Below the pieces are notes generated by a model. It saw nothing but the letters and a program-made list of their open reading frames with translations. It searched no databases and was not told the DNA's origin. Below, piece after piece: positions 1 to 64,000 of a DNA stretch of 64,000 nucleotides. The stretch lies in contig JAUCBJ010009158.1 of NCBI GenBank assembly GCA_032718475.1, forward strand, positions 44,143 to 108,142, given 5' to 3'. This DNA comes from Nemertoderma westbladi (taxonomy: Eukaryota; Animalia; Xenacoelomorpha). Positions within the stretch are counted from its first letter, which is position 1. Each line of letters begins with the position of its first letter. A program made the translations under genes and the position numbers.

Positions 1-489
1 TAAAATAGAGTTACACTTTATTAGTGTTCCAATCAGAAACGCAATCTTGCTTTCCTCCTTGACATTTCAATTATCCCCCACCACAACAGCCTTCAAACTC
101 TATAAATATCCAATTGTTGTAAGTTTATGAGCCATTTTAAATTTCTGGGCGACACACAAGAGGTTATTTTCGATTTAAAAAGAAAGGCTCTAATTATTAT
201 GACATGTTTTGTAATTATATAATTTAGGAAAACGAAAGTGAAAGTTTTTTAGAACGTTAAGACCCATTTGCTTTACGGTGTCGGTACATACTACAAAGCA
301 CTCAGTGAAGTCCATGTTTATATTAATTTTTGGAAATCAAATTCATATCAAATTTCGTAATACATATTTTTTTTATCGAAGAAGAATAATTATTATTTTA
401 GATTTTCCTTTTATATCATGTTAAAGTAATGCAATTCGCGAGCGAAATTGCAGAGGGGACTGTCACGGCTGTAGCATGCTGTTGGTGTA

Positions 490-829
490 AGTACACTGTT
501 GGTGTAATTGATCCAGCAGTTCAACTACGCGTAGCCCTAGTTCACATGCACACAGCATGGATATGTATATATATGCTTACCGGTACCTACCGCCATCTTT
601 ATGCATTTGCTGTTTACCTACTGCTGTACTGGTTAGCAAAGTAGTACTTACCTTTACCGGTCTGTTGCACATTACCTGATTACCGTGTACCGGTACCGCT
701 GCTGTGCTGTGGTGTTATCTTATATATATACACTATATCAGTTATATGATTATTATCTATCCTATCTGATATCAGTTGTTGTTGTTACAACCAACCTACA
801 GTTACCAGGTTACCCTTTTACCTTTGGCG
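490..829 (+). repeat. 5' LTR (first ~15 bp replaced relative to the 3' LTR)
   Basis: AGTACACTGTTGG...CCTTTGGCG matches 6505-6844. Confidence 0.93.
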
Positions 830-843
830 TGGTGGCAGCGGTG
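830..843 (+). promoter_or_regulatory. Primer binding site, tRNA-Leu type
   Basis: TGGTGGCAGCGGTG abuts the LTR end and is complementary to the 3' end (...CACCGCTGCCA-CCA) of metazoan tRNA-Leu(AAG), recalled from memory. Confidence 0.8.
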
Positions 844-1155
844 CGCTACGTTCTTACGTTCTCATACTGTGATACCTACAATCCACACCTTACCGCAACA
901 GACCCGTGGATTGTACTCATTTCTGCCTTCCACTTACGCTTCACTACTGCAGTACCGGTAGGCCTACCAGTCAACCTTCTCGTACACCCCAGTCCAGGGT
1001 TGTATCAGGGCACATAGGCCTACTTATCAGTTTATATTCAGACATTCGTTCAGGTTCAGCTTCACTACCGGTAGACATTTCACACACTCCAGTCTGCCAA
1101 TCCAGGGTTGCAGGGCACATAGCAGCATAGGCCTATCACTCTCACAAACTGAACA

Positions 1156-2977
1156 ATGGCTCTAAAAGCTCCGAAATTACTCCCTCTTACCAAGACGGAA
1201 AGTATCAGTTCCTATGAGGCCTGGCGGGCCAATTTAATTTACAACCTTGCCCTGGATCCGGAGTTTGCACGTTTCACCGATCCTACCGCCGTGTGGTTGA
1301 AACAGTCACATATCACACCCACACGCGGTCTTGCCCGTCCCTGTCAATCGTCGTCGCACAGCTATTCAACAATGTACTTCATTACAACTGATGTTAGGCC
1401 AGATTGCCAACTACGCACCTATTATAGCTCGGAATTCTATTGTTCGTGACTCTACTTCCCTCTCTTCTGTGTGGCAAGCCATACGTCTGCACTATGGTTT
1501 TCAGTCCTCTGGTGCTCAATTCCTGGCCTTTTGTGACATCAAGTTAGAACACGAGGAGCGCCCTGAAGATCTATTTCAGCGCCTCCTGGCGTTTACAGAT
1601 GATAACCTTCTTAAACATGATGGTGGTATCTCACACCATGGTCTTATACCGGATATTGATGAGGAAGTAACCCCCTCCCTAGAAAACTTTGTTGTACTTA
1701 CCTGGCTTAGATTAATGCACCCAGACCTCCCCCGTTTAGTACAACAACGTTATGGTACATTACTCCGGTCCCGTACTCTTGCTTCAATTAAGTCTGAGGT
1801 CTCACAAGCACTTAGTTCCCTCCTTGACGAGCTTCAAACTTCTGCAGAGGTAAGAACTTTTCGGTCTTATACTCGCGATTCTCGCTCATTTGGCTCAGCC
1901 AATGCACCTAGGTCAACAGGACGGGCAGCTACACGACTACCACGTTGCTGTCCTTTGTGTTCCCAGGCAAAGCGATCCCCCACTGATCACTTCCTTAGTA
2001 ACTGCAAGTTCCTACCAGAATCTGATCGCCGTTACCTTGCCCGTGCACGACTTGTGCACATTGATGATTCTGAGTTTGATCATATTCCCCATATCGAGCT
2101 TCAGCCTGAACCAGAGGAAACCCGATCCCCCTCAATCCAACGAGTTGCAGTACATTCTAGTCCTATCTTCGAAGCTGCCATTCATGGAAAAACAGTCCCT
2201 CTTCTTATTGATAGTGGAGCAGAATCCAATTTAATTTCTAGCATTACTGCCAAACGTATCGGTGTCCATATATCCCCTAACAACCTACAGATTCCTGCAC
2301 AGGCTGATGGATCCCCACTCACAGGTGTTATGGGTGAAAGCCGTTTTACCCTAACCCGCCGCAGTCTTTCCTTCCAATTCCATGGCTTAGTTGTATCTGA
2401 TCTTGGTACCCCAATTCTGGCTGGTATGCCATTCCTGTCTGTCAATGATATTACCTTACGCCCAGCTCGTTCCTTAATTACCTTTGTGGATGGTTCTACC
2501 TATGAGTATGGTAGTGGCTCTCGCCCACCTCCTACTGTCCGCCGTGTTAGTCCTTATTTGCTTAGGGCCCCACCTTGTTCCACAGTAGTCCTTCCTGGTG
2601 AATCCCTCCAGCTCACCCTCCCAACAGACCTTCAGGCTTCCTCGGCTGTACTTATCGCGCCCCACAGAGTGAATGATATCCTCCATTATGAGTCTGCCCC
2701 AAAGTGGATTCGACCAACATTATGTATGGTCTCAAATGGTGCTTTAATGCTTCCTAACCATTCCACCCACCCAGTAAAAGTCACGAGGAACTCTCATTTG
2801 TGTTCTGTTATTGCTACTAACCCAACTGTCCCCTCTGATTTAAATCCAACTGTCCTGTTTACCACACCCACCCAAACAAGTCGCACTACTACTGATAAAC
2901 CTACATACCATATTGACTCTGTCCAGTTAGACCCAGATTGTATTACCAGGAACGAGCTTGTTTCCATGATATATTGA
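1156..2977 (+). pseudogene. gag: Gag + aspartic protease of the Gypsy element, frameshift near 1330
   Basis: ORF 1156-1449 (MALKAPK...) overlaps ORF 1331-2977; Cys/His motif CPLC...H...C; protease motif LLIDSGA. Confidence 0.8.
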
Positions 2978-5900
2978 AAGAATATCAGGATGTGTTCGAC
3001 CCCTCCTTCCCGGGTTACAATGGACAGGCTGGCCCTTTTGAGTCTGTGGTTAATGTTGGCCCCTCCTTGCCCCCCCAACATAAGGGACGTATACCCCAAT
3101 ATTCACGTGACCGTCTTGTTGAGTTACAATCCCGATTTGATGCCCTGGAACAGTTAGGAGTTTTTGCAACCCCTGAGGCCGCTGGTGTCACAGTAGAGTA
3201 TTTAAACCCATCTTTTCTTGTGGCAAAACCGAATGGAGGGACACGTCTCGTCACTGCTTTTACAGAGGTAGCCAAGTATTGTAAGCCTCCCCCTGCATTG
3301 CTACCTGACGTGGATTCCACTCTTCGTTCCCTTGGCCGTTTTAAATATCTCATTAAATCAGATCTAACCAGTGCTTTCTTTCAGATACCCTTACAGCATG
3401 CTTCAAAGCGTTTTTGTGGCGTTGTTACCCCATTCCGTGGTGTTCGTGTTTATCAACGCTGCGCCATGGGGATGCCAGGCTCAGAAACTGCCCTGGATGA
3501 GTTGATGACACGTGTTCTTGGTGACTTACTGTGCAAGGGTAATGTCTTAAAGCTGGCTGATGATCTATATTGCGGGGGTGACACCATTTCTGATCTACTT
3601 GTCACTTTCTCTGCTCTTCTCACTTCCCTTAAGAATTGTGATCTTCGCCTTTCAGCATCTAAGACTGTAATATGCCCTCGTACCACCACAATTCTTGGAT
3701 GGCAATGGTCTAACGGTACTCTTTCTGCCTCATCCCATATAACATCTGCACTGTCAAGTTGTCCTTCTCCAACTACAACACGATCCCTTCGATCCTTTCT
3801 TGGATCTTATAAAGTATTGGCACGAGTCTTGCCACACTGTTCCGCCTTAGTGGGTCCATTAGACACTCTACTCACTGAGAAACCTGGTGATAACCTTGAG
3901 TGGACACCAGAATTACTCTCTATATTTCGCCGAGCCCAGGCTGCAATAAAGTCATGCCGTTCAATTACAATCCCCAGTCCTTCAGATGAGCTTTACATTG
4001 TAACTGATGCTGCCTCTAGTATTGATGGCCTTGGAGCTGTAATGTATGCCAAACGGGACTCTACCTTACATGTTGCTGGTTTCTTTTCTGTTAAACTTAA
4101 ACAACATCAACACAGTTGGCTTCCATGCGAGTTAGAGGCTTTAGCCATCGCTGCTGCTGTCACCCACTTTGCACCATATATAGTTGCTTCGAGTAAACCA
4201 TCCCGGGTTCTTACTGACAGCAAACCCTGTGTCGATGCTTTTCAGAAACTCTCACGTGGAGCATACTCAAGTAGTCCACGACTTTCTACCTTCCTTACTG
4301 TCGCAAGCCAATATCTAGTTTCCATCGCACACATCAAGGGTTCGTCTAACCTTCCAGCCGACTTTCAAAGTCGCAATGTAGTTCAATGTGACCTCCAGTC
4401 ATGTCAGGTATGTTCATTTGTAGCTGATACTGCTCCCTCACCAGTAATCCGTAGTACACCTCATGTTCTCACTCCCATAACCCCACCTGTCCAATCTCCA
4501 AGTCTTCCCAACCAAACCTGTTCACTGCCTCAACCCCAACTACTTACGGCAGAGAGTCGTCCCCTCTATGCAAGTCGATCAGCTTGGTTGGTTACTCAGC
4601 AAGAGTGCCCTGACCTGCGGCGTACCCATGCCCATCTGCTACAAGGAACCCGCCCAACTAAGAAGGATACTCATAGTCGTGACATTAAACGTTACCTTGG
4701 CTGTTGTACTGTTGCTCGTGATGGCTTAATTGTTGTCAAGCGGGAACGTCCCTTTTCCATGCCAGTTGAGCATATTTTAGTTCCCAGGCACTCACTTTTG
4801 GGTCTCCTTACCTCTTTACATTTAGAGTTGCAACACCCTTCAAAGGCCCAATTGCGATCTATGTTTACTCGCTACTTCCATGCCTTAGATATAGACCGTT
4901 CTATCACTGCTGTGTCCAGCCAGTGTCACCAATGCGTTTCATTATCTACTGCCCCCCGACGTGTTATTCCCCAGTCCACAGGTGAACCTCCTGCCACTTT
5001 AGGAATTTCATTTGCTGCAGACGTAGTTCGTCGTCACTCACAATACATCCTTCTCTTACGTGAGTGTACTTCTAGTTTTACAGCCACTTGCATTATTCCA
5101 GATGAACGCCATGAAACACTGCGTGATGCTCTTATAGTACTAGGATCTGGATTATGTCCCCTAACTGGCCCATGTGCCATTATCCGTACAGATCCTGCAC
5201 CTGGATTTCAGGCCCTCGTTGATGACCCCATTCTTGTCCAACATCGACTCCGTATTGAGATAGGTCGCCGTAAGAATCCTGATAAAAATCCAGTTGCAGA
5301 ACGTGCGATACAAGAACTTTTAATGGAATTACACAAGCTTCGTCCTTCAGGTGGCCCTTACTCATCAACAATTATTGCGATAGCTACTGCTAATCTTAAT
5401 TCCAGATTACGATCACCAGGCCTATCAGCGCAAGAGATCCTATTTCAAAGGGATCAATTTACCGGGGAACAGATCCCCATCTGCGATCTTGACCTGATTG
5501 ACCAACAACATGACCGTCGATCGGCTAATCACCTCCCAAGTGCTCAATCCAAGACTCCCAAGCCTATGAAGAATGTTCCCCAACACTCCATCTCCGTTGG
5601 TGATTTAGTATACCTATACGCCGATCCTGTAGCTCTACGTTCTCGACCTCGGTATATCGTTGCCACAGTGGATGGTGATTGGTGTTCTGTGAGAAAGTTT
5701 GTGGGCAATCAGTTACGTGCCCATGCTTACCGTGTCCGTAAAGCTGATTGCTTCCTTGTTCCATCTATGCCCACTCTTACTACCATCGATAATGATCCTA
5801 ATTCATCTGATGAGGATCTCTCTGCCGAGTATACGTCACCAACAACTAGTCCAGATGGATGCGTTGATACTGCTGTTGAACCCATCCCCAGTATGGACAA

Positions 5901-5988
5901 CGATACTCTGTTTCGTAACGTGGATGGCGAATATTCGTTATCACCACCTATTCCCAATAAGTCTCCTCCACGTCTCGAGAGATATTAA
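2938..5988 (+). CDS. pol: Pol: reverse transcriptase, RNase H, integrase
   Basis: RT motifs DLTSAFFQ, AMGMPGS, KLADD; RNase H VTDA...ELEA...LTDSK; integrase HHCC (H-x4-H...CHQC) and D-D-E (AADVV, RTDP, AERAIQE). Confidence 0.93.
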   Translation: MYYQERACFHDILKEYQDVFDPSFPGYNGQAGPFESVVNVGPSLPPQHKGRIPQYSRDRLVELQSRFDALEQLGVFATPEAAGVTVEYLNPSFLVAKPNGGTRLVTAFTEVAKYCKPPPALLPDVDSTLRSLGRFKYLIKSDLTSAFFQIPLQHASKRFCGVVTPFRGVRVYQRCAMGMPGSETALDELMTRVLGDLLCKGNVLKLADDLYCGGDTISDLLVTFSALLTSLKNCDLRLSASKTVICPRTTTILGWQWSNGTLSASSHITSALSSCPSPTTTRSLRSFLGSYKVLARVLPHCSALVGPLDTLLTEKPGDNLEWTPELLSIFRRAQAAIKSCRSITIPSPSDELYIVTDAASSIDGLGAVMYAKRDSTLHVAGFFSVKLKQHQHSWLPCELEALAIAAAVTHFAPYIVASSKPSRVLTDSKPCVDAFQKLSRGAYSSSPRLSTFLTVASQYLVSIAHIKGSSNLPADFQSRNVVQCDLQSCQVCSFVADTAPSPVIRSTPHVLTPITPPVQSPSLPNQTCSLPQPQLLTAESRPLYASRSAWLVTQQECPDLRRTHAHLLQGTRPTKKDTHSRDIKRYLGCCTVARDGLIVVKRERPFSMPVEHILVPRHSLLGLLTSLHLELQHPSKAQLRSMFTRYFHALDIDRSITAVSSQCHQCVSLSTAPRRVIPQSTGEPPATLGISFAADVVRRHSQYILLLRECTSSFTATCIIPDERHETLRDALIVLGSGLCPLTGPCAIIRTDPAPGFQALVDDPILVQHRLRIEIGRRKNPDKNPVAERAIQELLMELHKLRPSGGPYSSTIIAIATANLNSRLRSPGLSAQEILFQRDQFTGEQIPICDLDLIDQQHDRRSANHLPSAQSKTPKPMKNVPQHSISVGDLVYLYADPVALRSRPRYIVATVDGDWCSVRKFVGNQLRAHAYRVRKADCFLVPSMPTLTTIDNDPNSSDEDLSAEYTSPTTSPDGCVDTAVEPIPSMDNDTLFRNVDGEYSLSPPIPNKSPPRLERY

Positions 5989-6475
5989 ATTCCTCATAAT
6001 TTTACCTCTATATACTTAGTACGCTAATAGTTTGCTTAGTTTCTTTGTTATTGGTCTACTTATACTCATGAAGTCAAGCCAGTCAAACTCCTCATTCATT
6101 GATTTGCTTTTAATTTGTATCACACTTTAGACTCAAGATTACTCCTTCTCTAGTGATATATACATCTATCACACTTGCGGTATATTACGCCTTTTGCTTC
6201 TCTTAATTATATCATTTCCGTTGATATCTTGCATTTATAGATATATATAGGATAGGTGTAGCAGTTCACCCAATATATTATTTTTGTTACGCACTGAGTT
6301 ATCTATCTGAATCATTGGTACAATGTTATGCAACACTAAGGCGCTTTGTGTCATACCGATAACTTTTAGTTATGACTTACATGATTCGTTTACTTTTTGG
6401 ATACTTGCAATTACATATATAATTGAGTTAGATCTTGTGGTTATAGTATCTTTAGTGTTTATAGCTTCGCTATGT

Positions 6476-6486
6476 AGAAAAAGGAA
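6476..6486 (+). promoter_or_regulatory. Polypurine tract
   Basis: AGAAAAAGGAA, 3 nt upstream of the inferred 3' LTR start. Confidence 0.7.
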
Positions 6487-6489
6487 TTA

Positions 6490-6844
6490 CGCCAGACCCG
6501 ACCCAGTACACTGTTGGTGTAATTGATCCAGCAGTTCAACTACGCGTAGCCCTAGTTCACATGCACACAGCATGGATATGTATATATATGCTTACCGGTA
6601 CCTACCGCCATCTTTATGCATTTGCTGTTTACCTACTGCTGTACTGGTTAGCAAAGTAGTACTTACCTTTACCGGTCTGTTGCACATTACCTGATTACCG
6701 TGTACCGGTACCGCTGCTGTGCTGTGGTGTTATCTTATATATATACACTATATCAGTTATATGATTATTATCTATCCTATCTGATATCAGTTGTTGTTGT
6801 TACAACCAACCTACAGTTACCAGGTTACCCTTTTACCTTTGGCG
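6490..6844 (+). repeat. 3' LTR
   Basis: Begins CGCCA just after the PPT and ends TGGCG (5-bp inverted termini); 6505-6844 matches the 5' LTR. Confidence 0.9.
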
Positions 6845-6996
6845 GAAGATGAAAAGAAAAAGAGAGATGAGCGTGATATATTAAAGACAAAACAGACAAT
6901 GGAAAATAAATTTCATAAAGTTATGAATATTTTGAAAGGAATACAAAAACAGAAAATGAAGAAAATTTGAGTGAGAAAGAGGAATAGGACAATGAG

Positions 6997-7977
6997 ATGG
7001 AGAATGAAAATAGTGAGGGTCAGGATGAAGTTGAAGAGAGTGAGGTTGAGAACGAAGAAAGTGAAGATCAGGAAGAGGACAAAGAAAGTAAAGGTCAGGA
7101 GGAGGGTGAAGAAAGCGAAGGTCAGGTAGAGAATGAAGAAAGTGAAGAACAGGAAGAGGATGAAGATAGTGAAGAACAGGAAGAGGATGAAGAATGCGAA
7201 GGTGGGGAAGAGGATGAAGAAAGTGACGGCCAGAAAGAGGATGAAGAAAGTGAAGGTCAGGAAGAGGACAAAGAAAGTGAAGGTCAGGAAGAGGGTGAAG
7301 AAAGCGAAGGTCTGGAAGAGAATGAAGAAAGTGAAGGTCAGGAAGAGGGTGAAGAAAGTGAAGAACATGAAGAGGATGAAGAATGCGAAGGTGGGGAAGA
7401 TGATGAAGAAAGTGAAGGTCAGGAAGAGGACGAAGAAAGTGAGGAACAAGAAAATAAAGAAAGTGATGAACAAGAAGATGAAGAAAGTGAAGATCAGGAA
7501 AGTGAAGAAGAGGATGAAAATGATAATAATGAGGAAATATTGAGACAATTACTCGGAAATAAGAATAAATTGCTGACAATTATTAAACATTTGAAGGAAA
7601 ATGAATTAAATAAAGAGGTTACATTGACCCAAGTTCTAGGAAGTAAAATTAAATTACAGAAATTTATTAAACATTTAGAAGAGAATGATGAAAATAAAGA
7701 AGAGATATTGAGACAAATATTAGGAAACAAAAATCAAATGCGGAAATTTATTAAACAAATGGAAGAAAATGAGGAAAATAGAGAAGAGATATTAAGACAG
7801 GTTCTGGGAAATAAAAGTAAATTACTGAAAATTATTGAACAATTGAATAAAATTAAGAAACAGTTGGGTAATGAGGAAGATGAAACTAAAGTAAATCAAC
7901 CAGCTTTTACTAATTTTCGAAGACCTATGATAAAAAACTCTCGTTCAGTAAATGCCCGCGCAGGACGACGCTATTGA
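6997..7977 (+). CDS. Glu-rich repeat protein of unknown function (possibly an exon or pseudogene fragment)
   Basis: 326-aa ORF with ~17 9-aa repeats (SEGQEEDEE-like, 27 bp) followed by four 28-aa amphipathic repeats (EEILRQxLGNK); the repeats keep frame. Confidence 0.5.
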   Translation: MENENSEGQDEVEESEVENEESEDQEEDKESKGQEEGEESEGQVENEESEEQEEDEDSEEQEEDEECEGGEEDEESDGQKEDEESEGQEEDKESEGQEEGEESEGLEENEESEGQEEGEESEEHEEDEECEGGEDDEESEGQEEDEESEEQENKESDEQEDEESEDQESEEEDENDNNEEILRQLLGNKNKLLTIIKHLKENELNKEVTLTQVLGSKIKLQKFIKHLEENDENKEEILRQILGNKNQMRKFIKQMEENEENREEILRQVLGNKSKLLKIIEQLNKIKKQLGNEEDETKVNQPAFTNFRRPMIKNSRSVNARAGRRY

Positions 7978-8005
7978 CATTTGTTTGTTTGAGTTCCTTT
8001 CATAA

Positions 8006-8163
8006 TAGTATTAGGGCTATTTATCCAAAACAATTATATTAGTATTAGGACTATTTATCCATAACAATTATATTAGTATTAGGACTATTTATCCATAATA
8101 ATTATATTAGTATTATAAATGTATTTACCCCACAATATTTATTACTATTAGGTCTATTTATTC
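8006..8163. repeat. 34-bp minisatellite, ~4.5 copies
   Basis: TAGTATTAGGACTATTTATCCATAACAATTATAT units start at 8006, 8040, 8074 and 8108. Confidence 0.85.
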
Positions 8164-8492
8164 AAGAAATTATATGTTTTTATAATATACTTTGGAGAAT
8201 TAGTCGACTAAGTCATAATTTTTAAAACTTTAAATAAGGGTTGAGTAATTTTATAAAGTTAAGAAGAGTGAATCAATGGAGGCAACCTGAAGTCTAATCT
8301 CTTGGCCTTTAATCACATTAACTCCCAAGGTTGCATACTATCACTATAGCTGGGAGAGTCGAAGCTAGTGTACACTAGAGACAGCCAAGAGATAGGAAAA
8401 ATAATAATGCTCTTCTAGGGTTCGAACTCACGAAGTTCTAATTAGAAAACTAAGCAAATGATCAGCTTGAAGGACTTAGACCCTTAATCTGA

Positions 8493-8895
8493 GCCTCAGT
8501 GAGGCATAGTCTGTGCCTCATTACCTCAGTGAGGCATAGTCTGTGCCTCAGTGAGGCATAGTCTGTGCCTCAATGCCTCAGTGAGGCATATTCTGTGCCT
8601 TAAATCCACAGTGAGGCATAGTCCATGCTTCAGTGCCTCAGTGAGACATAGTCTGTGCCTCAGTGCCTAGGTGAGGCATAGTCTGTGCCTCAGTGCCTCA
8701 GTGAGGAATAGTGTGTGCCTCAGTGCCTCAGTGAGGCATAGTCTGTGCATCAGTGCCTCAGTGAGGCATAGTCTGTGCCTCAGTGCCGCAGTGAGGCATA
8801 GTCTGTGCCTCAGTGAGGCATAGTCTGTGCCTCAGTGCCTCAGTGAGGCATAGTCTGTGCCTCAGTGCCTCAGTGAGGCATAGTCTGTGCCTCAG
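8493..8895. repeat. 30-bp palindromic minisatellite
   Basis: Unit GCCTCAGTGAGGCATAGTCTGTGCCTCAGT, ~14 copies, some shortened to 22 bp. Confidence 0.92.
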
Positions 8896-8939
8896 GTCTT
8901 AAATCTCAAGTCTGTCCCTTTAGGAGTGCCTCAGGTCTT

Positions 8940-9520
8940 AAATCCGAGTCTTTAGCAGCAGGCTGGAGAACTGCGGACCGATCAACCTCCTCAGTAAAGT
9001 ATAGCCTATGTCATAGTTGATGCCTACCAAGTTTCAGCCTAAATGGATTAAAAACAAACAATCAAATGAGATCAGGTTTTCACTTTGAGAGATTTCGCCC
9101 TCTAGCGGCAGACTGGGGAACTTCAGACCACTCTACGACTCCGTAAAAGATATAGCCTATGCTGCAGTAGATGCCTACCGAGTTTAAACCTAAGGGGATT
9201 GTAAATAGCAAAGTTAGAGAAGATGTTAATTTTCAGATAATATGCCCTCTAGCGGCAGACTATAGAACTGCAGATGTCTGGATATAGGTAAGAGTAATTA
9301 GTAATCAGAGGTGTCACGAGAGGGGGCGGGGCGCTTGGATACAACTAGTATTAAAACCTGCTGCTTTGTTAAGGCAAATTGGGGGTCAAAGGTCAACGAT
9401 TAAGCTGTCTGGATATAGATAAGAGTAATTAGTTACCAGTAAGGGAGCTATACCTTAGGGCTAAATATAGCGAAGCGGTGTCAACAATGACGTCATTCGT
9501 TAAGTAATTTATAAACTAAT
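8940..9520. repeat. Dispersed repeat related to the non-autonomous element interior at 49139-49400
   Basis: Shared motifs GCCCTCTAGCGGCAGACT...GAACT(G/T)CAG and CCAAGTTTCAGC(C/T)TAAA(T/C)GGATTAAAA; internal ~145-bp periodicity. Confidence 0.6.
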
Positions 9521-9560
9521 TATTGGTAAATCTAAAATTAGAAATTAAAATTAATTTAAA

Positions 9561-9660
9561 NNNNNNNNNNNNNNNNNNNNNNNNNNNNNNNNNNNNNNNN
9601 NNNNNNNNNNNNNNNNNNNNNNNNNNNNNNNNNNNNNNNNNNNNNNNNNNNNNNNNNNNN
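9561..9660. other. Assembly gap (100 N)
   Basis: Run of 100 n. Confidence 1.
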
Positions 9661-10276
9661 TGATTTATGGCAGATGGTATTACTACATCGATAGATACAT
9701 ACAACACATTAGATAGATACATACATACACATTAGATACATACAGACATACATACTGTGTACACACTTAGATAGATAAATACACACCAAAACTCAAAAAA
9801 ATACCCCGCCTATACGAGACGGGTTCATAATTTACCATTTCTTAAAGGTTGTATTGATAGAATGGAGAAACTACCGTTCTATTGGTCGCTATACTTTTAG
9901 GCCTATGCTAATTTTGCAGTTTTCTGGGCTGCAAGGCCTGTTAGTAAAGGTTGCCTTGGGAAGAGGTCAGCAGCTGGATATGTCCAAGGATTCTTTAACT
10001 CCTTAGGGCGACTGGAAACTCAGTTATTCCGAGGACAGTTAGAACCTCAAGCACAGGGACCACTTCTGTATCAAGTGAGGGAGCGGATATTAAGAATTAG
10101 GTTAATTTTGTCGGCATTCGAAGAAGCCTCAAAGAGGATTCAAGATATATCACTGCGCGTGGCAGTAAAGATCTGGTTTCAATGAATCAATGACAAAGTT
10201 CATGGAACAACTACATGGAGAGCTGAGTTAGCAGATCAACTCGTTTACAGAGAATCCACTGACACCATTCTTTCGT

Positions 10277-13200
10277 ATGGAGAAGGCGACCGAAGGGCAA
10301 CCAAAGAAAGACGCTATCGACATTTATTTGTCTGATTACCAGCGATTCATAGGAGACCAGGAGTTAAGGAGACGTCCAGCTGGACTACACCCATGTAGTG
10401 AAGCAGCACAAAATATATTAGATGTACTGGACTTAGAAATGCTAGCCGCAGAGCAGGGTAAAGAAGACGAAAGAGCTCTCCTAGCATTAGAGAAAGCTAG
10501 AGAAGTGAAGCGGAGATTAATCGACAAGAAAGCGAAGAGAGAGGTTGAAGCAGCTGAGGCAAAGGTGAAAAGAGAGGCTGCAGCAGCAGAAGCATCAAGA
10601 GAGGCTGCAATGGAGGAAGCGAAAGGAGTGGCTGCAGCAGCCACAGCCAAAGCGTTATCCCAACTGGATTTAGAGACTATCCAAAACAGACAGGAACTAC
10701 TACGAAAACAAAGAGAAACGGCTCAGGCACAACTCAGAAGCCGATCAACTCCCAAAAGACACGGATTTATTACCTCCTCAAATGAAAGGTACGACGACAG
10801 AATCGGAATGTAGGAGTTATAAATCCAATTCAAATGGATGTAGACGAGCTCCCATAGGACACAAGTTACCCAATTTGCCCCCTCTGGTGAGAAGATAATT
10901 GGCGAGCACAGATTTAAAGTCTGGCGAGTTAATAACCCAGGTAGTAGAATCTGATAGGCTTCCCACTATTCTAGATGAGCCTGAAGTATTTAAGCCTGTT
11001 TAACCCTATTACCACTGGGGTGTTTTGACCATTAGCACCACTGGGGGGGGGGGGGCCGATTCGGCCCACCCACTATATTTTTGTAGTCGTCCAATGAAAT
11101 CCTACAAAATTTGGGCTGTTGGTGAAACAACTATAGATGAACACTACCAAACCTTAAAAAATTAAAATTTTATAAGCAGGGATTCATAATTTTGATGAAA
11201 AATAAAAGTAGTCCCAGGACAAAAATTACAAAATTTTTCGTTTTCTAAAAACTAATAGTGTGGCAGTGTTGGCTAGATTTAGTAGGTTTTTCAAGACGCT
11301 GAATCGAATGTGATTATATTCCACTTCCAAAAATTGAAGTGGATGCTATTTTTCGTGCACCTAAGAAGTGGGCGTGGCACTTCAAATTTTGAAAAATTAG
11401 ATATTCAGAAAATGCCCCTAATTTTTTTATTTCAACGCATCTTTATGGGTTTTCTGGGCCGCTGAATCGATTGCAAGTAATATAGAAGCCTGACGACTGC
11501 GTGGTTCGCCATTTTTGGTGCACCAAAATTAGGGCGTGGCACTTCAAATTTTGAAAAATACGAGATTCAGAAAATAAACCAAAATTGAAATTTTAACGAA
11601 TTTATATAGGTTTTCCAGACCGCTGAATCGATTGAAAGTAATATAGAAGCCTGAAGACTTAGAAGTTAGCCATTTTTTGAAATCAAAACTTTAGTGTTTT
11701 TTCCGAATAAAGTAATTTTGAAAATTTGAAGTGCCACGCCCTAATTTTGGTGCATCGAAAATTACGTACACAAAGGATTTGAGGCTTCTATATTACTTTC
11801 AATCGATTCAGCGCTCCAGAAAACCTATAAAATTAATTTGAAATCAAAACTTTAGTGTATTTTCCGAATCTCGTATTTTTCAAAATTTGAAGTGCCACGC
11901 CCTAATTTTGGTGCACCAAAAATGGCGAACCACTACACTTACATACTTGTATAGAGCATTAGAGTGATCCAAACCAATAAAAATAAATAAAAATAGCCCA
12001 AACATAAATAATTACTAAATCACGAATGACTTTGTAAAATTCGAAAATTTCAAAAAATTTGGTGCTGGAGACCAAATTTTGAGGTGGCACTCACATCGAA
12101 AAGTAGAAATCCAATTGCAACGGCGTTTTTTGCAAAAGATGCGGCATTAAATTTGGCTAATTCTCACAAAAAATTGGGCCGGTACGTAATGTGGTTGCAT
12201 AGTTACAGCAACTAAAAACTAGGAAGGGGCCGATTCGGCCCCCCCCAGTGGTAATAGGGTTAAGTCTACTCCATTAGTGTAGACTCCTTTACTGTTTGAA
12301 CCCGACTCTAAATTCCCTTTAGAAAGTACCAATCCACCATTGACCAGTAGCCAAATCCCAGTAGCCCAGATTGGTAGTAAGCCTGGAGAACGAAAATCGT
12401 TCGGGCAAGGGTTGTCCCCCGTCACCCTGATGGGCAATACAGCCACTCCATTGGCATCTCCCGCACCAGCGGTGGAGTGGATGGAGGAAGGGTGGCGGGA
12501 GATAGGCGACCTTCTCTGGCTGTTAGCCCAAAATAAAGTGAAATCTTGTTGAGTGAAATCAGTTGAGGGATTTGGAAGGTACTGCAACTCACTGAAAGGA
12601 ACAGTACAAGATAATAAAATAGAGTTACAAGAAGTACAGCAACGCTTCGCTCTAGAAAGTGATAAGTTAGTAAATATAAAAAGGGTATACCACCACCCCC
12701 TATAACTGCATTTCAACCTCTTAGGTCTGAATCATATCATGCGCAAGGTGTAGAGTCTATACGCATTTATACTGATAGTGAAGTGGAAACTCCAAAAGTA
12801 AACCATACTAATGATTTTAATAAACCAACTTATAATGATATCCCATATGTGCCTGACAATAATTCAAGAAATATATAGTTGGATAATTCGATATTGAATA
12901 ACATTATGGCTCAGGAGAGTTTTATGCATCAGATGGCTAGAATGGAAGCCCGTCAAGCCGTAAAGGTGGGAGAGGTCATCAAGTTTAACAGAGATGAGAT
13001 GAAGTGGCTACCTTTTAATGAATATTATAAGGACAACATACAAAACTCTGTATTATCAAACTGAGAAAAGTTACAATTCCTCATCGAGTGCTTGGAAGGT
13101 CCTCCTAAATTGATGCCGTTAAAGTTCATCGGACATCGTGACGGATTAAGACAAGTTTGGGATATACTCAATATCAGGTATGGTAATAGGACTAACATAG

Positions 13201-16200
13201 CTAGATACTTGTATGCGAAATTAGTAGCACCCAGGATATTCCACAGTAATGGAATCATAGAGTTTTCTGATGAGGTTCAGGAGATCTGTAGACAGTTAGA
13301 CTGGTTAGGTAAATCTCACAAGTACCAAAGTTCTATGGTAGTAGGAGCTGTTCTTTGCCAAAGGGCGGAGTAAGTACGAGTTTGGATAAAAAGGTTCTAT
13401 ACTTTGAGGACCAGCAGAAGAGAGATCCTACAACGGCAGAGTTATGTCTTTTCTAACAGGAGAGGTAAGAATACAGCTAATTAAACAGTCTAGAGAGAAG
13501 ACTCCTGAAACTAAGGTAAGCGAGAAACCAGTTGCAGGAAAAGAGTAACTCCTGTATGTTACACTGAGTATGAGAGCCAAACCTCATATGATGAGGACAG
13601 CGTACAAGACACTGCCAACGTCTATTACACAAATAAAGGTAAGGACATAGGAAAACCTAACGTTCAGCATAATAATAAAAAGGGAGAACAACTTAAGACT
13701 CCTCCAACGTCCCCCAAGAGGAATCCCAATAAGAAGCCCGAAGAAAGAACTCGTGTGCAGAACACAGTTCAACAAAGGTAACCAATCTTAAGCCTAAGTG
13801 TGTGTCATGCGAAGGTCCCCATCATTTAAGTGAGTGTGAGGAATTCTTGAAGAAAGACCTTAGGGACAGGCGTAGTGTAACTTGGGATAAGAGGTTATAT
13901 TACAATTGTCTGAGGAGAGGGCATCAGAGGAGAACTTGCTATTCAGACGCTAGGTGCGCTAAATGTGGAGCTAAACATCACTCGTTATTACATAGCCAGT
14001 TTGATAAGGTGAGTGAAACAGAGTTGCATGTCCAGTTCAGCGACGTGAATGACACGGACCAGAGTTCGGAGTTCGGAGGATTCTATGCAGACTAGGTTTC
14101 TGATGAAAATGAATCCTGTTACATGAACAACATAGCCGTATATAGAGCCCTTACCCATGAGGTGACAACCGATGGAGAGGAAATCCAACTACCCATTCCA
14201 GATAAACATCTCTCGTGGAAGGTCTCACAACCATCTATTGGCATAAAATAATTTCCCGTGGTGCAGCTCAGGATACATAGACAAGGTAAGCGTTTCATTA
14301 TTAACACCCTCCTTGATTCAGGTAGTACAGGCACCTTTATTGACAAAGATTTAGCCAAGGATATATCTGCAGGCCAGGAGAAATTTCAAACTAAGCTTAA
14401 CCTCTCCGGGATCATCCAGGTATGGAAATCTACCATATCGACGGACTTCTATATGGGATCATTATCTACACCACAGGATAATTCTAGTAAGAACAGTCTA
14501 AGGTCTATTAAAATGGTAGCTATTAAGAACTTTGCTGCCAGTCAGGTAGAACCTTATAACTGGGACGAAGACACCTTTGCCCAGTGGTACAGAGTTCCCA
14601 GAATCAAGACTGACTATCCTGGAGTCCAGATGCTACTCGGACAGAATGCACATGAAGCGCGAGAGACACTTGAGAAGAGACCTACTAAACCACAACCTCT
14701 ACAAACTTACGCGGGACGGACCAGAGTCGGTTGGTACTTCACGGGACCATCCAGACGCACTCACCGAGAAAGAATGGAAGGAGTACACATTAACCAGGTA
14801 TTTGAGAGTGTAGAAACTGTGAACGACGAGGTCATTTCAGCTGAGGAACCTCCATGCTCCTCAGATAATGACAACATCCAAATATTGTATGAGGAGGACA
14901 ATACGATCGAACCCCTCACCAAAAATCAAACTTGGACAAACCAAACCGAACTGTATTATTTAATACAACAGAACAATTAACTGTTTGCCTAAGAGGATGA
15001 CGAGCTAAACGAGGTAGTGGGACGATATAACTCTAAACTGAGAGATGAACATGCAGTGTGATTCTTTACCCAAGAGGCTGTGGATGTGGAACCTAACTCT
15101 TACGATAGAGCCCTATCTGTAGAGGAGGAGAGAGCTAAACAATTCCAAGGGACGATTATCAAGGAGGCTCGTTATATCAAGGAGGAGGGTCCTTACAAGA
15201 TCGGTTTACCTTTCCAGAAGCGAGAACCTAGCTTCATCAATAATCGACCATTAGCCATCAAAAGTCAATCAACTGCACCGACGCTTATCATCGAACAATA
15301 AAGCTAAGGAAATGTACAAGACCCAATTAAACTAGTTCATAGATGAGGGATACGCGGAGCGAGTTCCGATAGAAACACCAGTAACGTAGAGAACAAATTA
15401 TCTAACTCACCACTACGTTCCCAAACCCGGTAAACCGAACAAAGTCCGGGTGGTGTTTGACGGCTCCGCCTTGTATAAGTGACAGTCCCTAAACTTTGAG
15501 TTGTTGCCGGGACCCAACTTACTTCAATTGCTGTTGGGAACATTACAACGACTCCAGCAGTACTCCATCGCATTTGCCTCCTTCATTGAAGGCATGTTTC
15601 TACAAGTCAAAGCATTGTAACAAGATCGAGATAGCTTACGGTTCTTGTGATGGCTGGAAGGAGACTTCGACAAAGAACCGGTCGAGTACTGGATGACTAT
15701 CTAGGCCTTCAGCATTATCTCTAGTCCATCTAATGCTGGCTCGGTAGTGCGTACCACTGCTGACGAAAATTGAGATGCCTTTCCCAAAGCGGTCATCGAT
15801 AACATAAAACGTGACATCTACATGGACGACAACCTCAAATCCCTGCCTATAGTGGAAGAAGCAATCGAGGTTGGCAAGGGAATGGTAGAGTGTCTTCAAT
15901 GCGGTGGTTTCCAGTTAACTAAATTCACCAGCAACTCCCGTGAGTTTCTGGAGGCGATCCCAGAAGAATAATGAGGTGTTAAAGATCTGGACCTCATTAA
16001 AGACGACCTCCCAGAAACAAAAACCCTCGGTTTAAAGTGGGATACAGAGAGGGATATTTTGTTCTTCCAATTAAAACAATGCAATAATCCTGTTCGTACT
16101 AAGAGGATTTGCCTAAGTAGTCTGAGCACGTATTTCGATCCGTTGGGATTTATTAGTCCTATAATGCTAGTTGCTCGGAATCTAGTCCAACAAATGTGGC

Positions 16201-17401
16201 TCGAAAACCACTCTTGGGATGATCCACTTAAGGGAGAACTGTTAAAGAAGTGGATAGAGTGGGAAGTGACTCTTTACCAGCTATTGAGAACTTTAAGATT
16301 TCCCGCTCGTATTTAGGTCACATTCTCCTCACTTATTCCTATCAACTCCATGTCTTTGGAGAGACACCAGCGATATTGGAATAGGTATAGTAGCCTATTT
16401 GAGGGTCAAAACTCCGCAAGGAATTAAAGTTTCATTGGCCGCCTCAAAGGCTTTGATAAACAACAAACCACGGGTCCCTAGAGCGGAGTTAAAAGCAGCA
16501 TTATACGCTACCGCCATCGGCAGGAATATAATGGAACAGATAGAATATCCATTGGATAAAACTGTTTATTGGACAGATTCATTACTCGTTCTAGAATATA
16601 TTACTAACAAAGTCTGTCAGTTAAGCGTCTTTGTCACCAACCGAGTAGCTGTTATACTTAGTCGGACTAATATAGTCTAATGGAATCATTGCTCTGGAAC
16701 TATTGATACAGCTGACATCACCTCCAGAGGAGCTACACCTAAAGAACTGACGGATATGCCAGATTAGTTAAGTGGCCCTGACTTCCTAAGTAAAAAGGAG
16801 GAGGAATGCCCCCCCCCCCCCCCCCCCACATCTTACTATGACTGAGATCGGACAAGCCAAGGAAGCGGAGACCATTAAAGCAAAGATCTGGATGAGTAAA
16901 TCCAAACTGTTCAAACTGGCGATAGACCTGTTGGTATAGCATACCGGTGATGATGCTAATTAAGATCCTAAGCGAGTCCCAGGTAAAGCAGTTGTTTCTA
17001 TACGAGAGTGAGATTGGAATACTGGTATACCTGATATCTCTGAAGGACTCTCTCCTATTATTCAGAGAGCAATGGCGTATTATAGTTCTTGGAATAGGCT
17101 TTCTAAAGCCATAACTTATTTAAAACGGTGTTTCCATCACCACTATTCCAAGCCTAAGACAACCGGTGACGCCATCCCAAGAGTAGTCGAAGAAGTGAAT
17201 GCCATTAAAGATCTTCCCATTTATCGGCTACATACCAAGTTTCTTGCTGACAAGATCACTTACCAGGAGCATGATGATACCAACAAGCAACTACTGAGAC
17301 TTCTACAATGTCATGAGCAGCATGAGAAGTATTTCCTGTTTTTGAGAAATCCGCAGATGCGCTTAAAGGATTCCTTTTCTAGCATGATGTTTGATATATA
17401 A
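10277..17401 (+). mobile_element. Degenerate BEL/Pao LTR retrotransposon, internal region (no LTRs recognised)
   Basis: Triple zinc-knuckle Gag (13802-14000: C..H....C, NCL..GH....C, CAKCGAKHHSLLH); protease LLDSGS (14308-14325); RT remnants KVRVVFD (~15440) and YMDD (~15820); Pao-type FDPLG; RNase H YWTDS (~16570); YSSW..L post-RH motif (17075). Many stops and frameshifts. Confidence 0.88.
11004..12259. mobile_element. Non-autonomous piggyBac-type element inserted in BEL gag
   Basis: TTAA at 11000-11003 and 12260-12263; TIR CCCTATTACCACTGGGG / CCCCAGTGGTAATAGGG; internal tandem and inverted ~160-bp repeats; no ORF. Confidence 0.92.
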
Positions 17402-17415
17402 AATATATAAAATAT

Positions 17416-20400
17416 ATTTTGACAGACATATTGACAGATAAACGGACAAACATACAAACTGTACAAATGCTACCAAACATGAAATCTGATACCGCAAATT
17501 AAGTCAGAGTCCAAAAAACAGACATTCCCATGATTTAAGCTTTATAGGGTGTCATATTGTATTTTGACAGACAAATTGACAGACAAACGGACAGACTTAC
17601 AAACTGTAAAATTGCTGCCAAACATGGAAACTGATACCGTAAATGAAGTCAGAGTCCAAGAAAACAGACATTCTCAGGATTTTAGCATTTGCAGGGTGTC
17701 ATATTGTATTTTGACAGACAGTTCGACTGATAAACGACAGACAAACAAACTGTTCAATTGCTGCAAAACATGAAATCTGATACACTAAATGAAGTCAGAG
17801 TCCAAGAAAACAGACATTCCCGGGATGTTAGCTTTGTATGGTGTCATATTGTATTTTGACAGACAGATTGACTGACCTGGCTCATTCCAAAGTAAAGTAC
17901 GGGACATTCGTACACAATTTTGAACTTTGATTGCCTGTACAATGTTATCCACAGCACATATGTGCACAAAATTGTGCTTGGATTAAACTTTCGAATATCA
18001 GCTTTGATTCCGCGAAGCTTATGGCGGGACTTAGTCACTTTTGAGAAAACGCCAGCTTGTCCAATTAAGGTAAAGTACGGATTCGTACGAAATGGTTTTT
18101 TTTTATTTTATGATTTCAATTCTAAAATTTAGCGAATTGTGCGCAGGTACGGTGTTGAGTTGATGTTTAGGATAAAGCTGTATTATTAAGCTTAAATAAA
18201 AATATAAATATAAGACGAATTGCTGCATTGCTAATTTTTTACAGTGTGGTTTGTGTGGTAAAGTATGGGACATTGCTAAGTAAAGTACGGGACCTGTACG
18301 AATTTTATGGTCAAAATGGTCTCTTACACTTAACCTAACAGTAATTTCTGGATAATTAGTGATAATAAAGTGCAACTAAGTATTTCCAACCAAGATATGG
18401 ATACAAAATGTGGGGCGGCCCACAAATTGACCCGAAGTCTTAGCATATGGGTGCCCTTAGGAGTTGTATGTCATCTGTCTAATTTTTGATCGCTAATACT
18501 GTATAACTCGGTCATTTTTAGATGAAATTAAATCAAACCTGGTACGTATGAAGTCTGTCAAAAGTTTGGAAATAATCTGAAGTTTAAGGAATTAAAGGTC
18601 ACATATCAGACAGTCTGTCTGTTGGTACCGATAGTTTCAAAAGTTTGATAAAAACCGAAATAAGTCTGCCAATCATTGATGAAATATAACCAAACTTGGT
18701 ACACATGTAGTCTGTGAAAAGTTTAGAAATTCTTTCCATTTTTCTGAAAATGTATCAATTACTGTACTTACCGATCTTCTTATCTGCTAAAAAAACTAAA
18801 TTTTTTGAAATTTGTTGTAAAGTACGGGACTTTACATGCATAAACTCAAAGATTAGTTAACTGAGGAATGATTCTTAGTTCAAATACATACTTCTATGCT
18901 TCCCCCTACTATCACCCTAAAGCATTATAACACTCCTGCCCTCCAGGTTTCATATATTACATTAATACAGTGCACTAATGTAATCGCCATTATAATGGTA
19001 AAGTATGGGACAATTTTCAATTGGCCGTTATGATGTTTCTGAGGGAGTAGGTTATGAAACTACAGGTAATTGTTTCTTAAGATGACGCAACACAAACGTG
19101 CTTTGCATTCCACTGGGTGATTGGGCTTAGTTAGACTACTTCTCTGTGTATAAATTAAAAATTTCACTATTTATTGGTAAAGTATGGGACTTTATATGCA
19201 TCAACCCAAAGATTTCTTGACTGAGGAATGATTCTCAGTTCAAATATATAGACTCCTATTCTTACGGCCGACTATGACCTTAGAGTATTATAAAACTCAT
19301 GGCTTCACATATTACATTAATACAGTGCACTAATATAATCGCCATTTTGATGGTAAAGTATGGGACAATTTTCAATTGGCCGCCATGATATTTCTGAGGG
19401 AGTGAAGATGAAACTAATTGTTTTATACGATGACGCAACACAAACGTGCTTTGCATTCCACTGGGTGATTAGGCTGAGTAACATCTCTGTGAATAAACTA
19501 AAAATTTCACTATTTTAGGTAAAGTATGGGACATCACAAGATTAACTTTATCGATTTCATTACAGAGGAATGAAACACTGGTGAAATTAAATAAAACCAA
19601 AAAAATTCGAAAAGGGGTTTGTTTTTGATTTGGTACATGCTCAGAAATGTTAATTTATTGGTCATAGGAAGTGCCTACAGGAAACGAAACTTTTGCACAC
19701 TTTTATTCACATTTTGTGCAGAGCAGGTGCATAATTTGTAATTCGACTATTTTTGATAAACCACCTGTGTTGATACAATTTTTAGCACTGAATTCATGAA
19801 GCACGATAAATTTTGACCTAAAATAAGTATAAATTCAAAGCTACATCTCAATTTTAGAAATTAGTGGGGAGGTTGACCTTTTCATGGAATGAGCCACAAA
19901 CGGACAGACATACAAACTGTACAATGCTGCCAAACATGAAAACTGATACGGTAAATGAAGTCAGAGTCTAAGAAAACAGACATTCTTGGGATTTTAGCAT
20001 TTGTAGGGTGTCATATTGTATTTTGACAGACACATCGACTGACAAACGGACAGACATACAAACTGCTCAATTGCTGCCAATCATTACAACTGATACAGTA
20101 AATGAAGTCAGAGTCCAAGAAAACAGACATTCCCGATATTTTAGCTTTGTATGGTATCATATTGTATTTTGACAGACAGATTGACTGACAAACGGACAGA
20201 CATAATATACTGTTCAATTTCTGCCAAACAAGAAAACTGATACAGTAAATTAAGTCAGAGTCCAAGAGAACAGACATTCCCGATATTTTAGCTTTGTATG
20301 GTGTCATATTGTATTTTGACAGACAGATTGACTGACAAACGGACAGATAAAATATACTGTTCAATTGCTGCCAAACATGAAAACTGATACAGTAAATGAA

Positions 20401-20810
20401 GTCAGAGTCCAAGAAAACAAACATTCCCGATATTTTAGCTTTGCATGGTGTCATATTGTATTTTGACAGACAGATTGACTGACAAACGGACAGATATAAT
20501 ATACTGTTCAATTGCTGCCAAACATGAAAACTGTTACAGTAAATGAAGTCAGAGTCCAAGAAAACAGACATTCCCGATATTTTAGCTTTGTAGGGTGTCA
20601 TATTGTATTTTGACAGACAGATCGACTGACAAACGGACAGACATACAAAATTTACAAATGCTGCCAAACATCAAAACTGATACCGTAAATGAAGTCTGAG
20701 TCCAAGAAAACAGACATTACCGTGATTTTAGCTTTGTAGGGTGTCATATTATTTTTCGACAAACGAACAGACATACAAACTGTACAAATGCCGCCAAACT
20801 TGAAAACTGA
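17416..20810. repeat. 141-bp satellite array (17416-17876 and 19896-20810), interrupted by a TIR element
   Basis: Unit TTTTGACAGACAGATTGACTGACAAACGGACAGA...GTCAGAGTCCAAGAAAACAGACATTCC...GTGTCATATTGTA; 47-aa periodicity in the shadow ORF 20011-20667. Confidence 0.93.
17879..19895. mobile_element. Non-autonomous TIR DNA transposon, superfamily uncertain
   Basis: 11-bp TIR GGCTCATTCCA...TGGAATGAGCC; splits one satellite unit (GACTGAC | ACAAACGG); repeated AAAGTA(C/T)GGGAC motif; internal ~350-bp duplication. Confidence 0.8.
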
Positions 20811-21069
20811 TATGGGAAATGACATCAGTGATGAAAAATCTACATATGGAAGATTTTAGCTGTCTGGTCTAATATATTGTATATGGATATGAGCCCCAGC
20901 AAATGTCTGTACACATATAGATTAATTGCTACAAGCAGATAATAATTGATGAAACTTTTATACCCAATATTTCTTCTACCTTTATTGGTATCAACAAACA
21001 TCTATAACTACTACTACTACAGTACTATCGGCATGTTGCATTGCGGCTGCATTAATTATATCAAGTATA

Positions 21070-21510
21070 TTAAGAAAGATGTGTCGGCTTGTCGATAAAA
21101 TTGCTCCACCTCAACTCCCTATCACCCATGACATTTGCTAGATCATCCGCATCTTCAAGTCCAGTGTCCTTTAAAATGCGTTTCATAAAAGTCATGGGCT
21201 TACCACCATACATAGTCGTTCCATGAGGCCGCCAAAGCACAAGATTATGCACTGGCTGGTGCACACGGTGAAAGCAATGTCCTACAAAGCGGGGGCAGCT
21301 CCGTTCAAGTAAATGCTTGCGGAGACTAATGAAACACTTCCGATGTTGTTCAGAGTCTGGTTATGGAGATGTGTTTATTCTTCTTGACACAATGATCCCG
21401 GCGTAGCATTATTGTGAATGTGCCATCCAGAGGTTTTGTAAACTCTGCAGTCAGAGACCAGCATGGACTCCCATCTAAGAAGTTTGTCTCTCCTGCTGCC
21501 TTAAATAACC
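21070..21510 (-). pseudogene. Degenerate 3' fragment of an RTE-clade LINE
   Basis: Translation HQPVHNLVLWRPHG...GKPMTF...KDTGL...VMGDRELRW resembles the RTE ORF C-terminus; second copy at ~49868-50307. Confidence 0.6.
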
Positions 21511-21907
21511 TCTAAAAGGTTCAAGTGCGATATCAACAATTGGTACATTTGCAACAATATTATGCGAACTTTTCAGCGTTCTGATGTTTTACTCTTAGCG
21601 CAGTAAAGTACCGTATTGCAGCGTTGCGGCCTATAGGACGAACGTAGTTATACTTCTATAACTAACTATCACTAACTTAGTAAATAATCTCTTAAACACG
21701 TCTGGATTCTTCTGCACAGCTTTTAGCAACCATTATATGCTAATTTTATGATTGTTTACCGTAACTTTGTTGTAATAACTGCAATTAATTAGTGATACAA
21801 ATTAAATTGGATATGAATTACATCAATATTCCTAATTATTCCAATATCAAAATGAAAACTTTAAAAGAATCGAAATTACTCTAACTTTTCTGAGAATTAT
21901 CTATTTA

Positions 21908-22114
21908 GGCCGCGTTCACACTACCGAGTCAAAGTTAAAGTCAAAAGACAAAATATAAAACTATCAAAATATCATATATATATAAAAATATCACATGAAA
22001 TTAATTTTTTTCTAGAATGCCCTTATGTATTATATTAGGCCTATATAATGTATTATTATTTATTATTGCTAGCTAGCTATATTTATTTTCTTTTGACTTT
22101 GACTTTGACTCGGT
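21908..22114. mobile_element. PIF/Harbinger-type MITE, left part (its last 15 bp lie at 44515-44529)
   Basis: TTA at 21905-21907 and 44530-44532; TIR GGCCGC(G/A)TTCACACTACCGAGTCAAAGT(T/C)AAAGTCAAAAG; related empty site CTATTTAGATAGACCAGCC at ~44723 and ~51603. Confidence 0.88.
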
Positions 22115-25100
22115 GGTTCCCCACATGGGGTATAGAAACTCGCGCGGCCATGGGCAGGGTCCCCATCTCGCCGCGCCTAAAAAAAAAAAAAGTCTACAAA
22201 AACCGCTGCTGGCTACCGTCAACTCGAAACCTGTAACCCCCATCAAAAAAAGTTTAATCGTAAAGTTGTAGAGAAAAAATTCTAAGGGTACGTCGCGTCT
22301 TCGATTTTTGAATTAAACCCTAATTTTCTAGAACATTCGAATTTTCTAAAAAAGAGACATTCTCAAAAGCATATCAAACTCGAGGCACATGATCCCTGCG
22401 ATTTTCTCCAAACTTTGATAGAAAATAGATAAAAGACGTAAAAAAAATCGCCCCGAATAAAATTCGAACTTTTATGTGTAGATTTCTAGAAAACTGTGCT
22501 TAAATATTCACAATTCCAGAACAAATTTGTCTATTTTACGATAATTTAAATCTCAGTTTGTGTGATATTTACGACAAAACGTAACATCACAAAGTTGGAG
22601 CTGAATAATTTTTTTAATTTTTAAGACTATTTCGAACTCTGTACGACAAGCCGTTCTCATTCTACAGACCTCTGAAAAACTTATATTGCTTAGCAACTGA
22701 CATGACAACGGCCGGTACTGGTAGGGGTTAATTATATCGTTCGCCGCTTCGTTTCTCTTGATTCTACCGATCTGAAACCAATTCTATTCGAAAGAACAAA
22801 GTTTTCTCTATCTACTGGTATTCACAAACCCTCTAAAAGTGATGGGCATATGGGCAAAAAAGTGGGCAAAATATGGGCAAAAAAAATGTAACTTAAATAT
22901 TTTTGGTGGAATTTTTAATTTTTTTTTTACATACAGTAAGTATATCGAAAGGGCATCGCCGTAGAAAAGGTTTGGACGTAATTTGAGAAAAATCCGTCAA
23001 CGCAATCAAAAGTTATTCGAAAAAGAGTGGGCGCGCTGTATCGCACAGCATAATTATTCAATATTACATTGCGTATAGGGCCTACTATACGCAGAGCACT
23101 CCTATTGACGTCATTAAATGTTCCCAGAACATGTATTTATTTGTCATTGGTTGAGGCAGTAGGTAGGAGTTGTATGGAATCACTGCGAGGGGCCAGTTGT
23201 GTTCTATAATTCGAATTGTTGTTTCTAAGCAACCCCACAAACAATACACACAGATTACAGTTGGGTACCGTACGTACCTGTTGCGTGTAGTTTGGTTTTA
23301 ATTGCTGTACGGCAGTTGTATAAATGTACCACATTGACGATGTTGTTATATAATAGATTAATTACGTATGTTAATTAACGCAATTAATTAATTAATTGAC
23401 AGGATGACATCATGGGAGTAATTGTTTTTAATTTACTGTAATTTCTGTATGGTAAGCAAAGCATGTTATAACTGAACGCAATTTTAGCAAGTCAATAAGT
23501 ACTGTAAGTTCCTGTGGTACGGATTAGTTATTCTTTGTCAGTGTAAATTAAATACAGGTTTGTTTGCTGCACTAATTATTCACGGAGCGGCACTACTGTA
23601 TACATTATTATTAGCAGCCTACTGCAATAATTTAATTACGTAATAAAATAGTAAGGATCCGAAAAATATTAGTCTAAATGCCGCTGTAAACCCGGTTTTG
23701 TTTGCATTATTTGATAAGGGGTACAGTATTCTGCCTATTGTAGTGATTTCGATATGGTTTTATGTGATACTGTACATAAGTAGGCCACTTTATTTTACTA
23801 ACTGCCAACTATATATTACATGTATTAGCCAACAGCTAAAAAGACATTCCGAACTCATCGCACTGACTGGCTATTTCGCCTTTGCTTGCATGGAATCCTC
23901 AACTTAGAATTAATTCTGTGTCATCTTCAGTTCCACTCCGAGTTCCATATTTTTCTGTATTTCTTATCAACCAGCCTTTATCTGCTTGTCCGGTGTCTGC
24001 CACTCGCAGTTATATTCACGAGTATAGTAAATTAGTCCCGGCGTAGCGAGAACGATATTAAATTATGAAACTCATCTTCCAGAACATTCTGAACAGACTA
24101 CAGTATATGCCACTTGTATTGTAAGCCTGCATCCCGTTGTACCGGAAGTTATTCTGTAGACGCCGTGCTCCGTGCACCTCGCCCTTAAGGAGGGGTTGCT
24201 GGGGTTAGAGAACAACAAACACTCGGACCTCTTGTACACACGTCCTTTAGTTCCGTTAATAACTCTGTTAGGGTCTACTGTACCTTAGTACTGCAGATAG
24301 TAAGTCATCTTGGAGAGGTCGATTTAAATCACGAAACGCATCACTTTATTAATTTTCCTTATTTACTAGTACCTTCTGTTAAGGTTATCATCAGCCTACA
24401 CCCCGCGTGTACGTCGACCTTGTCATTGTGCTATCGAATCTTGTCCCCACCCCCCACACATTACTTTGTACACCAACCTAAACAATGTTTCGTAAAAAAA
24501 TATTTCTTTATATAAATCCCGTTCTCTATCTAGCCTTTATTGTTATAATTGTTTATTTATTAACAAACCAGAATACACCGAACAAATGCTTCAAATTATT
24601 TTTTTATAATTAGGAATAAATTTCATATTTAATTGGGTTCAATAAATATGGTTTAGATAAGATTTTTATCTTATTGTGTAAATGTTCCAGCGGTATAAGG
24701 AGCTCTTTTATGGTAAAACATATTTACTGTAATTGGTGATTAATATTTAGAGGCTTTGTAATATATTTATATTTTATTTAGTTAGATTTGCTACTGTATA
24801 TAATTACTGTGGCGATTCTCAGGTTCAAATATGAGACGAAGCTATTCATACTGTGGTACCTGATACATAAAATATTTTACTTTACTTTGTGGTACCATCC
24901 AGGGTCTGACAACATCTACTGTACAACACTACGACAAAATAATAATGCATTTAGCTATAGAGGACTATATTTTACATATTTTAGGCCTACTGTTATAATC
25001 ATAGACTAACAACATGACTTTGAGGAAATTAATTTAATATCATATGGTACGAGTGCGACAGTCGCCCTAATTATATGTAACATTGATACAATCTTATTGG

Positions 25101-25954
25101 CACTGATTGGAAATTGAAACAATGTCCGATAATTTCTTTGACACAAATTGAATTTTAAAATAGAATAATGTATATGAAACCAATAATAAAATCAAATTGC
25201 GATTTTTTTAATTTTAATTAAAAAATCGCAATTTAATTTTTTGTTAAATTTACTTACATTATATTTTTGCTGTTATGTTATGAGATGCAGTTTCTTAATT
25301 ATTTTCTATATGAGGCAATATATTCGCATATTAATAGTCGAAATATTTAATGTAAATGTAGAGTAGAAATATATTATAATTTTGTCAGAACTGTGGGATG
25401 AATTCCCTAGCACAAATCACAGGTACTTTAGTAGTGTATATAAATGTTTAAACTAAATGTTATGAAGCTGAAATCAACGTGTTCAAATGCAAAAATGTTT
25501 ATCCTGTCCTGTGTTTTGCTGATGTAATATAGGAATGGTTAACTGACATGGTTGTTCGTGGCTTTATGTGGCCCACATAAATACATTTTCCAAAATAAAC
25601 TGTCTATGCACAAACAGTACAGACTGCAGACAGCCCTTATTAAATCATAGTTCGTTACGAGATACTTTTAGTTTAGTTGGTGTTAGAAATATTACGTCTC
25701 CATCAATATCTACTGAGTAATGACATACCAGGTATAATGCTGTGCATTAAAAGTGCAGTGCTAATTATTTCATGTATTCGATATATTACATTGTTGCTTG
25801 GGTACTGGATACATTCTAGAATTATGTAGTTATTATTTTGTTACTGTTTTTATAAAGTATTTGTGTTTGGTATATCATGTACAGTATTATTATTTGTACT
25901 ATAGGTTGTAGTTTGTATAAAGTGTATAGGTGTATGTTAATGGGATCACTCGGT
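22115..25954 (-). mobile_element. Non-autonomous partner (3840-bp unit) of the HUH-helicase element
   Basis: Left ~1.3 kb nearly identical to 25955-27230; right end TAATGGGATCACTCGGT identical to 44498-44514; no long ORF. Confidence 0.85.
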
Positions 25955-28900
25955 GGTTCCCCACATGGGGTATAGAAACTCGCGCGGCCATGGGCAGGGT
26001 CCCCATCTCGCCGCGCCTAAAAAAAAAAAAAGTCTACAAAAACCGCTGCTGGCTACCGTCAACTCGAAACCTGTAACCCCCATCAAAAAAAGTTTAATCG
26101 TAAAGTTGTAGAGAAAAAAATTCTAAGGGTACGTCGCGTCTTCGATTTTTGAATTAAACCCTAATTTTCTAGAACATTCGAATTTTCTAAAAAAGAGACA
26201 TTTTCAAAAGCATATCAAACTCGAGGCACTTGATCCCTGCGATTTTCTCCAAACTTTGATAGAAAATAGATAAAAGACGTAAAAAAAATCGCCCCGAATA
26301 AAAGTCGAACTTTTATGTGTAGATTTCTAGAAAACTGTGCTCAAATATTCACAATTCCAGAACAAATTTGTCTATTTTACGATAATTTAATATCTCAGTT
26401 TGTGTGATATTTACGACAAAACGTAACATCACAAAGTTGGAGCTGAATAATTTATTTAATTTTTAAGACTATTTCGAACTCTGTACGACAAGCCGTTCTC
26501 ATTCTACAGACCTCTGAAAAACTTGACATTGCTTAGCAACTGACATGACAACGGCCGGTACTGGTAGGGGTTAATTATATCGTCTCGCCGCTTCGTTTCT
26601 CTTGATTCTACCGATCTGAAACCAATTCTATTCGAAAGAACAAAGTTTTCTCTATCTACTGGTATTCACAAACCCTCTAAAGGTGATGGGCATATGGGCA
26701 AAAAAGTGGGCAAAATATGGGCAAAAAAAATGTAACTTAAATATTTTTGGTGGAATTTCTTGATTTTTTTTACATATATCGAAAGAGAATCCCCGTAGAA
26801 AAGGTTTGGACGTAATTTGAGAAAAATCCGTCAAAGCAATCAAAAGTTATTCGAAAAAGAGTGGGCGCGCTGTATCGCACAGCATAATTATTCAATATTA
26901 CATTGCATATAGGGCCTACTGTACGCAGGGCACTGCTACTGACGTCATTAAATGTTCCAGAACATGTATTTATTTATCATTGGTTGAGGCAGTAGGTAGG
27001 AGTTGTATGGAATAACTGCGAGGGGGCCAGTTGAGTTCTATAATTCGAATTGTTGTTTCTAAGCAACCACACAAACAATACACTGTTCTTAGGCAGATTA
27101 CAGTTGGGTACCGTACGTACAGTACCTGTTGCGTGTAGTTTGGTTTCAATTGCTGTACGGCAATGTACCACATTGGTACTGTAGTTATATAATAGATTAA
27201 TTACGCATGTTAATTAACACAATTAATTAAATTATATTAATTAATTATTTATTTATTTATTAACTAAAACATAGTTTAATTTTAATTTCGTTGTACCGAA
27301 GTGGCGAAAAAATACCACATTGGCAGTGCAGTTGCGTATATTGTAGTAGATTAATCGCGTATTTTGTTTATCGCACCCACTTTATAGAATGACAAATACG
27401 TAATAATGATTATTACATTAGTAACGATAACACAAATATTAATTGTTATTTTATAACATTCAGAAATCTGCCTCTTATTTATTCTAGTCTTTCGCGTCGC
27501 ACACGTCATTGCAATTATATACTGATACATATATTTTACACTGAAGACGGGTGTGATCAAATTCCGTAATTCCCGTTCGCAAAATCGATTCCCCTTTTGC
27601 ACACGATTTTATAACAATAATAGTGCCGCTGTATTATCCTAAAGTACATATTATTATTACTGTAATGTAAAGAAACATCATACTACTATATATACTGTAC
27701 GTACATTCGTTGTTTGTTACCATTATACTGTATATAAGTGTTGATGTTTTACAGTATGTTAATAAATCTTTCGGAACATCGTTGTGCAGTATTGATTTTA
27801 TTCCCCCCCCCCCCCCCCCCCCCCCCTGTATGATACTGTAGAAATTCATACCTTGTCTGATTTTAATTATGAGGCAAAATAAAGGAATGGTTTCATTCAA
27901 ATGGAACCGAACCCACCGATATCACACATATCACACTGCATGTTTATTTCAATTTCATTCTATTGTTCTTATACCGTCGCTTCCAGGATGTAAGAGACCC
28001 GCCACCCGGATAAACTGACTCTGAGGAGGATTTATTTATTTCGGGAGAGTGCCGGGGAGGGTAGTTTTGTAAATAATATATTAAAATATAAGGTTGGAAA
28101 TGTTATCGCTTTATTATTGATAATCATAAAATATACCTACTAAATATCATAACATATAATAATTAATTTTTCTGTAAGTGGTGGATCAATTGGGTTCGAT
28201 TTATGCTCGAATACCATTGTTTTATATTATTATATTATATTATTTACAGCAGAAACATACCACATTGAATTAATATATTTATATAAAATCTATATTTATA
28301 AATTGGCAGAGATCCCAAAAGTTGAATCCCAAAAGATCATATTTTTGTGTTGGTTACCCCAAATGTTAATAATTTCTCAAAATATGGAGCTTTTTTAATA
28401 TTCTAAAGAAGAATCCTCTAATAATGCAGTACAGTAAGTAGTTGTAAGAAGGAAAAATATAGGGCCTAAAATAATTTCTTACGAATTCAACGAGTTTGTT
28501 TTTATTTGAAAATATTATACAGTACAGTACAACCGTACCGTAGCTTTTTGTATAAGCTCCGTACAGTATTGTTCGGCATTATACAGTATGCTATAATCAT
28601 ATCATTATAATAATATAGCAAGTCTTGGCTATAATAGATTAAATAACTCGACAAAATTATGTTCGATATTGCGTGGCTCATTAATGATCGAACAGTACAG
28701 TACAATGTAAAATATATAATAAAACATATCCAATAAATTAATGTACAAATGTACAGTAATACAAACACCAAATTCTTTAAGTAGTATATATTTACTATAT
28801 ACATCCCCCGCAGTATTGTTTACTGTATTTGTTTATAACCATTTGAGGTTGTTTATGCGCTCTTACATTAAAAGTATAGGACACTATACTATAATGCGAT

Positions 28901-29228
28901 ACTTACGAAAAATACAAAAAATAATAGTACATATATTTACAAAAATACATACACACTGTACGTACACATATAAGTACTATCAATACCTACAGTATGATTA
29001 ATATTGAAATTGATATTATATATCAATATATATTGAGTATATATTGAAATATACTCTGAGTATCTGTCGTGATGCGCCCAATGCGTAATTTTGTTGTAAA
29101 AAATATTATAAATATTGAATATAATATTGAATATTGAAATATAATTTGAAAATTTTTAAAAGTTATAATAGCCGTGAAGCAGGCCTAGTTCAAAAATAGT
29201 ATAATATTATAATTTAATTAAAAGGGTA

Positions 29229-32200
29229 TTAGTTTTGTTTATCGGTAGGTCTCTTTAAAAAATCAGGAGGATCCTTAAGGCTTCCACAAACTACGAGATT
29301 TAAGTCTGGATGGAAGGGTTTGTGGATTTGCAACGTGTCGTGAGCTGCGACCAATACTTCCTTTGGGGGAGCATTGGTCCAATCGTACAGCTCGTTTATC
29401 CGAAGTTTCCAACCAGCTATGACCTGTTGCCGTTGGTAACTGGTTCCAAGTTGATAGTCGAACCCAGTGAAGAAGGCGAGCACTGCCCATGGTCTTAGTG
29501 AAATGTTGGATGTAAAATCATCACTAGTGCCAAATGTACCCCCTTGGTTGTGGTTCTTTAGGGCAGATACCAGACTCTGTGACTCCCCTATATAAGTGAC
29601 GTTGGGACAGGGTCTAGAGATCAGGCAATATACGTAACCGGAAGTTGTTTGTGGGAGGGTCACATTACCTGGCCGGAAGGGGTGGAGACTCATGTCCACT
29701 ACGGGGTAGAGGTCGGAAGGTAGTCGTTGTGCATTGGTTGCCACAACAGACAACACATGTTCAATGTACACGTCGTACTGACTTACCTGACGTAGTAAAG
29801 TAGATGTAGCAAGGAGAATGTCGTCCTTGTTTCCTACGAAGGTCAGGTTAATTAGAAGTTCTAGTCTACTAATCAAGACGATTAATTGAGAGCGGAGCCA
29901 GAGGTGGTACTCGCTCTCAACCTCACTAATAGCGGTGGCTAATTTTAATATTGTATCTCCTAAGATACGATGGATAGTGGCCGCTATAAAATGTCGCAAC
30001 GGGTATTGTGTTCGACGGCCACTAATTCCACGGCCTACTGAATAAGACAATGACTGGAATTTACGAATTGTATATTCCTTCCAACCACTACCTTGTAGGT
30101 CGTCTGGAACCGACCTTTGGCCGGGTGGAGCCACCATTACTTTAAATGGCCCGAGTGGTTGAGTAGGCAGAGAGGTTACTACACATAGTTGGCCTTGGAA
30201 GCAGCCTTTCCGGGAGAGGTCATTCCGTGTGACCCGCATGACAGCACCACAGAATAGTGTGAGTACTTGCTCATCGGTTCGATTATTGAGGACCTTACTT
30301 GTGGCAGCTGAAGCAGACTTCCAGGCAGATTGACCAGTTACTGACTCTTCATCTTCTGCAGTGACTGCCATGCACTCCTTTCCACTGCTTCCAACGACAT
30401 GCAACATATGTTTAACGCTCTGCCGTTCGGCCTTTCGCTTACCAAAAACCCTCAAGGTAGAGGAGTCAACCTCGTCCCAAGTTCGTACGAAATTGCACTT
30501 CCTAGAGAGAATAGAGGTGTACTCTATAATCTCATCCTCGGAAAGGTGCAATTTCCTGATAAGTGTGTTCACCCGAATAAGGTCGGGGTCAAGGGCGGAA
30601 CGGACAAAATGGTTCAATAAAATGATGTTGAAGGTAGTAAACATATGGGTTGACACCCATATTGGATGACCTTTTACTGGGGGCAGCTGTTTTGTATCGC
30701 CAGTGGCAATCATTAGTACACCGCCCAAAGGAGAGTCATTCTCACGTACATGGCGGAGAACCTGATCCAGTACAGCGAACATCTCCGCGCTCACTGTACC
30801 TATTTCTTCTACGAAAAGTACATGTAAATTTCGCAGATAGGCCAACTTCTCCTTGTGGTTATGTAATTTTCGTACCGTTTGTTCCGAGTTAACTGTAACA
30901 TTAGTGATGCCACCCTCGTGGTCAATCACAGGAATTGGCAGTAATTGATGGATGTGTATTCCACCAAATTTAACTGCTCGTTCGGCGGCCAATGATGTGA
31001 ATATAATATTAGCGCCACCTGCGATGGCATAAACCGCACCATAGCACATCACTAAAGTTTTCCCAGTGCCTGGTGGTCCAAGGATCACGGGGAATTTTGA
31101 ATAACTATGGTGCCCCGAAAGAAGTCTATCAACTGCCCGAGTTATGCACTCTATGGCATATTTCTGTTCCTCCATGGATTCCTGGGATTGTCCGGGGGCC
31201 ATTCCCAATTGGGGTTTCCATGGAAGAGGCCGTTCTAAAGTGGCAGCCATCAGTTCATCTAATGACGGCATGTTGACGATGGCTACGTCGAACTTTAATG
31301 CTCTTATTGTGGCCAGTTTGAGATCATGCAGCATTCCTGCAATTTTTATGGTATTTTCCTCTTGCAGTGTACTTAGGAGTACAGTAGGTGTGTCATAAGT
31401 AGTCACCTCATTGTTGAGTATGAGGTTTTGCAGCACATGATCCGCTGCCACAATATACTTATCGGACATTCTCACCCCACCTGGAACGTGTCGCAGTTGC
31501 TCCCACTGGTATTTGGTGAGGATTTGGTCTACATTCTCCTGCGTGTAAGGACCAGCAGCGGGTAAAAGTCCCGCTCTAATAAACGAGTCCCTCATTGTTG
31601 GAACGAGGAACAGGTCTATTTCTGTTATAAACTCCCCCATACTCAACAATAAGTGGACTAAGAATTTAACAGGGTTCATTGGTGTGATGGTTCGGTCGCA
31701 AGCAATTGGAATTTTGTCTTTGAATATACAATTTTGGTATACGTAATTACTAGTAACTTGCTTGTCGTTTAATTCTATTTGATGTATTATGGACAGCATA
31801 TCAGTAACGCGATCTGAATCGTTGGCATGTTTACAATTATAATTTGTACAATATGATTTTAATTCATTTACTGCAGATGGCCGTAGTTGTACTATATGGT
31901 TGGTACCATCTACCCACATTGACTCCCGTATATTTGTTCTTAATTTCCTTTCGTGTATAGATTTAATTTCAGATTTTTTGGATGGCAATTTAATTTGGGC
32001 AAACCAAGTTAAATATAACTTTGGTCGTAAAACAAACAAGAGTTCTGGTGGCCGCAGACAAAACACCGTCATTAGATCAACTGATATGATGGAATCCTGT
32101 TGATCTACCATCGTCATAGTTTGGTTCGATGTGAAATGACGATGGGATGGTAGATTCAGCAGTTGTGAACGAACACGTTCGCATTCTGTATGGGCTGGAT

Positions 32201-34016
32201 GCTTTGGATTTTGGTTCTTCCAAGGCATAACAACCCCAGCCCTATTTTCTATGGAGGTGGTTGGAATATGGATAAATTCTGACGACGGGACAGTCACGGG
32301 GAGGTGTAAAATGTGCCACCCCAACTCAGGAGCACCAACAAGCCGAGCAAACACGGTCTTTTGTTTACTAGCTTGTTTCTGCAATTCCTCCTTGCGCAGA
32401 ATGGCGGGACCTGAAATTTTAATGTTCTTCAGCTCATCCTCCTGAGCGTGAACTACATTGGCCGAGGCTTGGCCTGCGGTGAATCGTACGTCCCGTTTCT
32501 CCTCAGCACCGGCAGCGTATTTGACGCAATAATGTGAACTGGTGCAACCATCGCACACTAACAGGTTGTCGTTGCACTGTGTGGCCGCAAATAATCTGTT
32601 GTTACAGGGCGAGAATATTGGATAGGTATACTCTGAGGCGTAGAAGTGTTTCCCAGCACGGATTGGGGTATGCAATTGGAAGGTGCCGTATTCATTGATT
32701 GTGGCCATACCCAGTCGTTGGTAGACCTGTAACGCTTCCTTGGAATGATTGTTTGGTAACTCTTCATAATAATGTCCATGCGATGGCGGGTTCACGTGTT
32801 TGCGGCAAATACGCTGTCCGGAAGAGTCTACCTTCTTATGGCAGGTAAACCCCGATTTCTCACAATCGTGGATGAGACGTACCAGATTGCGGTAAATCTC
32901 ATCCAGGTGGTCTCTGTCTCGTATGAGACCCTCAGCAAGGAACTCCTCAATCTCATCATTAGTAAAGAATGTCTGTTCAGAGGCTCTGATGCGGAGAAAT
33001 ACCTCATCAGACTCTTTGTCGGCATTCTTTACTATGATTAGAGAATGTATATGTGGTACATTCCCTTTGGTGTCCTGGAACTCCCAGGTGTACCACATAT
33101 CGTCAACCTCACCAAGAGGCTGCTCAGCTGAAAATCTAATGTAATTCATATGATAAGATCCAGCTCTTTGGACGGACCGGAGGAGCTGGATCATGGCGGA
33201 CTGGCGAATCGATTCTGCCATCTTACGAGTGTAAGTTTCCCCAACACAGGGAAGTCCGTTATCTAAGATGTATTGTTGGCGGTGTTTCTCGACAATACAT
33301 TCTACCTGGTGAAATATAGGCTTCACACCGTAGTGGCTGTCCATGGAGAAAGAGTGAGTATAAAAATATGTAGGCTCACCCCTCTCGGCTAGCCAACTAG
33401 CCAATTCAATGACCCGGGTGTTACTGTCAGTAACATCCAGGTTTAATAACCCTGTCTGAATTCCTTTTGGCAGGGTTCCAGCAAAATTTAGTATATCTTC
33501 CCAACCACGGTTGGAAACAAATCTGGTGTCCGTATTTCTTAATAAAATATTTAATAAAGCATCGAAAATAAACTGCAAGTAGCGTGGGTCGGTGGAGGTT
33601 AAAAGGTCTTGGTTTAAAACCCGCACTTGCAATTGGTTACTAAGTGTTTCAAACCCCAACATTTTCCGGGCGCTGGAATTTCCCCAAAGGGGATGAGGTA
33701 TGGCACCCGGAATTGAACCATCCTCCATTAATTGCCAAAAAATGGAAGGGAAAAGAATTGATTCGGGGTACATTAATGATACGGACTTTGTTGGTGTAGT
33801 GGCTACGAGATTTTCCAGCCATCTCTTAAACGATGCTGGCGTATCTACCACATGTCCCCTTCGTTGTAAGAGTCCCATCCCGTGGTTGAGAATAACATGT
33901 CCAGGGACCATCTTTCTTTCAACATTAAAAGAAAGGCTCGACAGACCACTGTCTGTCTGAGGAACAGCACCTGCCGGGTCATGGCCAGTGTCATCAGAAA
34001 ATACACTGGCATTCAT
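29229..34016 (-). CDS. Rep-helicase: HUH endonuclease + Pif1-like SF1B helicase + C-terminal GIY-YIG nuclease (C-terminal part of a disrupted ~2,670-aa ORF)
   Basis: HUH motifs YFYTHS, WYTWEFQ...PHIHSL (~33045-33095), YCVKY (~32516-32532); Walker A GPPGTGKT (~31057-31080), VLFVEEIG, GDTKQLPPV, FVRS, QYPL...AATIH...G; GYVYCLIS...TYIGES (~29580-29640). Confidence 0.9.
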   Translation of the reverse strand: MNASVFSDDTGHDPAGAVPQTDSGLSSLSFNVERKMVPGHVILNHGMGLLQRRGHVVDTPASFKRWLENLVATTPTKSVSLMYPESILFPSIFWQLMEDGSIPGAIPHPLWGNSSARKMLGFETLSNQLQVRVLNQDLLTSTDPRYLQFIFDALLNILLRNTDTRFVSNRGWEDILNFAGTLPKGIQTGLLNLDVTDSNTRVIELASWLAERGEPTYFYTHSFSMDSHYGVKPIFHQVECIVEKHRQQYILDNGLPCVGETYTRKMAESIRQSAMIQLLRSVQRAGSYHMNYIRFSAEQPLGEVDDMWYTWEFQDTKGNVPHIHSLIIVKNADKESDEVFLRIRASEQTFFTNDEIEEFLAEGLIRDRDHLDEIYRNLVRLIHDCEKSGFTCHKKVDSSGQRICRKHVNPPSHGHYYEELPNNHSKEALQVYQRLGMATINEYGTFQLHTPIRAGKHFYASEYTYPIFSPCNNRLFAATQCNDNLLVCDGCTSSHYCVKYAAGAEEKRDVRFTAGQASANVVHAQEDELKNIKISGPAILRKEELQKQASKQKTVFARLVGAPELGWHILHLPVTVPSSEFIHIPTTSIENRAGVVMPWKNQNPKHPAHTECERVRSQLLNLPSHRHFTSNQTMTMVDQQDSIISVDLMTVFCLRPPELLFVLRPKLYLTWFAQIKLPSKKSEIKSIHERKLRTNIRESMWVDGTNHIVQLRPSAVNELKSYCTNYNCKHANDSDRVTDMLSIIHQIELNDKQVTSNYVYQNCIFKDKIPIACDRTITPMNPVKFLVHLLLSMGEFITEIDLFLVPTMRDSFIRAGLLPAAGPYTQENVDQILTKYQWEQLRHVPGGVRMSDKYIVAADHVLQNLILNNEVTTYDTPTVLLSTLQEENTIKIAGMLHDLKLATIRALKFDVAIVNMPSLDELMAATLERPLPWKPQLGMAPGQSQESMEEQKYAIECITRAVDRLLSGHHSYSKFPVILGPPGTGKTLVMCYGAVYAIAGGANIIFTSLAAERAVKFGGIHIHQLLPIPVIDHEGGITNVTVNSEQTVRKLHNHKEKLAYLRNLHVLFVEEIGTVSAEMFAVLDQVLRHVRENDSPLGGVLMIATGDTKQLPPVKGHPIWVSTHMFTTFNIILLNHFVRSALDPDLIRVNTLIRKLHLSEDEIIEYTSILSRKCNFVRTWDEVDSSTLRVFGKRKAERQSVKHMLHVVGSSGKECMAVTAEDEESVTGQSAWKSASAATSKVLNNRTDEQVLTLFCGAVMRVTRNDLSRKGCFQGQLCVVTSLPTQPLGPFKVMVAPPGQRSVPDDLQGSGWKEYTIRKFQSLSYSVGRGISGRRTQYPLRHFIAATIHRILGDTILKLATAISEVESEYHLWLRSQLIVLISRLELLINLTFVGNKDDILLATSTLLRQVSQYDVYIEHVLSVVATNAQRLPSDLYPVVDMSLHPFRPGNVTLPQTTSGYVYCLISRPCPNVTYIGESQSLVSALKNHNQGGTFGTSDDFTSNISLRPWAVLAFFTGFDYQLGTSYQRQQVIAGWKLRINELYDWTNAPPKEVLVAAHDTLQIHKPFHPDLNLVVCGSLKDPPDFLKRPTDKQN

Positions 34017-34179
34017 TGCAAAATCTAGATCGTCTGTGTAATCTAGAGGTTAATGAGAGATGACCTCTACTTCCGGGGACACGTCACAATACACGTCATC
34101 AATGACGTCATCTTCACTAAATGGCTCATCATGCTCTACAGTCAGGATGGCCTCATCTTCCGGTGGAGGAAAAATGAAA

Positions 34180-37100
34180 CTACCCCGTTCTGAAGAACAT
34201 GACTGCCAGTGCTTCCTGCAAAGTGCAGCTGCGCATTGCTTGCAGGGTTGCGCAGTAAATGCTGGACACCTCCAAGCAGCCATCCTTTTTGCACCTCGAC
34301 CCATTTTCTAATGTTTCTCCACATTTGAATATATTATTTCGCAGTTCTCTAATAAAGGGATGCCGGTGTGTGGCACATTTAACTTTAGATTGGCCACCCA
34401 TTGATTGTAAGGTTTGGTCCCTTAAAAGGGAGCCGTCTACACTATATATAGTTGTATAGACTGCGAGAGACCATTTTCGCAGTATGTCAGTCGGCAGTAC
34501 TGGAGACTTTGTTGGAGTCTTGTTAGACTCTATATACCATCCATTAACCCCGAAAGGATATGACTGGTATATGATGGCGGAAGTGGAGGACGAAGTGGCA
34601 AGGAGGCGTAATTGCCAGGTATTGATATGGTTTACGGAAATAATTTTCGCCGGGACAAATGGAGTGGAAAAGGCCGGTGATGGCCTTTCTACTTTTAAAT
34701 GGGAAAGAAGTCGAAATGATGCCGTTCGTGGCGTATCCATAAGCCTTTCTACTGTCGATATCAATACGACATTCACTTCCGAAGATGGTGGGAGATTCTG
34801 AATAAATGCAGACACATTTTCATTAGAAATAATGGCTCTATGTTCAATCCGAATATTTTCTATTTTGTTCAAATTGGAGAAGATAGTAGCCACTTGCTGC
34901 GGCACTGGCGCTGCGCCCTCTATTGATGGGATGTTACGTAAAACTTCATTAATTTGTAAATCAGTTGGTCGTTTAATGAATGGTATATTTCTATTACTAT
35001 TTTTTGAGGCAGTAAAGGGTTTACTATATTTAGACAAATAGCGTAGCAGATAGCCACACCATTTGAAGTTTCCGTCATTGACTGAAAGTTGTAATGACTT
35101 CCACACTGCATCCACGTTAAGTGAAATGGAAGAACAAAGATACAGTACCAAGTTGCTATTATCTTTTATGATAGGTACTAAGGGCATAGCGCCGTAGCCG
35201 TCGCAATTTTGCACGTTTGGAACAATTTTCGGCCACAATCTCATTTGGGACGAGTTGAACTGTACCGGATTTCCAACTACAGTACCTATTACAGGTTCGG
35301 GTATATTTGGGTGGTTGTTAAGTGGTTCAACAACGGCATCACCCTGGTCAGCCAACAAAACTGGTGACTGAACGCGGTTGCAAACTACGTTCCCCAGAGA
35401 AACTTGCTCCAAAACCTGATCAATCTGATCATCAGGAAGTGATCCAATATGTTCCGGATCATTTTCCTGAATATGTTCCAGATTAGGAACAGTCACAGTC
35501 CCTAACTGGTCCCGTAGTGCTAAAGCACTTGATAGAGGTAGTGCAGTACCTTTGGATAGGGCGGAGAACAGTCCCTGTAAATCCAAAGGTTTAAGGACAT
35601 TAATAAATTGCTCCATTGTCTGCTCAGACAACTGACCGTTATTTACAAGATTGTAAAGTAGGGCCAGGCAATCTGGGCGAGTTTGGAGCAATAATGATTC
35701 TAACTGCCCCACTCTCTCGTCTGTGACATCAAAACGTCGATCAGTCGTGAGAGTGAAGCTGGTCATACCGGAATACGCTCCCTGTTCCTCCCACATTTGG
35801 TAGGTGTGGGAAGCGTATCCGGCTTTGGCTGTTCGAAATGTTCTCGGAACAAACACTGCGGAGCCAAGGCGGTCGGGAATTGTGCAGGGGAAACTCCCTA
35901 AAACAGGGTTGGGTGGGACATGTAAGTAGCGAAGGGTATTGCCACCCTTGTGTAGTTTACACACACGAATGCACAATCCCTCTTCGTTGGATATCGTAAC
36001 TGACGGAGCAACTTGGAAAATTTCTAGGAACTTTACTGTCTCCATCCAATCAGGACGCATATATTTCAGATGTTTAGAGCAGTAGACAGTGAAGTCGGGG
36101 ACGACTTCATTTAGTATCGCCGCTAATGATATTGGTTTGGAGTATTCTAGAAACTCGTGACAGCCATAAACACATCTAACCGAACAACTTGGGTGTCGAT
36201 TAAGTGCGGCTATGAGTCTCACGAGTTTCATCGAGTTGATGTCATCTAGAAACACCGAGATATCAGTGGTAATATCTCTGAAATATGGTGGTGGCGTTTC
36301 TATGGTGACATCAACTAATGAGTGGTGCATTTGGGACACTGAAGGCAACCACGATTCCCGCAAGGATGTTGTGATGAATTTCCACGGATGAAAATCATCA
36401 ACCACACCTTTAACGGAAAGGAGGTGCCAGAGAACAGAGGGCCACATGAAATGCCATTGGCGGTTTGCAGACTTATTTTGTTTATCCAGATAAATTGTAC
36501 ATAGTGTGCACAGTATTGCACAATTATTATCTGTACTACTTTTATTTACATGTCCGAAGCGTTTATTACAGGCCACGGAATTACAGTATATATAGCCGAG
36601 GTCTAACTCGTTAGAGGGTAGAGCCCAACGAAAACAATTCTGGCACATTAAAATTTCTGTGCTGTGTGTTAATGATTGCGGTACCATCGCAATATCTGAC
36701 TCATTTGTGTTCAATGTGATTATAGAGCGCACTGCTTGGATGGCTCTATGTGACCTACAGTAGTACATAGAATCAAATGCCACAAAAGTGTTATGGCAAA
36801 CTAAACATTGTTGATGCCTACTAATTTCGAGAGGCTGGATGGAAACTTCTGAGTCACTTCCGATTACCTCCCCGTCCGAAGTAAAATCGTCAATATCATC
36901 ATCTGATAAATCAAATGATGACGATGAATCACCAGCTGATGATTTTTCTATTCTACTCACGTCACTGTCACTATCACTGCTTTCTATGTTAGCTGACGCT
37001 GCACTACGACTGGTATTACTTTCAGGGTTGCGTTTACTCCAACTCATTTGATGAGCATTGCAATATAAACTACTTGTTCTACAAATTCGACGGCATACCT

Positions 37101-37230
37101 GGCACCTTTGTCGGTTAACACGGGTTCTTGGAGTGTGAGACTCATTTTGGGACGACATCAGGATGGATTCCTCCTCGTCACTGTCGGGGTATTCTAAACT
37201 GGATTCCGACTCGAATCCATTATTGTACAA
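34180..37230 (-). CDS. Cys-rich N-terminal part of the same transposase polyprotein, function unknown
   Basis: 1016-aa stop-free ORF with several CxxC/CxxH clusters; joins the Rep-helicase frame if one A is removed at 34286-34290 and the TAA at 34050-34052 is read through. Confidence 0.78.
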   Translation of the reverse strand: MYNNGFESESSLEYPDSDEEESILMSSQNESHTPRTRVNRQRCQVCRRICRTSSLYCNAHQMSWSKRNPESNTSRSAASANIESSDSDSDVSRIEKSSAGDSSSSFDLSDDDIDDFTSDGEVIGSDSEVSIQPLEISRHQQCLVCHNTFVAFDSMYYCRSHRAIQAVRSIITLNTNESDIAMVPQSLTHSTEILMCQNCFRWALPSNELDLGYIYCNSVACNKRFGHVNKSSTDNNCAILCTLCTIYLDKQNKSANRQWHFMWPSVLWHLLSVKGVVDDFHPWKFITTSLRESWLPSVSQMHHSLVDVTIETPPPYFRDITTDISVFLDDINSMKLVRLIAALNRHPSCSVRCVYGCHEFLEYSKPISLAAILNEVVPDFTVYCSKHLKYMRPDWMETVKFLEIFQVAPSVTISNEEGLCIRVCKLHKGGNTLRYLHVPPNPVLGSFPCTIPDRLGSAVFVPRTFRTAKAGYASHTYQMWEEQGAYSGMTSFTLTTDRRFDVTDERVGQLESLLLQTRPDCLALLYNLVNNGQLSEQTMEQFINVLKPLDLQGLFSALSKGTALPLSSALALRDQLGTVTVPNLEHIQENDPEHIGSLPDDQIDQVLEQVSLGNVVCNRVQSPVLLADQGDAVVEPLNNHPNIPEPVIGTVVGNPVQFNSSQMRLWPKIVPNVQNCDGYGAMPLVPIIKDNSNLVLYLCSSISLNVDAVWKSLQLSVNDGNFKWCGYLLRYLSKYSKPFTASKNSNRNIPFIKRPTDLQINEVLRNIPSIEGAAPVPQQVATIFSNLNKIENIRIEHRAIISNENVSAFIQNLPPSSEVNVVLISTVERLMDTPRTASFRLLSHLKVERPSPAFSTPFVPAKIISVNHINTWQLRLLATSSSTSAIIYQSYPFGVNGWYIESNKTPTKSPVLPTDILRKWSLAVYTTIYSVDGSLLRDQTLQSMGGQSKVKCATHRHPFIRELRNNIFKCGETLENGSRCKKDGCLEVSSIYCATLQAMRSCTLQEALAVMFFRTG

Positions 37231-40200
37231 GTTACAGTATGAGTCGTGTGTTTCAATCTGGTTAGTACAGTACTTACGTTTTCACCAGAGTTAGTGTCTG
37301 TTGGTAACATGACCTGTACCTCAGGTGGTACTATCTGGCTACTATAGTGATAATTTGGGGATCGTTGGCGTTTGATAGAGGAATCTCGCTGTTTATGGAT
37401 GACGTACCAACAGCAGACAATTCACAGCGGTCGCAAACTTCGGATAAACCCGACCGTTCGTTCGATATAATGCATTGGCATTTGGAACATTTGTTTATAT
37501 GTCGCTTACGTTTTTTGGACACGAAAAGCATTTTGATTTTAGAAAGGATTTAGACCCTTCACCACAGATACTCAGATTTAATAGTTTAATGTAATATTAG
37601 ACTTACAGTACGCCTACACATATATGTTTTATATTGTAATTAACAACAAATAAGGCAAAATTAACCCAATTGATCCAAGTAAATATCCTACAGTACAAAC
37701 AAACATTTACATTTACAAATAAACATTTAAACAGTAACAATAAACATAAACATTTAAACTTTTAAACAGTAACAATAAACATAAACATATAAACATTAAC
37801 AATAAACAAACATTTCCAATATTTAATTAAATAATTCGTATACTTATTTATATTCTGTTGAATATTCGATATATTCAGTAAAGTTCCACGCTTGTCCCAC
37901 AGCAGACTTAACTGGATCCAAGCAGAATTTAAACTTTATCTTTAACAGACTTACTGTATAACAGGTTCGTCGTGGAAATATGAATATATCTGAAAAGTAA
38001 ATAAAATTAATGTAAACGATTAAACGATGGTGGTAAAATAAAAGGTTAATTAGATTAACTAGTTAAGGATTAAAAGGCAGTATATACCAACTGTATAATG
38101 AAAGTAATTTTACCGGTACAGTAGGTAGGCCTACAGTACGTACTGTAATTTATTATTGGCGTATTCAAATTAAATTATTTCCGTCTAATTGAGTCGACGT
38201 AATTCGCAGGAAAAATGTTGTTCCCGTCGCTAATAGATACTGAGTTTTAATTGATAAGATAATTAACGGAAGAACTACTGTTTGTTATGTTGATGATAAC
38301 TATAATAATATTACGTGTTATAATAATTTATTTATATACTACTGTCAGACTAACGGTATCAGTTTATTATGCAGAATAAATCAGCAGGCCATTTACACAA
38401 CGTTGGTGGTAAACTTTTATTTAGTTGAAGAATCATCCGAAGAATCTTTAGGTTAAGTTAAACCTCCTTGTTAGGTTCAACGTTAGGTCCAACCTCCTTA
38501 TAAACACTGTGTGATTATTAAGCACTGAAAGAAAAATATTGCACAATACAGTACTTATACAGTATACAGAATAAATGGAAAGTGACGAAATAAATGTCGA
38601 CCTACAGTATAATACATAGGCTTATACAGTATTATACCATCGAATATGCAGGTTAATGTTATCTGTATCGCAAGCATTTATCATAGCGAACTGCGTACAT
38701 CAATTAATAAAATCTAATAATTTATTGTCACGATATTTTTACCCCTTGAAATTTTGTAATTTATTACATAAAGTACAACATAGGCCTAAATTACAGTTCG
38801 AGTTCGGTATTAGTTATAGGCCTAGTATGAGTTTATATTTAGTAAAACAACTTTTCAATGTGATTCCACCCACATGTGTGTAATTATTATTAAGATACTG
38901 TATGGGAGACCTACGATATTGTTTAAATACAGTACCGGTTGGCATAAGGTACAAGAACAAACTAAACGTGATTAACAAACCTGTTTGTTATACTTTGTTA
39001 CAATAATCTATCATCTGTTTCTATAACATCTGTAACATCTATAATCATCTGTTTCTGTATCTGTAATCGTTATGGGCGGAGAGACGAAGAGTAAGCGATG
39101 AGACGTAGTACGCTAATCGACATTACGACATACTGAATTCGATTAAATCGTCCGCGACCGCTATACTTCTTACCAATGACCAATCAATTTGTTTGATTAA
39201 TTTGTCTGTTTGTTAACCCTTGTCATCAGGTATAATTGGCCAAGTGATACTGTCTGACTGTAGTACTAAGTAAAACAATGACAACAGATGTTACCGATAG
39301 CGAAACTCATTAATTGCCTATCTTAAATAATAATTCAGGTTAAAAACACTTAAAATTTAAGAAACAAAACGTATCCAACCCTTTTGGGCGCCAAAGTAAA
39401 AGATCCTGTACATATACAGTAACTACTGATTGCAGCAACTACACCGGCAGACCGGTACCGCTACCGCTAAGCGCTACCAAAAGCAGACGGCCAGGCTGTC
39501 AGGCAGGCTCAAATACTTTTAGTACCGCGGTAGTAAATGCCACCGGCTTGGTCCTATACCAGGAACCGGTCATCAACTATCTGACCATCTGTTAGTCCAC
39601 TTATATCAGTTATGCTATGCTACTATCAGACTACATGTATGGTCAGATGGTGGTTAAGTAGCCCAACCATAAATACTTCCAGTATTATAAATGCAACTGT
39701 TTGTACAGCCTGACAGCTGTTACTGTAATCACTAGTCAATGTTCAGGCTCCTAAATATATAATTCATTATCAGTTACAGGTACAACCATCAGCGAATCAA
39801 ACTGTCAAATATACTTTCAGTTTTAAACCATAACACTGTTTTAGCTTAAACGTACCGATACCGCTTGTAGGCCTATATCGAGGTGTACTAAATAATTTTA
39901 GTTATTTATTTATTTGCAAACACTACCTACTTTTCTAAATAATGTTAGTTCTTAATTAAGATATTTTAGTTAATTCATCTTTTCGTTCACCTTGGCCTAC
40001 ATTTGGACTTAAGTGTAGGCCTATCCTTAATCAGCTGTATACCCTACCGGTACTAACTACTGTAGGCCTATCAACTACTAAATTTAGTAACTGCGCCGCT
40101 CTGCCGGTAGCTGTAATCAGCAGTGATTTTAGTTTACTGATAATAAAAACTTTTAGTAGGCCGAACAAGACGGTACCGGTAGCGCGGTAGCGTTTCCCTA

Positions 40201-43200
40201 ATCTGTGCCAGTTTAAACTATATAAATTTTAGCAACAGGCAACTCAACTAGGCCTATTATAAAAACTTTCAGTATTCTGAAAGTAAATACCTGCAGCTGT
40301 AATCACATGACAATGGTCAATAATTAATATGTACGGTACTGCAGTCTGGCAGTTCCTTTGACACGATCCATAGGCCTACATACACTTTCAGTTTTAAGCC
40401 AAGGCTTTTCTCATATACTTTCAGTTTGAAAATAAATATGTTCAGCTACATTTTTTAAAGTTACACTGCGTATTTATTTTACCTGGTATACAAAATTAAT
40501 CTGAAATTTGTTTGTATTTATGATCTGTATCGAGTTAGTGGCGCAAATTGTAAGAAATATTGAGTTCTTTTATGATAACTATAAATTATGCATATCATTT
40601 TTAAGCGCCCTTTATTCTATGATGCTTTCCTAATACCCTTCCCAAATATCCTTCCCTAAGTCCCTTAACGCCTTCCTTCATAATACTGAACACATTTGTC
40701 ACAACTGTCATTTTATCGAATATCCCTATTTATGGTAATTACACCAATATTATTATTAAAATACCGGTATATTAAATTATATTAAATTATATTATTATTA
40801 TATTATATATTATAATTTATATTGCATCGTATCTATATGTATCTATCCTAGAGGTCATGTTAACCAAAATTAATGGATGGGCTCGAATTTATTTTATAAA
40901 TTCGTGGCCATCCATTCCTTTCAATTTCATGAGTGCGCTTTAGTTTTCCAATACCCCATTAATTATGCATGGAGATAATTATTATATTCTTATTAAAAAA
41001 ATATAAGAATTATTATTTATACCAGCGGTAATATTATTTATTCAAAATATAATGTATTGATTGATTATTGAAAATGAAAATGATACATTTTTATTTATAC
41101 GGTAACTGTCTAATTCATAGATTAAAGTACAATTTGTGGCTTATATTTCTATTAATTTATAGTTTTTCTAAAAAAATTTGCCTCTACAGCAACTGTATAT
41201 CAACCATAAACCACTTAAAACAGAATTAATGAAATAAACATCCTGCACACACATTATACTGTACAAACATATACATACATATACACATACAGTATATATG
41301 TACAGCATACACGTTTGTTTTTAGTACCTGTAACAATGAATGTAGCTTTGTTTACTTCTGGCAATAATGCTGTAATAATAGGATGCCTGTTTTTCATACT
41401 TCTGCATTCTGTACTTAATACAAAATACAGACATACCTGTACCCTGAGTTACTTACCATAGACCATTATAGACTCCATAGACAGATAGACATACTGTATT
41501 TCAGTATTTCATTAGGCCTACTACAGTACTTGGTACTAATGTGCTGCTGTAGGCTGTATACTGCTATGCTGTTATTGTGATACGGTACAATAAAGAGATA
41601 AGATGCTCTTGATATACTTAAATATGAGATATACTGTATCGTAACTAACTGTCAGACTAACATCGTGGAAGTGCAGGCAGTACCGTACTGCTACTGCAGT
41701 ACAGCAGTATTACTGTATTACTGTATTATGCAGTTATGTAGGCCTAAACAGCTATATGTAACGTTGTAACTGTCGCCATAGCCAGAGCTCTATCAGTTAT
41801 AGAGTCTATAGAGTTGGAGTTATACCGTCAACAGTAAAGGCACGGAAACAGGGAAAGTCTACCTCTACAGCCAGACAGCTGTATGATCAGATGATGTAGG
41901 CCTACAGATGTAGGTGTTCTTCTACTTCTAAAAACACCCTAATACAGTACTACTCTGCTACTGCAGTACTGTACTACTGTGCTGTACTATGTACTATAGG
42001 CTTACATGATACACCGATACCTCGATACAGCAGCTGTACAGTGCAGCAGAGCAGTGATCAGGTGATAGGGAGATGGCCATTACGGCATTAACCTACCGCT
42101 ACCAGTCAACTAGAACTAGTCTCTGAGTCTACGTCGATATGCAGTTATCAGGTTATAATCCCTGAGTACTGACAGACTGAGTACCGGACTGTCGGAAGGC
42201 TGGCAGGAAGCTATCAGTTTCTGAATTACTTATGCAGGCCTACTGCAGTACTGCTACTTCCAGGTTCCAGCTAACCAATGTCTGGATGTGGTAATGTCGG
42301 TCTCGCCATGGAACTCGCCATCATCGGTAAGTTCTCTACCATCGTCTCGGCCGTTCAGCCGGTAAGGGCAGTCAGCTCTGCAGCTGGCTGGCTGGGCAGA
42401 CAGTTGCGCTTTTTACAACAAAGTACCACCATACCTGGCTATTCCTATTCTATATAGCTATCGTTGAGGTTAACCATTAACCTACCTGTTAACAGCTCAG
42501 CTCAATACCACCAACCTAACCCTAAATTCAGCGGTCTGGCTGTATCTCATTGTCTCATGACGTGTGAGTTTTACCGAGTTCGACTTCTATACCACCGCCG
42601 ATCAGCGTCGTTCCTATACAATATCCTACGGCAGTACAGCAGTGTCGGTTGTTGTACTCCCGTTCAGCCGTTACTCGACGATTGGCTACTACTACTGTAC
42701 AACGTCAGTATCTTCACATCGCTTCTGTCAACCGTATCCGTTTCTAACCCGCCGTGTCTCAACAACTTCCGTCTCATCGCGCGTTAAAACGTACTCTATT
42801 CTATCGGCTGTTAGCTAACAGGTTAATGTTCTTTACTACACGTGGTTACATATCTACGAGTTATGTAAATTAGTTCCAGTCTACCAAAACGATATTAATT
42901 AACACGCCGTCCTTGTGTTACATAACTCGAGGATTTTTTATTCACAATGTCATCCCTCTCTGTAACCCTTTCGTAACAGAAGTTATTCCGCAACCCGGCC
43001 CACCACCCATTAAAGCTAACATCTCGTCCTTGAGATGGGAAGGAAATAAAGTTTAGTCGGGATAAATAATAAACTGCGTCCAATTTATTTATTTACTACA
43101 AATATTCATTCGCCCCTATCCTAATCCCCTCCACCTCCCACTCTTATTATTTAATTCGGTTATTATATTTATAGGCCTACTCATTTAATGTTAGTTAATC

Positions 43201-44514
43201 TCATTTAATTAATAATATAACCGGAAGCGGTTTTGTATTAAATCTTTCCTATTTATATATATAAATCTATATTTTATTTCGTTCAATAAAGCCTTACATT
43301 ATATTATACACATGATATGTTTAATATAACTATTTATTATATGTTTCAGCAATATCATTTGCTGCAAAAATATATTTGGTTTATTCGTTGCTGAATAAAT
43401 TTCGATGCTTTATAAAATATATAATTAATCGTTTCTCGTGGCTCCTAATGCACTTTTTACATATACATTTATTTATATGTTGGGGTTTATATCCGTATGG
43501 ATATAAGTATTACGATGTCAGTGTTATTGTTTCCTTATTTCGTATTGTTTTGATATTTTTACAATTAGTATATTTCAGCTCAGTCTGTGTCTCAATTATA
43601 TATTTACCAAACCCAACTCATGGTAAACAAACAATAATGCTGGATCAATTAGTTGTACTAGAGAGAAATATAGAAATCTTAACTTATCCTGACCAAACAT
43701 GGTAACATTGAGTTTGATTGTAAATGCAGATTAACTAACATGTTGCTGAATATATTTATTTGAGTTTGTTGACACGGGATAAATAAAATTATCTGAAAAC
43801 GAATAATAACAAAATTATCAACTAATAAAATCATAAGTATTTTTTGTTACATAACCTTCAAATACGATCTCTATGTTCTACATATCACTCTGATTAAGTG
43901 CCGTTTTTGCACTAATTTATATTATCAGGCGCTGAATAAATTCGTATTAATTCAATAAAAATCAATATATTTAAATTAAATATATTGTAGTTTTATGAGG
44001 ATTCAATATATGGTGGAGTCAGTTCTAATAAGATGATAGAACAAATCCATTAGAAAATGTCAAGAAATGTTTTAACTGAAAGATTACAAATCTAAATTCA
44101 ACGATTTAAATGTTACCACGTAGTCCGTGGTGTTTATATTTCGGTTGATGGTTAATAAACAGGCGGTCCGATTCGTGGCATTACGTGACGAGGTTATATT
44201 GTAGTGAGTAGGAAATCTATTCTAACAGTAAAGTTTATCTGTACTTCAACCTACAAGCAGACTTGATTAAATTATTCTATCCATATAATGCTTTATGTAC
44301 ATTGAGAAAGCGGGTCATATTTTGTAGTATTTTAATTAAAATCACAGGGTTGCTTGGCTACTATAGTTATACATTCTAGAATTATCAATATATAGTTAAT
44401 ATTTTACTATTTTTTCATACAAATTATATTTTCTTGGCTTATATTTTGCTTTTTATACACATAACTGTAAATACTGTATATATTATTGCATACTTATTAA
44501 TGGGATCACTCGGT

Positions 44515-44529
44515 AGTGTGAATGCGGCC
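44515..44529. mobile_element. Displaced right terminus of the Harbinger-type MITE
   Basis: AGTGTGAATGCGGCC then TTA; reverse complement of 21908-21922 with one mismatch. Confidence 0.88.
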
Positions 44530-44734
44530 TTAGATAAACCAGCCCCCACTAAATTACAACTCTTTTCTGGAATACAGTTTAAATAAAACGTGCAGCCATA
44601 AGCACTGGAACTTCCAATACGGTTGCATGCATTATTATAAATGATATTAGGTTTATTTTAAGTCTTATTATACGGTTATACGGCTGCATATCATATTTCA
44701 ACCTTAATTCAAGTGCCTCAAACTATTTAGATAG

Positions 44735-46026
44735 ACCAGCCATTACAAGTAAACTCACGTCTGAGATAAAGTTTAAATAAAACATGCAGCCTTAAGTAAT
44801 GGAGCTGTCTTATGGTTGCATGTCATATTATAATAATAATTATTATGTTTTTTTAGTCATATTTTGGTCAGTTAATAAATACAATATTATATATGATTAA
44901 ATTAGTTAGTTAGTTAAATTATTTAAATGATTTAATCAATTGAAAATATAAAAGAAATGAAAGTACAATAATTTTTAGTTACTAATTTCATCCTGGCTAG
45001 ATAGCACAAACTTCACACTAAATATTGGTACAGAGAGACAAAAGATAGATAAATGGGACGGTTGCAGTAGAAAGGGCACATGTCCCAAAGTTCAAAGCTT
45101 TAGAATACATCTCTGAAACTACCGGACTAATAGATCGACTGACAAACGGAAAGACATACAAACATTACAAATGCTGCCAAACACGAAAACTGATGCCGCA
45201 AATGCGATACGGTAAATGAAGTCAAAGTCCAAGAAAACAGACATTCTCAGGATTTTAGCATTTGTAGGGTGTCATATTGTATTTTGACAGACAGATCGAC
45301 TGACAAACGGACAGACGTATACAAACTGAACAAATGCAGCCAAACATGAAAACTAATACCGTAAATGAAGTCAGAGTCCAACCAGCCATTACAAGTAAAC
45401 TCACGTCTGAGATAAAGTTTAAATAAAACATGCAGCCTTAAGCAATGGAACTCTCTTATGGTTGCATGTCATATTATAATAATAATTATTATGTTTTTTT
45501 AGTCATATTTTGGTCAGTTAATAAATACAATATTATATATGATTAAATTAGTTAGTTAGTTAAATTATTTAAATGATTTAATCAATTGAAAATATAAAAG
45601 AAATGAAAGTACAATAATTTTTAGTTACTAATTTCATCCTGGCTAGATAGCACAAACTTCACACTAAATATTGGTACAGAGAGACAAAAGATAGATAAAT
45701 GGGACGGTTGCAGTAGAAAGGGCACATGTCCCAAAGTTCAAAGCTTTAGAATACATCTCTGAAACTACCGGACTAATAGATCGACTGACAAACGGAAAGA
45801 CATACAAACATTACAAATGCTGCCAAACACGAAAACTGATGCCGCAAATGCGATACGGTAAATGAAGTCAAAGTCCAAGAAAACAGACATTCTCAGGATT
45901 TTAGCATTTGTAGGGTGTCATATTGTATTTTGACAGACAGATCGACTGACAAACGGACAGACGTATACAAACTGAACAAATGCAGCCAAACATGAAAACT
46001 AATACCGTAAATGAAGTCAGAGTCCA
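44735..46026. repeat. 646-bp tandem duplication including 141-bp satellite units
   Basis: 44735-45380 repeated at 45381-46026 (offset checked at two anchors); satellite continues to 46254. Confidence 0.88.
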
Positions 46027-46559
46027 AGAAAAAGTACATTCCCGGGATTTTAGCTTTGTATGGTGTCATATTATATTTTGACAGACAGATTGACTGACAA
46101 ACGGACAGACATAATATACTGTTCAATTGGGGCCAAACATGAAAACTGATACAGTAAATGAAGTCTGAGTCCAAGAAAACAGACATTACCGTGATTTTAG
46201 CTTTGTAGGGTGTCATATTATTTTTCGACAAACGAACAGACATACAAACTGTACACGAAGTGGGGACTTCGCGCAGCACGAAGTTGGCAGAGCCTTAGCG
46301 AATTGACACTGTTAGGTATAGCGGGGTTATAGGCCTACTGTCCCATTGTAGTAGTAGCTCATTATAGGGAAGGATAGCAGTGCCTGTTGGGGATATACTG
46401 GTTACTGCAGTACCGGTACTGTGTGTACTACCTACCGGTATTATTCTGTTCGGTTGCGATATTATAAGTTCACATTGCATTTATCATATACAGATATAGT
46501 CTGATAGTTTTTACATTGGCACCAAAAGCTAACCGGGCCTGTTATTCACTTTTTATTAT

Positions 46560-47474
46560 ATGAGACACAATCAGACAATGGCACCGAAACTCTCGGACTA
46601 TGTGGCCAAATATGACGGGACGGGAGATCCGTGTTCCTGGCTTACCATATTCGACGACACGTTCGAGATATTACGGGAAGAAGCTAAATTAGAAGAAGGA
46701 AGCCGTGCTACGTATCTGAGGTTGTCACTCAAGGGGGCGGCCCACGATGTAATATCCCAACTGTCAGAAGCCGAGAAAAAAGATTGCGCAATCATCAGGA
46801 AGATGCTAATCCAGGCGTTCGCCGACACCCCATACGCGGCGTACGACAAGTTCAAACAGAGAGTCCTCGGCGACGAAACGGCAGATTCATTTCTGGCTGA
46901 TTTGAGAAGGCTTCTATCATTGATAACGGAAGATACTAGAAGTCAATGTGCGACCGATCTCCTAGCTGTTCAGTTCGCTAATGGCCTTCCAAACAGTGTG
47001 AGAATGGAGGTGAAGGCGATGGCGGGAAACGTGGGAATCGATGAGTTGTTGCAGCAGGCGAGACGAATGCTGGCAGAGCGGAATGGTATGGATAGTGTCT
47101 GGGGTGCCGCTGGGTTTAGTAGTCGCAGGGGGTCAGGGCATTCAGAACAAAGTAATCGTGGACATGATCGGGAAATTGGATCGTGGGGCGGGATGAGGCA
47201 GTCAGTTGAGTGCTATCGGTGCAGAAAAGCAGGGCATTTCGCCCGCGAATGCACCAGCCAGGAAACCAGTGGCGGTGGTGGTGGTAATGCCTGGTCGACG
47301 AATAGGGCCGATAATACAAACGCCAAACCGAAGGGTTGTTTTAGGTGCGGCCAGGTGGGGCACATCGCGCGGGGGTGCCGCAGTGGCGGGAATGGTGCGC
47401 TCGGTTGGGCGAACGCGGGAAACGAACTGGGGGAGACGTTGTCGCGGCCCACGGGCGCCTCCCCGAGAAATTAA
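46560..47474 (+). CDS. gag: Gag with two CCHC zinc knuckles
   Basis: CYRCRKAGHFAREC and CFRCGQVGHIARGC; KYDGTGDP...W capsid-like start. Confidence 0.9.
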   Translation: MRHNQTMAPKLSDYVAKYDGTGDPCSWLTIFDDTFEILREEAKLEEGSRATYLRLSLKGAAHDVISQLSEAEKKDCAIIRKMLIQAFADTPYAAYDKFKQRVLGDETADSFLADLRRLLSLITEDTRSQCATDLLAVQFANGLPNSVRMEVKAMAGNVGIDELLQQARRMLAERNGMDSVWGAAGFSSRRGSGHSEQSNRGHDREIGSWGGMRQSVECYRCRKAGHFARECTSQETSGGGGGNAWSTNRADNTNAKPKGCFRCGQVGHIARGCRSGGNGALGWANAGNELGETLSRPTGASPRN

Positions 47475-49138
47475 ACTGTGGCATACCGAGTGTGGGGATT
47501 AGAGTGAACGGGCCGCGAGGAATAATAAGGTCGGACGCAATTGTAGATACAGGCTGTAGCTGCAGCTTGGTTACGGCGAAGTGGTGTAGAATCAACCAAA
47601 TTGATATAAAGACGAGTAGATGGAACCCAAAGATATTGATGCTGGACGGGACATCGCAAAGTCAAGCTATTGGAACTGTTACTCTCTCTATAGTAGAAAT
47701 AGCGGGACGGAAACAGGATATTGAATGGTCTTTTTTAGTCTTAGAGCATTTATTAGGTGGTTCGGAAGACCTAATAATGGGCTACGACTTAATAAAACAC
47801 GTCGGATCTCAAACTCTCTCTAGTGCGGTTTTCGGAATGGCCGGTGTAATGTCCACTGCGAATAACAACGATGAGACGGTGCGACAAGTGGATGAGATTG
47901 CTAGCGACGGAAAACAACTGGAAGACCTGATTGTCATTGAGGATACAGACTTTAAAGCGGTGTATAACGGAAAGCAATGGGTGGCAAATTGGAAGTGGAA
48001 AAACGGGAAACCACCAATTTTGAACAATAAAGTGAGCCAGTACAAAATACGGAAGGAGCATGTTGGAATGTTCGAGACTGCCATGAAAGAATGGATAGAC
48101 AATGAGTGGATAGTACCATACAACAAACAACGCCATGGAGAGGTGCGGGGGACCATCCCTTTGATGGCCAAGTACGAACCCAAAAAGAACCGTGTTCGAC
48201 CCATATTAGACTATCGAGAGATGAACGAATATATAGAAAACTCCCCCGGAATGGATGCGGCGGTGTGCGGGGAGAAAATGCGACAATGGCGAAAAATGGG
48301 TAAGGACACTGCACTCATCGACCTCAAGTGGGCATACATGCAGGTCAAGATAAGAGATGATTTACTACCATACCAAACGATAGTTTACCAAGGTGAAAGA
48401 TATGTGGTCACAACTATGGGATTTGGGCTTGGGGTGGCCCCGAAAATAATGGACAACATTGTCGAGCGAGCATTGTCTCAAGATAAAGGCATAAAGGAAT
48501 CCACTGACAACTTTCGCGACGACATTTATGTGAACACCGATATAACGACAACTGACGCGGTGAGAGACCATTTGCTGCAATATGGCTTAGTAACAAAGAG
48601 GGCCGAACCTGTTCGTGAGGGAAGCCGTATTTTGGGAGTTCGAATAATAGAAAAGGATAGAATGAATCATCACTGGACTAGAGAAGCGGGTACTCCAACA
48701 GAAGTGCCAATGGGACTAACTAGGCGGCAACTGCATTCAATATGTGGACAGCTGAAAGGCCACTATCCGGTGGGTGGTTGGATCAGACCAGCTTGTGCGT
48801 GGTTACAGAGATGCAGCTCGAAAATAGGTTGGGACACTCCAGTTAGCAACAAAATACGAGAAAAACTGCAAGAAACACTAACGCGAATTCAAATAGATGA
48901 TCCGGCAACTGGGGAATGGGCGATATCCATGACCGACAGTGGAGAAGTGTGGACCGACGCTAGTTCGGTGGCGAAAGGAGTGGTGTTAAAAATTAATGGT
49001 GCAGTTGTAGAAGACGCAGCGTGGCTGCGAAAAGCGGGCGACACTAACCACATTAACGTTGCAGAATTAGATGCGGCCATAGAGGGAGTAAACTTAGCTC
49101 TGGACTGGGGAATAACGAACCTCGACCTATTCACCAAA
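47417..49138 (+). pseudogene. pol: Pol (protease, RT, partial RNase H) in the -1 frame, truncated
   Basis: IVDTGCS, RPILDYREMN, IDLKWAYMQ, MGFGL, NFRDD, WTDAS...INVAELDA; ORF track 47345-49237, whose last ~33 aa read into the host element. Confidence 0.87.
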
Positions 49139-49588
49139 TTAGGGGGTAGGTCAATTTATGCAAATAGTCACGTTGGCCCTCTAGCGGCAGACTGGAGAAC
49201 TGCAGATGGATTCGCCTCCTTTGAAAGTCACAGCTAATGGTCTAATACATATCTGCCAAGTTTCAGCTTAAACGGATTAAAAGCAAAGAAATGGGAGGGC
49301 ATTTAATGTTTAGACATGTGGCCCTCTAGCGGGAGACCATTGCACTGATGGTGTCTGAAAGTCTCTCAAAAATCTCAACTTTTGCTCATATTGATACCTA
49401 CAAATTTTCAACTTGGCAGCTTTAAATCCGACAAAGTTATTAGCATGTCAAAATCGTAACGACGACGACGACGACAACGACGACGACGACGACGACAACG
49501 ACGACGACGACAACTATTTGCATAAATTGACCCACCCCCTAACAGTGTCAATTCGCTAAGGCTCCGCCAACTTCGTGGCTCGCCCCAC

Positions 49589-50993
49589 AAATGCCGCCAA
49601 ACTTGAAAACTGATATGGGAAATGACATCAGTGATGAAAAATCTACATATGGAAGATTTTAGCTGTCTGGTCTAATATATTGTATATGGATATGAGCCCC
49701 AGCAAATGTCTGTACACATATAGATTAATTGCTACACGCAGATAATAATTGATGAAACTTTTATACCCAATATTTCTTCTACCTTTATTGGTATCAACAA
49801 CCATCTATAACTACTACTACTACTATCGGCATGTTGCATTGCGGTTGCATTAATTATATCAAGTATATTAAGAAAGATGTGTCGGCTTGTCGATAAAATT
49901 GCTCCACCTCAACTCCCTATCACCCATGACATTTGCTAGATCATCCGCATCTTCAAGTCCAGTGTTCTTAAAATGCGTCTCAAGAAAGTCATGGGCTTAC
50001 CACCATACGTAGTCGTTCCATGAGGCCGCCAAATCACAAGATTATGCTCTGGCTGGTGCACACGGTGAAAGCAATGTCCTACAAGGCGGGGGAAGCTCCG
50101 TTCAAGTAAATGCTTGCGGAGACTAATGAAACACTTCCGATGTTGTTCAGAGTCTGGTTATGGAGATGTGTTCATTGTTCTTGACACAATGACCCCGGCG
50201 TAGCATTATTGTGAATGTGCCATCCAGAGGTTTTGTAAACTCTGCAGTCAGAGACCAGCATGGACTCCCATCTAAGAAGGCTGTCTCTACTGCTGCCCTA
50301 AATAAACTCTAAAAGGTTCAAGTGCGATATCAACAATTGGTACATTTGCAACAATATTATGCGAACTTTTCAGCGTTCTGGTGTTTTATTCTTAACGCAG
50401 TAAAGTACCGTATTGCAGCGTTGCGGCCTATAGGACGAACGTACTTATACTTCTATAACTAACTATCACTAACTTAGTAATAATAATATCTTAAGCACGT
50501 CTGGATTCTTCTGCATAGCTTTTAGCAACCATTATATGCTAATTTTATGATTGTTTACCGTAACTTTGTTGTAATAACTGCAATTAATTAGTGATACAAA
50601 TAAAATTGGATATGAATTACATCACTATTCCTAATTATTCCAATATCAAATAACATGCAGCCATAAGTAATGGAGCTTCTTATGGTTGCATGTCATATTA
50701 TAATATTAATTATTATGTTTTTTTAAAGTCATATCTTGGTCAATTAAGAAATACAATATTAAAAATGGTTGAATTAGTTAGTTAGTTAAATTATTTATAT
50801 GATTTGATTTAATCAATTGAAAATATAAAAGAAATGAAAGTACAATAATTTTTAGTTACTAATTTCATCAAAGAGTCTGTTTAATACAAACTTCACACTA
50901 AATATTGGTACAGAGAGACAAAGGATGGACAAATGAGACGGTTGTAGTAGAAAGGGCACATGGCCCAAAGTTCAAAGCTTTAGAATACATCTC
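49589..50993. repeat. Second copy of the composite satellite/RTE-fragment/AT-rich unit
   Basis: 49589-50650 matches ~20786-21850 (offset ~28.8 kb); 50650-50993 matches ~44780-45113. Confidence 0.88.
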
Positions 50994-53409
50994 GATTTGT
51001 TGCAAATTTTTCGGACTTTCTAATTGTATATTTGGTTTAAGTTCTAGATATTTTTTACCTTCGGAAAATCACAAAAACTATACGGAAGTTTGACAAAATA
51101 TCGTAGTTCGCACATTCCCGATCAAAACTGTCTGTAAGAATGTTTGTTCATGACGTAGTCTGATAATAATGAAGCACATCACAACGCTAACATTTTCGAT
51201 ATGGGGGTTTTCCTATTCTGTGATTAAATTGGTGATGTCTGTTTTGATGTTTGTGGAATCTAGTCTTTCTGTATGTCTGTCTGTCAAAAGTATACCGCAG
51301 ACAGATTAGATTCAGCTAACCAAGAAAACTGACATCAAAAATGAAAATACAGACCACAATTACCACCGTAGCCAAAATATTAGCCACGTAGAGGGCTTTC
51401 TTAAATTTTGACAGACAACAGACAGACAGACAAATATACTGACAAACAGACTACATTTTGTCAAACATGAAATCTGACATCAGAAATGAAGTCGGACACC
51501 AAGAAATAGACATACCCATGATATTAGGTTTATTTTAAGTTTTATTATACGGTTATACGGCTGCATATTATCATATTTCAACCTTACTTCAAGTGCCTCA
51601 AACTATTTAGATAGACCAGCCATTACATGTAAACTCACGTCTGAGATAAAGTTTAAATAAAACATGCAGCCATAAGCAATGGAGCTGTCTTATGGTTGCA
51701 TGTCATATTAGTGGATCCAACGATCATCTATACTACAGAACGGCTTCTCAAAAAAAAATCATAATTCGAAACTCGTATGGTGGAGGCCGACCAAAACAGA
51801 AAGTACAATATCGGTTTGCAGTGACTTATATTCCTACAGCACGTGCGTAATACTTATAATAAACTCAATGTAATCCGTGTATTAGCTACTGGGTTGGGAT
51901 GAAAACAACTCTAATAAGCAATCGGTTTCCAATTCAATAATCTGCTTGACCTTTGATAAGTAATGTGATCCGCTAAACCAGACAACTTTAATTAGCAATA
52001 ATGGGATACCCAGCTTGACTAAGTAATTATATTTAGCTATTAGTACATCCGTTATTAGGAACCGAATCGTTGCTGACTGACTGACTAACTGAAATTTGGG
52101 GCTATCGTTTGGGGCGGTAACAAAGTATATTTGGTGCGAAAACTATGTATTCTGGGAAGAAATAATTTGTGGTCGAAATTAAATTATGTAAGATTGATCG
52201 ACAACAGTTTATATGGCACTAAAAATGATGTCAGATAACGATAAAACACAGATGCCCAAGATTTTAGCTTTGTATGGTGAAATATTATATTTTGACAGAG
52301 ACATAGGCAGACAAACGGACAGATATACAGACAGTCTAGATGCCACCAAACATGAAAACCGTAATCGGGAATGAAATCACAGACTATGAAAACTCCATGC
52401 CATAGGTTTTTGCTATGGGGTGAGAGATACTATATTATGTAAAACAGATCAACAGACAAACGGGCAGACAGACAAACAGTCTAAATGCAACAAACATTAA
52501 AACTGATATCGAAAATGGAGTCAGAATTAACATGTTAAAATTATATAAATCTGAATTTTCCCGAATTATTCGAGAAACATCTACTTAGTTCAACCTACAA
52601 ACTCGCTTCAAAAGTAAAGTTTAAATAAGACATGCAGCCTTAAGCACTGGGACTGTCTTATGGCTGCATGTCTTATTTCATAACTATATACGTCATTGTT
52701 CATAAAATAGCTCATTATAGCGTTACGGTACGAGTGGACAAGCGAATCTAATTTTAATTATTTATGGGGAATTATTTGTAGTTATGCACTTAAAACTTTC
52801 TAGAACAACCTAATAATGACGCGGTGACACGAAATGAATAATGCACAATTTTATAATTTTTCTTATAATTATTGGTTATATGGCTGCCTATTAAATTTCA
52901 ACATTATTAGGTATATTTAATAGGAAAGATTTATAAAGAATAATGCTGAAACTTCAAGTACCTCAAACCTTCCACTACAGCAAAACTCAATCTGAAATAT
53001 AGTTTAAATAAATCATGCACCATAAGCAGTTGAGATGTCTTATGGTTACATGTCATATTATTATAATATATATATATGTTTATTGACTGATATCCGACAA
53101 AAGACATTATTATCATTAAACATTTGAAATTACATATTATTAAATATAAACTTAGTGAAACTAAATAACTTTAGATCTAAAATTAGTCCCTTCAAATTAG
53201 TAACTTGAAAATGTCCCAGTTATTGTCTCGAGTTAGTGTCTTTGCAGTTCTTTGAAAATTTCAGAAATTATTTTGACGATTCTTTCCCCGTTGTTTATTA
53301 ACATAAATTCTGCTACCGTGGAGTAGGATTTTCCCCCCAATAAATCTTTCGTCAGTGAACAACCCGATAACAAGTGTAATTCGTTCTGTACCGACGATCC
53401 ATCATATTT

Positions 53410-56280
53410 GTAGACTCGTTCTTCTCTAGGTACACGTGTCCACCTTCCTGTCTCTACCCTTAACCCTATTAAACCCGGGGGGGGGGGGGGGGGTCAATAT
53501 GACCGCCCCGTGGTATTTTTATTATAATTCTGAAACAAACGCAGTTGGGAATCTGAAATTTTAGGACTTTTCCTAAAATTCTATTGTCTTCATGGTAGTG
53601 AAAACCGTTTTCAAAAACATTGGGTACTTTTCGAGTTATAGCACCATTTTTTAACCCTACTTTTGGCACTTTTTTGAGACGTTTTTTGAAAATTACATTT
53701 CATTACAAATTTTGAAAACCATCAAATATGTCAATTGATTGTGTCACCTTGTTTCTTGCGTTATACGGGTTTGTGATGGTTCTGAATTCAATGGAATCAG
53801 TAAACAGTTCATAAGAGTTCTCAAACTTGTATTTTTCGCCGGTGGGTGAAAATTGTTGTGCCAGCACAAAATTTTGGAAAATATGCAAATTGATAAGTAG
53901 ATAGTATCACCTTGTTTCTTGCGTTATACGGGTTTATGAGGGTCTTGAATCCGATGGAATCAATAAAAACAGCACTGGACATCGCAAACTTGTACTTTTT
54001 GGTGATGGGTACGAAATTTGGTGCTAGCATCAAAATTTGCCAAATTACGCCGAAAAATACAAGTAGCAATGATCTGGCATATTAGAAATGTATTCCATTA
54101 GAATCAGCGCCCTCGAAAACCTGAAAATGTGAATTTATAGCATCGTATAAGTGAATTAAGAATTTTGTGTTTTAACTGAAAAGTGCTGGTTACTTGTTTT
54201 TTTCATTTTTTTCCTACGCAGAGAGGACTAAACAGCCATTTATAGTAATCATATCATTTTTAAATATTTTCCAATGTATTTTGCACGCCAGAAAACCTTA
54301 TTGAAAAATAATTAGCCGAAAATGTAACTTTCAAATTTTGTGAAAATTGTGCACTACTTGTAATTTTGGTGCTGCAATATAACCACCCCAGTAAATTTTT
54401 TCGAAAATTTTTTTTTTCGGTCGGATCCAGACAAGTGATACCTACGTACAAACAAGAAATCAGACGTTTTCGTAAATATTTGTAGATTTTAGAGGGGGGT
54501 TCAATATGACCCCCCCCCCCCCGGTATTTGTACAACATTTTATAGTCCGGTACTAATAGGGTTAAGGATCCTGTTCTGCTCGTGTATGTACGGTTTCTGC
54601 TGATTATATACCTTGTGGATAGTTAGATTAGGGTTTATTTCCAGGTGAGTTGCCAATTTAGTGTGGATATGTGCAGTATCTTTAATTCTACTCTTCAAAC
54701 CATTAATATTTCTAGCTATTATATTACCTTCCGTCAGTTCTAACTTATTTAGATATTTAAAAGCGCGGGTGTTCCCTGTTTTTGCCAGATGATACGCGAT
54801 GTGTGCAGGATCTTCTCGGTGCCACGATTTCTTGAGTCTTCGGATAGAGTTTCTAATATTATTGTCGATGACGGATCCTACCTCGGCCATACCAATCTTT
54901 GTATAGCACAGCACATTCGGTGTTGTTGTTTTAACGCCCAAAAGTATTTTTATCAGTTTACTATATATCTTTTCAATTTCCTTTCTCCCCCGTATTGCTA
55001 ACCAGGTATCGCTGGAATACAGTATCGCTGCCGTTACAGCACAGTCAAGCACCTTTTTCTTTAGACAGAAAGGCATATTTGGATTGCTGGCACAAAATGC
55101 TGCAAACTTGGCTACCTGTTTTTTACTTTCACCTGCGTGTAAATTTATCACTGATTCTATTCTACCATCCTGTGTGAAGAAACCACCCAGGTAAACATAT
55201 TTATCTGTATTAATTATTTGTATACCTCCACATAACAACGGTTGTTTGTCAGCTATAAATCCATTTATGACCATGAACTTACTCTTCTTTTCATTGATTA
55301 CCATATTATGTGACCTACAGAATTTATCCAAAATATTTAGCTTTTCTATACAACTCTCTCGGTTCTCAGCTAAAATAGCAGTATCGTCCATGAACAGGAG
55401 AAGAAGCAAGGCTCCTAGGTATGTGTTAGTAGATGTTAGTGAATCAAACATGGCGACTAGGACATCAATGTAAAGAGTGAATAGAAATAAACTTGATGGC
55501 GCTCCTTGACGCAAACCACTGTCGACACGAATATCAATTGATCTAAGGTTTAAAAACGTCGTCCTTTATATTGCTTTTATTGCATTAATCATATTAAATT
55601 CACAACCGAGAAAAAGTAACTTGGAGATAAGAGTAGACCTAGAGACTCTATCATAGGCTTTAATGAAGTCGATGAACATGATGAATAGTTTCTTGTTCTT
55701 GGTGTAAGCGTAATCGACAACCAAGCGTAGAGCGAGTATCTGTTCACACCATGATCTCCCTTTTTGACCGCCCGCTTGAGCTCTTGACTGTTTGTACCAT
55801 CTCACTAGTCTGTTCGCTAAAACGTAGTCATAAATCTTTGCTAGAGAGTCCATAATCGTGATTCCACGGTAATTGTTACAGTTAAAACGATCACCTGTTT
55901 TATACAAAATACTTAATAAGCTATATGCCCAAACTGCCGGTAAGCATCCGAATATGAATATCGCATTCAATATAAATGTAATAAATGCCACAATATTCAC
56001 TGTTAGATCCTTCCAAAGAGGTGATGAAATTCCTAGCGCTGCCTTGTTCGCTTTTATTGAGTTTATCGCCTCGTCCACTTCCTGTGGTTGTATCGGGTCA
56101 TCCAGGAGTGGTATAACTGGAGCCTGTGAGATGTCAATATCGTCTACGGTATCCCCTTGATTATACAGAAGACTCTCAAAATGGTCTTTAAATTCATCGT
56201 CGGTGGGTTTGTCGATATCATCAGCTTTTTCTCCAAGTTTGCCATTCCAATTTATGGCGCGCCAAACAGATTTCGAATCC
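53410..56280 (-). mobile_element. Degenerate non-LTR retrotransposon (LINE, RTE-X-like by motif), split by a MITE
   Basis: ORFs 55566-56078 (NNYRGITI, QAGGQKGRS, FIDFIKAYDRV) and 54540-55514 (RQGAPSS, LFMDD, YVYLG); the tail LRVETGRWTRVPREERV resumes left of the MITE at 53463. Confidence 0.87.
53464..54561. mobile_element. Non-autonomous piggyBac-type element
   Basis: TTAA at 53460-53463 and 54562-54565; termini CCCTATTA...TAATAGGG; subterminal GGGG-TCAATATGA-CC motifs at both ends. Confidence 0.9.
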
Positions 56281-56745
56281 TATAAATGCCCGTATCCCTT
56301 ATACTGTATACCAAATTTGTTTACATTGTTGGCCTTGTTAATTTCCTTTATATTACGCCACCTAGCGAGGTATGGCAATACTGCTTTTTACCGAATGTAT
56401 ATATAGTGCAATTTAAATCATAATTATCAGACTCGGTATTATTTTACATACCCCACGTTGGGTTGCTAATAGGCCATACTTTTCAGCACTACAACACTAC
56501 ACTACACTACACTACCGGTACATTTACGCTTACACGCCAGCTCTCATTCGCACTCACGTTGGTTATTCTACTATTCTGTTTGATATTGTTATTATTATTG
56601 CTTTGATTGTTATACAATAAACTAACTGCTGAACTGGTTCAACCATCAGAAGAAGGGTTTTCCTCGATGTTATCCCTCAGTTAGATTACAGAGTACTAGA
56701 GTAGCAGACTGCCGCTACTGGCTGACTGGAGAAAGTCACTGCAAC

Positions 56746-57730
56746 CGGTCCTACTAATTACCCAACTTTACCCAAATCTACCCAACTTTACCCAAACTTA
56801 CCCAACTTTACCCCACTTTACCCAACTTTTTACCCAACTTTACCCAACTTTACCCCACTTTACCCAATACCACCCAACTTTACCCAACTTTACCCAATCG
56901 AATACCCAACTACCTATCTGCCGACCAGTGATGCAATACAGTACAGCAGAAGGCTTACTTACTTACTACAGTACCGGACCAGTAGGCCTACTGTCTGACA
57001 TTCTGACATTAGCATTCCAGCAGTCTGTCTGGTAGTTTAATACTGCAGTCTGGCAGTACTGTCAGACTGTCAGACTGTACAGCTGTAATACAGTAGGTCA
57101 TAGTAGGAATGGTTTGTATCAGTGTAGGCCTATGCAGCTATGGCTTCATGTTTATAGCTGTATCCTGTATAGTCATACTCCAGTCAGCCAGTACTTATAA
57201 TCATAACATAACACATCCAGCCAGACATCAATAAAATGATCAATATGGCTGTATGAGGGTGCATTTCGGGGTAGTGATGTTCTATAGAATAGACTTTAGT
57301 TTATTGTTTTGGTTAGAATAACGTGCCACTATAACCTGTTCCTTTCCCTAAATTGAGAATTTAACATTCAGGTTGAGATATGCATCAAGTTTCCCTCTGC
57401 AGCCTTGCCTCCACTCCAATCAGCCATTGCTGCATTGGCAGATCAGCAGATAGGATATGGTAGATAGGCCTAACTACTGAACTAATTGATTAGGCCTGAT
57501 GATGGATTGATGGATTGAAATGATTGGGTAAAGTTGGGTGGTATTGGGTAAAGTTGGGTAAAGTGGATTGGGTAATTGATTGGGTGAAGTTGGGTAAAGT
57601 TGGGTGGTATTGGGTAAAGTGTGGTAAAGTTGGGTAAAGTTGGGTAAAAAGTTGGGTAAAATTGGGTAAAGTTGGGTGAAGTTGGGTAAAGTTGGGTGGA
57701 GTTGGGTAAAGTTGGGTATTTAGTAGGACC
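56746..57730. mobile_element. Foldback/MULE-type non-autonomous element with 10-bp subrepeat TIRs
   Basis: TSD CACTGCAAC at 56737-56745 and 57731-57739; termini GGTCCTACTAA / TTAGTAGGACC; (TTTACCCAAC)n on the left, (GTTGGGTAAA)n on the right. Confidence 0.9.
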
Positions 57731-59077
57731 CACTGCAACGCCGCAATACTTCAGGTCGGTATCATATTTGCCAGCTGGTTACTGCCATTAACTGGCCCGA
57801 ACTCCGGCATTCAACGCACTGAGTGTGAGTGTCTCCCCCGAGTAACCTTATTGCAGTTGTGCTGTCCGTCCGCATTACGCATTAGGCCTATACAGATCAG
57901 TTAAGCCTAATCGTCGTCGATGTTAAGACCCTTCAGCCCTTTGCTTTGTGTGAGCGTGTGTCTGTGTGTAACAGTGTGGTAATGTGCCTGCGAATCCGCT
58001 AAACAACCCACGTAGGGCGCTAGAATCTCTCTAGCACCAACACTGAAAAGTATCTATTTACGTGAGTAAACTAAATGATTTTGTAGGAGTCAAGTTTATT
58101 TTCGCAGGTGGATATTCGCAATTGCAGAATTGCAGTCAAGAAAGACGCGCAGTAAGTTTGCTGCTTAACTGCCTAGACCTGTCTGCCTGTAGTACTGTAC
58201 TGTACACAGTACTGCAGTAGTACCGGTTAAAATAATTGTATTCTTTCTTGTTCCATTTGTTCTGTAATCCCCTCACAGGAACGCCAGCCCTCGTTACGAT
58301 TATAACGTTGATGATATCCTGTGTTTCCAGTCTGTAAATTGTTCTTTATATTTTACGACTGAACGCAATCAGCCTAGCAAACTGATTCCTTGCTTTTTAT
58401 GCAACAAGTTTTCCTTCCTGATCTATATAGTTTAATTTCAGGTTTTCCCCTTTTGTTATGGATCGATCGTTTTTACAGACCGGCCGGCTTTAAATACGAT
58501 TTTTCCACTACAAGAGACATAATACTTAGTCTCTATTTTGGTGGACGGTGTATATAACCTCACCCACCAGGGTACCCCCTTGCTTTATTGTTACTAGAGC
58601 CGCGGTTGTTAATCGGCAACTTATCCACGCACTGTTAGTAGGCCAACTTTCAGATAAGACTCAAGGATTATATAGTTTCTCTAGTCGCTTCCTACTGTCT
58701 GACTGTCCTACATATTCTGGACCACTGTATTTTACTAGTCAGCTAGTCTGCTAGTACAAAATACCTACTACAGTACTAGGTACTGGTAACTACATAGTAC
58801 ATATCCATAGTCTGGACCAATACCGGCTGACCGGTACTTATCAGCTTATTGCATATTGTTCTAAGGACGTTACTGCGTTAGTCTGTTATTGTCTGACGGT
58901 GAAAATTCGCCCTGTCAGCAAATCCACTAAGAATATTTAATTGCTTCTTGCCGCTTTTTCCCAAACGAGAACCCTGTTATGATTATACCTTGTATAACGG
59001 TATAAGCGAATCGTTTGAAGGTAACTTGCGAGTTCAAATATTGGATCGCTTTGTTACATAGTTTGTATATACAGTTA

Positions 59078-59340
59078 GGAACTTTCAGTCCCATTGGGGC
59101 TGGATGTCCAGCCCCAATGAGGCTGGACGAAAATCAAACATCCCATTGAAATTCAATACAAAATGTTATTATAAATGTCGATAAAAAATACAAAACGCCG
59201 GCATTATGAAAGTTACATGAGTAGATAGAGCTCAGTTGGTAGTATCGTTTGTATGCGAAAAAAAATAATTTTTATGTACTGTTTTATTTTAATTACGACT
59301 TTAATTAAATTCCAGCCCCTAATGGGCTGGACAACAAGTT
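59078..59340. mobile_element. Possible small hairpin-bounded non-autonomous element
   Basis: Hairpin CATTGGGGCTGGA-TG-TCCAGCCCCAATG at ~59092-59119 and related hairpin TCCAGCCC-CTAAT-GGGCTGGA at ~59311-59331. Confidence 0.45.
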
Positions 59341-60497
59341 TTTACCAAAGCATTAAAACCTTGGCTCCTTTGGCTGTGATTGACAGACTAATTGCCCTGG
59401 GCTGTCCTGCTAACTGGTGCCTCAGAGAGCTCGGATGGGCATGGGATGGCTAGGATGGAGCATAGCAGCATAACCCAGCCAGCCAGCCTGCCCAGTAGCC
59501 TGTATGCTGGTATGGTATGTAAATGTCTGGAGAGGGTTGAGGGGGGAGTGCCCAGAGCTATTGTTTATTGTATTGTATAGGATAAGGTATCTTTCTTTCA
59601 CTGATATTAATCTTACCTTATCTCTGATAGTTACAGCTGCAGATCTACAGTTGGGTATTCTCAGCGAGATTTGGTTTCCTCATGAAACCAAATCTGGTTT
59701 CACTCTTACTCTAAATTGAAACCAAATCTGGTTTCCTTTGAGATCTCAGGACATCAAAGGATGCCCGACTTTGCTACTGGGATATGAGTGACATGTATCT
59801 GAGAGTCAATTGCCTAACAACAAGCACTGCAGCACTGGCTGGAAATTGGTGTCTCTTCTATTTCATGTATTTAGCCCTGAGGCCATGTTCTCCTGTAGGA
59901 ATGTACCTACTGTTTACAGTAGGTACCTAAACTAAGGCTTTGCTTTATATACACCAGAGTCTTGGTGTAGCTAGCACAGCATTGCCCAAGGCTAATAATA
60001 TACCATAGCCAAGGCAGGTTATTAACCTCCAACCCGCAGTAGTCCACAGTCCTTACAGCCTTAATCAGATACTATTATATTAGTATAGGGATAGTTAGTT
60101 TTATTGTGTGGCCAAACCTGTGCTGCCTGGCTGCTGTATGTTTGTGTGGAAGTAATTAATGGTGGTCAGAGTAAGGAGAGACAAGAGAGTGGGTTTAACA
60201 GTTTAATGTGGAATATGGCTATTGCTATTAATCTCTATGCTTATATCAGTACATGGCTGCAGCCCAATATTGCCAGATATTGGTATTGGGTTTTAGTTAA
60301 GTTTCCAGGTACCTGGCAGCCTGGGCAAACGACAACAGGACATATGTTCCGCGGGACTGTATGTTCCCGGACATTATGTTCCCAAAAATTACCAAAAATG
60401 TGGGAACATATATTCTGTCCGAGTGTAATAATGCAAACATAATGTCCGGAAACATATAATAAATAGGTAATCATAATATTAGGGTGTAAACGTTAAG

Positions 60498-60661
60498 CAG
60501 ACAGTGGTGCAGACAGTGGTGCAGGCAATGGTGCAGACACCTGGTGCAGACAGTGGTGCAGACACTGGTGCAGACAATGGTGCAGACGGTGGTGCAGACA
60601 CCTGGTCCAGACAGTGGTGCAGGCAGTGGTGCAGACACTGGTGCAGACAGTGGTACAGACA
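60498..60661. repeat. 12-bp minisatellite (CAGACAGTGGTG)n
   Basis: About 13 tandem variant copies. Confidence 0.9.
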
Positions 60662-61524
60662 GGGGTGCTGGTCACCTCGCCGCACTGCCACTTCGCCGCA
60701 GGTCACCTCGCCGCAGATAATGTGCGGCGAGGTGTCTTTGCGGCGAGGTGTCTCACTGTGAATGCCATTTCGCCGCAAATTATCGGACACCTCGCCGCAA
60801 GTCAATATTAATCATTTATTTCTATATTTACAGGGAAGCCTATACTAAGCCTAGTTATGGCATTGGACATTATTATAAGAAGAAATAAAATAATACGGTA
60901 AGGTTTGTTGTTCTATTATAATTACTGTATTATTATAGATATACAGTGAGAGTATTTGAGTTACGTATTAGATTATAGTAAAACAGTCCTAATCGTATGT
61001 TTGTCAAAAATGTTGATCAGTTGTTTAAAACAAGTGTGACGTTATGAACGTTAAAAAATTTATATTTAAAATTGTAATGTATGCCTGCAGTATATTTCAC
61101 TAGTTCAAATTTGGAATAAAACATTTCATTGCGAAATTTATCTATCTAATAACTATTTACGTACATGTACAATGCGTATGAATTTTAGTAATGCCGTAAC
61201 TTAAGTTACGGTAACTGTACTGACAGTAAAGTGACGTTATGTACATCGCCAAGGTTAATACTGTATGTTTATGTTAACTGATCACAGTCCTTAATTGCAA
61301 CTCGCAGGGTCTGTTCACATATTGCTAGGGGGAGGGGAGGGCTTCGGGAACATGTGTTCAACGCATACTGCAGTCAACGCAACAGTTATGAACTATGGGA
61401 CCCACCCCCCTCCCATATGTGACAATTTAATATAAAAGAAAAAAATTGCAAATCATAAATGTAAATTTTAAACTGCAAATCTCGTCGTATGTTGAAAGCA
61501 CCCGACCCCCCCCCCCCCCCCCTC

Positions 61525-63621
61525 CCCCGTCCACGACTACGCTTTCCATGAGTTGGTTGCCAGAGCTCGGCGTTTGTCATGTGTTGTCTCCAGCTGATGT
61601 TTAGGGCTGCCCTTAGTAGTCTTGTGTAGCAACCATCAATTCGTTGTTCAAGTGATTTAGTCAGTGTCCAGGTCTCACCCCCGTATAAAAATACACTTTC
61701 CACTGTGGCTCGAAAGAACTTAGTCTTCAAGTGCCTGGAGAGATCTGATTTCCAGATGGTATCCATTTTTGATAGAGCTACCCAAGCCTTTGCTTTCCTA
61801 ACTTCTATGTCCTTTTTGCTACTCTCTTATCCATGATCCAAGGTACTGGAAGTCGTCGACCTTCCTTAGTTGATTATTATCAATGGTTGTCAAGTTTCCA
61901 TCAACATTAAAGGTCATGAATTCGGTCTTGGTAGCATTTATATGCAATCCAACCTCCTTATTAGCAACCCTCTCCACTTTATTTAGTAGATGCTGTGCAT
62001 CTGCTAGCGTATTAGAGAGCAGGGCGATGTCATCCGCAAAGTCGGTGTCTGTGACTGTAGTTGCCGGATATCTACTACTTCTGCGTTCTTGAAGTGTGAA
62101 TCCCAGATCTTCACCCTTTGTGGCCGTCCTCATTGCGGTATACAGACGTTTCGGCCTAGGACGTTTCGGTCCAGGACGTTTCGGCCCGGACATTTCGGCC
62201 CGGACGATTCGGCCCGGACGATTCGGCCCGGACGTTTCGGCCCATGACTGTAACCGAATGAAAAGGCCAACTTGTTTGATATGATAATAATTATTCATTA
62301 AAATTATAATTATTTCACAATAACATACAAACACTTAATGAAATATCTTTCATGAAATGGCTATTTAATTTATTTAATCAAAATAAAATAAACATTATGC
62401 ATGTGGTGCTCTGCCCCATTATGTTTTGCGGCCGAAAAAATGCAAGTCAGAACAAAACGTTTGGTACCGAGTACCACATTGCTAATAAACTACTAAAGCG
62501 AATCAATTTCACGAACCATTTAGGGCTTAAATCTCGTCTGATCGATATATTTTGGAGATACTTCATTAGTTTAATTAAACATTACTCAATTGATAATTCT
62601 TGTAGCTGGACAGTGTGTTGCAGCTATGTCTTAATGATCTGTTGAAACAATAACTCTCATCTCGATGATAGATGATTTATACCCATAGATAACGACGTAT
62701 AATGCTTTTATTAATACATATTTTATTTCACTTCACATCCACTCTGGTCCTTTTAATACGCATATATTTCCTCTAAATTTAAATTTAATACCCATATATT
62801 TCATCTAAATTTAAATTTAATACGCATATATTTTATCTCATTCCATATGACATCCAGTCTGTCTCATAATTATTAGCAATGCTCCTTTAATGGAATATTT
62901 CTTATCTATTATATTTTTAAGTCTAACATTAAAATACAGTAATAATTTTAATTCGGTGTATTTTAATGTACTTTATTTATTGACTCACATTTTAAAATAC
63001 GTATGTTTTTAACTATTACTTTACCTTTATTACTTTACCTATTACCTTTACTATTACTTACTTTTAACTATCTAACTGTATTAACTAAAGTTAATTTGTC
63101 AGCATATGTTATCTTTGTTCTAAGTTACAGTATGGTGTAAATTTATATTAATAAATAATAATAATAATAATATTACATTAGTTATTATTTATAAATATAA
63201 TGTAGAACTTCGATCTTGACGACTTTCAAACAAGTGTCGGAGCAGTTCCTACTGACAACTCCTCTTGTAACGAACGTAACAACTACAAAACAAATATATT
63301 GAATAACTTATTATTAATAGCTTATTTAAGGGAGTAAAGTGAATCTTTGGGCCAAAACGTCCGACAAGCAAATCTTGTATTTCATTTATTGGGCCGAAAC
63401 GTCCTAGGCCAAAACGTCTTAGACCGAAACGTCTGTTACCCCCTCATTGCGTAATCCAGCACAATTACAAATAGTAATGGTGCTAATGTGTCACCTTGCA
63501 GTACGCCAGCCAGGATTAAGAAAAACTCAGTTTCACCATCTGGTGAGAGTACCTGCGCTTCTGTGTCACAATATAACAATCCAATGCCAGCAACAATTAC
63601 TTCTGGTATTCCATAAGCCAA
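61525..63621 (-). pseudogene. RTE-clade LINE reverse transcriptase fragment, split by a MITE
   Basis: GVLQGDTLAPLLF (63436-63621), DFADDIALL and FQYLGS (61819-62130), ESVFLYGGETW...PTHGKRSRGR (61525-61766). Confidence 0.9.
62137..63441. mobile_element. MULE-type MITE with 9-bp TSD
   Basis: TSD CCTCATTGC at 62128-62136 and 63442-63450; termini GGTATACAGACGTTTCGG / CCGAAACGTCTGTTACCC; tandem GGACGTTTCGGCC subrepeats; removing it restores the RT frame (DYAMR-TATKG). Confidence 0.92.
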
Positions 63622-64000
63622 CAGTATTAACTGTTGTGTTGTTAACTGTGTTGTTGTTGTTAACAGTATTAACTCTGATACAGTATTAACCTTATTACAT
63701 TATGTTACTTTACTTCAGTTCAGTTTCCGTTCTTAGTTACTGCATTACTAAAATTACGCATTGTACATGTACGTAAATAGTTATTAGATAGATAAATTTC
63801 GCAATGAAATGTTTTATTCAAAATTTGAACTAGTGAAATATACTGCAGGCATACATTACAATTTTAAATATAAATTTCTTAACGTTCATAACGTCACACT
63901 TGTTTTAAACTGATCAACATTTTTGACAAACATACGATTAGGACTGTTTTACTATAATCGAATACGTAACTCAAATACTCTCACTGTATATCTATAATAA

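Follow-up and report, generated by a model that had tools for sequence, protein, structure and literature searches.

Two units of a divergent Helitron-like Rep–Pif1–GIY-YIG family in a host MITE, with the heptamer ACCGAGT at every junction

Helitrons are described as nearly indifferent to their target, which amounts to A/T or T/T (a slash within a motif marks the point of cleavage or insertion). In HLEs, a conserved 3' end and a variable 5' end have been reported, and one HLE2 family of Sphagnum carries a captured GIY-YIG domain (PMC11417382), while some Helitron2 elements carry duplications of 7-19 bp (PMC3627910). The Helitrons of Paramecium end in CCAA with a stem-loop and insert into C4A2 telomeric repeats (PMC13085455, Arnaiz et al. 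2026). In IS801 and IS1294, GTTC is both the target tetramer and the terIS cleavage site; IS91 has a similar pair, CTTG as target and CTCG at terIS, and circles with joined ends are described in the IS91 family (10.1101/2025.01.24.634351). With regard to Replitrons, it has been pointed out that site-specific targets would blur the ends of an element (PMC10288648). An earlier note on the locus described here had proposed integration at a genomic heptamer identical to one carried by the element; precedents for this exist in IS801 and IS1294, in Paramecium Helitrons, in FoHeli1/2 and in some Helitron2 elements. For the Rep–Pif1–GIY-YIG branch we found no description in the literature searched of defined ends together with an empty-site-anchored target; the present locus gives this branch of hundreds of protein clusters such an end pair and such a target.

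A divergent Helitron-like family, with a Y2-HUH Rep, a Pif1 helicase and a GIY-YIG domain, is represented at the locus by two units inserted in a host MITE. The units are different, a non-coding one of 3.8 kb (unit A) and a coding one of 18.6 kb (unit B), and are arranged head to tail. The heptamer ACTCGGT, which reads ACCGAGT on the coding strand, is present at 22108, 25948 and 44508 and hence at all three junctions, as the earlier note had stated. Coordinates are those of the window, the whole stretch of 64,000 nucleotides that was analysed, and the features of the insert are the following.

21905..21907, plus strand: left TTA target duplication flanking the host MITE; MITE-less join in X1-X3 contigs
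21908..22114, plus strand: left 207 bp of the host MITE (38/40 inverted repeat), with an unused heptamer at 21923-21929; the targeted heptamer lies in the right inverted repeat
22108..22114, minus strand: 3' end of unit A with the heptamer, ACCGAGT on the coding strand; putative nick between G (22109) and T (22108)
22109..25948, minus strand: the non-autonomous unit A, 3,840 bp if bounded by the putative nick (22115-25947 without heptamers); covered by contigs of X1-X3 and partly of X5
22119..22176, minus strand: pair of subterminal hairpins in unit A, at the 3' end common to both units (22119-22130, 22142-22176)
25948..25954, minus strand: heptamer of the head-to-tail joint (unit B 3' end to unit A 5' end), equal to the predicted circle junction
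25949..44508, minus strand: unit B, coding-type copy, 18,560 bp with the putative nick
44508..44514, minus strand: 5' heptamer of unit B, with ACCGAG probably host target DNA and T probably the first element base
44515..44532, plus strand: remaining 15 bp of the host MITE with the right TTA duplication (44530-44532)

Removal of the insert restores, as had been proposed, an intact MITE of 222 bp (21908-22114 plus 44515-44529) with 40-bp inverted repeats that match at 38 positions and TTA on either side (21905-07 and 44530-32). We take this MITE to be PIF/Harbinger-like by its TTA duplication. Nothing was lost from it, and both element ends are exact. Since its left inverted repeat bears ACCGAGT at 21923-29, the target heptamer pre-existed the insertion, another point on which the earlier note was right; the element has the heptamer next to each of its ends, one copy being the one already present in the target. 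The window contains 11 heptamers compared with 4.1 expected, a count reached in none of 100 shuffles; the three junctions and the MITE end account for four of them, the only ones to match the longer pattern TnACTCGGTRGT. The end motifs GGTTCCCCAC and TAATGGGATC occur twice each in the 64 kb, at junctions only, and Rfam gave no matches across 21800-44700. At window composition the chance of a heptamer match at the target is about 4e-5, an argument weakened by selection, since the window was chosen for its striking junction.

The earlier note had regarded the units as copies of one element, which the comparison of their ends contradicts. Their left ends have about 1.29 kb in common at 94.6%, with just 7 substitutions over the first ~800 bp, but their right ends differ, save for an exact 18-nt terminus and a patchy likeness over about 150 bp, and about 2.5 kb of unit A is without a match in unit B. 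A concatemer of one element is therefore ruled out by the differing 5' ends. Read on the coding strand, the units are conserved at their 3' ends and variable at their 5' ends. The shared 3' end carries two hairpins, which recur in unit B at 25959-26016: a small one with a 4-bp stem that closes 10 nt before the putative 3' end and a larger one upstream. This end folds at -16.5 kcal/mol with a modest z of -2.05 (9 of 200 shuffles are as stable), the small hairpin being missing from the centroid structure. For the two 5' ends the predicted folds are not more stable than those of shuffled sequences (z +0.68 and +1.43). Among the 16 possible splits of the heptamer, ACCGAG/T on the coding strand yields an element that starts with 5'-T, ends in CGAG-3' (three of four letters in common with CTAG) 10 nt past the hairpin and is followed by T. 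On this strand the ends look like those of a Helitron in its canonical layout (PMC5148889). Target and head-to-tail joint both read ACCGAG/T, agreeing in all seven heptamer bases and in 8 of the 9 bases upstream of the putative nick. The final 73 nt of the coding strand show no Watson-Crick guide complementary to ACCGAG, leaving target selection by base pairing of the IS608 type without support. Close to the upstream end of L027/L030 lies a twin hairpin whose core is similar. It looked like a conserved terminus but was rejected, since it scored 23, below the shuffled mean best of 25.3, and the best real score of 25 was attained by 22 of 40 shuffles; its fold has a z of -1.59.

Unit B encodes a broken Y2-HUH Rep–Pif1–GIY-YIG protein of about 2,700 aa with the following parts.

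29229..34049, minus strand: Rep-helicase-nuclease part, 1,606 aa from stop to stop
33086-33045, minus strand: HUH motif
32531-32508, minus strand: two-tyrosine motif YxxKY
31079-31056, minus strand: Pif1 Walker A
from about 29636, minus strand: GIY-YIG without the family's conserved Arg and Glu
34050..37281, minus strand: Cys-rich N-terminal part of the same ancestral protein; in tblastn five full-length relatives span both frames

Between the Cys-rich part, which matches no Pfam family at E<=0.1, and the Rep part, the reading frame changes near 34310-34350 and an in-frame stop stands at 34050-34052. In an alignment of 41 sequences H-x-H is invariant and Y495 and Y499 are near-invariant, and the helicase matches Pif1 with an E of 3e-10. 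The family profile matches residues 697-750 of Helraiser (E 1.4e-5), the stretch that holds its catalytic Y727 and Y731 (PMC5876387). A model of the Rep (pLDDT 78.9) matched the Helraiser structure 7LCC with a Foldseek E of 1.3e-6, the only match at E<=0.001, and by VIA with a Z of 15.6 and an rmsd of 4.0 over 334 residues (next match 6.4), at 13% sequence identity and a phmmer E of 0.39. Its Y2 HUH Rep, joined in one protein to a Pif1 (SF1B) helicase, makes the element Helitron-like in the broad sense, and the Helraiser-like fold agrees with the rolling-circle type that had been assigned to it. The conserved Arg and Glu of GIY-YIG domains are catalytic. They are found in 63 and 62 of 77 relatives, respectively, but the domain in the window has Ala and Ile at these positions, and this speaks against a duplication made by a second nuclease. 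With the gene of unit B broken and none in unit A, both units would depend on an enzyme from elsewhere.

The Rep region is matched by 812 clusters, and the named relatives, which come from Perkinsus and hagfish, are all eukaryotic. Intact relatives include KAF4681268.1 of Perkinsus olseni and UniRef100_UPI00358ED190 of the hagfish Myxine glutinosa, and others are encoded on the ENA contigs behind P0001 and P0024. Full-length relatives encode the Y2 HUH Rep and Pif1 in one frame, as opposed to the two breaks in unit B. A C-terminal GIY-YIG is found in 14 of the 19 relatives scanned (E<=0.01) and an OTU domain in some, while AP endonuclease and DUF6570 are absent from both window frames and from all 19. 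The spacing from HUH to YxxKY is 166-193 aa in 80 relatives compared with about 125 aa in one canonical-type protein, P0180 (E 1.6e-4), whose median tree distance of 5.6 against 3.0 within the family comes from 50 sequences with this protein as the single canonical-type reference. Among metagenome candidates 43 of 82 proved to be relatives; these 43 loci yielded no boundary, with neither overlapping ends nor a near-identical pair diverging at one. Candidate stretches from the viral collection (0 of 46) and the prokaryote collection (0 of 32) were not confirmed as relatives, and forms of 3,281-5,000 aa did not occur among 1,745 candidates, which is weak evidence.

Contigs of four public runs, X1, X2, X3 and X5, bear on the junctions; X2 and X3 are the same sample, X1 is possibly related to the source of the window, and contig depth is not equivalent to copy number. 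In X1 the head-to-tail joint is bridged by one 310-nt contig (25721-26031, one other letter and two gaps) at a depth of 105, compared, among the pieces listed, with 79.5-105 for five contigs unique to unit A and 18.5-42 for MITE-variant joints. In a second data set, outside the assembly, the heptamer thus belongs to the head-to-tail joint of the family. Contigs of the 3' end in X1 differ from the window at 13 of 250 and 21 of 198 letters among the pieces listed and so probably stem from other copies. None of the pieces listed for X2, X3 and X5 bridges the joint, and no other genomic flank of the family is visible among the pieces listed. The outer junctions (22108 and 44508) are absent from the pieces listed (24 of 271 loose ends) and therefore rest on the assembly. 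The comparison with an empty site held in part: contigs in three of the four runs (X1-X3) contain a MITE-less join from 21908 or 21897 to the sequence after 44533, but since the flank of the MITE is itself repetitive, these joins may represent paralogous sites. A summed contig depth of 13,000-32,000 in the MITE bins of X1-X3 points to a very abundant repeat.

We consider it probable that the Rep nicks ACCGAG/T in donor end and target alike, similar to IS91 and IS1294 and without a true duplication, a reading built on a putative nick position and one genomic target. By analogy with Helraiser and IS91, the coding strand would be nicked at ACCGAG/T at the 5' end of the element and peeled off by the helicase, which the hairpins would stop; a second cut at the element's own ACCGAG/T would close a circle that would then be joined to a genomic ACCGAG/T. 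The heptamer would in this way be regenerated on both sides at each insertion without true target duplication, and the regenerated sites would allow related units to stack. A second targeted insertion is not the only way in which the middle joint could have formed; a circle may have recombined homologously through the 1.29 kb that the units share. This locus is the single genomic target observed, so that the nick position is putative and integration at the same sequence across sites, as proposed in the earlier note, a possibility.

If the enzyme needed only 2-4 nt (G/T or CGAG/T), the longer match would be due to chance and selection and the tandem to circle recombination or ordinary Helitron self-insertion. 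The one target, the A/T, T/T, TTTT/T or TNAT/T sites used by known Helitrons, their known head-to-tail junctions and arrays, and the ~99% identity of the shared 3' ends over 800 bp, enough for recombination, would all be in keeping with such a short core. We nevertheless deem it unlikely, as the bases beyond the core would match by chance at about 1e-3 for a dinucleotide core (five bases) and at about 1-2e-2 for a four-base core (three bases), with three more flanking bases agreeing too. The three junctions would be equally well explained by an element GATCCC...GGAACC flanked by a true 7-bp duplication, in which staggered nicks (by Rep and GIY-YIG, or with host repair) make two copies of the heptamer, into one of which the second unit is inserted. 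Helitron2 CRe elements and Replitron-1 make duplications, and the C-terminal GIY-YIG sits where Helentrons carry their AP endonuclease, but in the window it lacks the conserved Arg and Glu. Taken without the heptamer, moreover, the element no longer starts with T or ends in CGAG, and the joint in X1, being as deep as the element body, would require repeated insertion at the same site, while it follows automatically from the element's own circle joint; a true duplication appears quite improbable to us.

Host repair without any targeting by the transposase would have caught a heptamer-bearing circle or linear copy at a break in the MITE by microhomology joining, with the 7-nt stretch shared at both outer junctions as its residue. 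We give this little credence despite the single site, given that both element ends are exact, the MITE loses nothing and a circle would have had to open exactly at its joint. Finally, the outer junctions, absent from the pieces listed and set in a repeat-rich region, might be assembly artefacts, which seems barely conceivable considering that the insert splits one MITE exactly, with its 38/40 inverted repeats and TTA duplication restored, that the empty join of the TTA duplication occurs in three runs and the middle joint in X1, and that the nearest assembly gap lies at 9561-9660.

Nicking of ACCGAG/T at both donor end and target, if true, would explain why mixed tandem arrays arise and why annotation tools based on ends miss the branch, and it would make the target choice of a Helitron transposase testable with short oligonucleotides. 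An enzyme reading at least six bases before the nick at its own end and in the target would link Helitrons mechanistically to IS91. Tentatively, the widespread Rep–Pif1–GIY-YIG branch as a whole might integrate IS91-style at a sequence of 6-9 nt set by each family's own 3' end. It would then amount to scar-free and site-selective integration in eukaryotes, with a cargo of up to ~20 kb, mixed head-to-tail arrays, and abundant host repeats, here the inverted repeat of a MITE, as landing sites.

Compared with known systems, the element is, like Replitrons (PMC10288648, Craig 2023), a eukaryotic HUH transposon whose ends are marked by short direct repeats, but Replitrons have a Y1 Rep without a helicase, not two tyrosines and Pif1, and their TAAAGG repeat belongs to both element ends, with an RG target and variable duplications (PMC10288648). 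HLE2 resembles it in the C-terminal position of the nuclease (Helentron), the OTU domain of some relatives, the 5'-T and a longer target preference, TNAT/T in FoHeli1/2 of Fusarium and TTTT/T in Helitron2 (PMC5148889). In contrast to HLE2 with its T/T insertion, the heptamer has no TT step, AP endonuclease and DUF6570 are missing, and there is neither a 5' hairpin nor an asymmetric inverted repeat common to both units: a search for such repeats (8-15 bp in HLE2) found at best 9/10 in unit A, 28 nt inside, and at most 7/8 in unit B. With HLE1 (Helraiser, PDB 7LCC) the element has in common the Rep fold, the two-tyrosine motif, Pif1, the T after the nick, a variable 5' and a conserved 3' end, and a hairpin near the latter (10 nt before the putative end, about 10-12 nt in HLE1). 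It differs in its fused GIY-YIG and 13% identity to Helraiser, in starting at best with 5'-TG on the coding strand rather than TC (the sole TC split is on the other strand and ends in TCAC at the hairpin-less end), in lacking CTRR-3' in any of the 16 splits, the best being CGAG, and in a heptamer without an AT step on either strand, with G/T in place of A/T.

The 'third clade' Helitrons of Paramecium, which lie outside HLE1 and HLE2, likewise have very large HUH-Y2/Pif1 proteins and an end that matches the target (PMC13085455), but the proteins measure 3,052-3,592 aa compared with about 2,700 here, the end is CCAA-3' rather than CGAG, and the target is a telomeric tandem repeat rather than a MITE inverted repeat; 'GIY' has no match in the text, as distinct from the domain figure, of that article and its seven supplementary files. 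With the IS91 family (IS91, IS801, IS1294 and IS1294b) the element shares Y2 HUH rolling-circle transposition, and at the one site seen it would fit the absence of a duplication and a target equal or similar to its own cleavage site, while that family is bacterial, without a fused helicase (PMC10288648), and uses a tetramer as opposed to 6-9 nt. The element would work like the IS91 family and is, by its fused Pif1 and its eukaryotic relatives, not a member of it.

The earlier note had placed ACTCGGT at three junctions, and all three were found there; on the coding (minus) strand, where the heptamer reads ACCGAGT, they are as follows.

44508, minus strand, 5' junction of unit B with the host: CACACT-ACCGAGT-GATCCC
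25948, minus strand, middle joint between the units: GGAACC-ACCGAGT-GATCCC
22108, minus strand, 3' junction of unit A with the host: GGAACC-ACCGAGT-CAAAGT

The two end motifs occur twice apiece within the 64-kb window and no more. In silico deletion of the insert rebuilds, as had been claimed, an intact MITE, here of 222 bp with 38 of 40 inverted-repeat bases matching and TTA on both sides, which we take to be a Harbinger element from its TTA duplication. Since the inverted repeat not hit by the insertion carries the same heptamer, the target heptamer existed beforehand, which bears out a further claim of that note. The heptamer occurs 11 times in the window against 4.1 expected, and the longer TnACTCGGTRGT is matched within it solely by the four heptamers of this locus. 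A MITE-less version of the site is present in contigs of three of the four public sequencing runs compared (X1, X2 and X3, the latter two from one sample), which may be paralogues because the flank is repetitive. Positions 20784-21470 recur at 49587-50267 with 96-99% identity, which makes the host region a repeat in its own right. On each side of the insertion there are also arrays whose 145-147 bp unit contains ACAG/AC microsatellite stretches (17415-17872, 19896-20761 and 45852-46230).

Elsewhere in the window, an LTR-retrotransposon-like element (490-6804) has direct repeats that are identical over their listed extent (490-789 and 6505-6804); its two frames, 1301-2977 and 2917-5988, overlap and, judged by eye, contain motifs resembling those of protease, RT and integrase. 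Inspection by eye also suggested a gag-like (zinc-knuckle) frame overlapping a protease/RT-like frame at 46533-49237 (plus) and a LINE-like reverse transcriptase interrupted by a stop at 55566 (54540-56279, minus). The three inverted-repeat structures (56740-57737, 60930-64000 and 11347-11933) are opposed 10-bp arrays 658 nt apart, a pair of ~250-nt arms with 99% identity that enclose 2.6 kb, and a fold-back with nesting. A Glu-rich 329-aa frame at 6967-7977 contains a 27-bp tandem array, and the sole assembly gap is 100 N at 9561-9660.

Units A (3.8 kb) and B (18.6 kb) have about 1.29 kb in common at the left end at 94.6% identity; 7 substitutions fall within the initial ~800 bp, and more lie further in. 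Their right ends agree exactly over 18 nt and patchily over ~150 bp, while the other 2.5 kb of unit A has no match within unit B. The earlier reading as stacked copies of one element thus has to be given up in favour of two different units, and a concatemer of one template is ruled out by the differing right ends and the unmatched 2.5 kb. The tandem could have arisen by a second insertion or by recombination through the shared 1.29 kb.

The heptamer can be divided between host and element in 16 ways. With the cut ACCGAG|T, read on the coding strand, the element starts with T and ends in CGAG, 10 nt past a hairpin, and the base that follows is T. This matches the Helitron layout, except that CGAG replaces CTAG and G|T replaces A|T, and it makes the 3' end the conserved one, as one study reports for HLEs (PMC11417382). 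With this division, target and joint share 8 of the 9 bases preceding the putative nick and 2 of the 3 following it. Support for the 3' hairpin is modest, 9 of 200 shuffled sequences being equally stable; the 5' ends of both units showed no folding, and no inverted repeat common to both units was found. Two more CGAG words, one preceding T, fall within the large hairpin or at its base (22136-22165, minus) and are possible alternative stop points.

The identity of target and joint is best explained, with reasonable though not high confidence, if the Y2-HUH Rep reads the coding-strand motif ACCGAG|T both at the element 3' end and in the target, a reading drawn from one genomic target site. Because of this double recognition, the flanking heptamers would be one host copy and one element copy, and each insertion would create a fresh site at both ends. 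Observed are the enzyme type, the pre-existing target and the match of target and joint; the position of the nick, the circle, recognition of the target and the origin of the tandem are inferred. That a short core suffices and the target matched further by luck is unlikely; the longer match would arise by chance with a probability of 1e-3 to 2e-2, before allowing for selection. That 7 bp were truly duplicated at a specific site, making the second heptamer a copy of the first, is more doubtful still, and capture through microhomology slightly more so. Misassembly is very improbable; the locus is real and well anchored, with a single target site observed.

In X1 one 310-nt contig (depth 105) crosses the middle joint, differing from the window by 1 letter and 2 gaps. 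It probably derives from other copies, arrayed or circular, because the X1 3'-end contigs among those listed differ by 5-10% from the window. Integration at a heptamer equal to the element's own junction, as the earlier note proposed, is favoured by this joint and by the target/joint identity, and the single target site weighs against it. Among the X1 contigs listed, five unit-A-only contigs have depths of 79.5-105 and MITE-variant joints 18.5-42, contig depth not being equivalent to copy number. Among the pieces listed, beyond which there are 247 more loose ends and 2,294 more pieces, none from X2, X3 or a further run, X5, bridges the middle joint, and none shows a second target site. None of 43 related metagenome loci yielded an element boundary. 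In two loci (L027:147-220 and L030:1-20) a twin hairpin with an ATGGG..GGGTCCCAT core resembles the window 3' end. It sits upstream of the Rep match by about 5 kb, oriented opposite to the gene; as a conserved terminus it was rejected, its score not exceeding shuffles. Pairs of family proteins on equal-sized ENA contigs (P0001/P0024, 335,743, 31% identical; P0192/P0195, 294,117, 43%; P0187/P0188, 528,941) hint at clustered copies in other genomes.

The enzyme type is evident from unit B, whose minus strand holds two frames (1,033 and 1,606 aa) that derive from a single ancestral protein of ~2,700 aa, since five full-length relatives span both; the gene is interrupted twice, by a shift of frame near 34310-34350 and by a stop codon at 34050-52. 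In a Pfam scan of the frames Pif1 was significant (E 3e-10), and the hits to Helitron_like_N and GIY-YIG stayed under the threshold. Searching 1.84 billion proteins with the Rep region gave 812 clusters at E<=0.001 (168 at 1e-30), of which the best 150 were inspected; two of 30 clusters looked up have named members, from Perkinsus olseni and Myxine glutinosa. At E<=0.01, 19 scanned relatives contained Pif1 (16/19), GIY-YIG (14/19) and Helitron_like_N (10/19), and none DUF6570 or AP endonuclease. Some relatives carry an N- or C-terminal Ulp1 (C48) protease or OTU-like domain (P0045, P0032, P0011, P0005). A profile from 41 sequences aligns with Helraiser 697-750, and the predicted structure (pLDDT 78.9) has the Helraiser structure 7LCC as its sole match (Foldseek E 1.3e-6; VIA Z 15.6, rmsd 4.0, 334 residues, 13% identity). 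One canonical-type Helitron protein was reached (E 1.6e-4), far outside the family (median distance 5.6 vs 3.0) in a Rep-core tree of 50 sequences that is too thin for a clade name. The GIY-YIG catalytic residues Arg and Glu, present in 63/77 and 62/77 relatives (out of 181 proteins screened), are Ala and Ile in unit B.

Outside Repbase and subscription journals, nothing was found that describes how elements of a Rep-Pif1-GIY-YIG branch end or what they target. The only related report concerns one HLE2 family of Sphagnum, which has captured a GIY-YIG and uses T|T sites (PMC11417382); the available text of PMC6431247 names GIY-YIG solely for Penelope-like elements and Terminons. The window element is Helitron-like, yet its ends and target differ from those of HLE1 and HLE2 (PMC11417382, PMC5148889, PMC3627910), and its protein is not that of Replitrons (PMC10288648). 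PMC5876387 describes circles of Helraiser whose joints are precise, and also tandem arrays of Helitrons. For IS91, IS801 and IS1294, the target tetramer is identical or similar to that of terIS, and insertion leaves no duplication (10.1101/2025.01.24.634351); the window element would work alike, but is not a member of this group. The closest eukaryotic precedent is a Paramecium clade with a CCAA end that inserts into C4A2 repeats (PMC13085455).

Follow-up and report, generated by a model that had tools for sequence, protein, structure and literature searches.

The classification of Helitrons recognizes two clades, HLE1 and HLE2, and a recently added ciliate one. Helitron-like elements are expected to have defined termini with a 3' hairpin and to make no target-site duplication; HLE1 elements run from 5'-TC to a hairpin-CTRR-3' end and insert at AT, and HLE2 elements have subterminal inverted repeats and insert at TT. 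Helraiser, an HLE1 element, needs the HUH motif, two tyrosines, the Walker A lysine and the arginine finger (PMC4778049), and the motif 2 consensus reads (V/I)ExQxRGL(P/L)HxH in HLE1 and ExQxRGS(P/L)HxH in HLE2 (PMC4067079). A GIY-YIG domain beside a Helitron is already on record, since the HELIANO study (Li et al. 2024, PMC11417382) reports one captured copy in HelenSM92, a Sphagnum HLE2 family; HELIANO assigns every match to one of two classes by best score. The ciliate clade was described in Paramecium (Arnaiz et al. 2026, PMC13085455) as lying outside HLE1 and HLE2, having ORFs of 9-10 kb and targeting telomeric repeats, and GIY is not mentioned in the accessible portions of its text and 7 supplements, nor in those of Heringer and Kuhn 2021, and the GIY-YIG passages of further papers concern other elements. 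Our search of the literature, which covered sources other than Repbase, Dfam and subscription journals, returned no description of a Helitron-like clade with an SLX1-type tail. As for that domain, Slx1 cuts branched DNA and has Arg36 and Glu79 as active-site residues (PMC4407285), and HIGLE cuts branched DNA without SLX4 (PMC9071465).

Here, we analysed a locus in a 64-kb window (the whole stretch of DNA under study) of eukaryotic DNA rich in repeats, LTR retroelements and satellites among them, and we consider it probable that this locus is a broken copy of a multi-copy, Helitron-like rolling-circle transposon, whose single protein of ~2,650 aa combines a large N-terminal region with HUH/Y2 Rep, Pif1 helicase and SLX1-type GIY-YIG domains, the last predicted to be inactive in this lineage. 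The preliminary description had recognized a HUH Rep, a Pif1-type helicase and a C-terminal GIY-YIG nuclease in one polypeptide, and all the motifs it quoted are present in the minus-strand ORF at 29229-34016 (1,595 aa): YFYTHS at residue 217, WEFQDTKGNVPHIH at 311, YCVKY at 496, GPPGTGKT at 980, VEEIG at 1069, GYVY at 1460, YIGES at 1475 and LKNHN at 1486. On this protein alone, Pfam recovered PIF1 (E=3e-10), with Helitron_like_N (E=0.032) and GIY-YIG (E=0.053) below the cut-off, so both ends of the protein needed testing; predicted folds and the profiles of relatives upheld both weak assignments. That description needs correcting on the extent of the gene: the 1,595-aa ORF, taken then as the whole protein, is the C-terminal 60% of a transposase gene, and both the N-terminal 40% and the broken state of this copy had been missed.

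The N-terminal half of the same gene is an upstream ORF at 34180-37230 (minus strand), which in tblastn aligns with the N-terminal half of 8 among the first 10 homologues, with a frame switch near 34290, and is matched by 59 of the 61 representatives of at least 2,200 aa. Its in-frame part (34287..37230, minus strand; ~980 codons, first in-frame ATG at 37158) has an acidic and Ser-rich start, clusters of Cys/His and a family-specific region. It has no match in Pfam, NCBIfam or Atlas (the last queried with residues 190-600 of the N-terminal ORF), and this half of the family's proteins finds 0 matches among 120 HLE2 proteins. If the two breaks are bridged with X, translation gives a product of ~2,667 aa, or about 2,640 from the first ATG; the gene thus encodes ~2,650 aa, and in this copy a frameshift and a stop interrupt it. 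The frameshift is an extra base in a short A run at 34286 (minus strand), evident from the tblastn frame switch and from contigs of other samples, namely three runs (X1, X2 and X3) from two samples whose contigs were compared with an 8.4-kb stretch; the base is absent in contigs with depth 94/153 (X1), 261/303 (X2) and 50/88 (X3). The premature stop, a TAA in an acidic linker at 34050..34052 (minus strand), is specific to this copy, being a sense codon in all covering contigs of the three runs (3/3, 3/3 and 2/2). Both lesions could be mutations or assembly errors. That this copy is distinct and ageing is shown by a 60-bp in-frame insertion at 34683..34742 (strand not assigned), which has an 11-bp direct repeat at its flanks: X1 and X3 contigs carry a joint that skips the 60 bases, and at 34694/34741 the depth peaks and the loose ends are unlike one another. 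In four runs, the 48-bp core of the insertion (34694-34741) is found in numerous further contexts within this species, continuing into one common sequence on one side, and is likely the end of a high-copy repeat.

The Rep domain lies at 32490..33440 on the minus strand, with motif 1 (YFYTHS) at 33368, motif 2 of the form EFQ-x7-HIH (H322, H324), motif 3 YCVKY (Y496, Y500) and a predicted Zn site formed by H383, C392 and C404. E312, Q314, H322, H324, Y496, Y500 and the His/Cys site are invariant in all 16 alignment rows. A model of residues 30-600, of middling quality (pLDDT 59), has Helraiser 7LCC as its sole significant Foldseek match (E=1.9e-4), the two aligning over 219 residues with a Z of 13.6 and an rmsd of 3.9, and the next structure reaching a Z of 5.9. 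The insertion in motif 2, which had been listed as a departure from the Helitron consensus, proved to be a mark of the family: 7-10 residues separate EFQ from the HUH histidines in 86 of the 86 matching family representatives, that is, 2-5 more than the five found in 112 of the 112 matching HLE2 proteins. WEFQDTKGNVPHIH fits neither the HLE1 nor the HLE2 consensus of motif 2. An HLE2-like F/Y-x-R signature ahead of motif 2 is found in several relatives (WFRYEFQ in P0002) and is absent from this protein.

Downstream of the Rep, a Pif1-family SF1B helicase with motifs I-VI (K986, E1071, Q1110, R1139 and R1384) occupies 29847..31169 on the minus strand and accounts for the significant Pfam match. 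As a single sequence it retrieves Bacteroides Pif1 (PDB) at E~1e-11 and Helraiser 7LCC at E=0.39. The K, E, R and R of these motifs are kept in all 111 scored relatives, and Q in 110 of them. The EE of Walker B, earlier read as a sign of divergence from Helitrons, is not diagnostic and was rejected as a family marker, since 81 of the 111 scored relatives have DE; EE is commoner in members with a dead nuclease (17/22), which share a subclade, than in intact ones (13/89). The 22 nuclease-dead relatives all keep the Walker A Lys, the Walker B Glu and both Arg residues. Counterparts of all residues needed by Helraiser are present in this protein.

Although the element is single-copy within the window, the lineage is not: contigs matching the 8.4-kb stretch at 85-100% identity numbered 178, 170 and 232 in the three runs, with 4 contigs on the stretch in a fourth run. 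Deletion joints at 31041-32293 and 35823-37551 recur in all three runs and represent internally deleted derivatives. The second of these joints, together with a depth that stays high to 37600, indicates that the non-coding DNA upstream of the gene (37231..37600, minus strand) is likely part of the element, the true 5' end of which lies beyond 37600. The lineage is under purifying selection, as seen in an excess of synonymous differences (23 of 36 coding differences against 23% expected, p=1.5e-7), the 36 coding rows being drawn from the best-supported 40 of about 794 differences and not a random sample. Among the relatives, one protein cluster has six full-length copies at least 90% identical on at least five large contigs. 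A hairpin scan and a self-BLAST of the window found no terminus or subterminal repeat linked to the ORF; no empty site or insertion preference was found either, so the probable mobility of the element rests on copy diversity and homology.

Several other repeats surround the element. A 1.3-kb non-coding repeat downstream, present in two copies 94.6% alike (22108-23391 and 25948-27230), resembles a non-autonomous element: one end carries an AT-rich palindrome, and two GC-rich hairpins lie shortly ahead of the opposite end (minus strand). We considered this repeat as the 3' end of the element but left it unassigned, as nothing ties it to the ORF. An identical 18-mer with loosely similar following sequence flanks the element at ~25954 and ~44514 (minus strand), the former overlapping the end of the 1.3-kb repeat, and is possibly an old repeat or a shared target. 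Elsewhere in the window, an LTR retrotransposon at 490-6804, likely a young insertion, has two identical direct repeats (490-789 and 6505-6804) and, at 1331-5988, ORFs for protease, RT and RNase H; further retroelement ORFs at 46560-49237, 54540-56078 and 61819-62334 comprise a gag zinc knuckle with protease/RT/DUF7047 and RT fragments. Dispersed arrays of a 145-147-bp satellite with a CAGA-like microsatellite sit inside longer repeats (17415-17872, 19896-20761, 45132-46255 and 52223-52525), and long inverted repeats at 56740-57737 and 60930-64000 (170 bp of a 10-mer array; about 250 bp at 99%) resemble MITEs or foldback elements. A 326-aa ORF at 6997-7977 consists of 27-bp and 84-bp repeats and has no credible Pfam match.

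The C-terminal domain (29247..29648, minus strand) is a GIY-YIG domain of the SLX1 lineage. The preliminary reading of a GIY-YIG fold is borne out by a model of residues 1376-1595 (pLDDT 70, again middling), for which the top 11 Foldseek rows are all Slx1/HIGLE (best E=6.5e-5), with Z values of 11.2, 10.9 and 10.5 against Slx1/HIGLE, 5.4 against I-TevI and 3.5 against UvrC; the family profile matches Slx1 at E=6e-10, and Atlas gives a borderline GIY-YIG match (0.90). The RING-like pair of CxxC is absent here and from the tails of 113 of 114 relatives. Of the active-site residues Tyr, Tyr, Arg, His and Glu, this protein has Y, Y, A, H and I, the catalytic Arg being replaced by Ala1485 (29564) and the Glu by Ile1533 (29420), and the nuclease is therefore predicted from these residues to be catalytically dead in this lineage. 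All five residues are kept in 87 of the 114 relatives; for Arg and Glu alone, 89 keep both, 22 have lost both and 3 have lost one. An X3 contig has 0 differences over 29229-29789, and contigs from X1 and X2, which span this interval within longer stretches, differ at 6 of 1,455 and 9 of 1,838 bases, so the loss is a trait of the subfamily and did not arise by decay of the present copy. On a quick family tree built under a single model, the Arg/Glu state changes 9 times, at least 8 of these being forced by starred branches, and 21 of 23 dead rows, this protein included, fall in one 42-row subclade. Loss of the nuclease active site thus appears to recur across the family while the helicase residues stay.

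By homology with Helraiser, the element likely moves by peel-and-paste. The HUH domain would nick one strand at the 5' end of the element and stay attached through a tyrosine, the helicase would then peel the nicked strand off, and a second nick at the 3' end with tyrosine-mediated strand transfer would yield a circle or an insertion at a new site. Peeling and strand transfer would be expected to leave flaps, forks or junctions, and in most members the SLX1-like domain, if it behaves as its cellular relatives do, may cut such branched intermediates without the need for SLX4. In this lineage and about a fifth of the relatives, where the active site is lost and the fold kept, the domain may do no more than bind branched DNA or pack onto the helicase, with resolution left to host enzymes. 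That catalysis was lost repeatedly and the fold retained suggests that cleavage by the domain is useful but that host enzymes can stand in for it, and that binding may have a value of its own.

The preliminary description instead proposed that the GIY-YIG domain nicks the target. The same element could indeed use the domain to nick or open its target site, by analogy with the Helentron AP endonuclease or the GIY-YIG of Penelope elements, with dead lineages exploiting existing nicks or forks. The position of the domain after the helicase parallels that of the Helentron endonuclease, and the number of relatives with an intact active site, or the retention of Arg and Glu in 78%, fits this explanation just as well, although according to PMC8788227 the function of the Helentron endonuclease is itself not established. 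We nevertheless regard it as unlikely, and for this protein in particular, given that the catalytic Arg and Glu are absent, that the domain is closest to the structure-selective SLX1, that it is predicted to be dead in a multi-copy lineage under purifying selection, and that its active site disappeared so often while the helicase residues stayed. Compared with target nicking, a role in processing or binding branched intermediates would fit better here, judging by analogy.

The protein belongs to a sizeable family. A first search retrieved 10 homologues at 27-35% identity, seven of them of 2,200-2,740 aa and seven with PF01541, and a full scan with residues 196-1395 returned 345 representatives (clusters at 50% identity) at E<=1e-30 and 942 at 1e-10. 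The best 150 of the 345 share 27-40% identity with the query; 132 of them extend as far as helicase motif VI, and in 114 the tail measures at least 150 aa. In all 114 the SLX1-like domain could be aligned, the 18 with shorter tails falling outside this scoring, and Pfam finds GIY-YIG in 17 of the 17 long members scanned, 16 above the cut-off. Named hosts among the 30 clusters examined are Perkinsus olseni, P. chesapeaki and the tunicate Styela clava. Some members (P0164, P0003 and P0202) have a Ulp1 protease after the nuclease, or an N-terminal OTU domain. Rfam gave no match, and a metagenome scan (1/64 parts), swamped by the Walker A pattern, gave only 3 weak helicase matches.

In phylogenetic analyses, the family appears apart from the sampled HLE1 and HLE2 in both Rep and helicase trees. 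In the Rep tree, built from 28 family, 18 HLE2 and 9 HLE1-like rows, a branch with 100/100 support separates it from the rest, with a stem of 2.1 against 1.1 and 1.1, and sits on well-supported separate branches in two helicase trees with viral Pif1 (7-10 animal Helentrons and 3 HLE1-like rows). These trees are unrooted and their outgroups narrow, comprising animal Helentrons, HLE1-like contigs from MAGs and viral Pif1, with Helitron2, proto-Helentron, Sphagnum and Paramecium sequences outside the sample. The HLE2 rows are relatives of one Helentron, and the HLE1-like rows were picked from MAG contigs by a motif scan, which means that they have a canonical motif 2 because they were selected for it. 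Rows left out after failed extraction numbered 14 in the first helicase tree, 10 in the Rep tree and 4 in the second helicase tree. P0002, which stands beside P0140 in the first helicase tree, has a branch of 5.7 in the second, most likely because a looser regex cut the wrong region. Separately, 17 contigs in prokaryotic genome records (L039-L055), mostly MAGs, have a Helitron motif 2 of the canonical form, and in three of them the Rep-Hel ORF is nearly full; they are likely eukaryotic contamination.

The claim of a distinct lineage made in the preliminary description accordingly stands as far as the separation from the sampled HLE1 and HLE2 goes, but its view of GIY-YIG as a new companion of Helitrons does not wholly do so, in light of HelenSM92. 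We find it quite unlikely that the family is a divergent member of a described group, be it HLE2 families like HelenSM92, the third clade of Paramecium or a Repbase/Dfam family. HelenSM92 and the sorting of every HELIANO match into two classes would allow for this, as would the 3 of 150 representatives that pass two-class HMMs at 1e-5 for both domains (small profiles built from our own outgroups, not those of HELIANO), so that a member may already have been classed with HLE2; OTU in some members recalls HLE2, and the Paramecium ORFs, as described, are also of 9-10 kb. Against it stand the separate branches, a motif 2 outside the published consensus, and a score of 92 bits for a true Helentron compared with at least 648 for family members; membership in the Paramecium clade is further opposed by one Hel01 copy, translated by eye, with canonical motif 2 spacing and without a C-terminal GIY-YIG. 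An origin as a virus- or plasmid-like replicon that integrated, or as a host gene that was domesticated, as opposed to a transposon, would agree with the missing termini and with a helicase about equally close to bacterial and viral Pif1 and to Helitron helicases, but is highly improbable considering that two family scans of IMG/VR viral contigs found no relative, that plasmids give 5 short helicase matches only, that there is no capsid or other ORF nearby, and that many divergent and deleted copies exist, with hosts as scattered as Perkinsus and a tunicate.

The family is a large Helitron-like clade, apparently unnamed so far, that is marked by the SLX1-type domain. For a bolder proposal the balance is about even: that this is an undescribed major clade whose depth equals that of HLE1 and HLE2, that it comprises hundreds of animal and protist lineages, nearly all of them overlooked by two-class Helitron profiles, and that in it an ancestrally fused SLX1-type resolvase would act on rolling-circle intermediates and would repeatedly have turned into a non-catalytic binder. 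If true, the existence of a further clade with at least 345 clusters at 50% identity, mostly missed by such profiles, would leave a considerable share of the diversity of rolling-circle transposons without annotation. A clade that gained an SLX1-type nuclease independently, and in which intact and dead forms occur naturally together, would open the resolution of Helitron strand-transfer intermediates and the reason for the extra nuclease of Helentrons to study by point mutants. This locus adds a predicted-dead nuclease in a lineage under purifying selection and a loss that is recurrent across the family.

Compared with HLE1, represented by Helraiser (7LCC), the family has the same Rep fold, HUH/Y2 motifs and a Pif1 helicase that follows the Rep in one protein, whereas its sequence is remote, its motif 2 is longer, its proteins have a median of ~2,550 aa against ~1,500, and it carries the C-terminal SLX1-type domain; it does not nest in the HLE1 clade in the Rep tree with 9 HLE1-like rows or in the helicase trees with 3. 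Helentrons and other HLE2 elements resemble it in having a Rep-Hel protein with a nuclease after the helicase, long N-termini and, in some members, OTU, but their nuclease is an AP endonuclease and not an SLX1-type GIY-YIG, DUF6570 is lacking here, 0 of 120 sampled HLE2 proteins match the tail profile of the family, and the family falls outside 18 (Rep) and 7-10 (helicase) animal Helentrons. Replitrons, reportedly described by Craig in 2023 as eukaryotic elements with a HUH transposase, have no helicase, whereas the protein studied here includes a complete Pif1 domain together with a Rep fold of the Helraiser type. HelenSM92 likewise has a GIY-YIG in a Helitron-like element, but is reported as a single capture, in a single family that was assigned to HLE2, as opposed to a clade of hundreds of clusters. 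The third clade of Paramecium shares the position outside HLE1 and HLE2 and, in one Hel01 copy, the EE of Walker B, and has ORFs of 9-10 kb; in a by-eye translation of that copy, the spacing of motif 2 is canonical, and the protein stops ~75 aa beyond motif VI with no GIY-YIG. Finally, SLX1 and At-HIGLE have the same fold and motifs as the C-terminal domain, which here comes without a RING, is fused to a transposase and, in this protein, has lost its active site.
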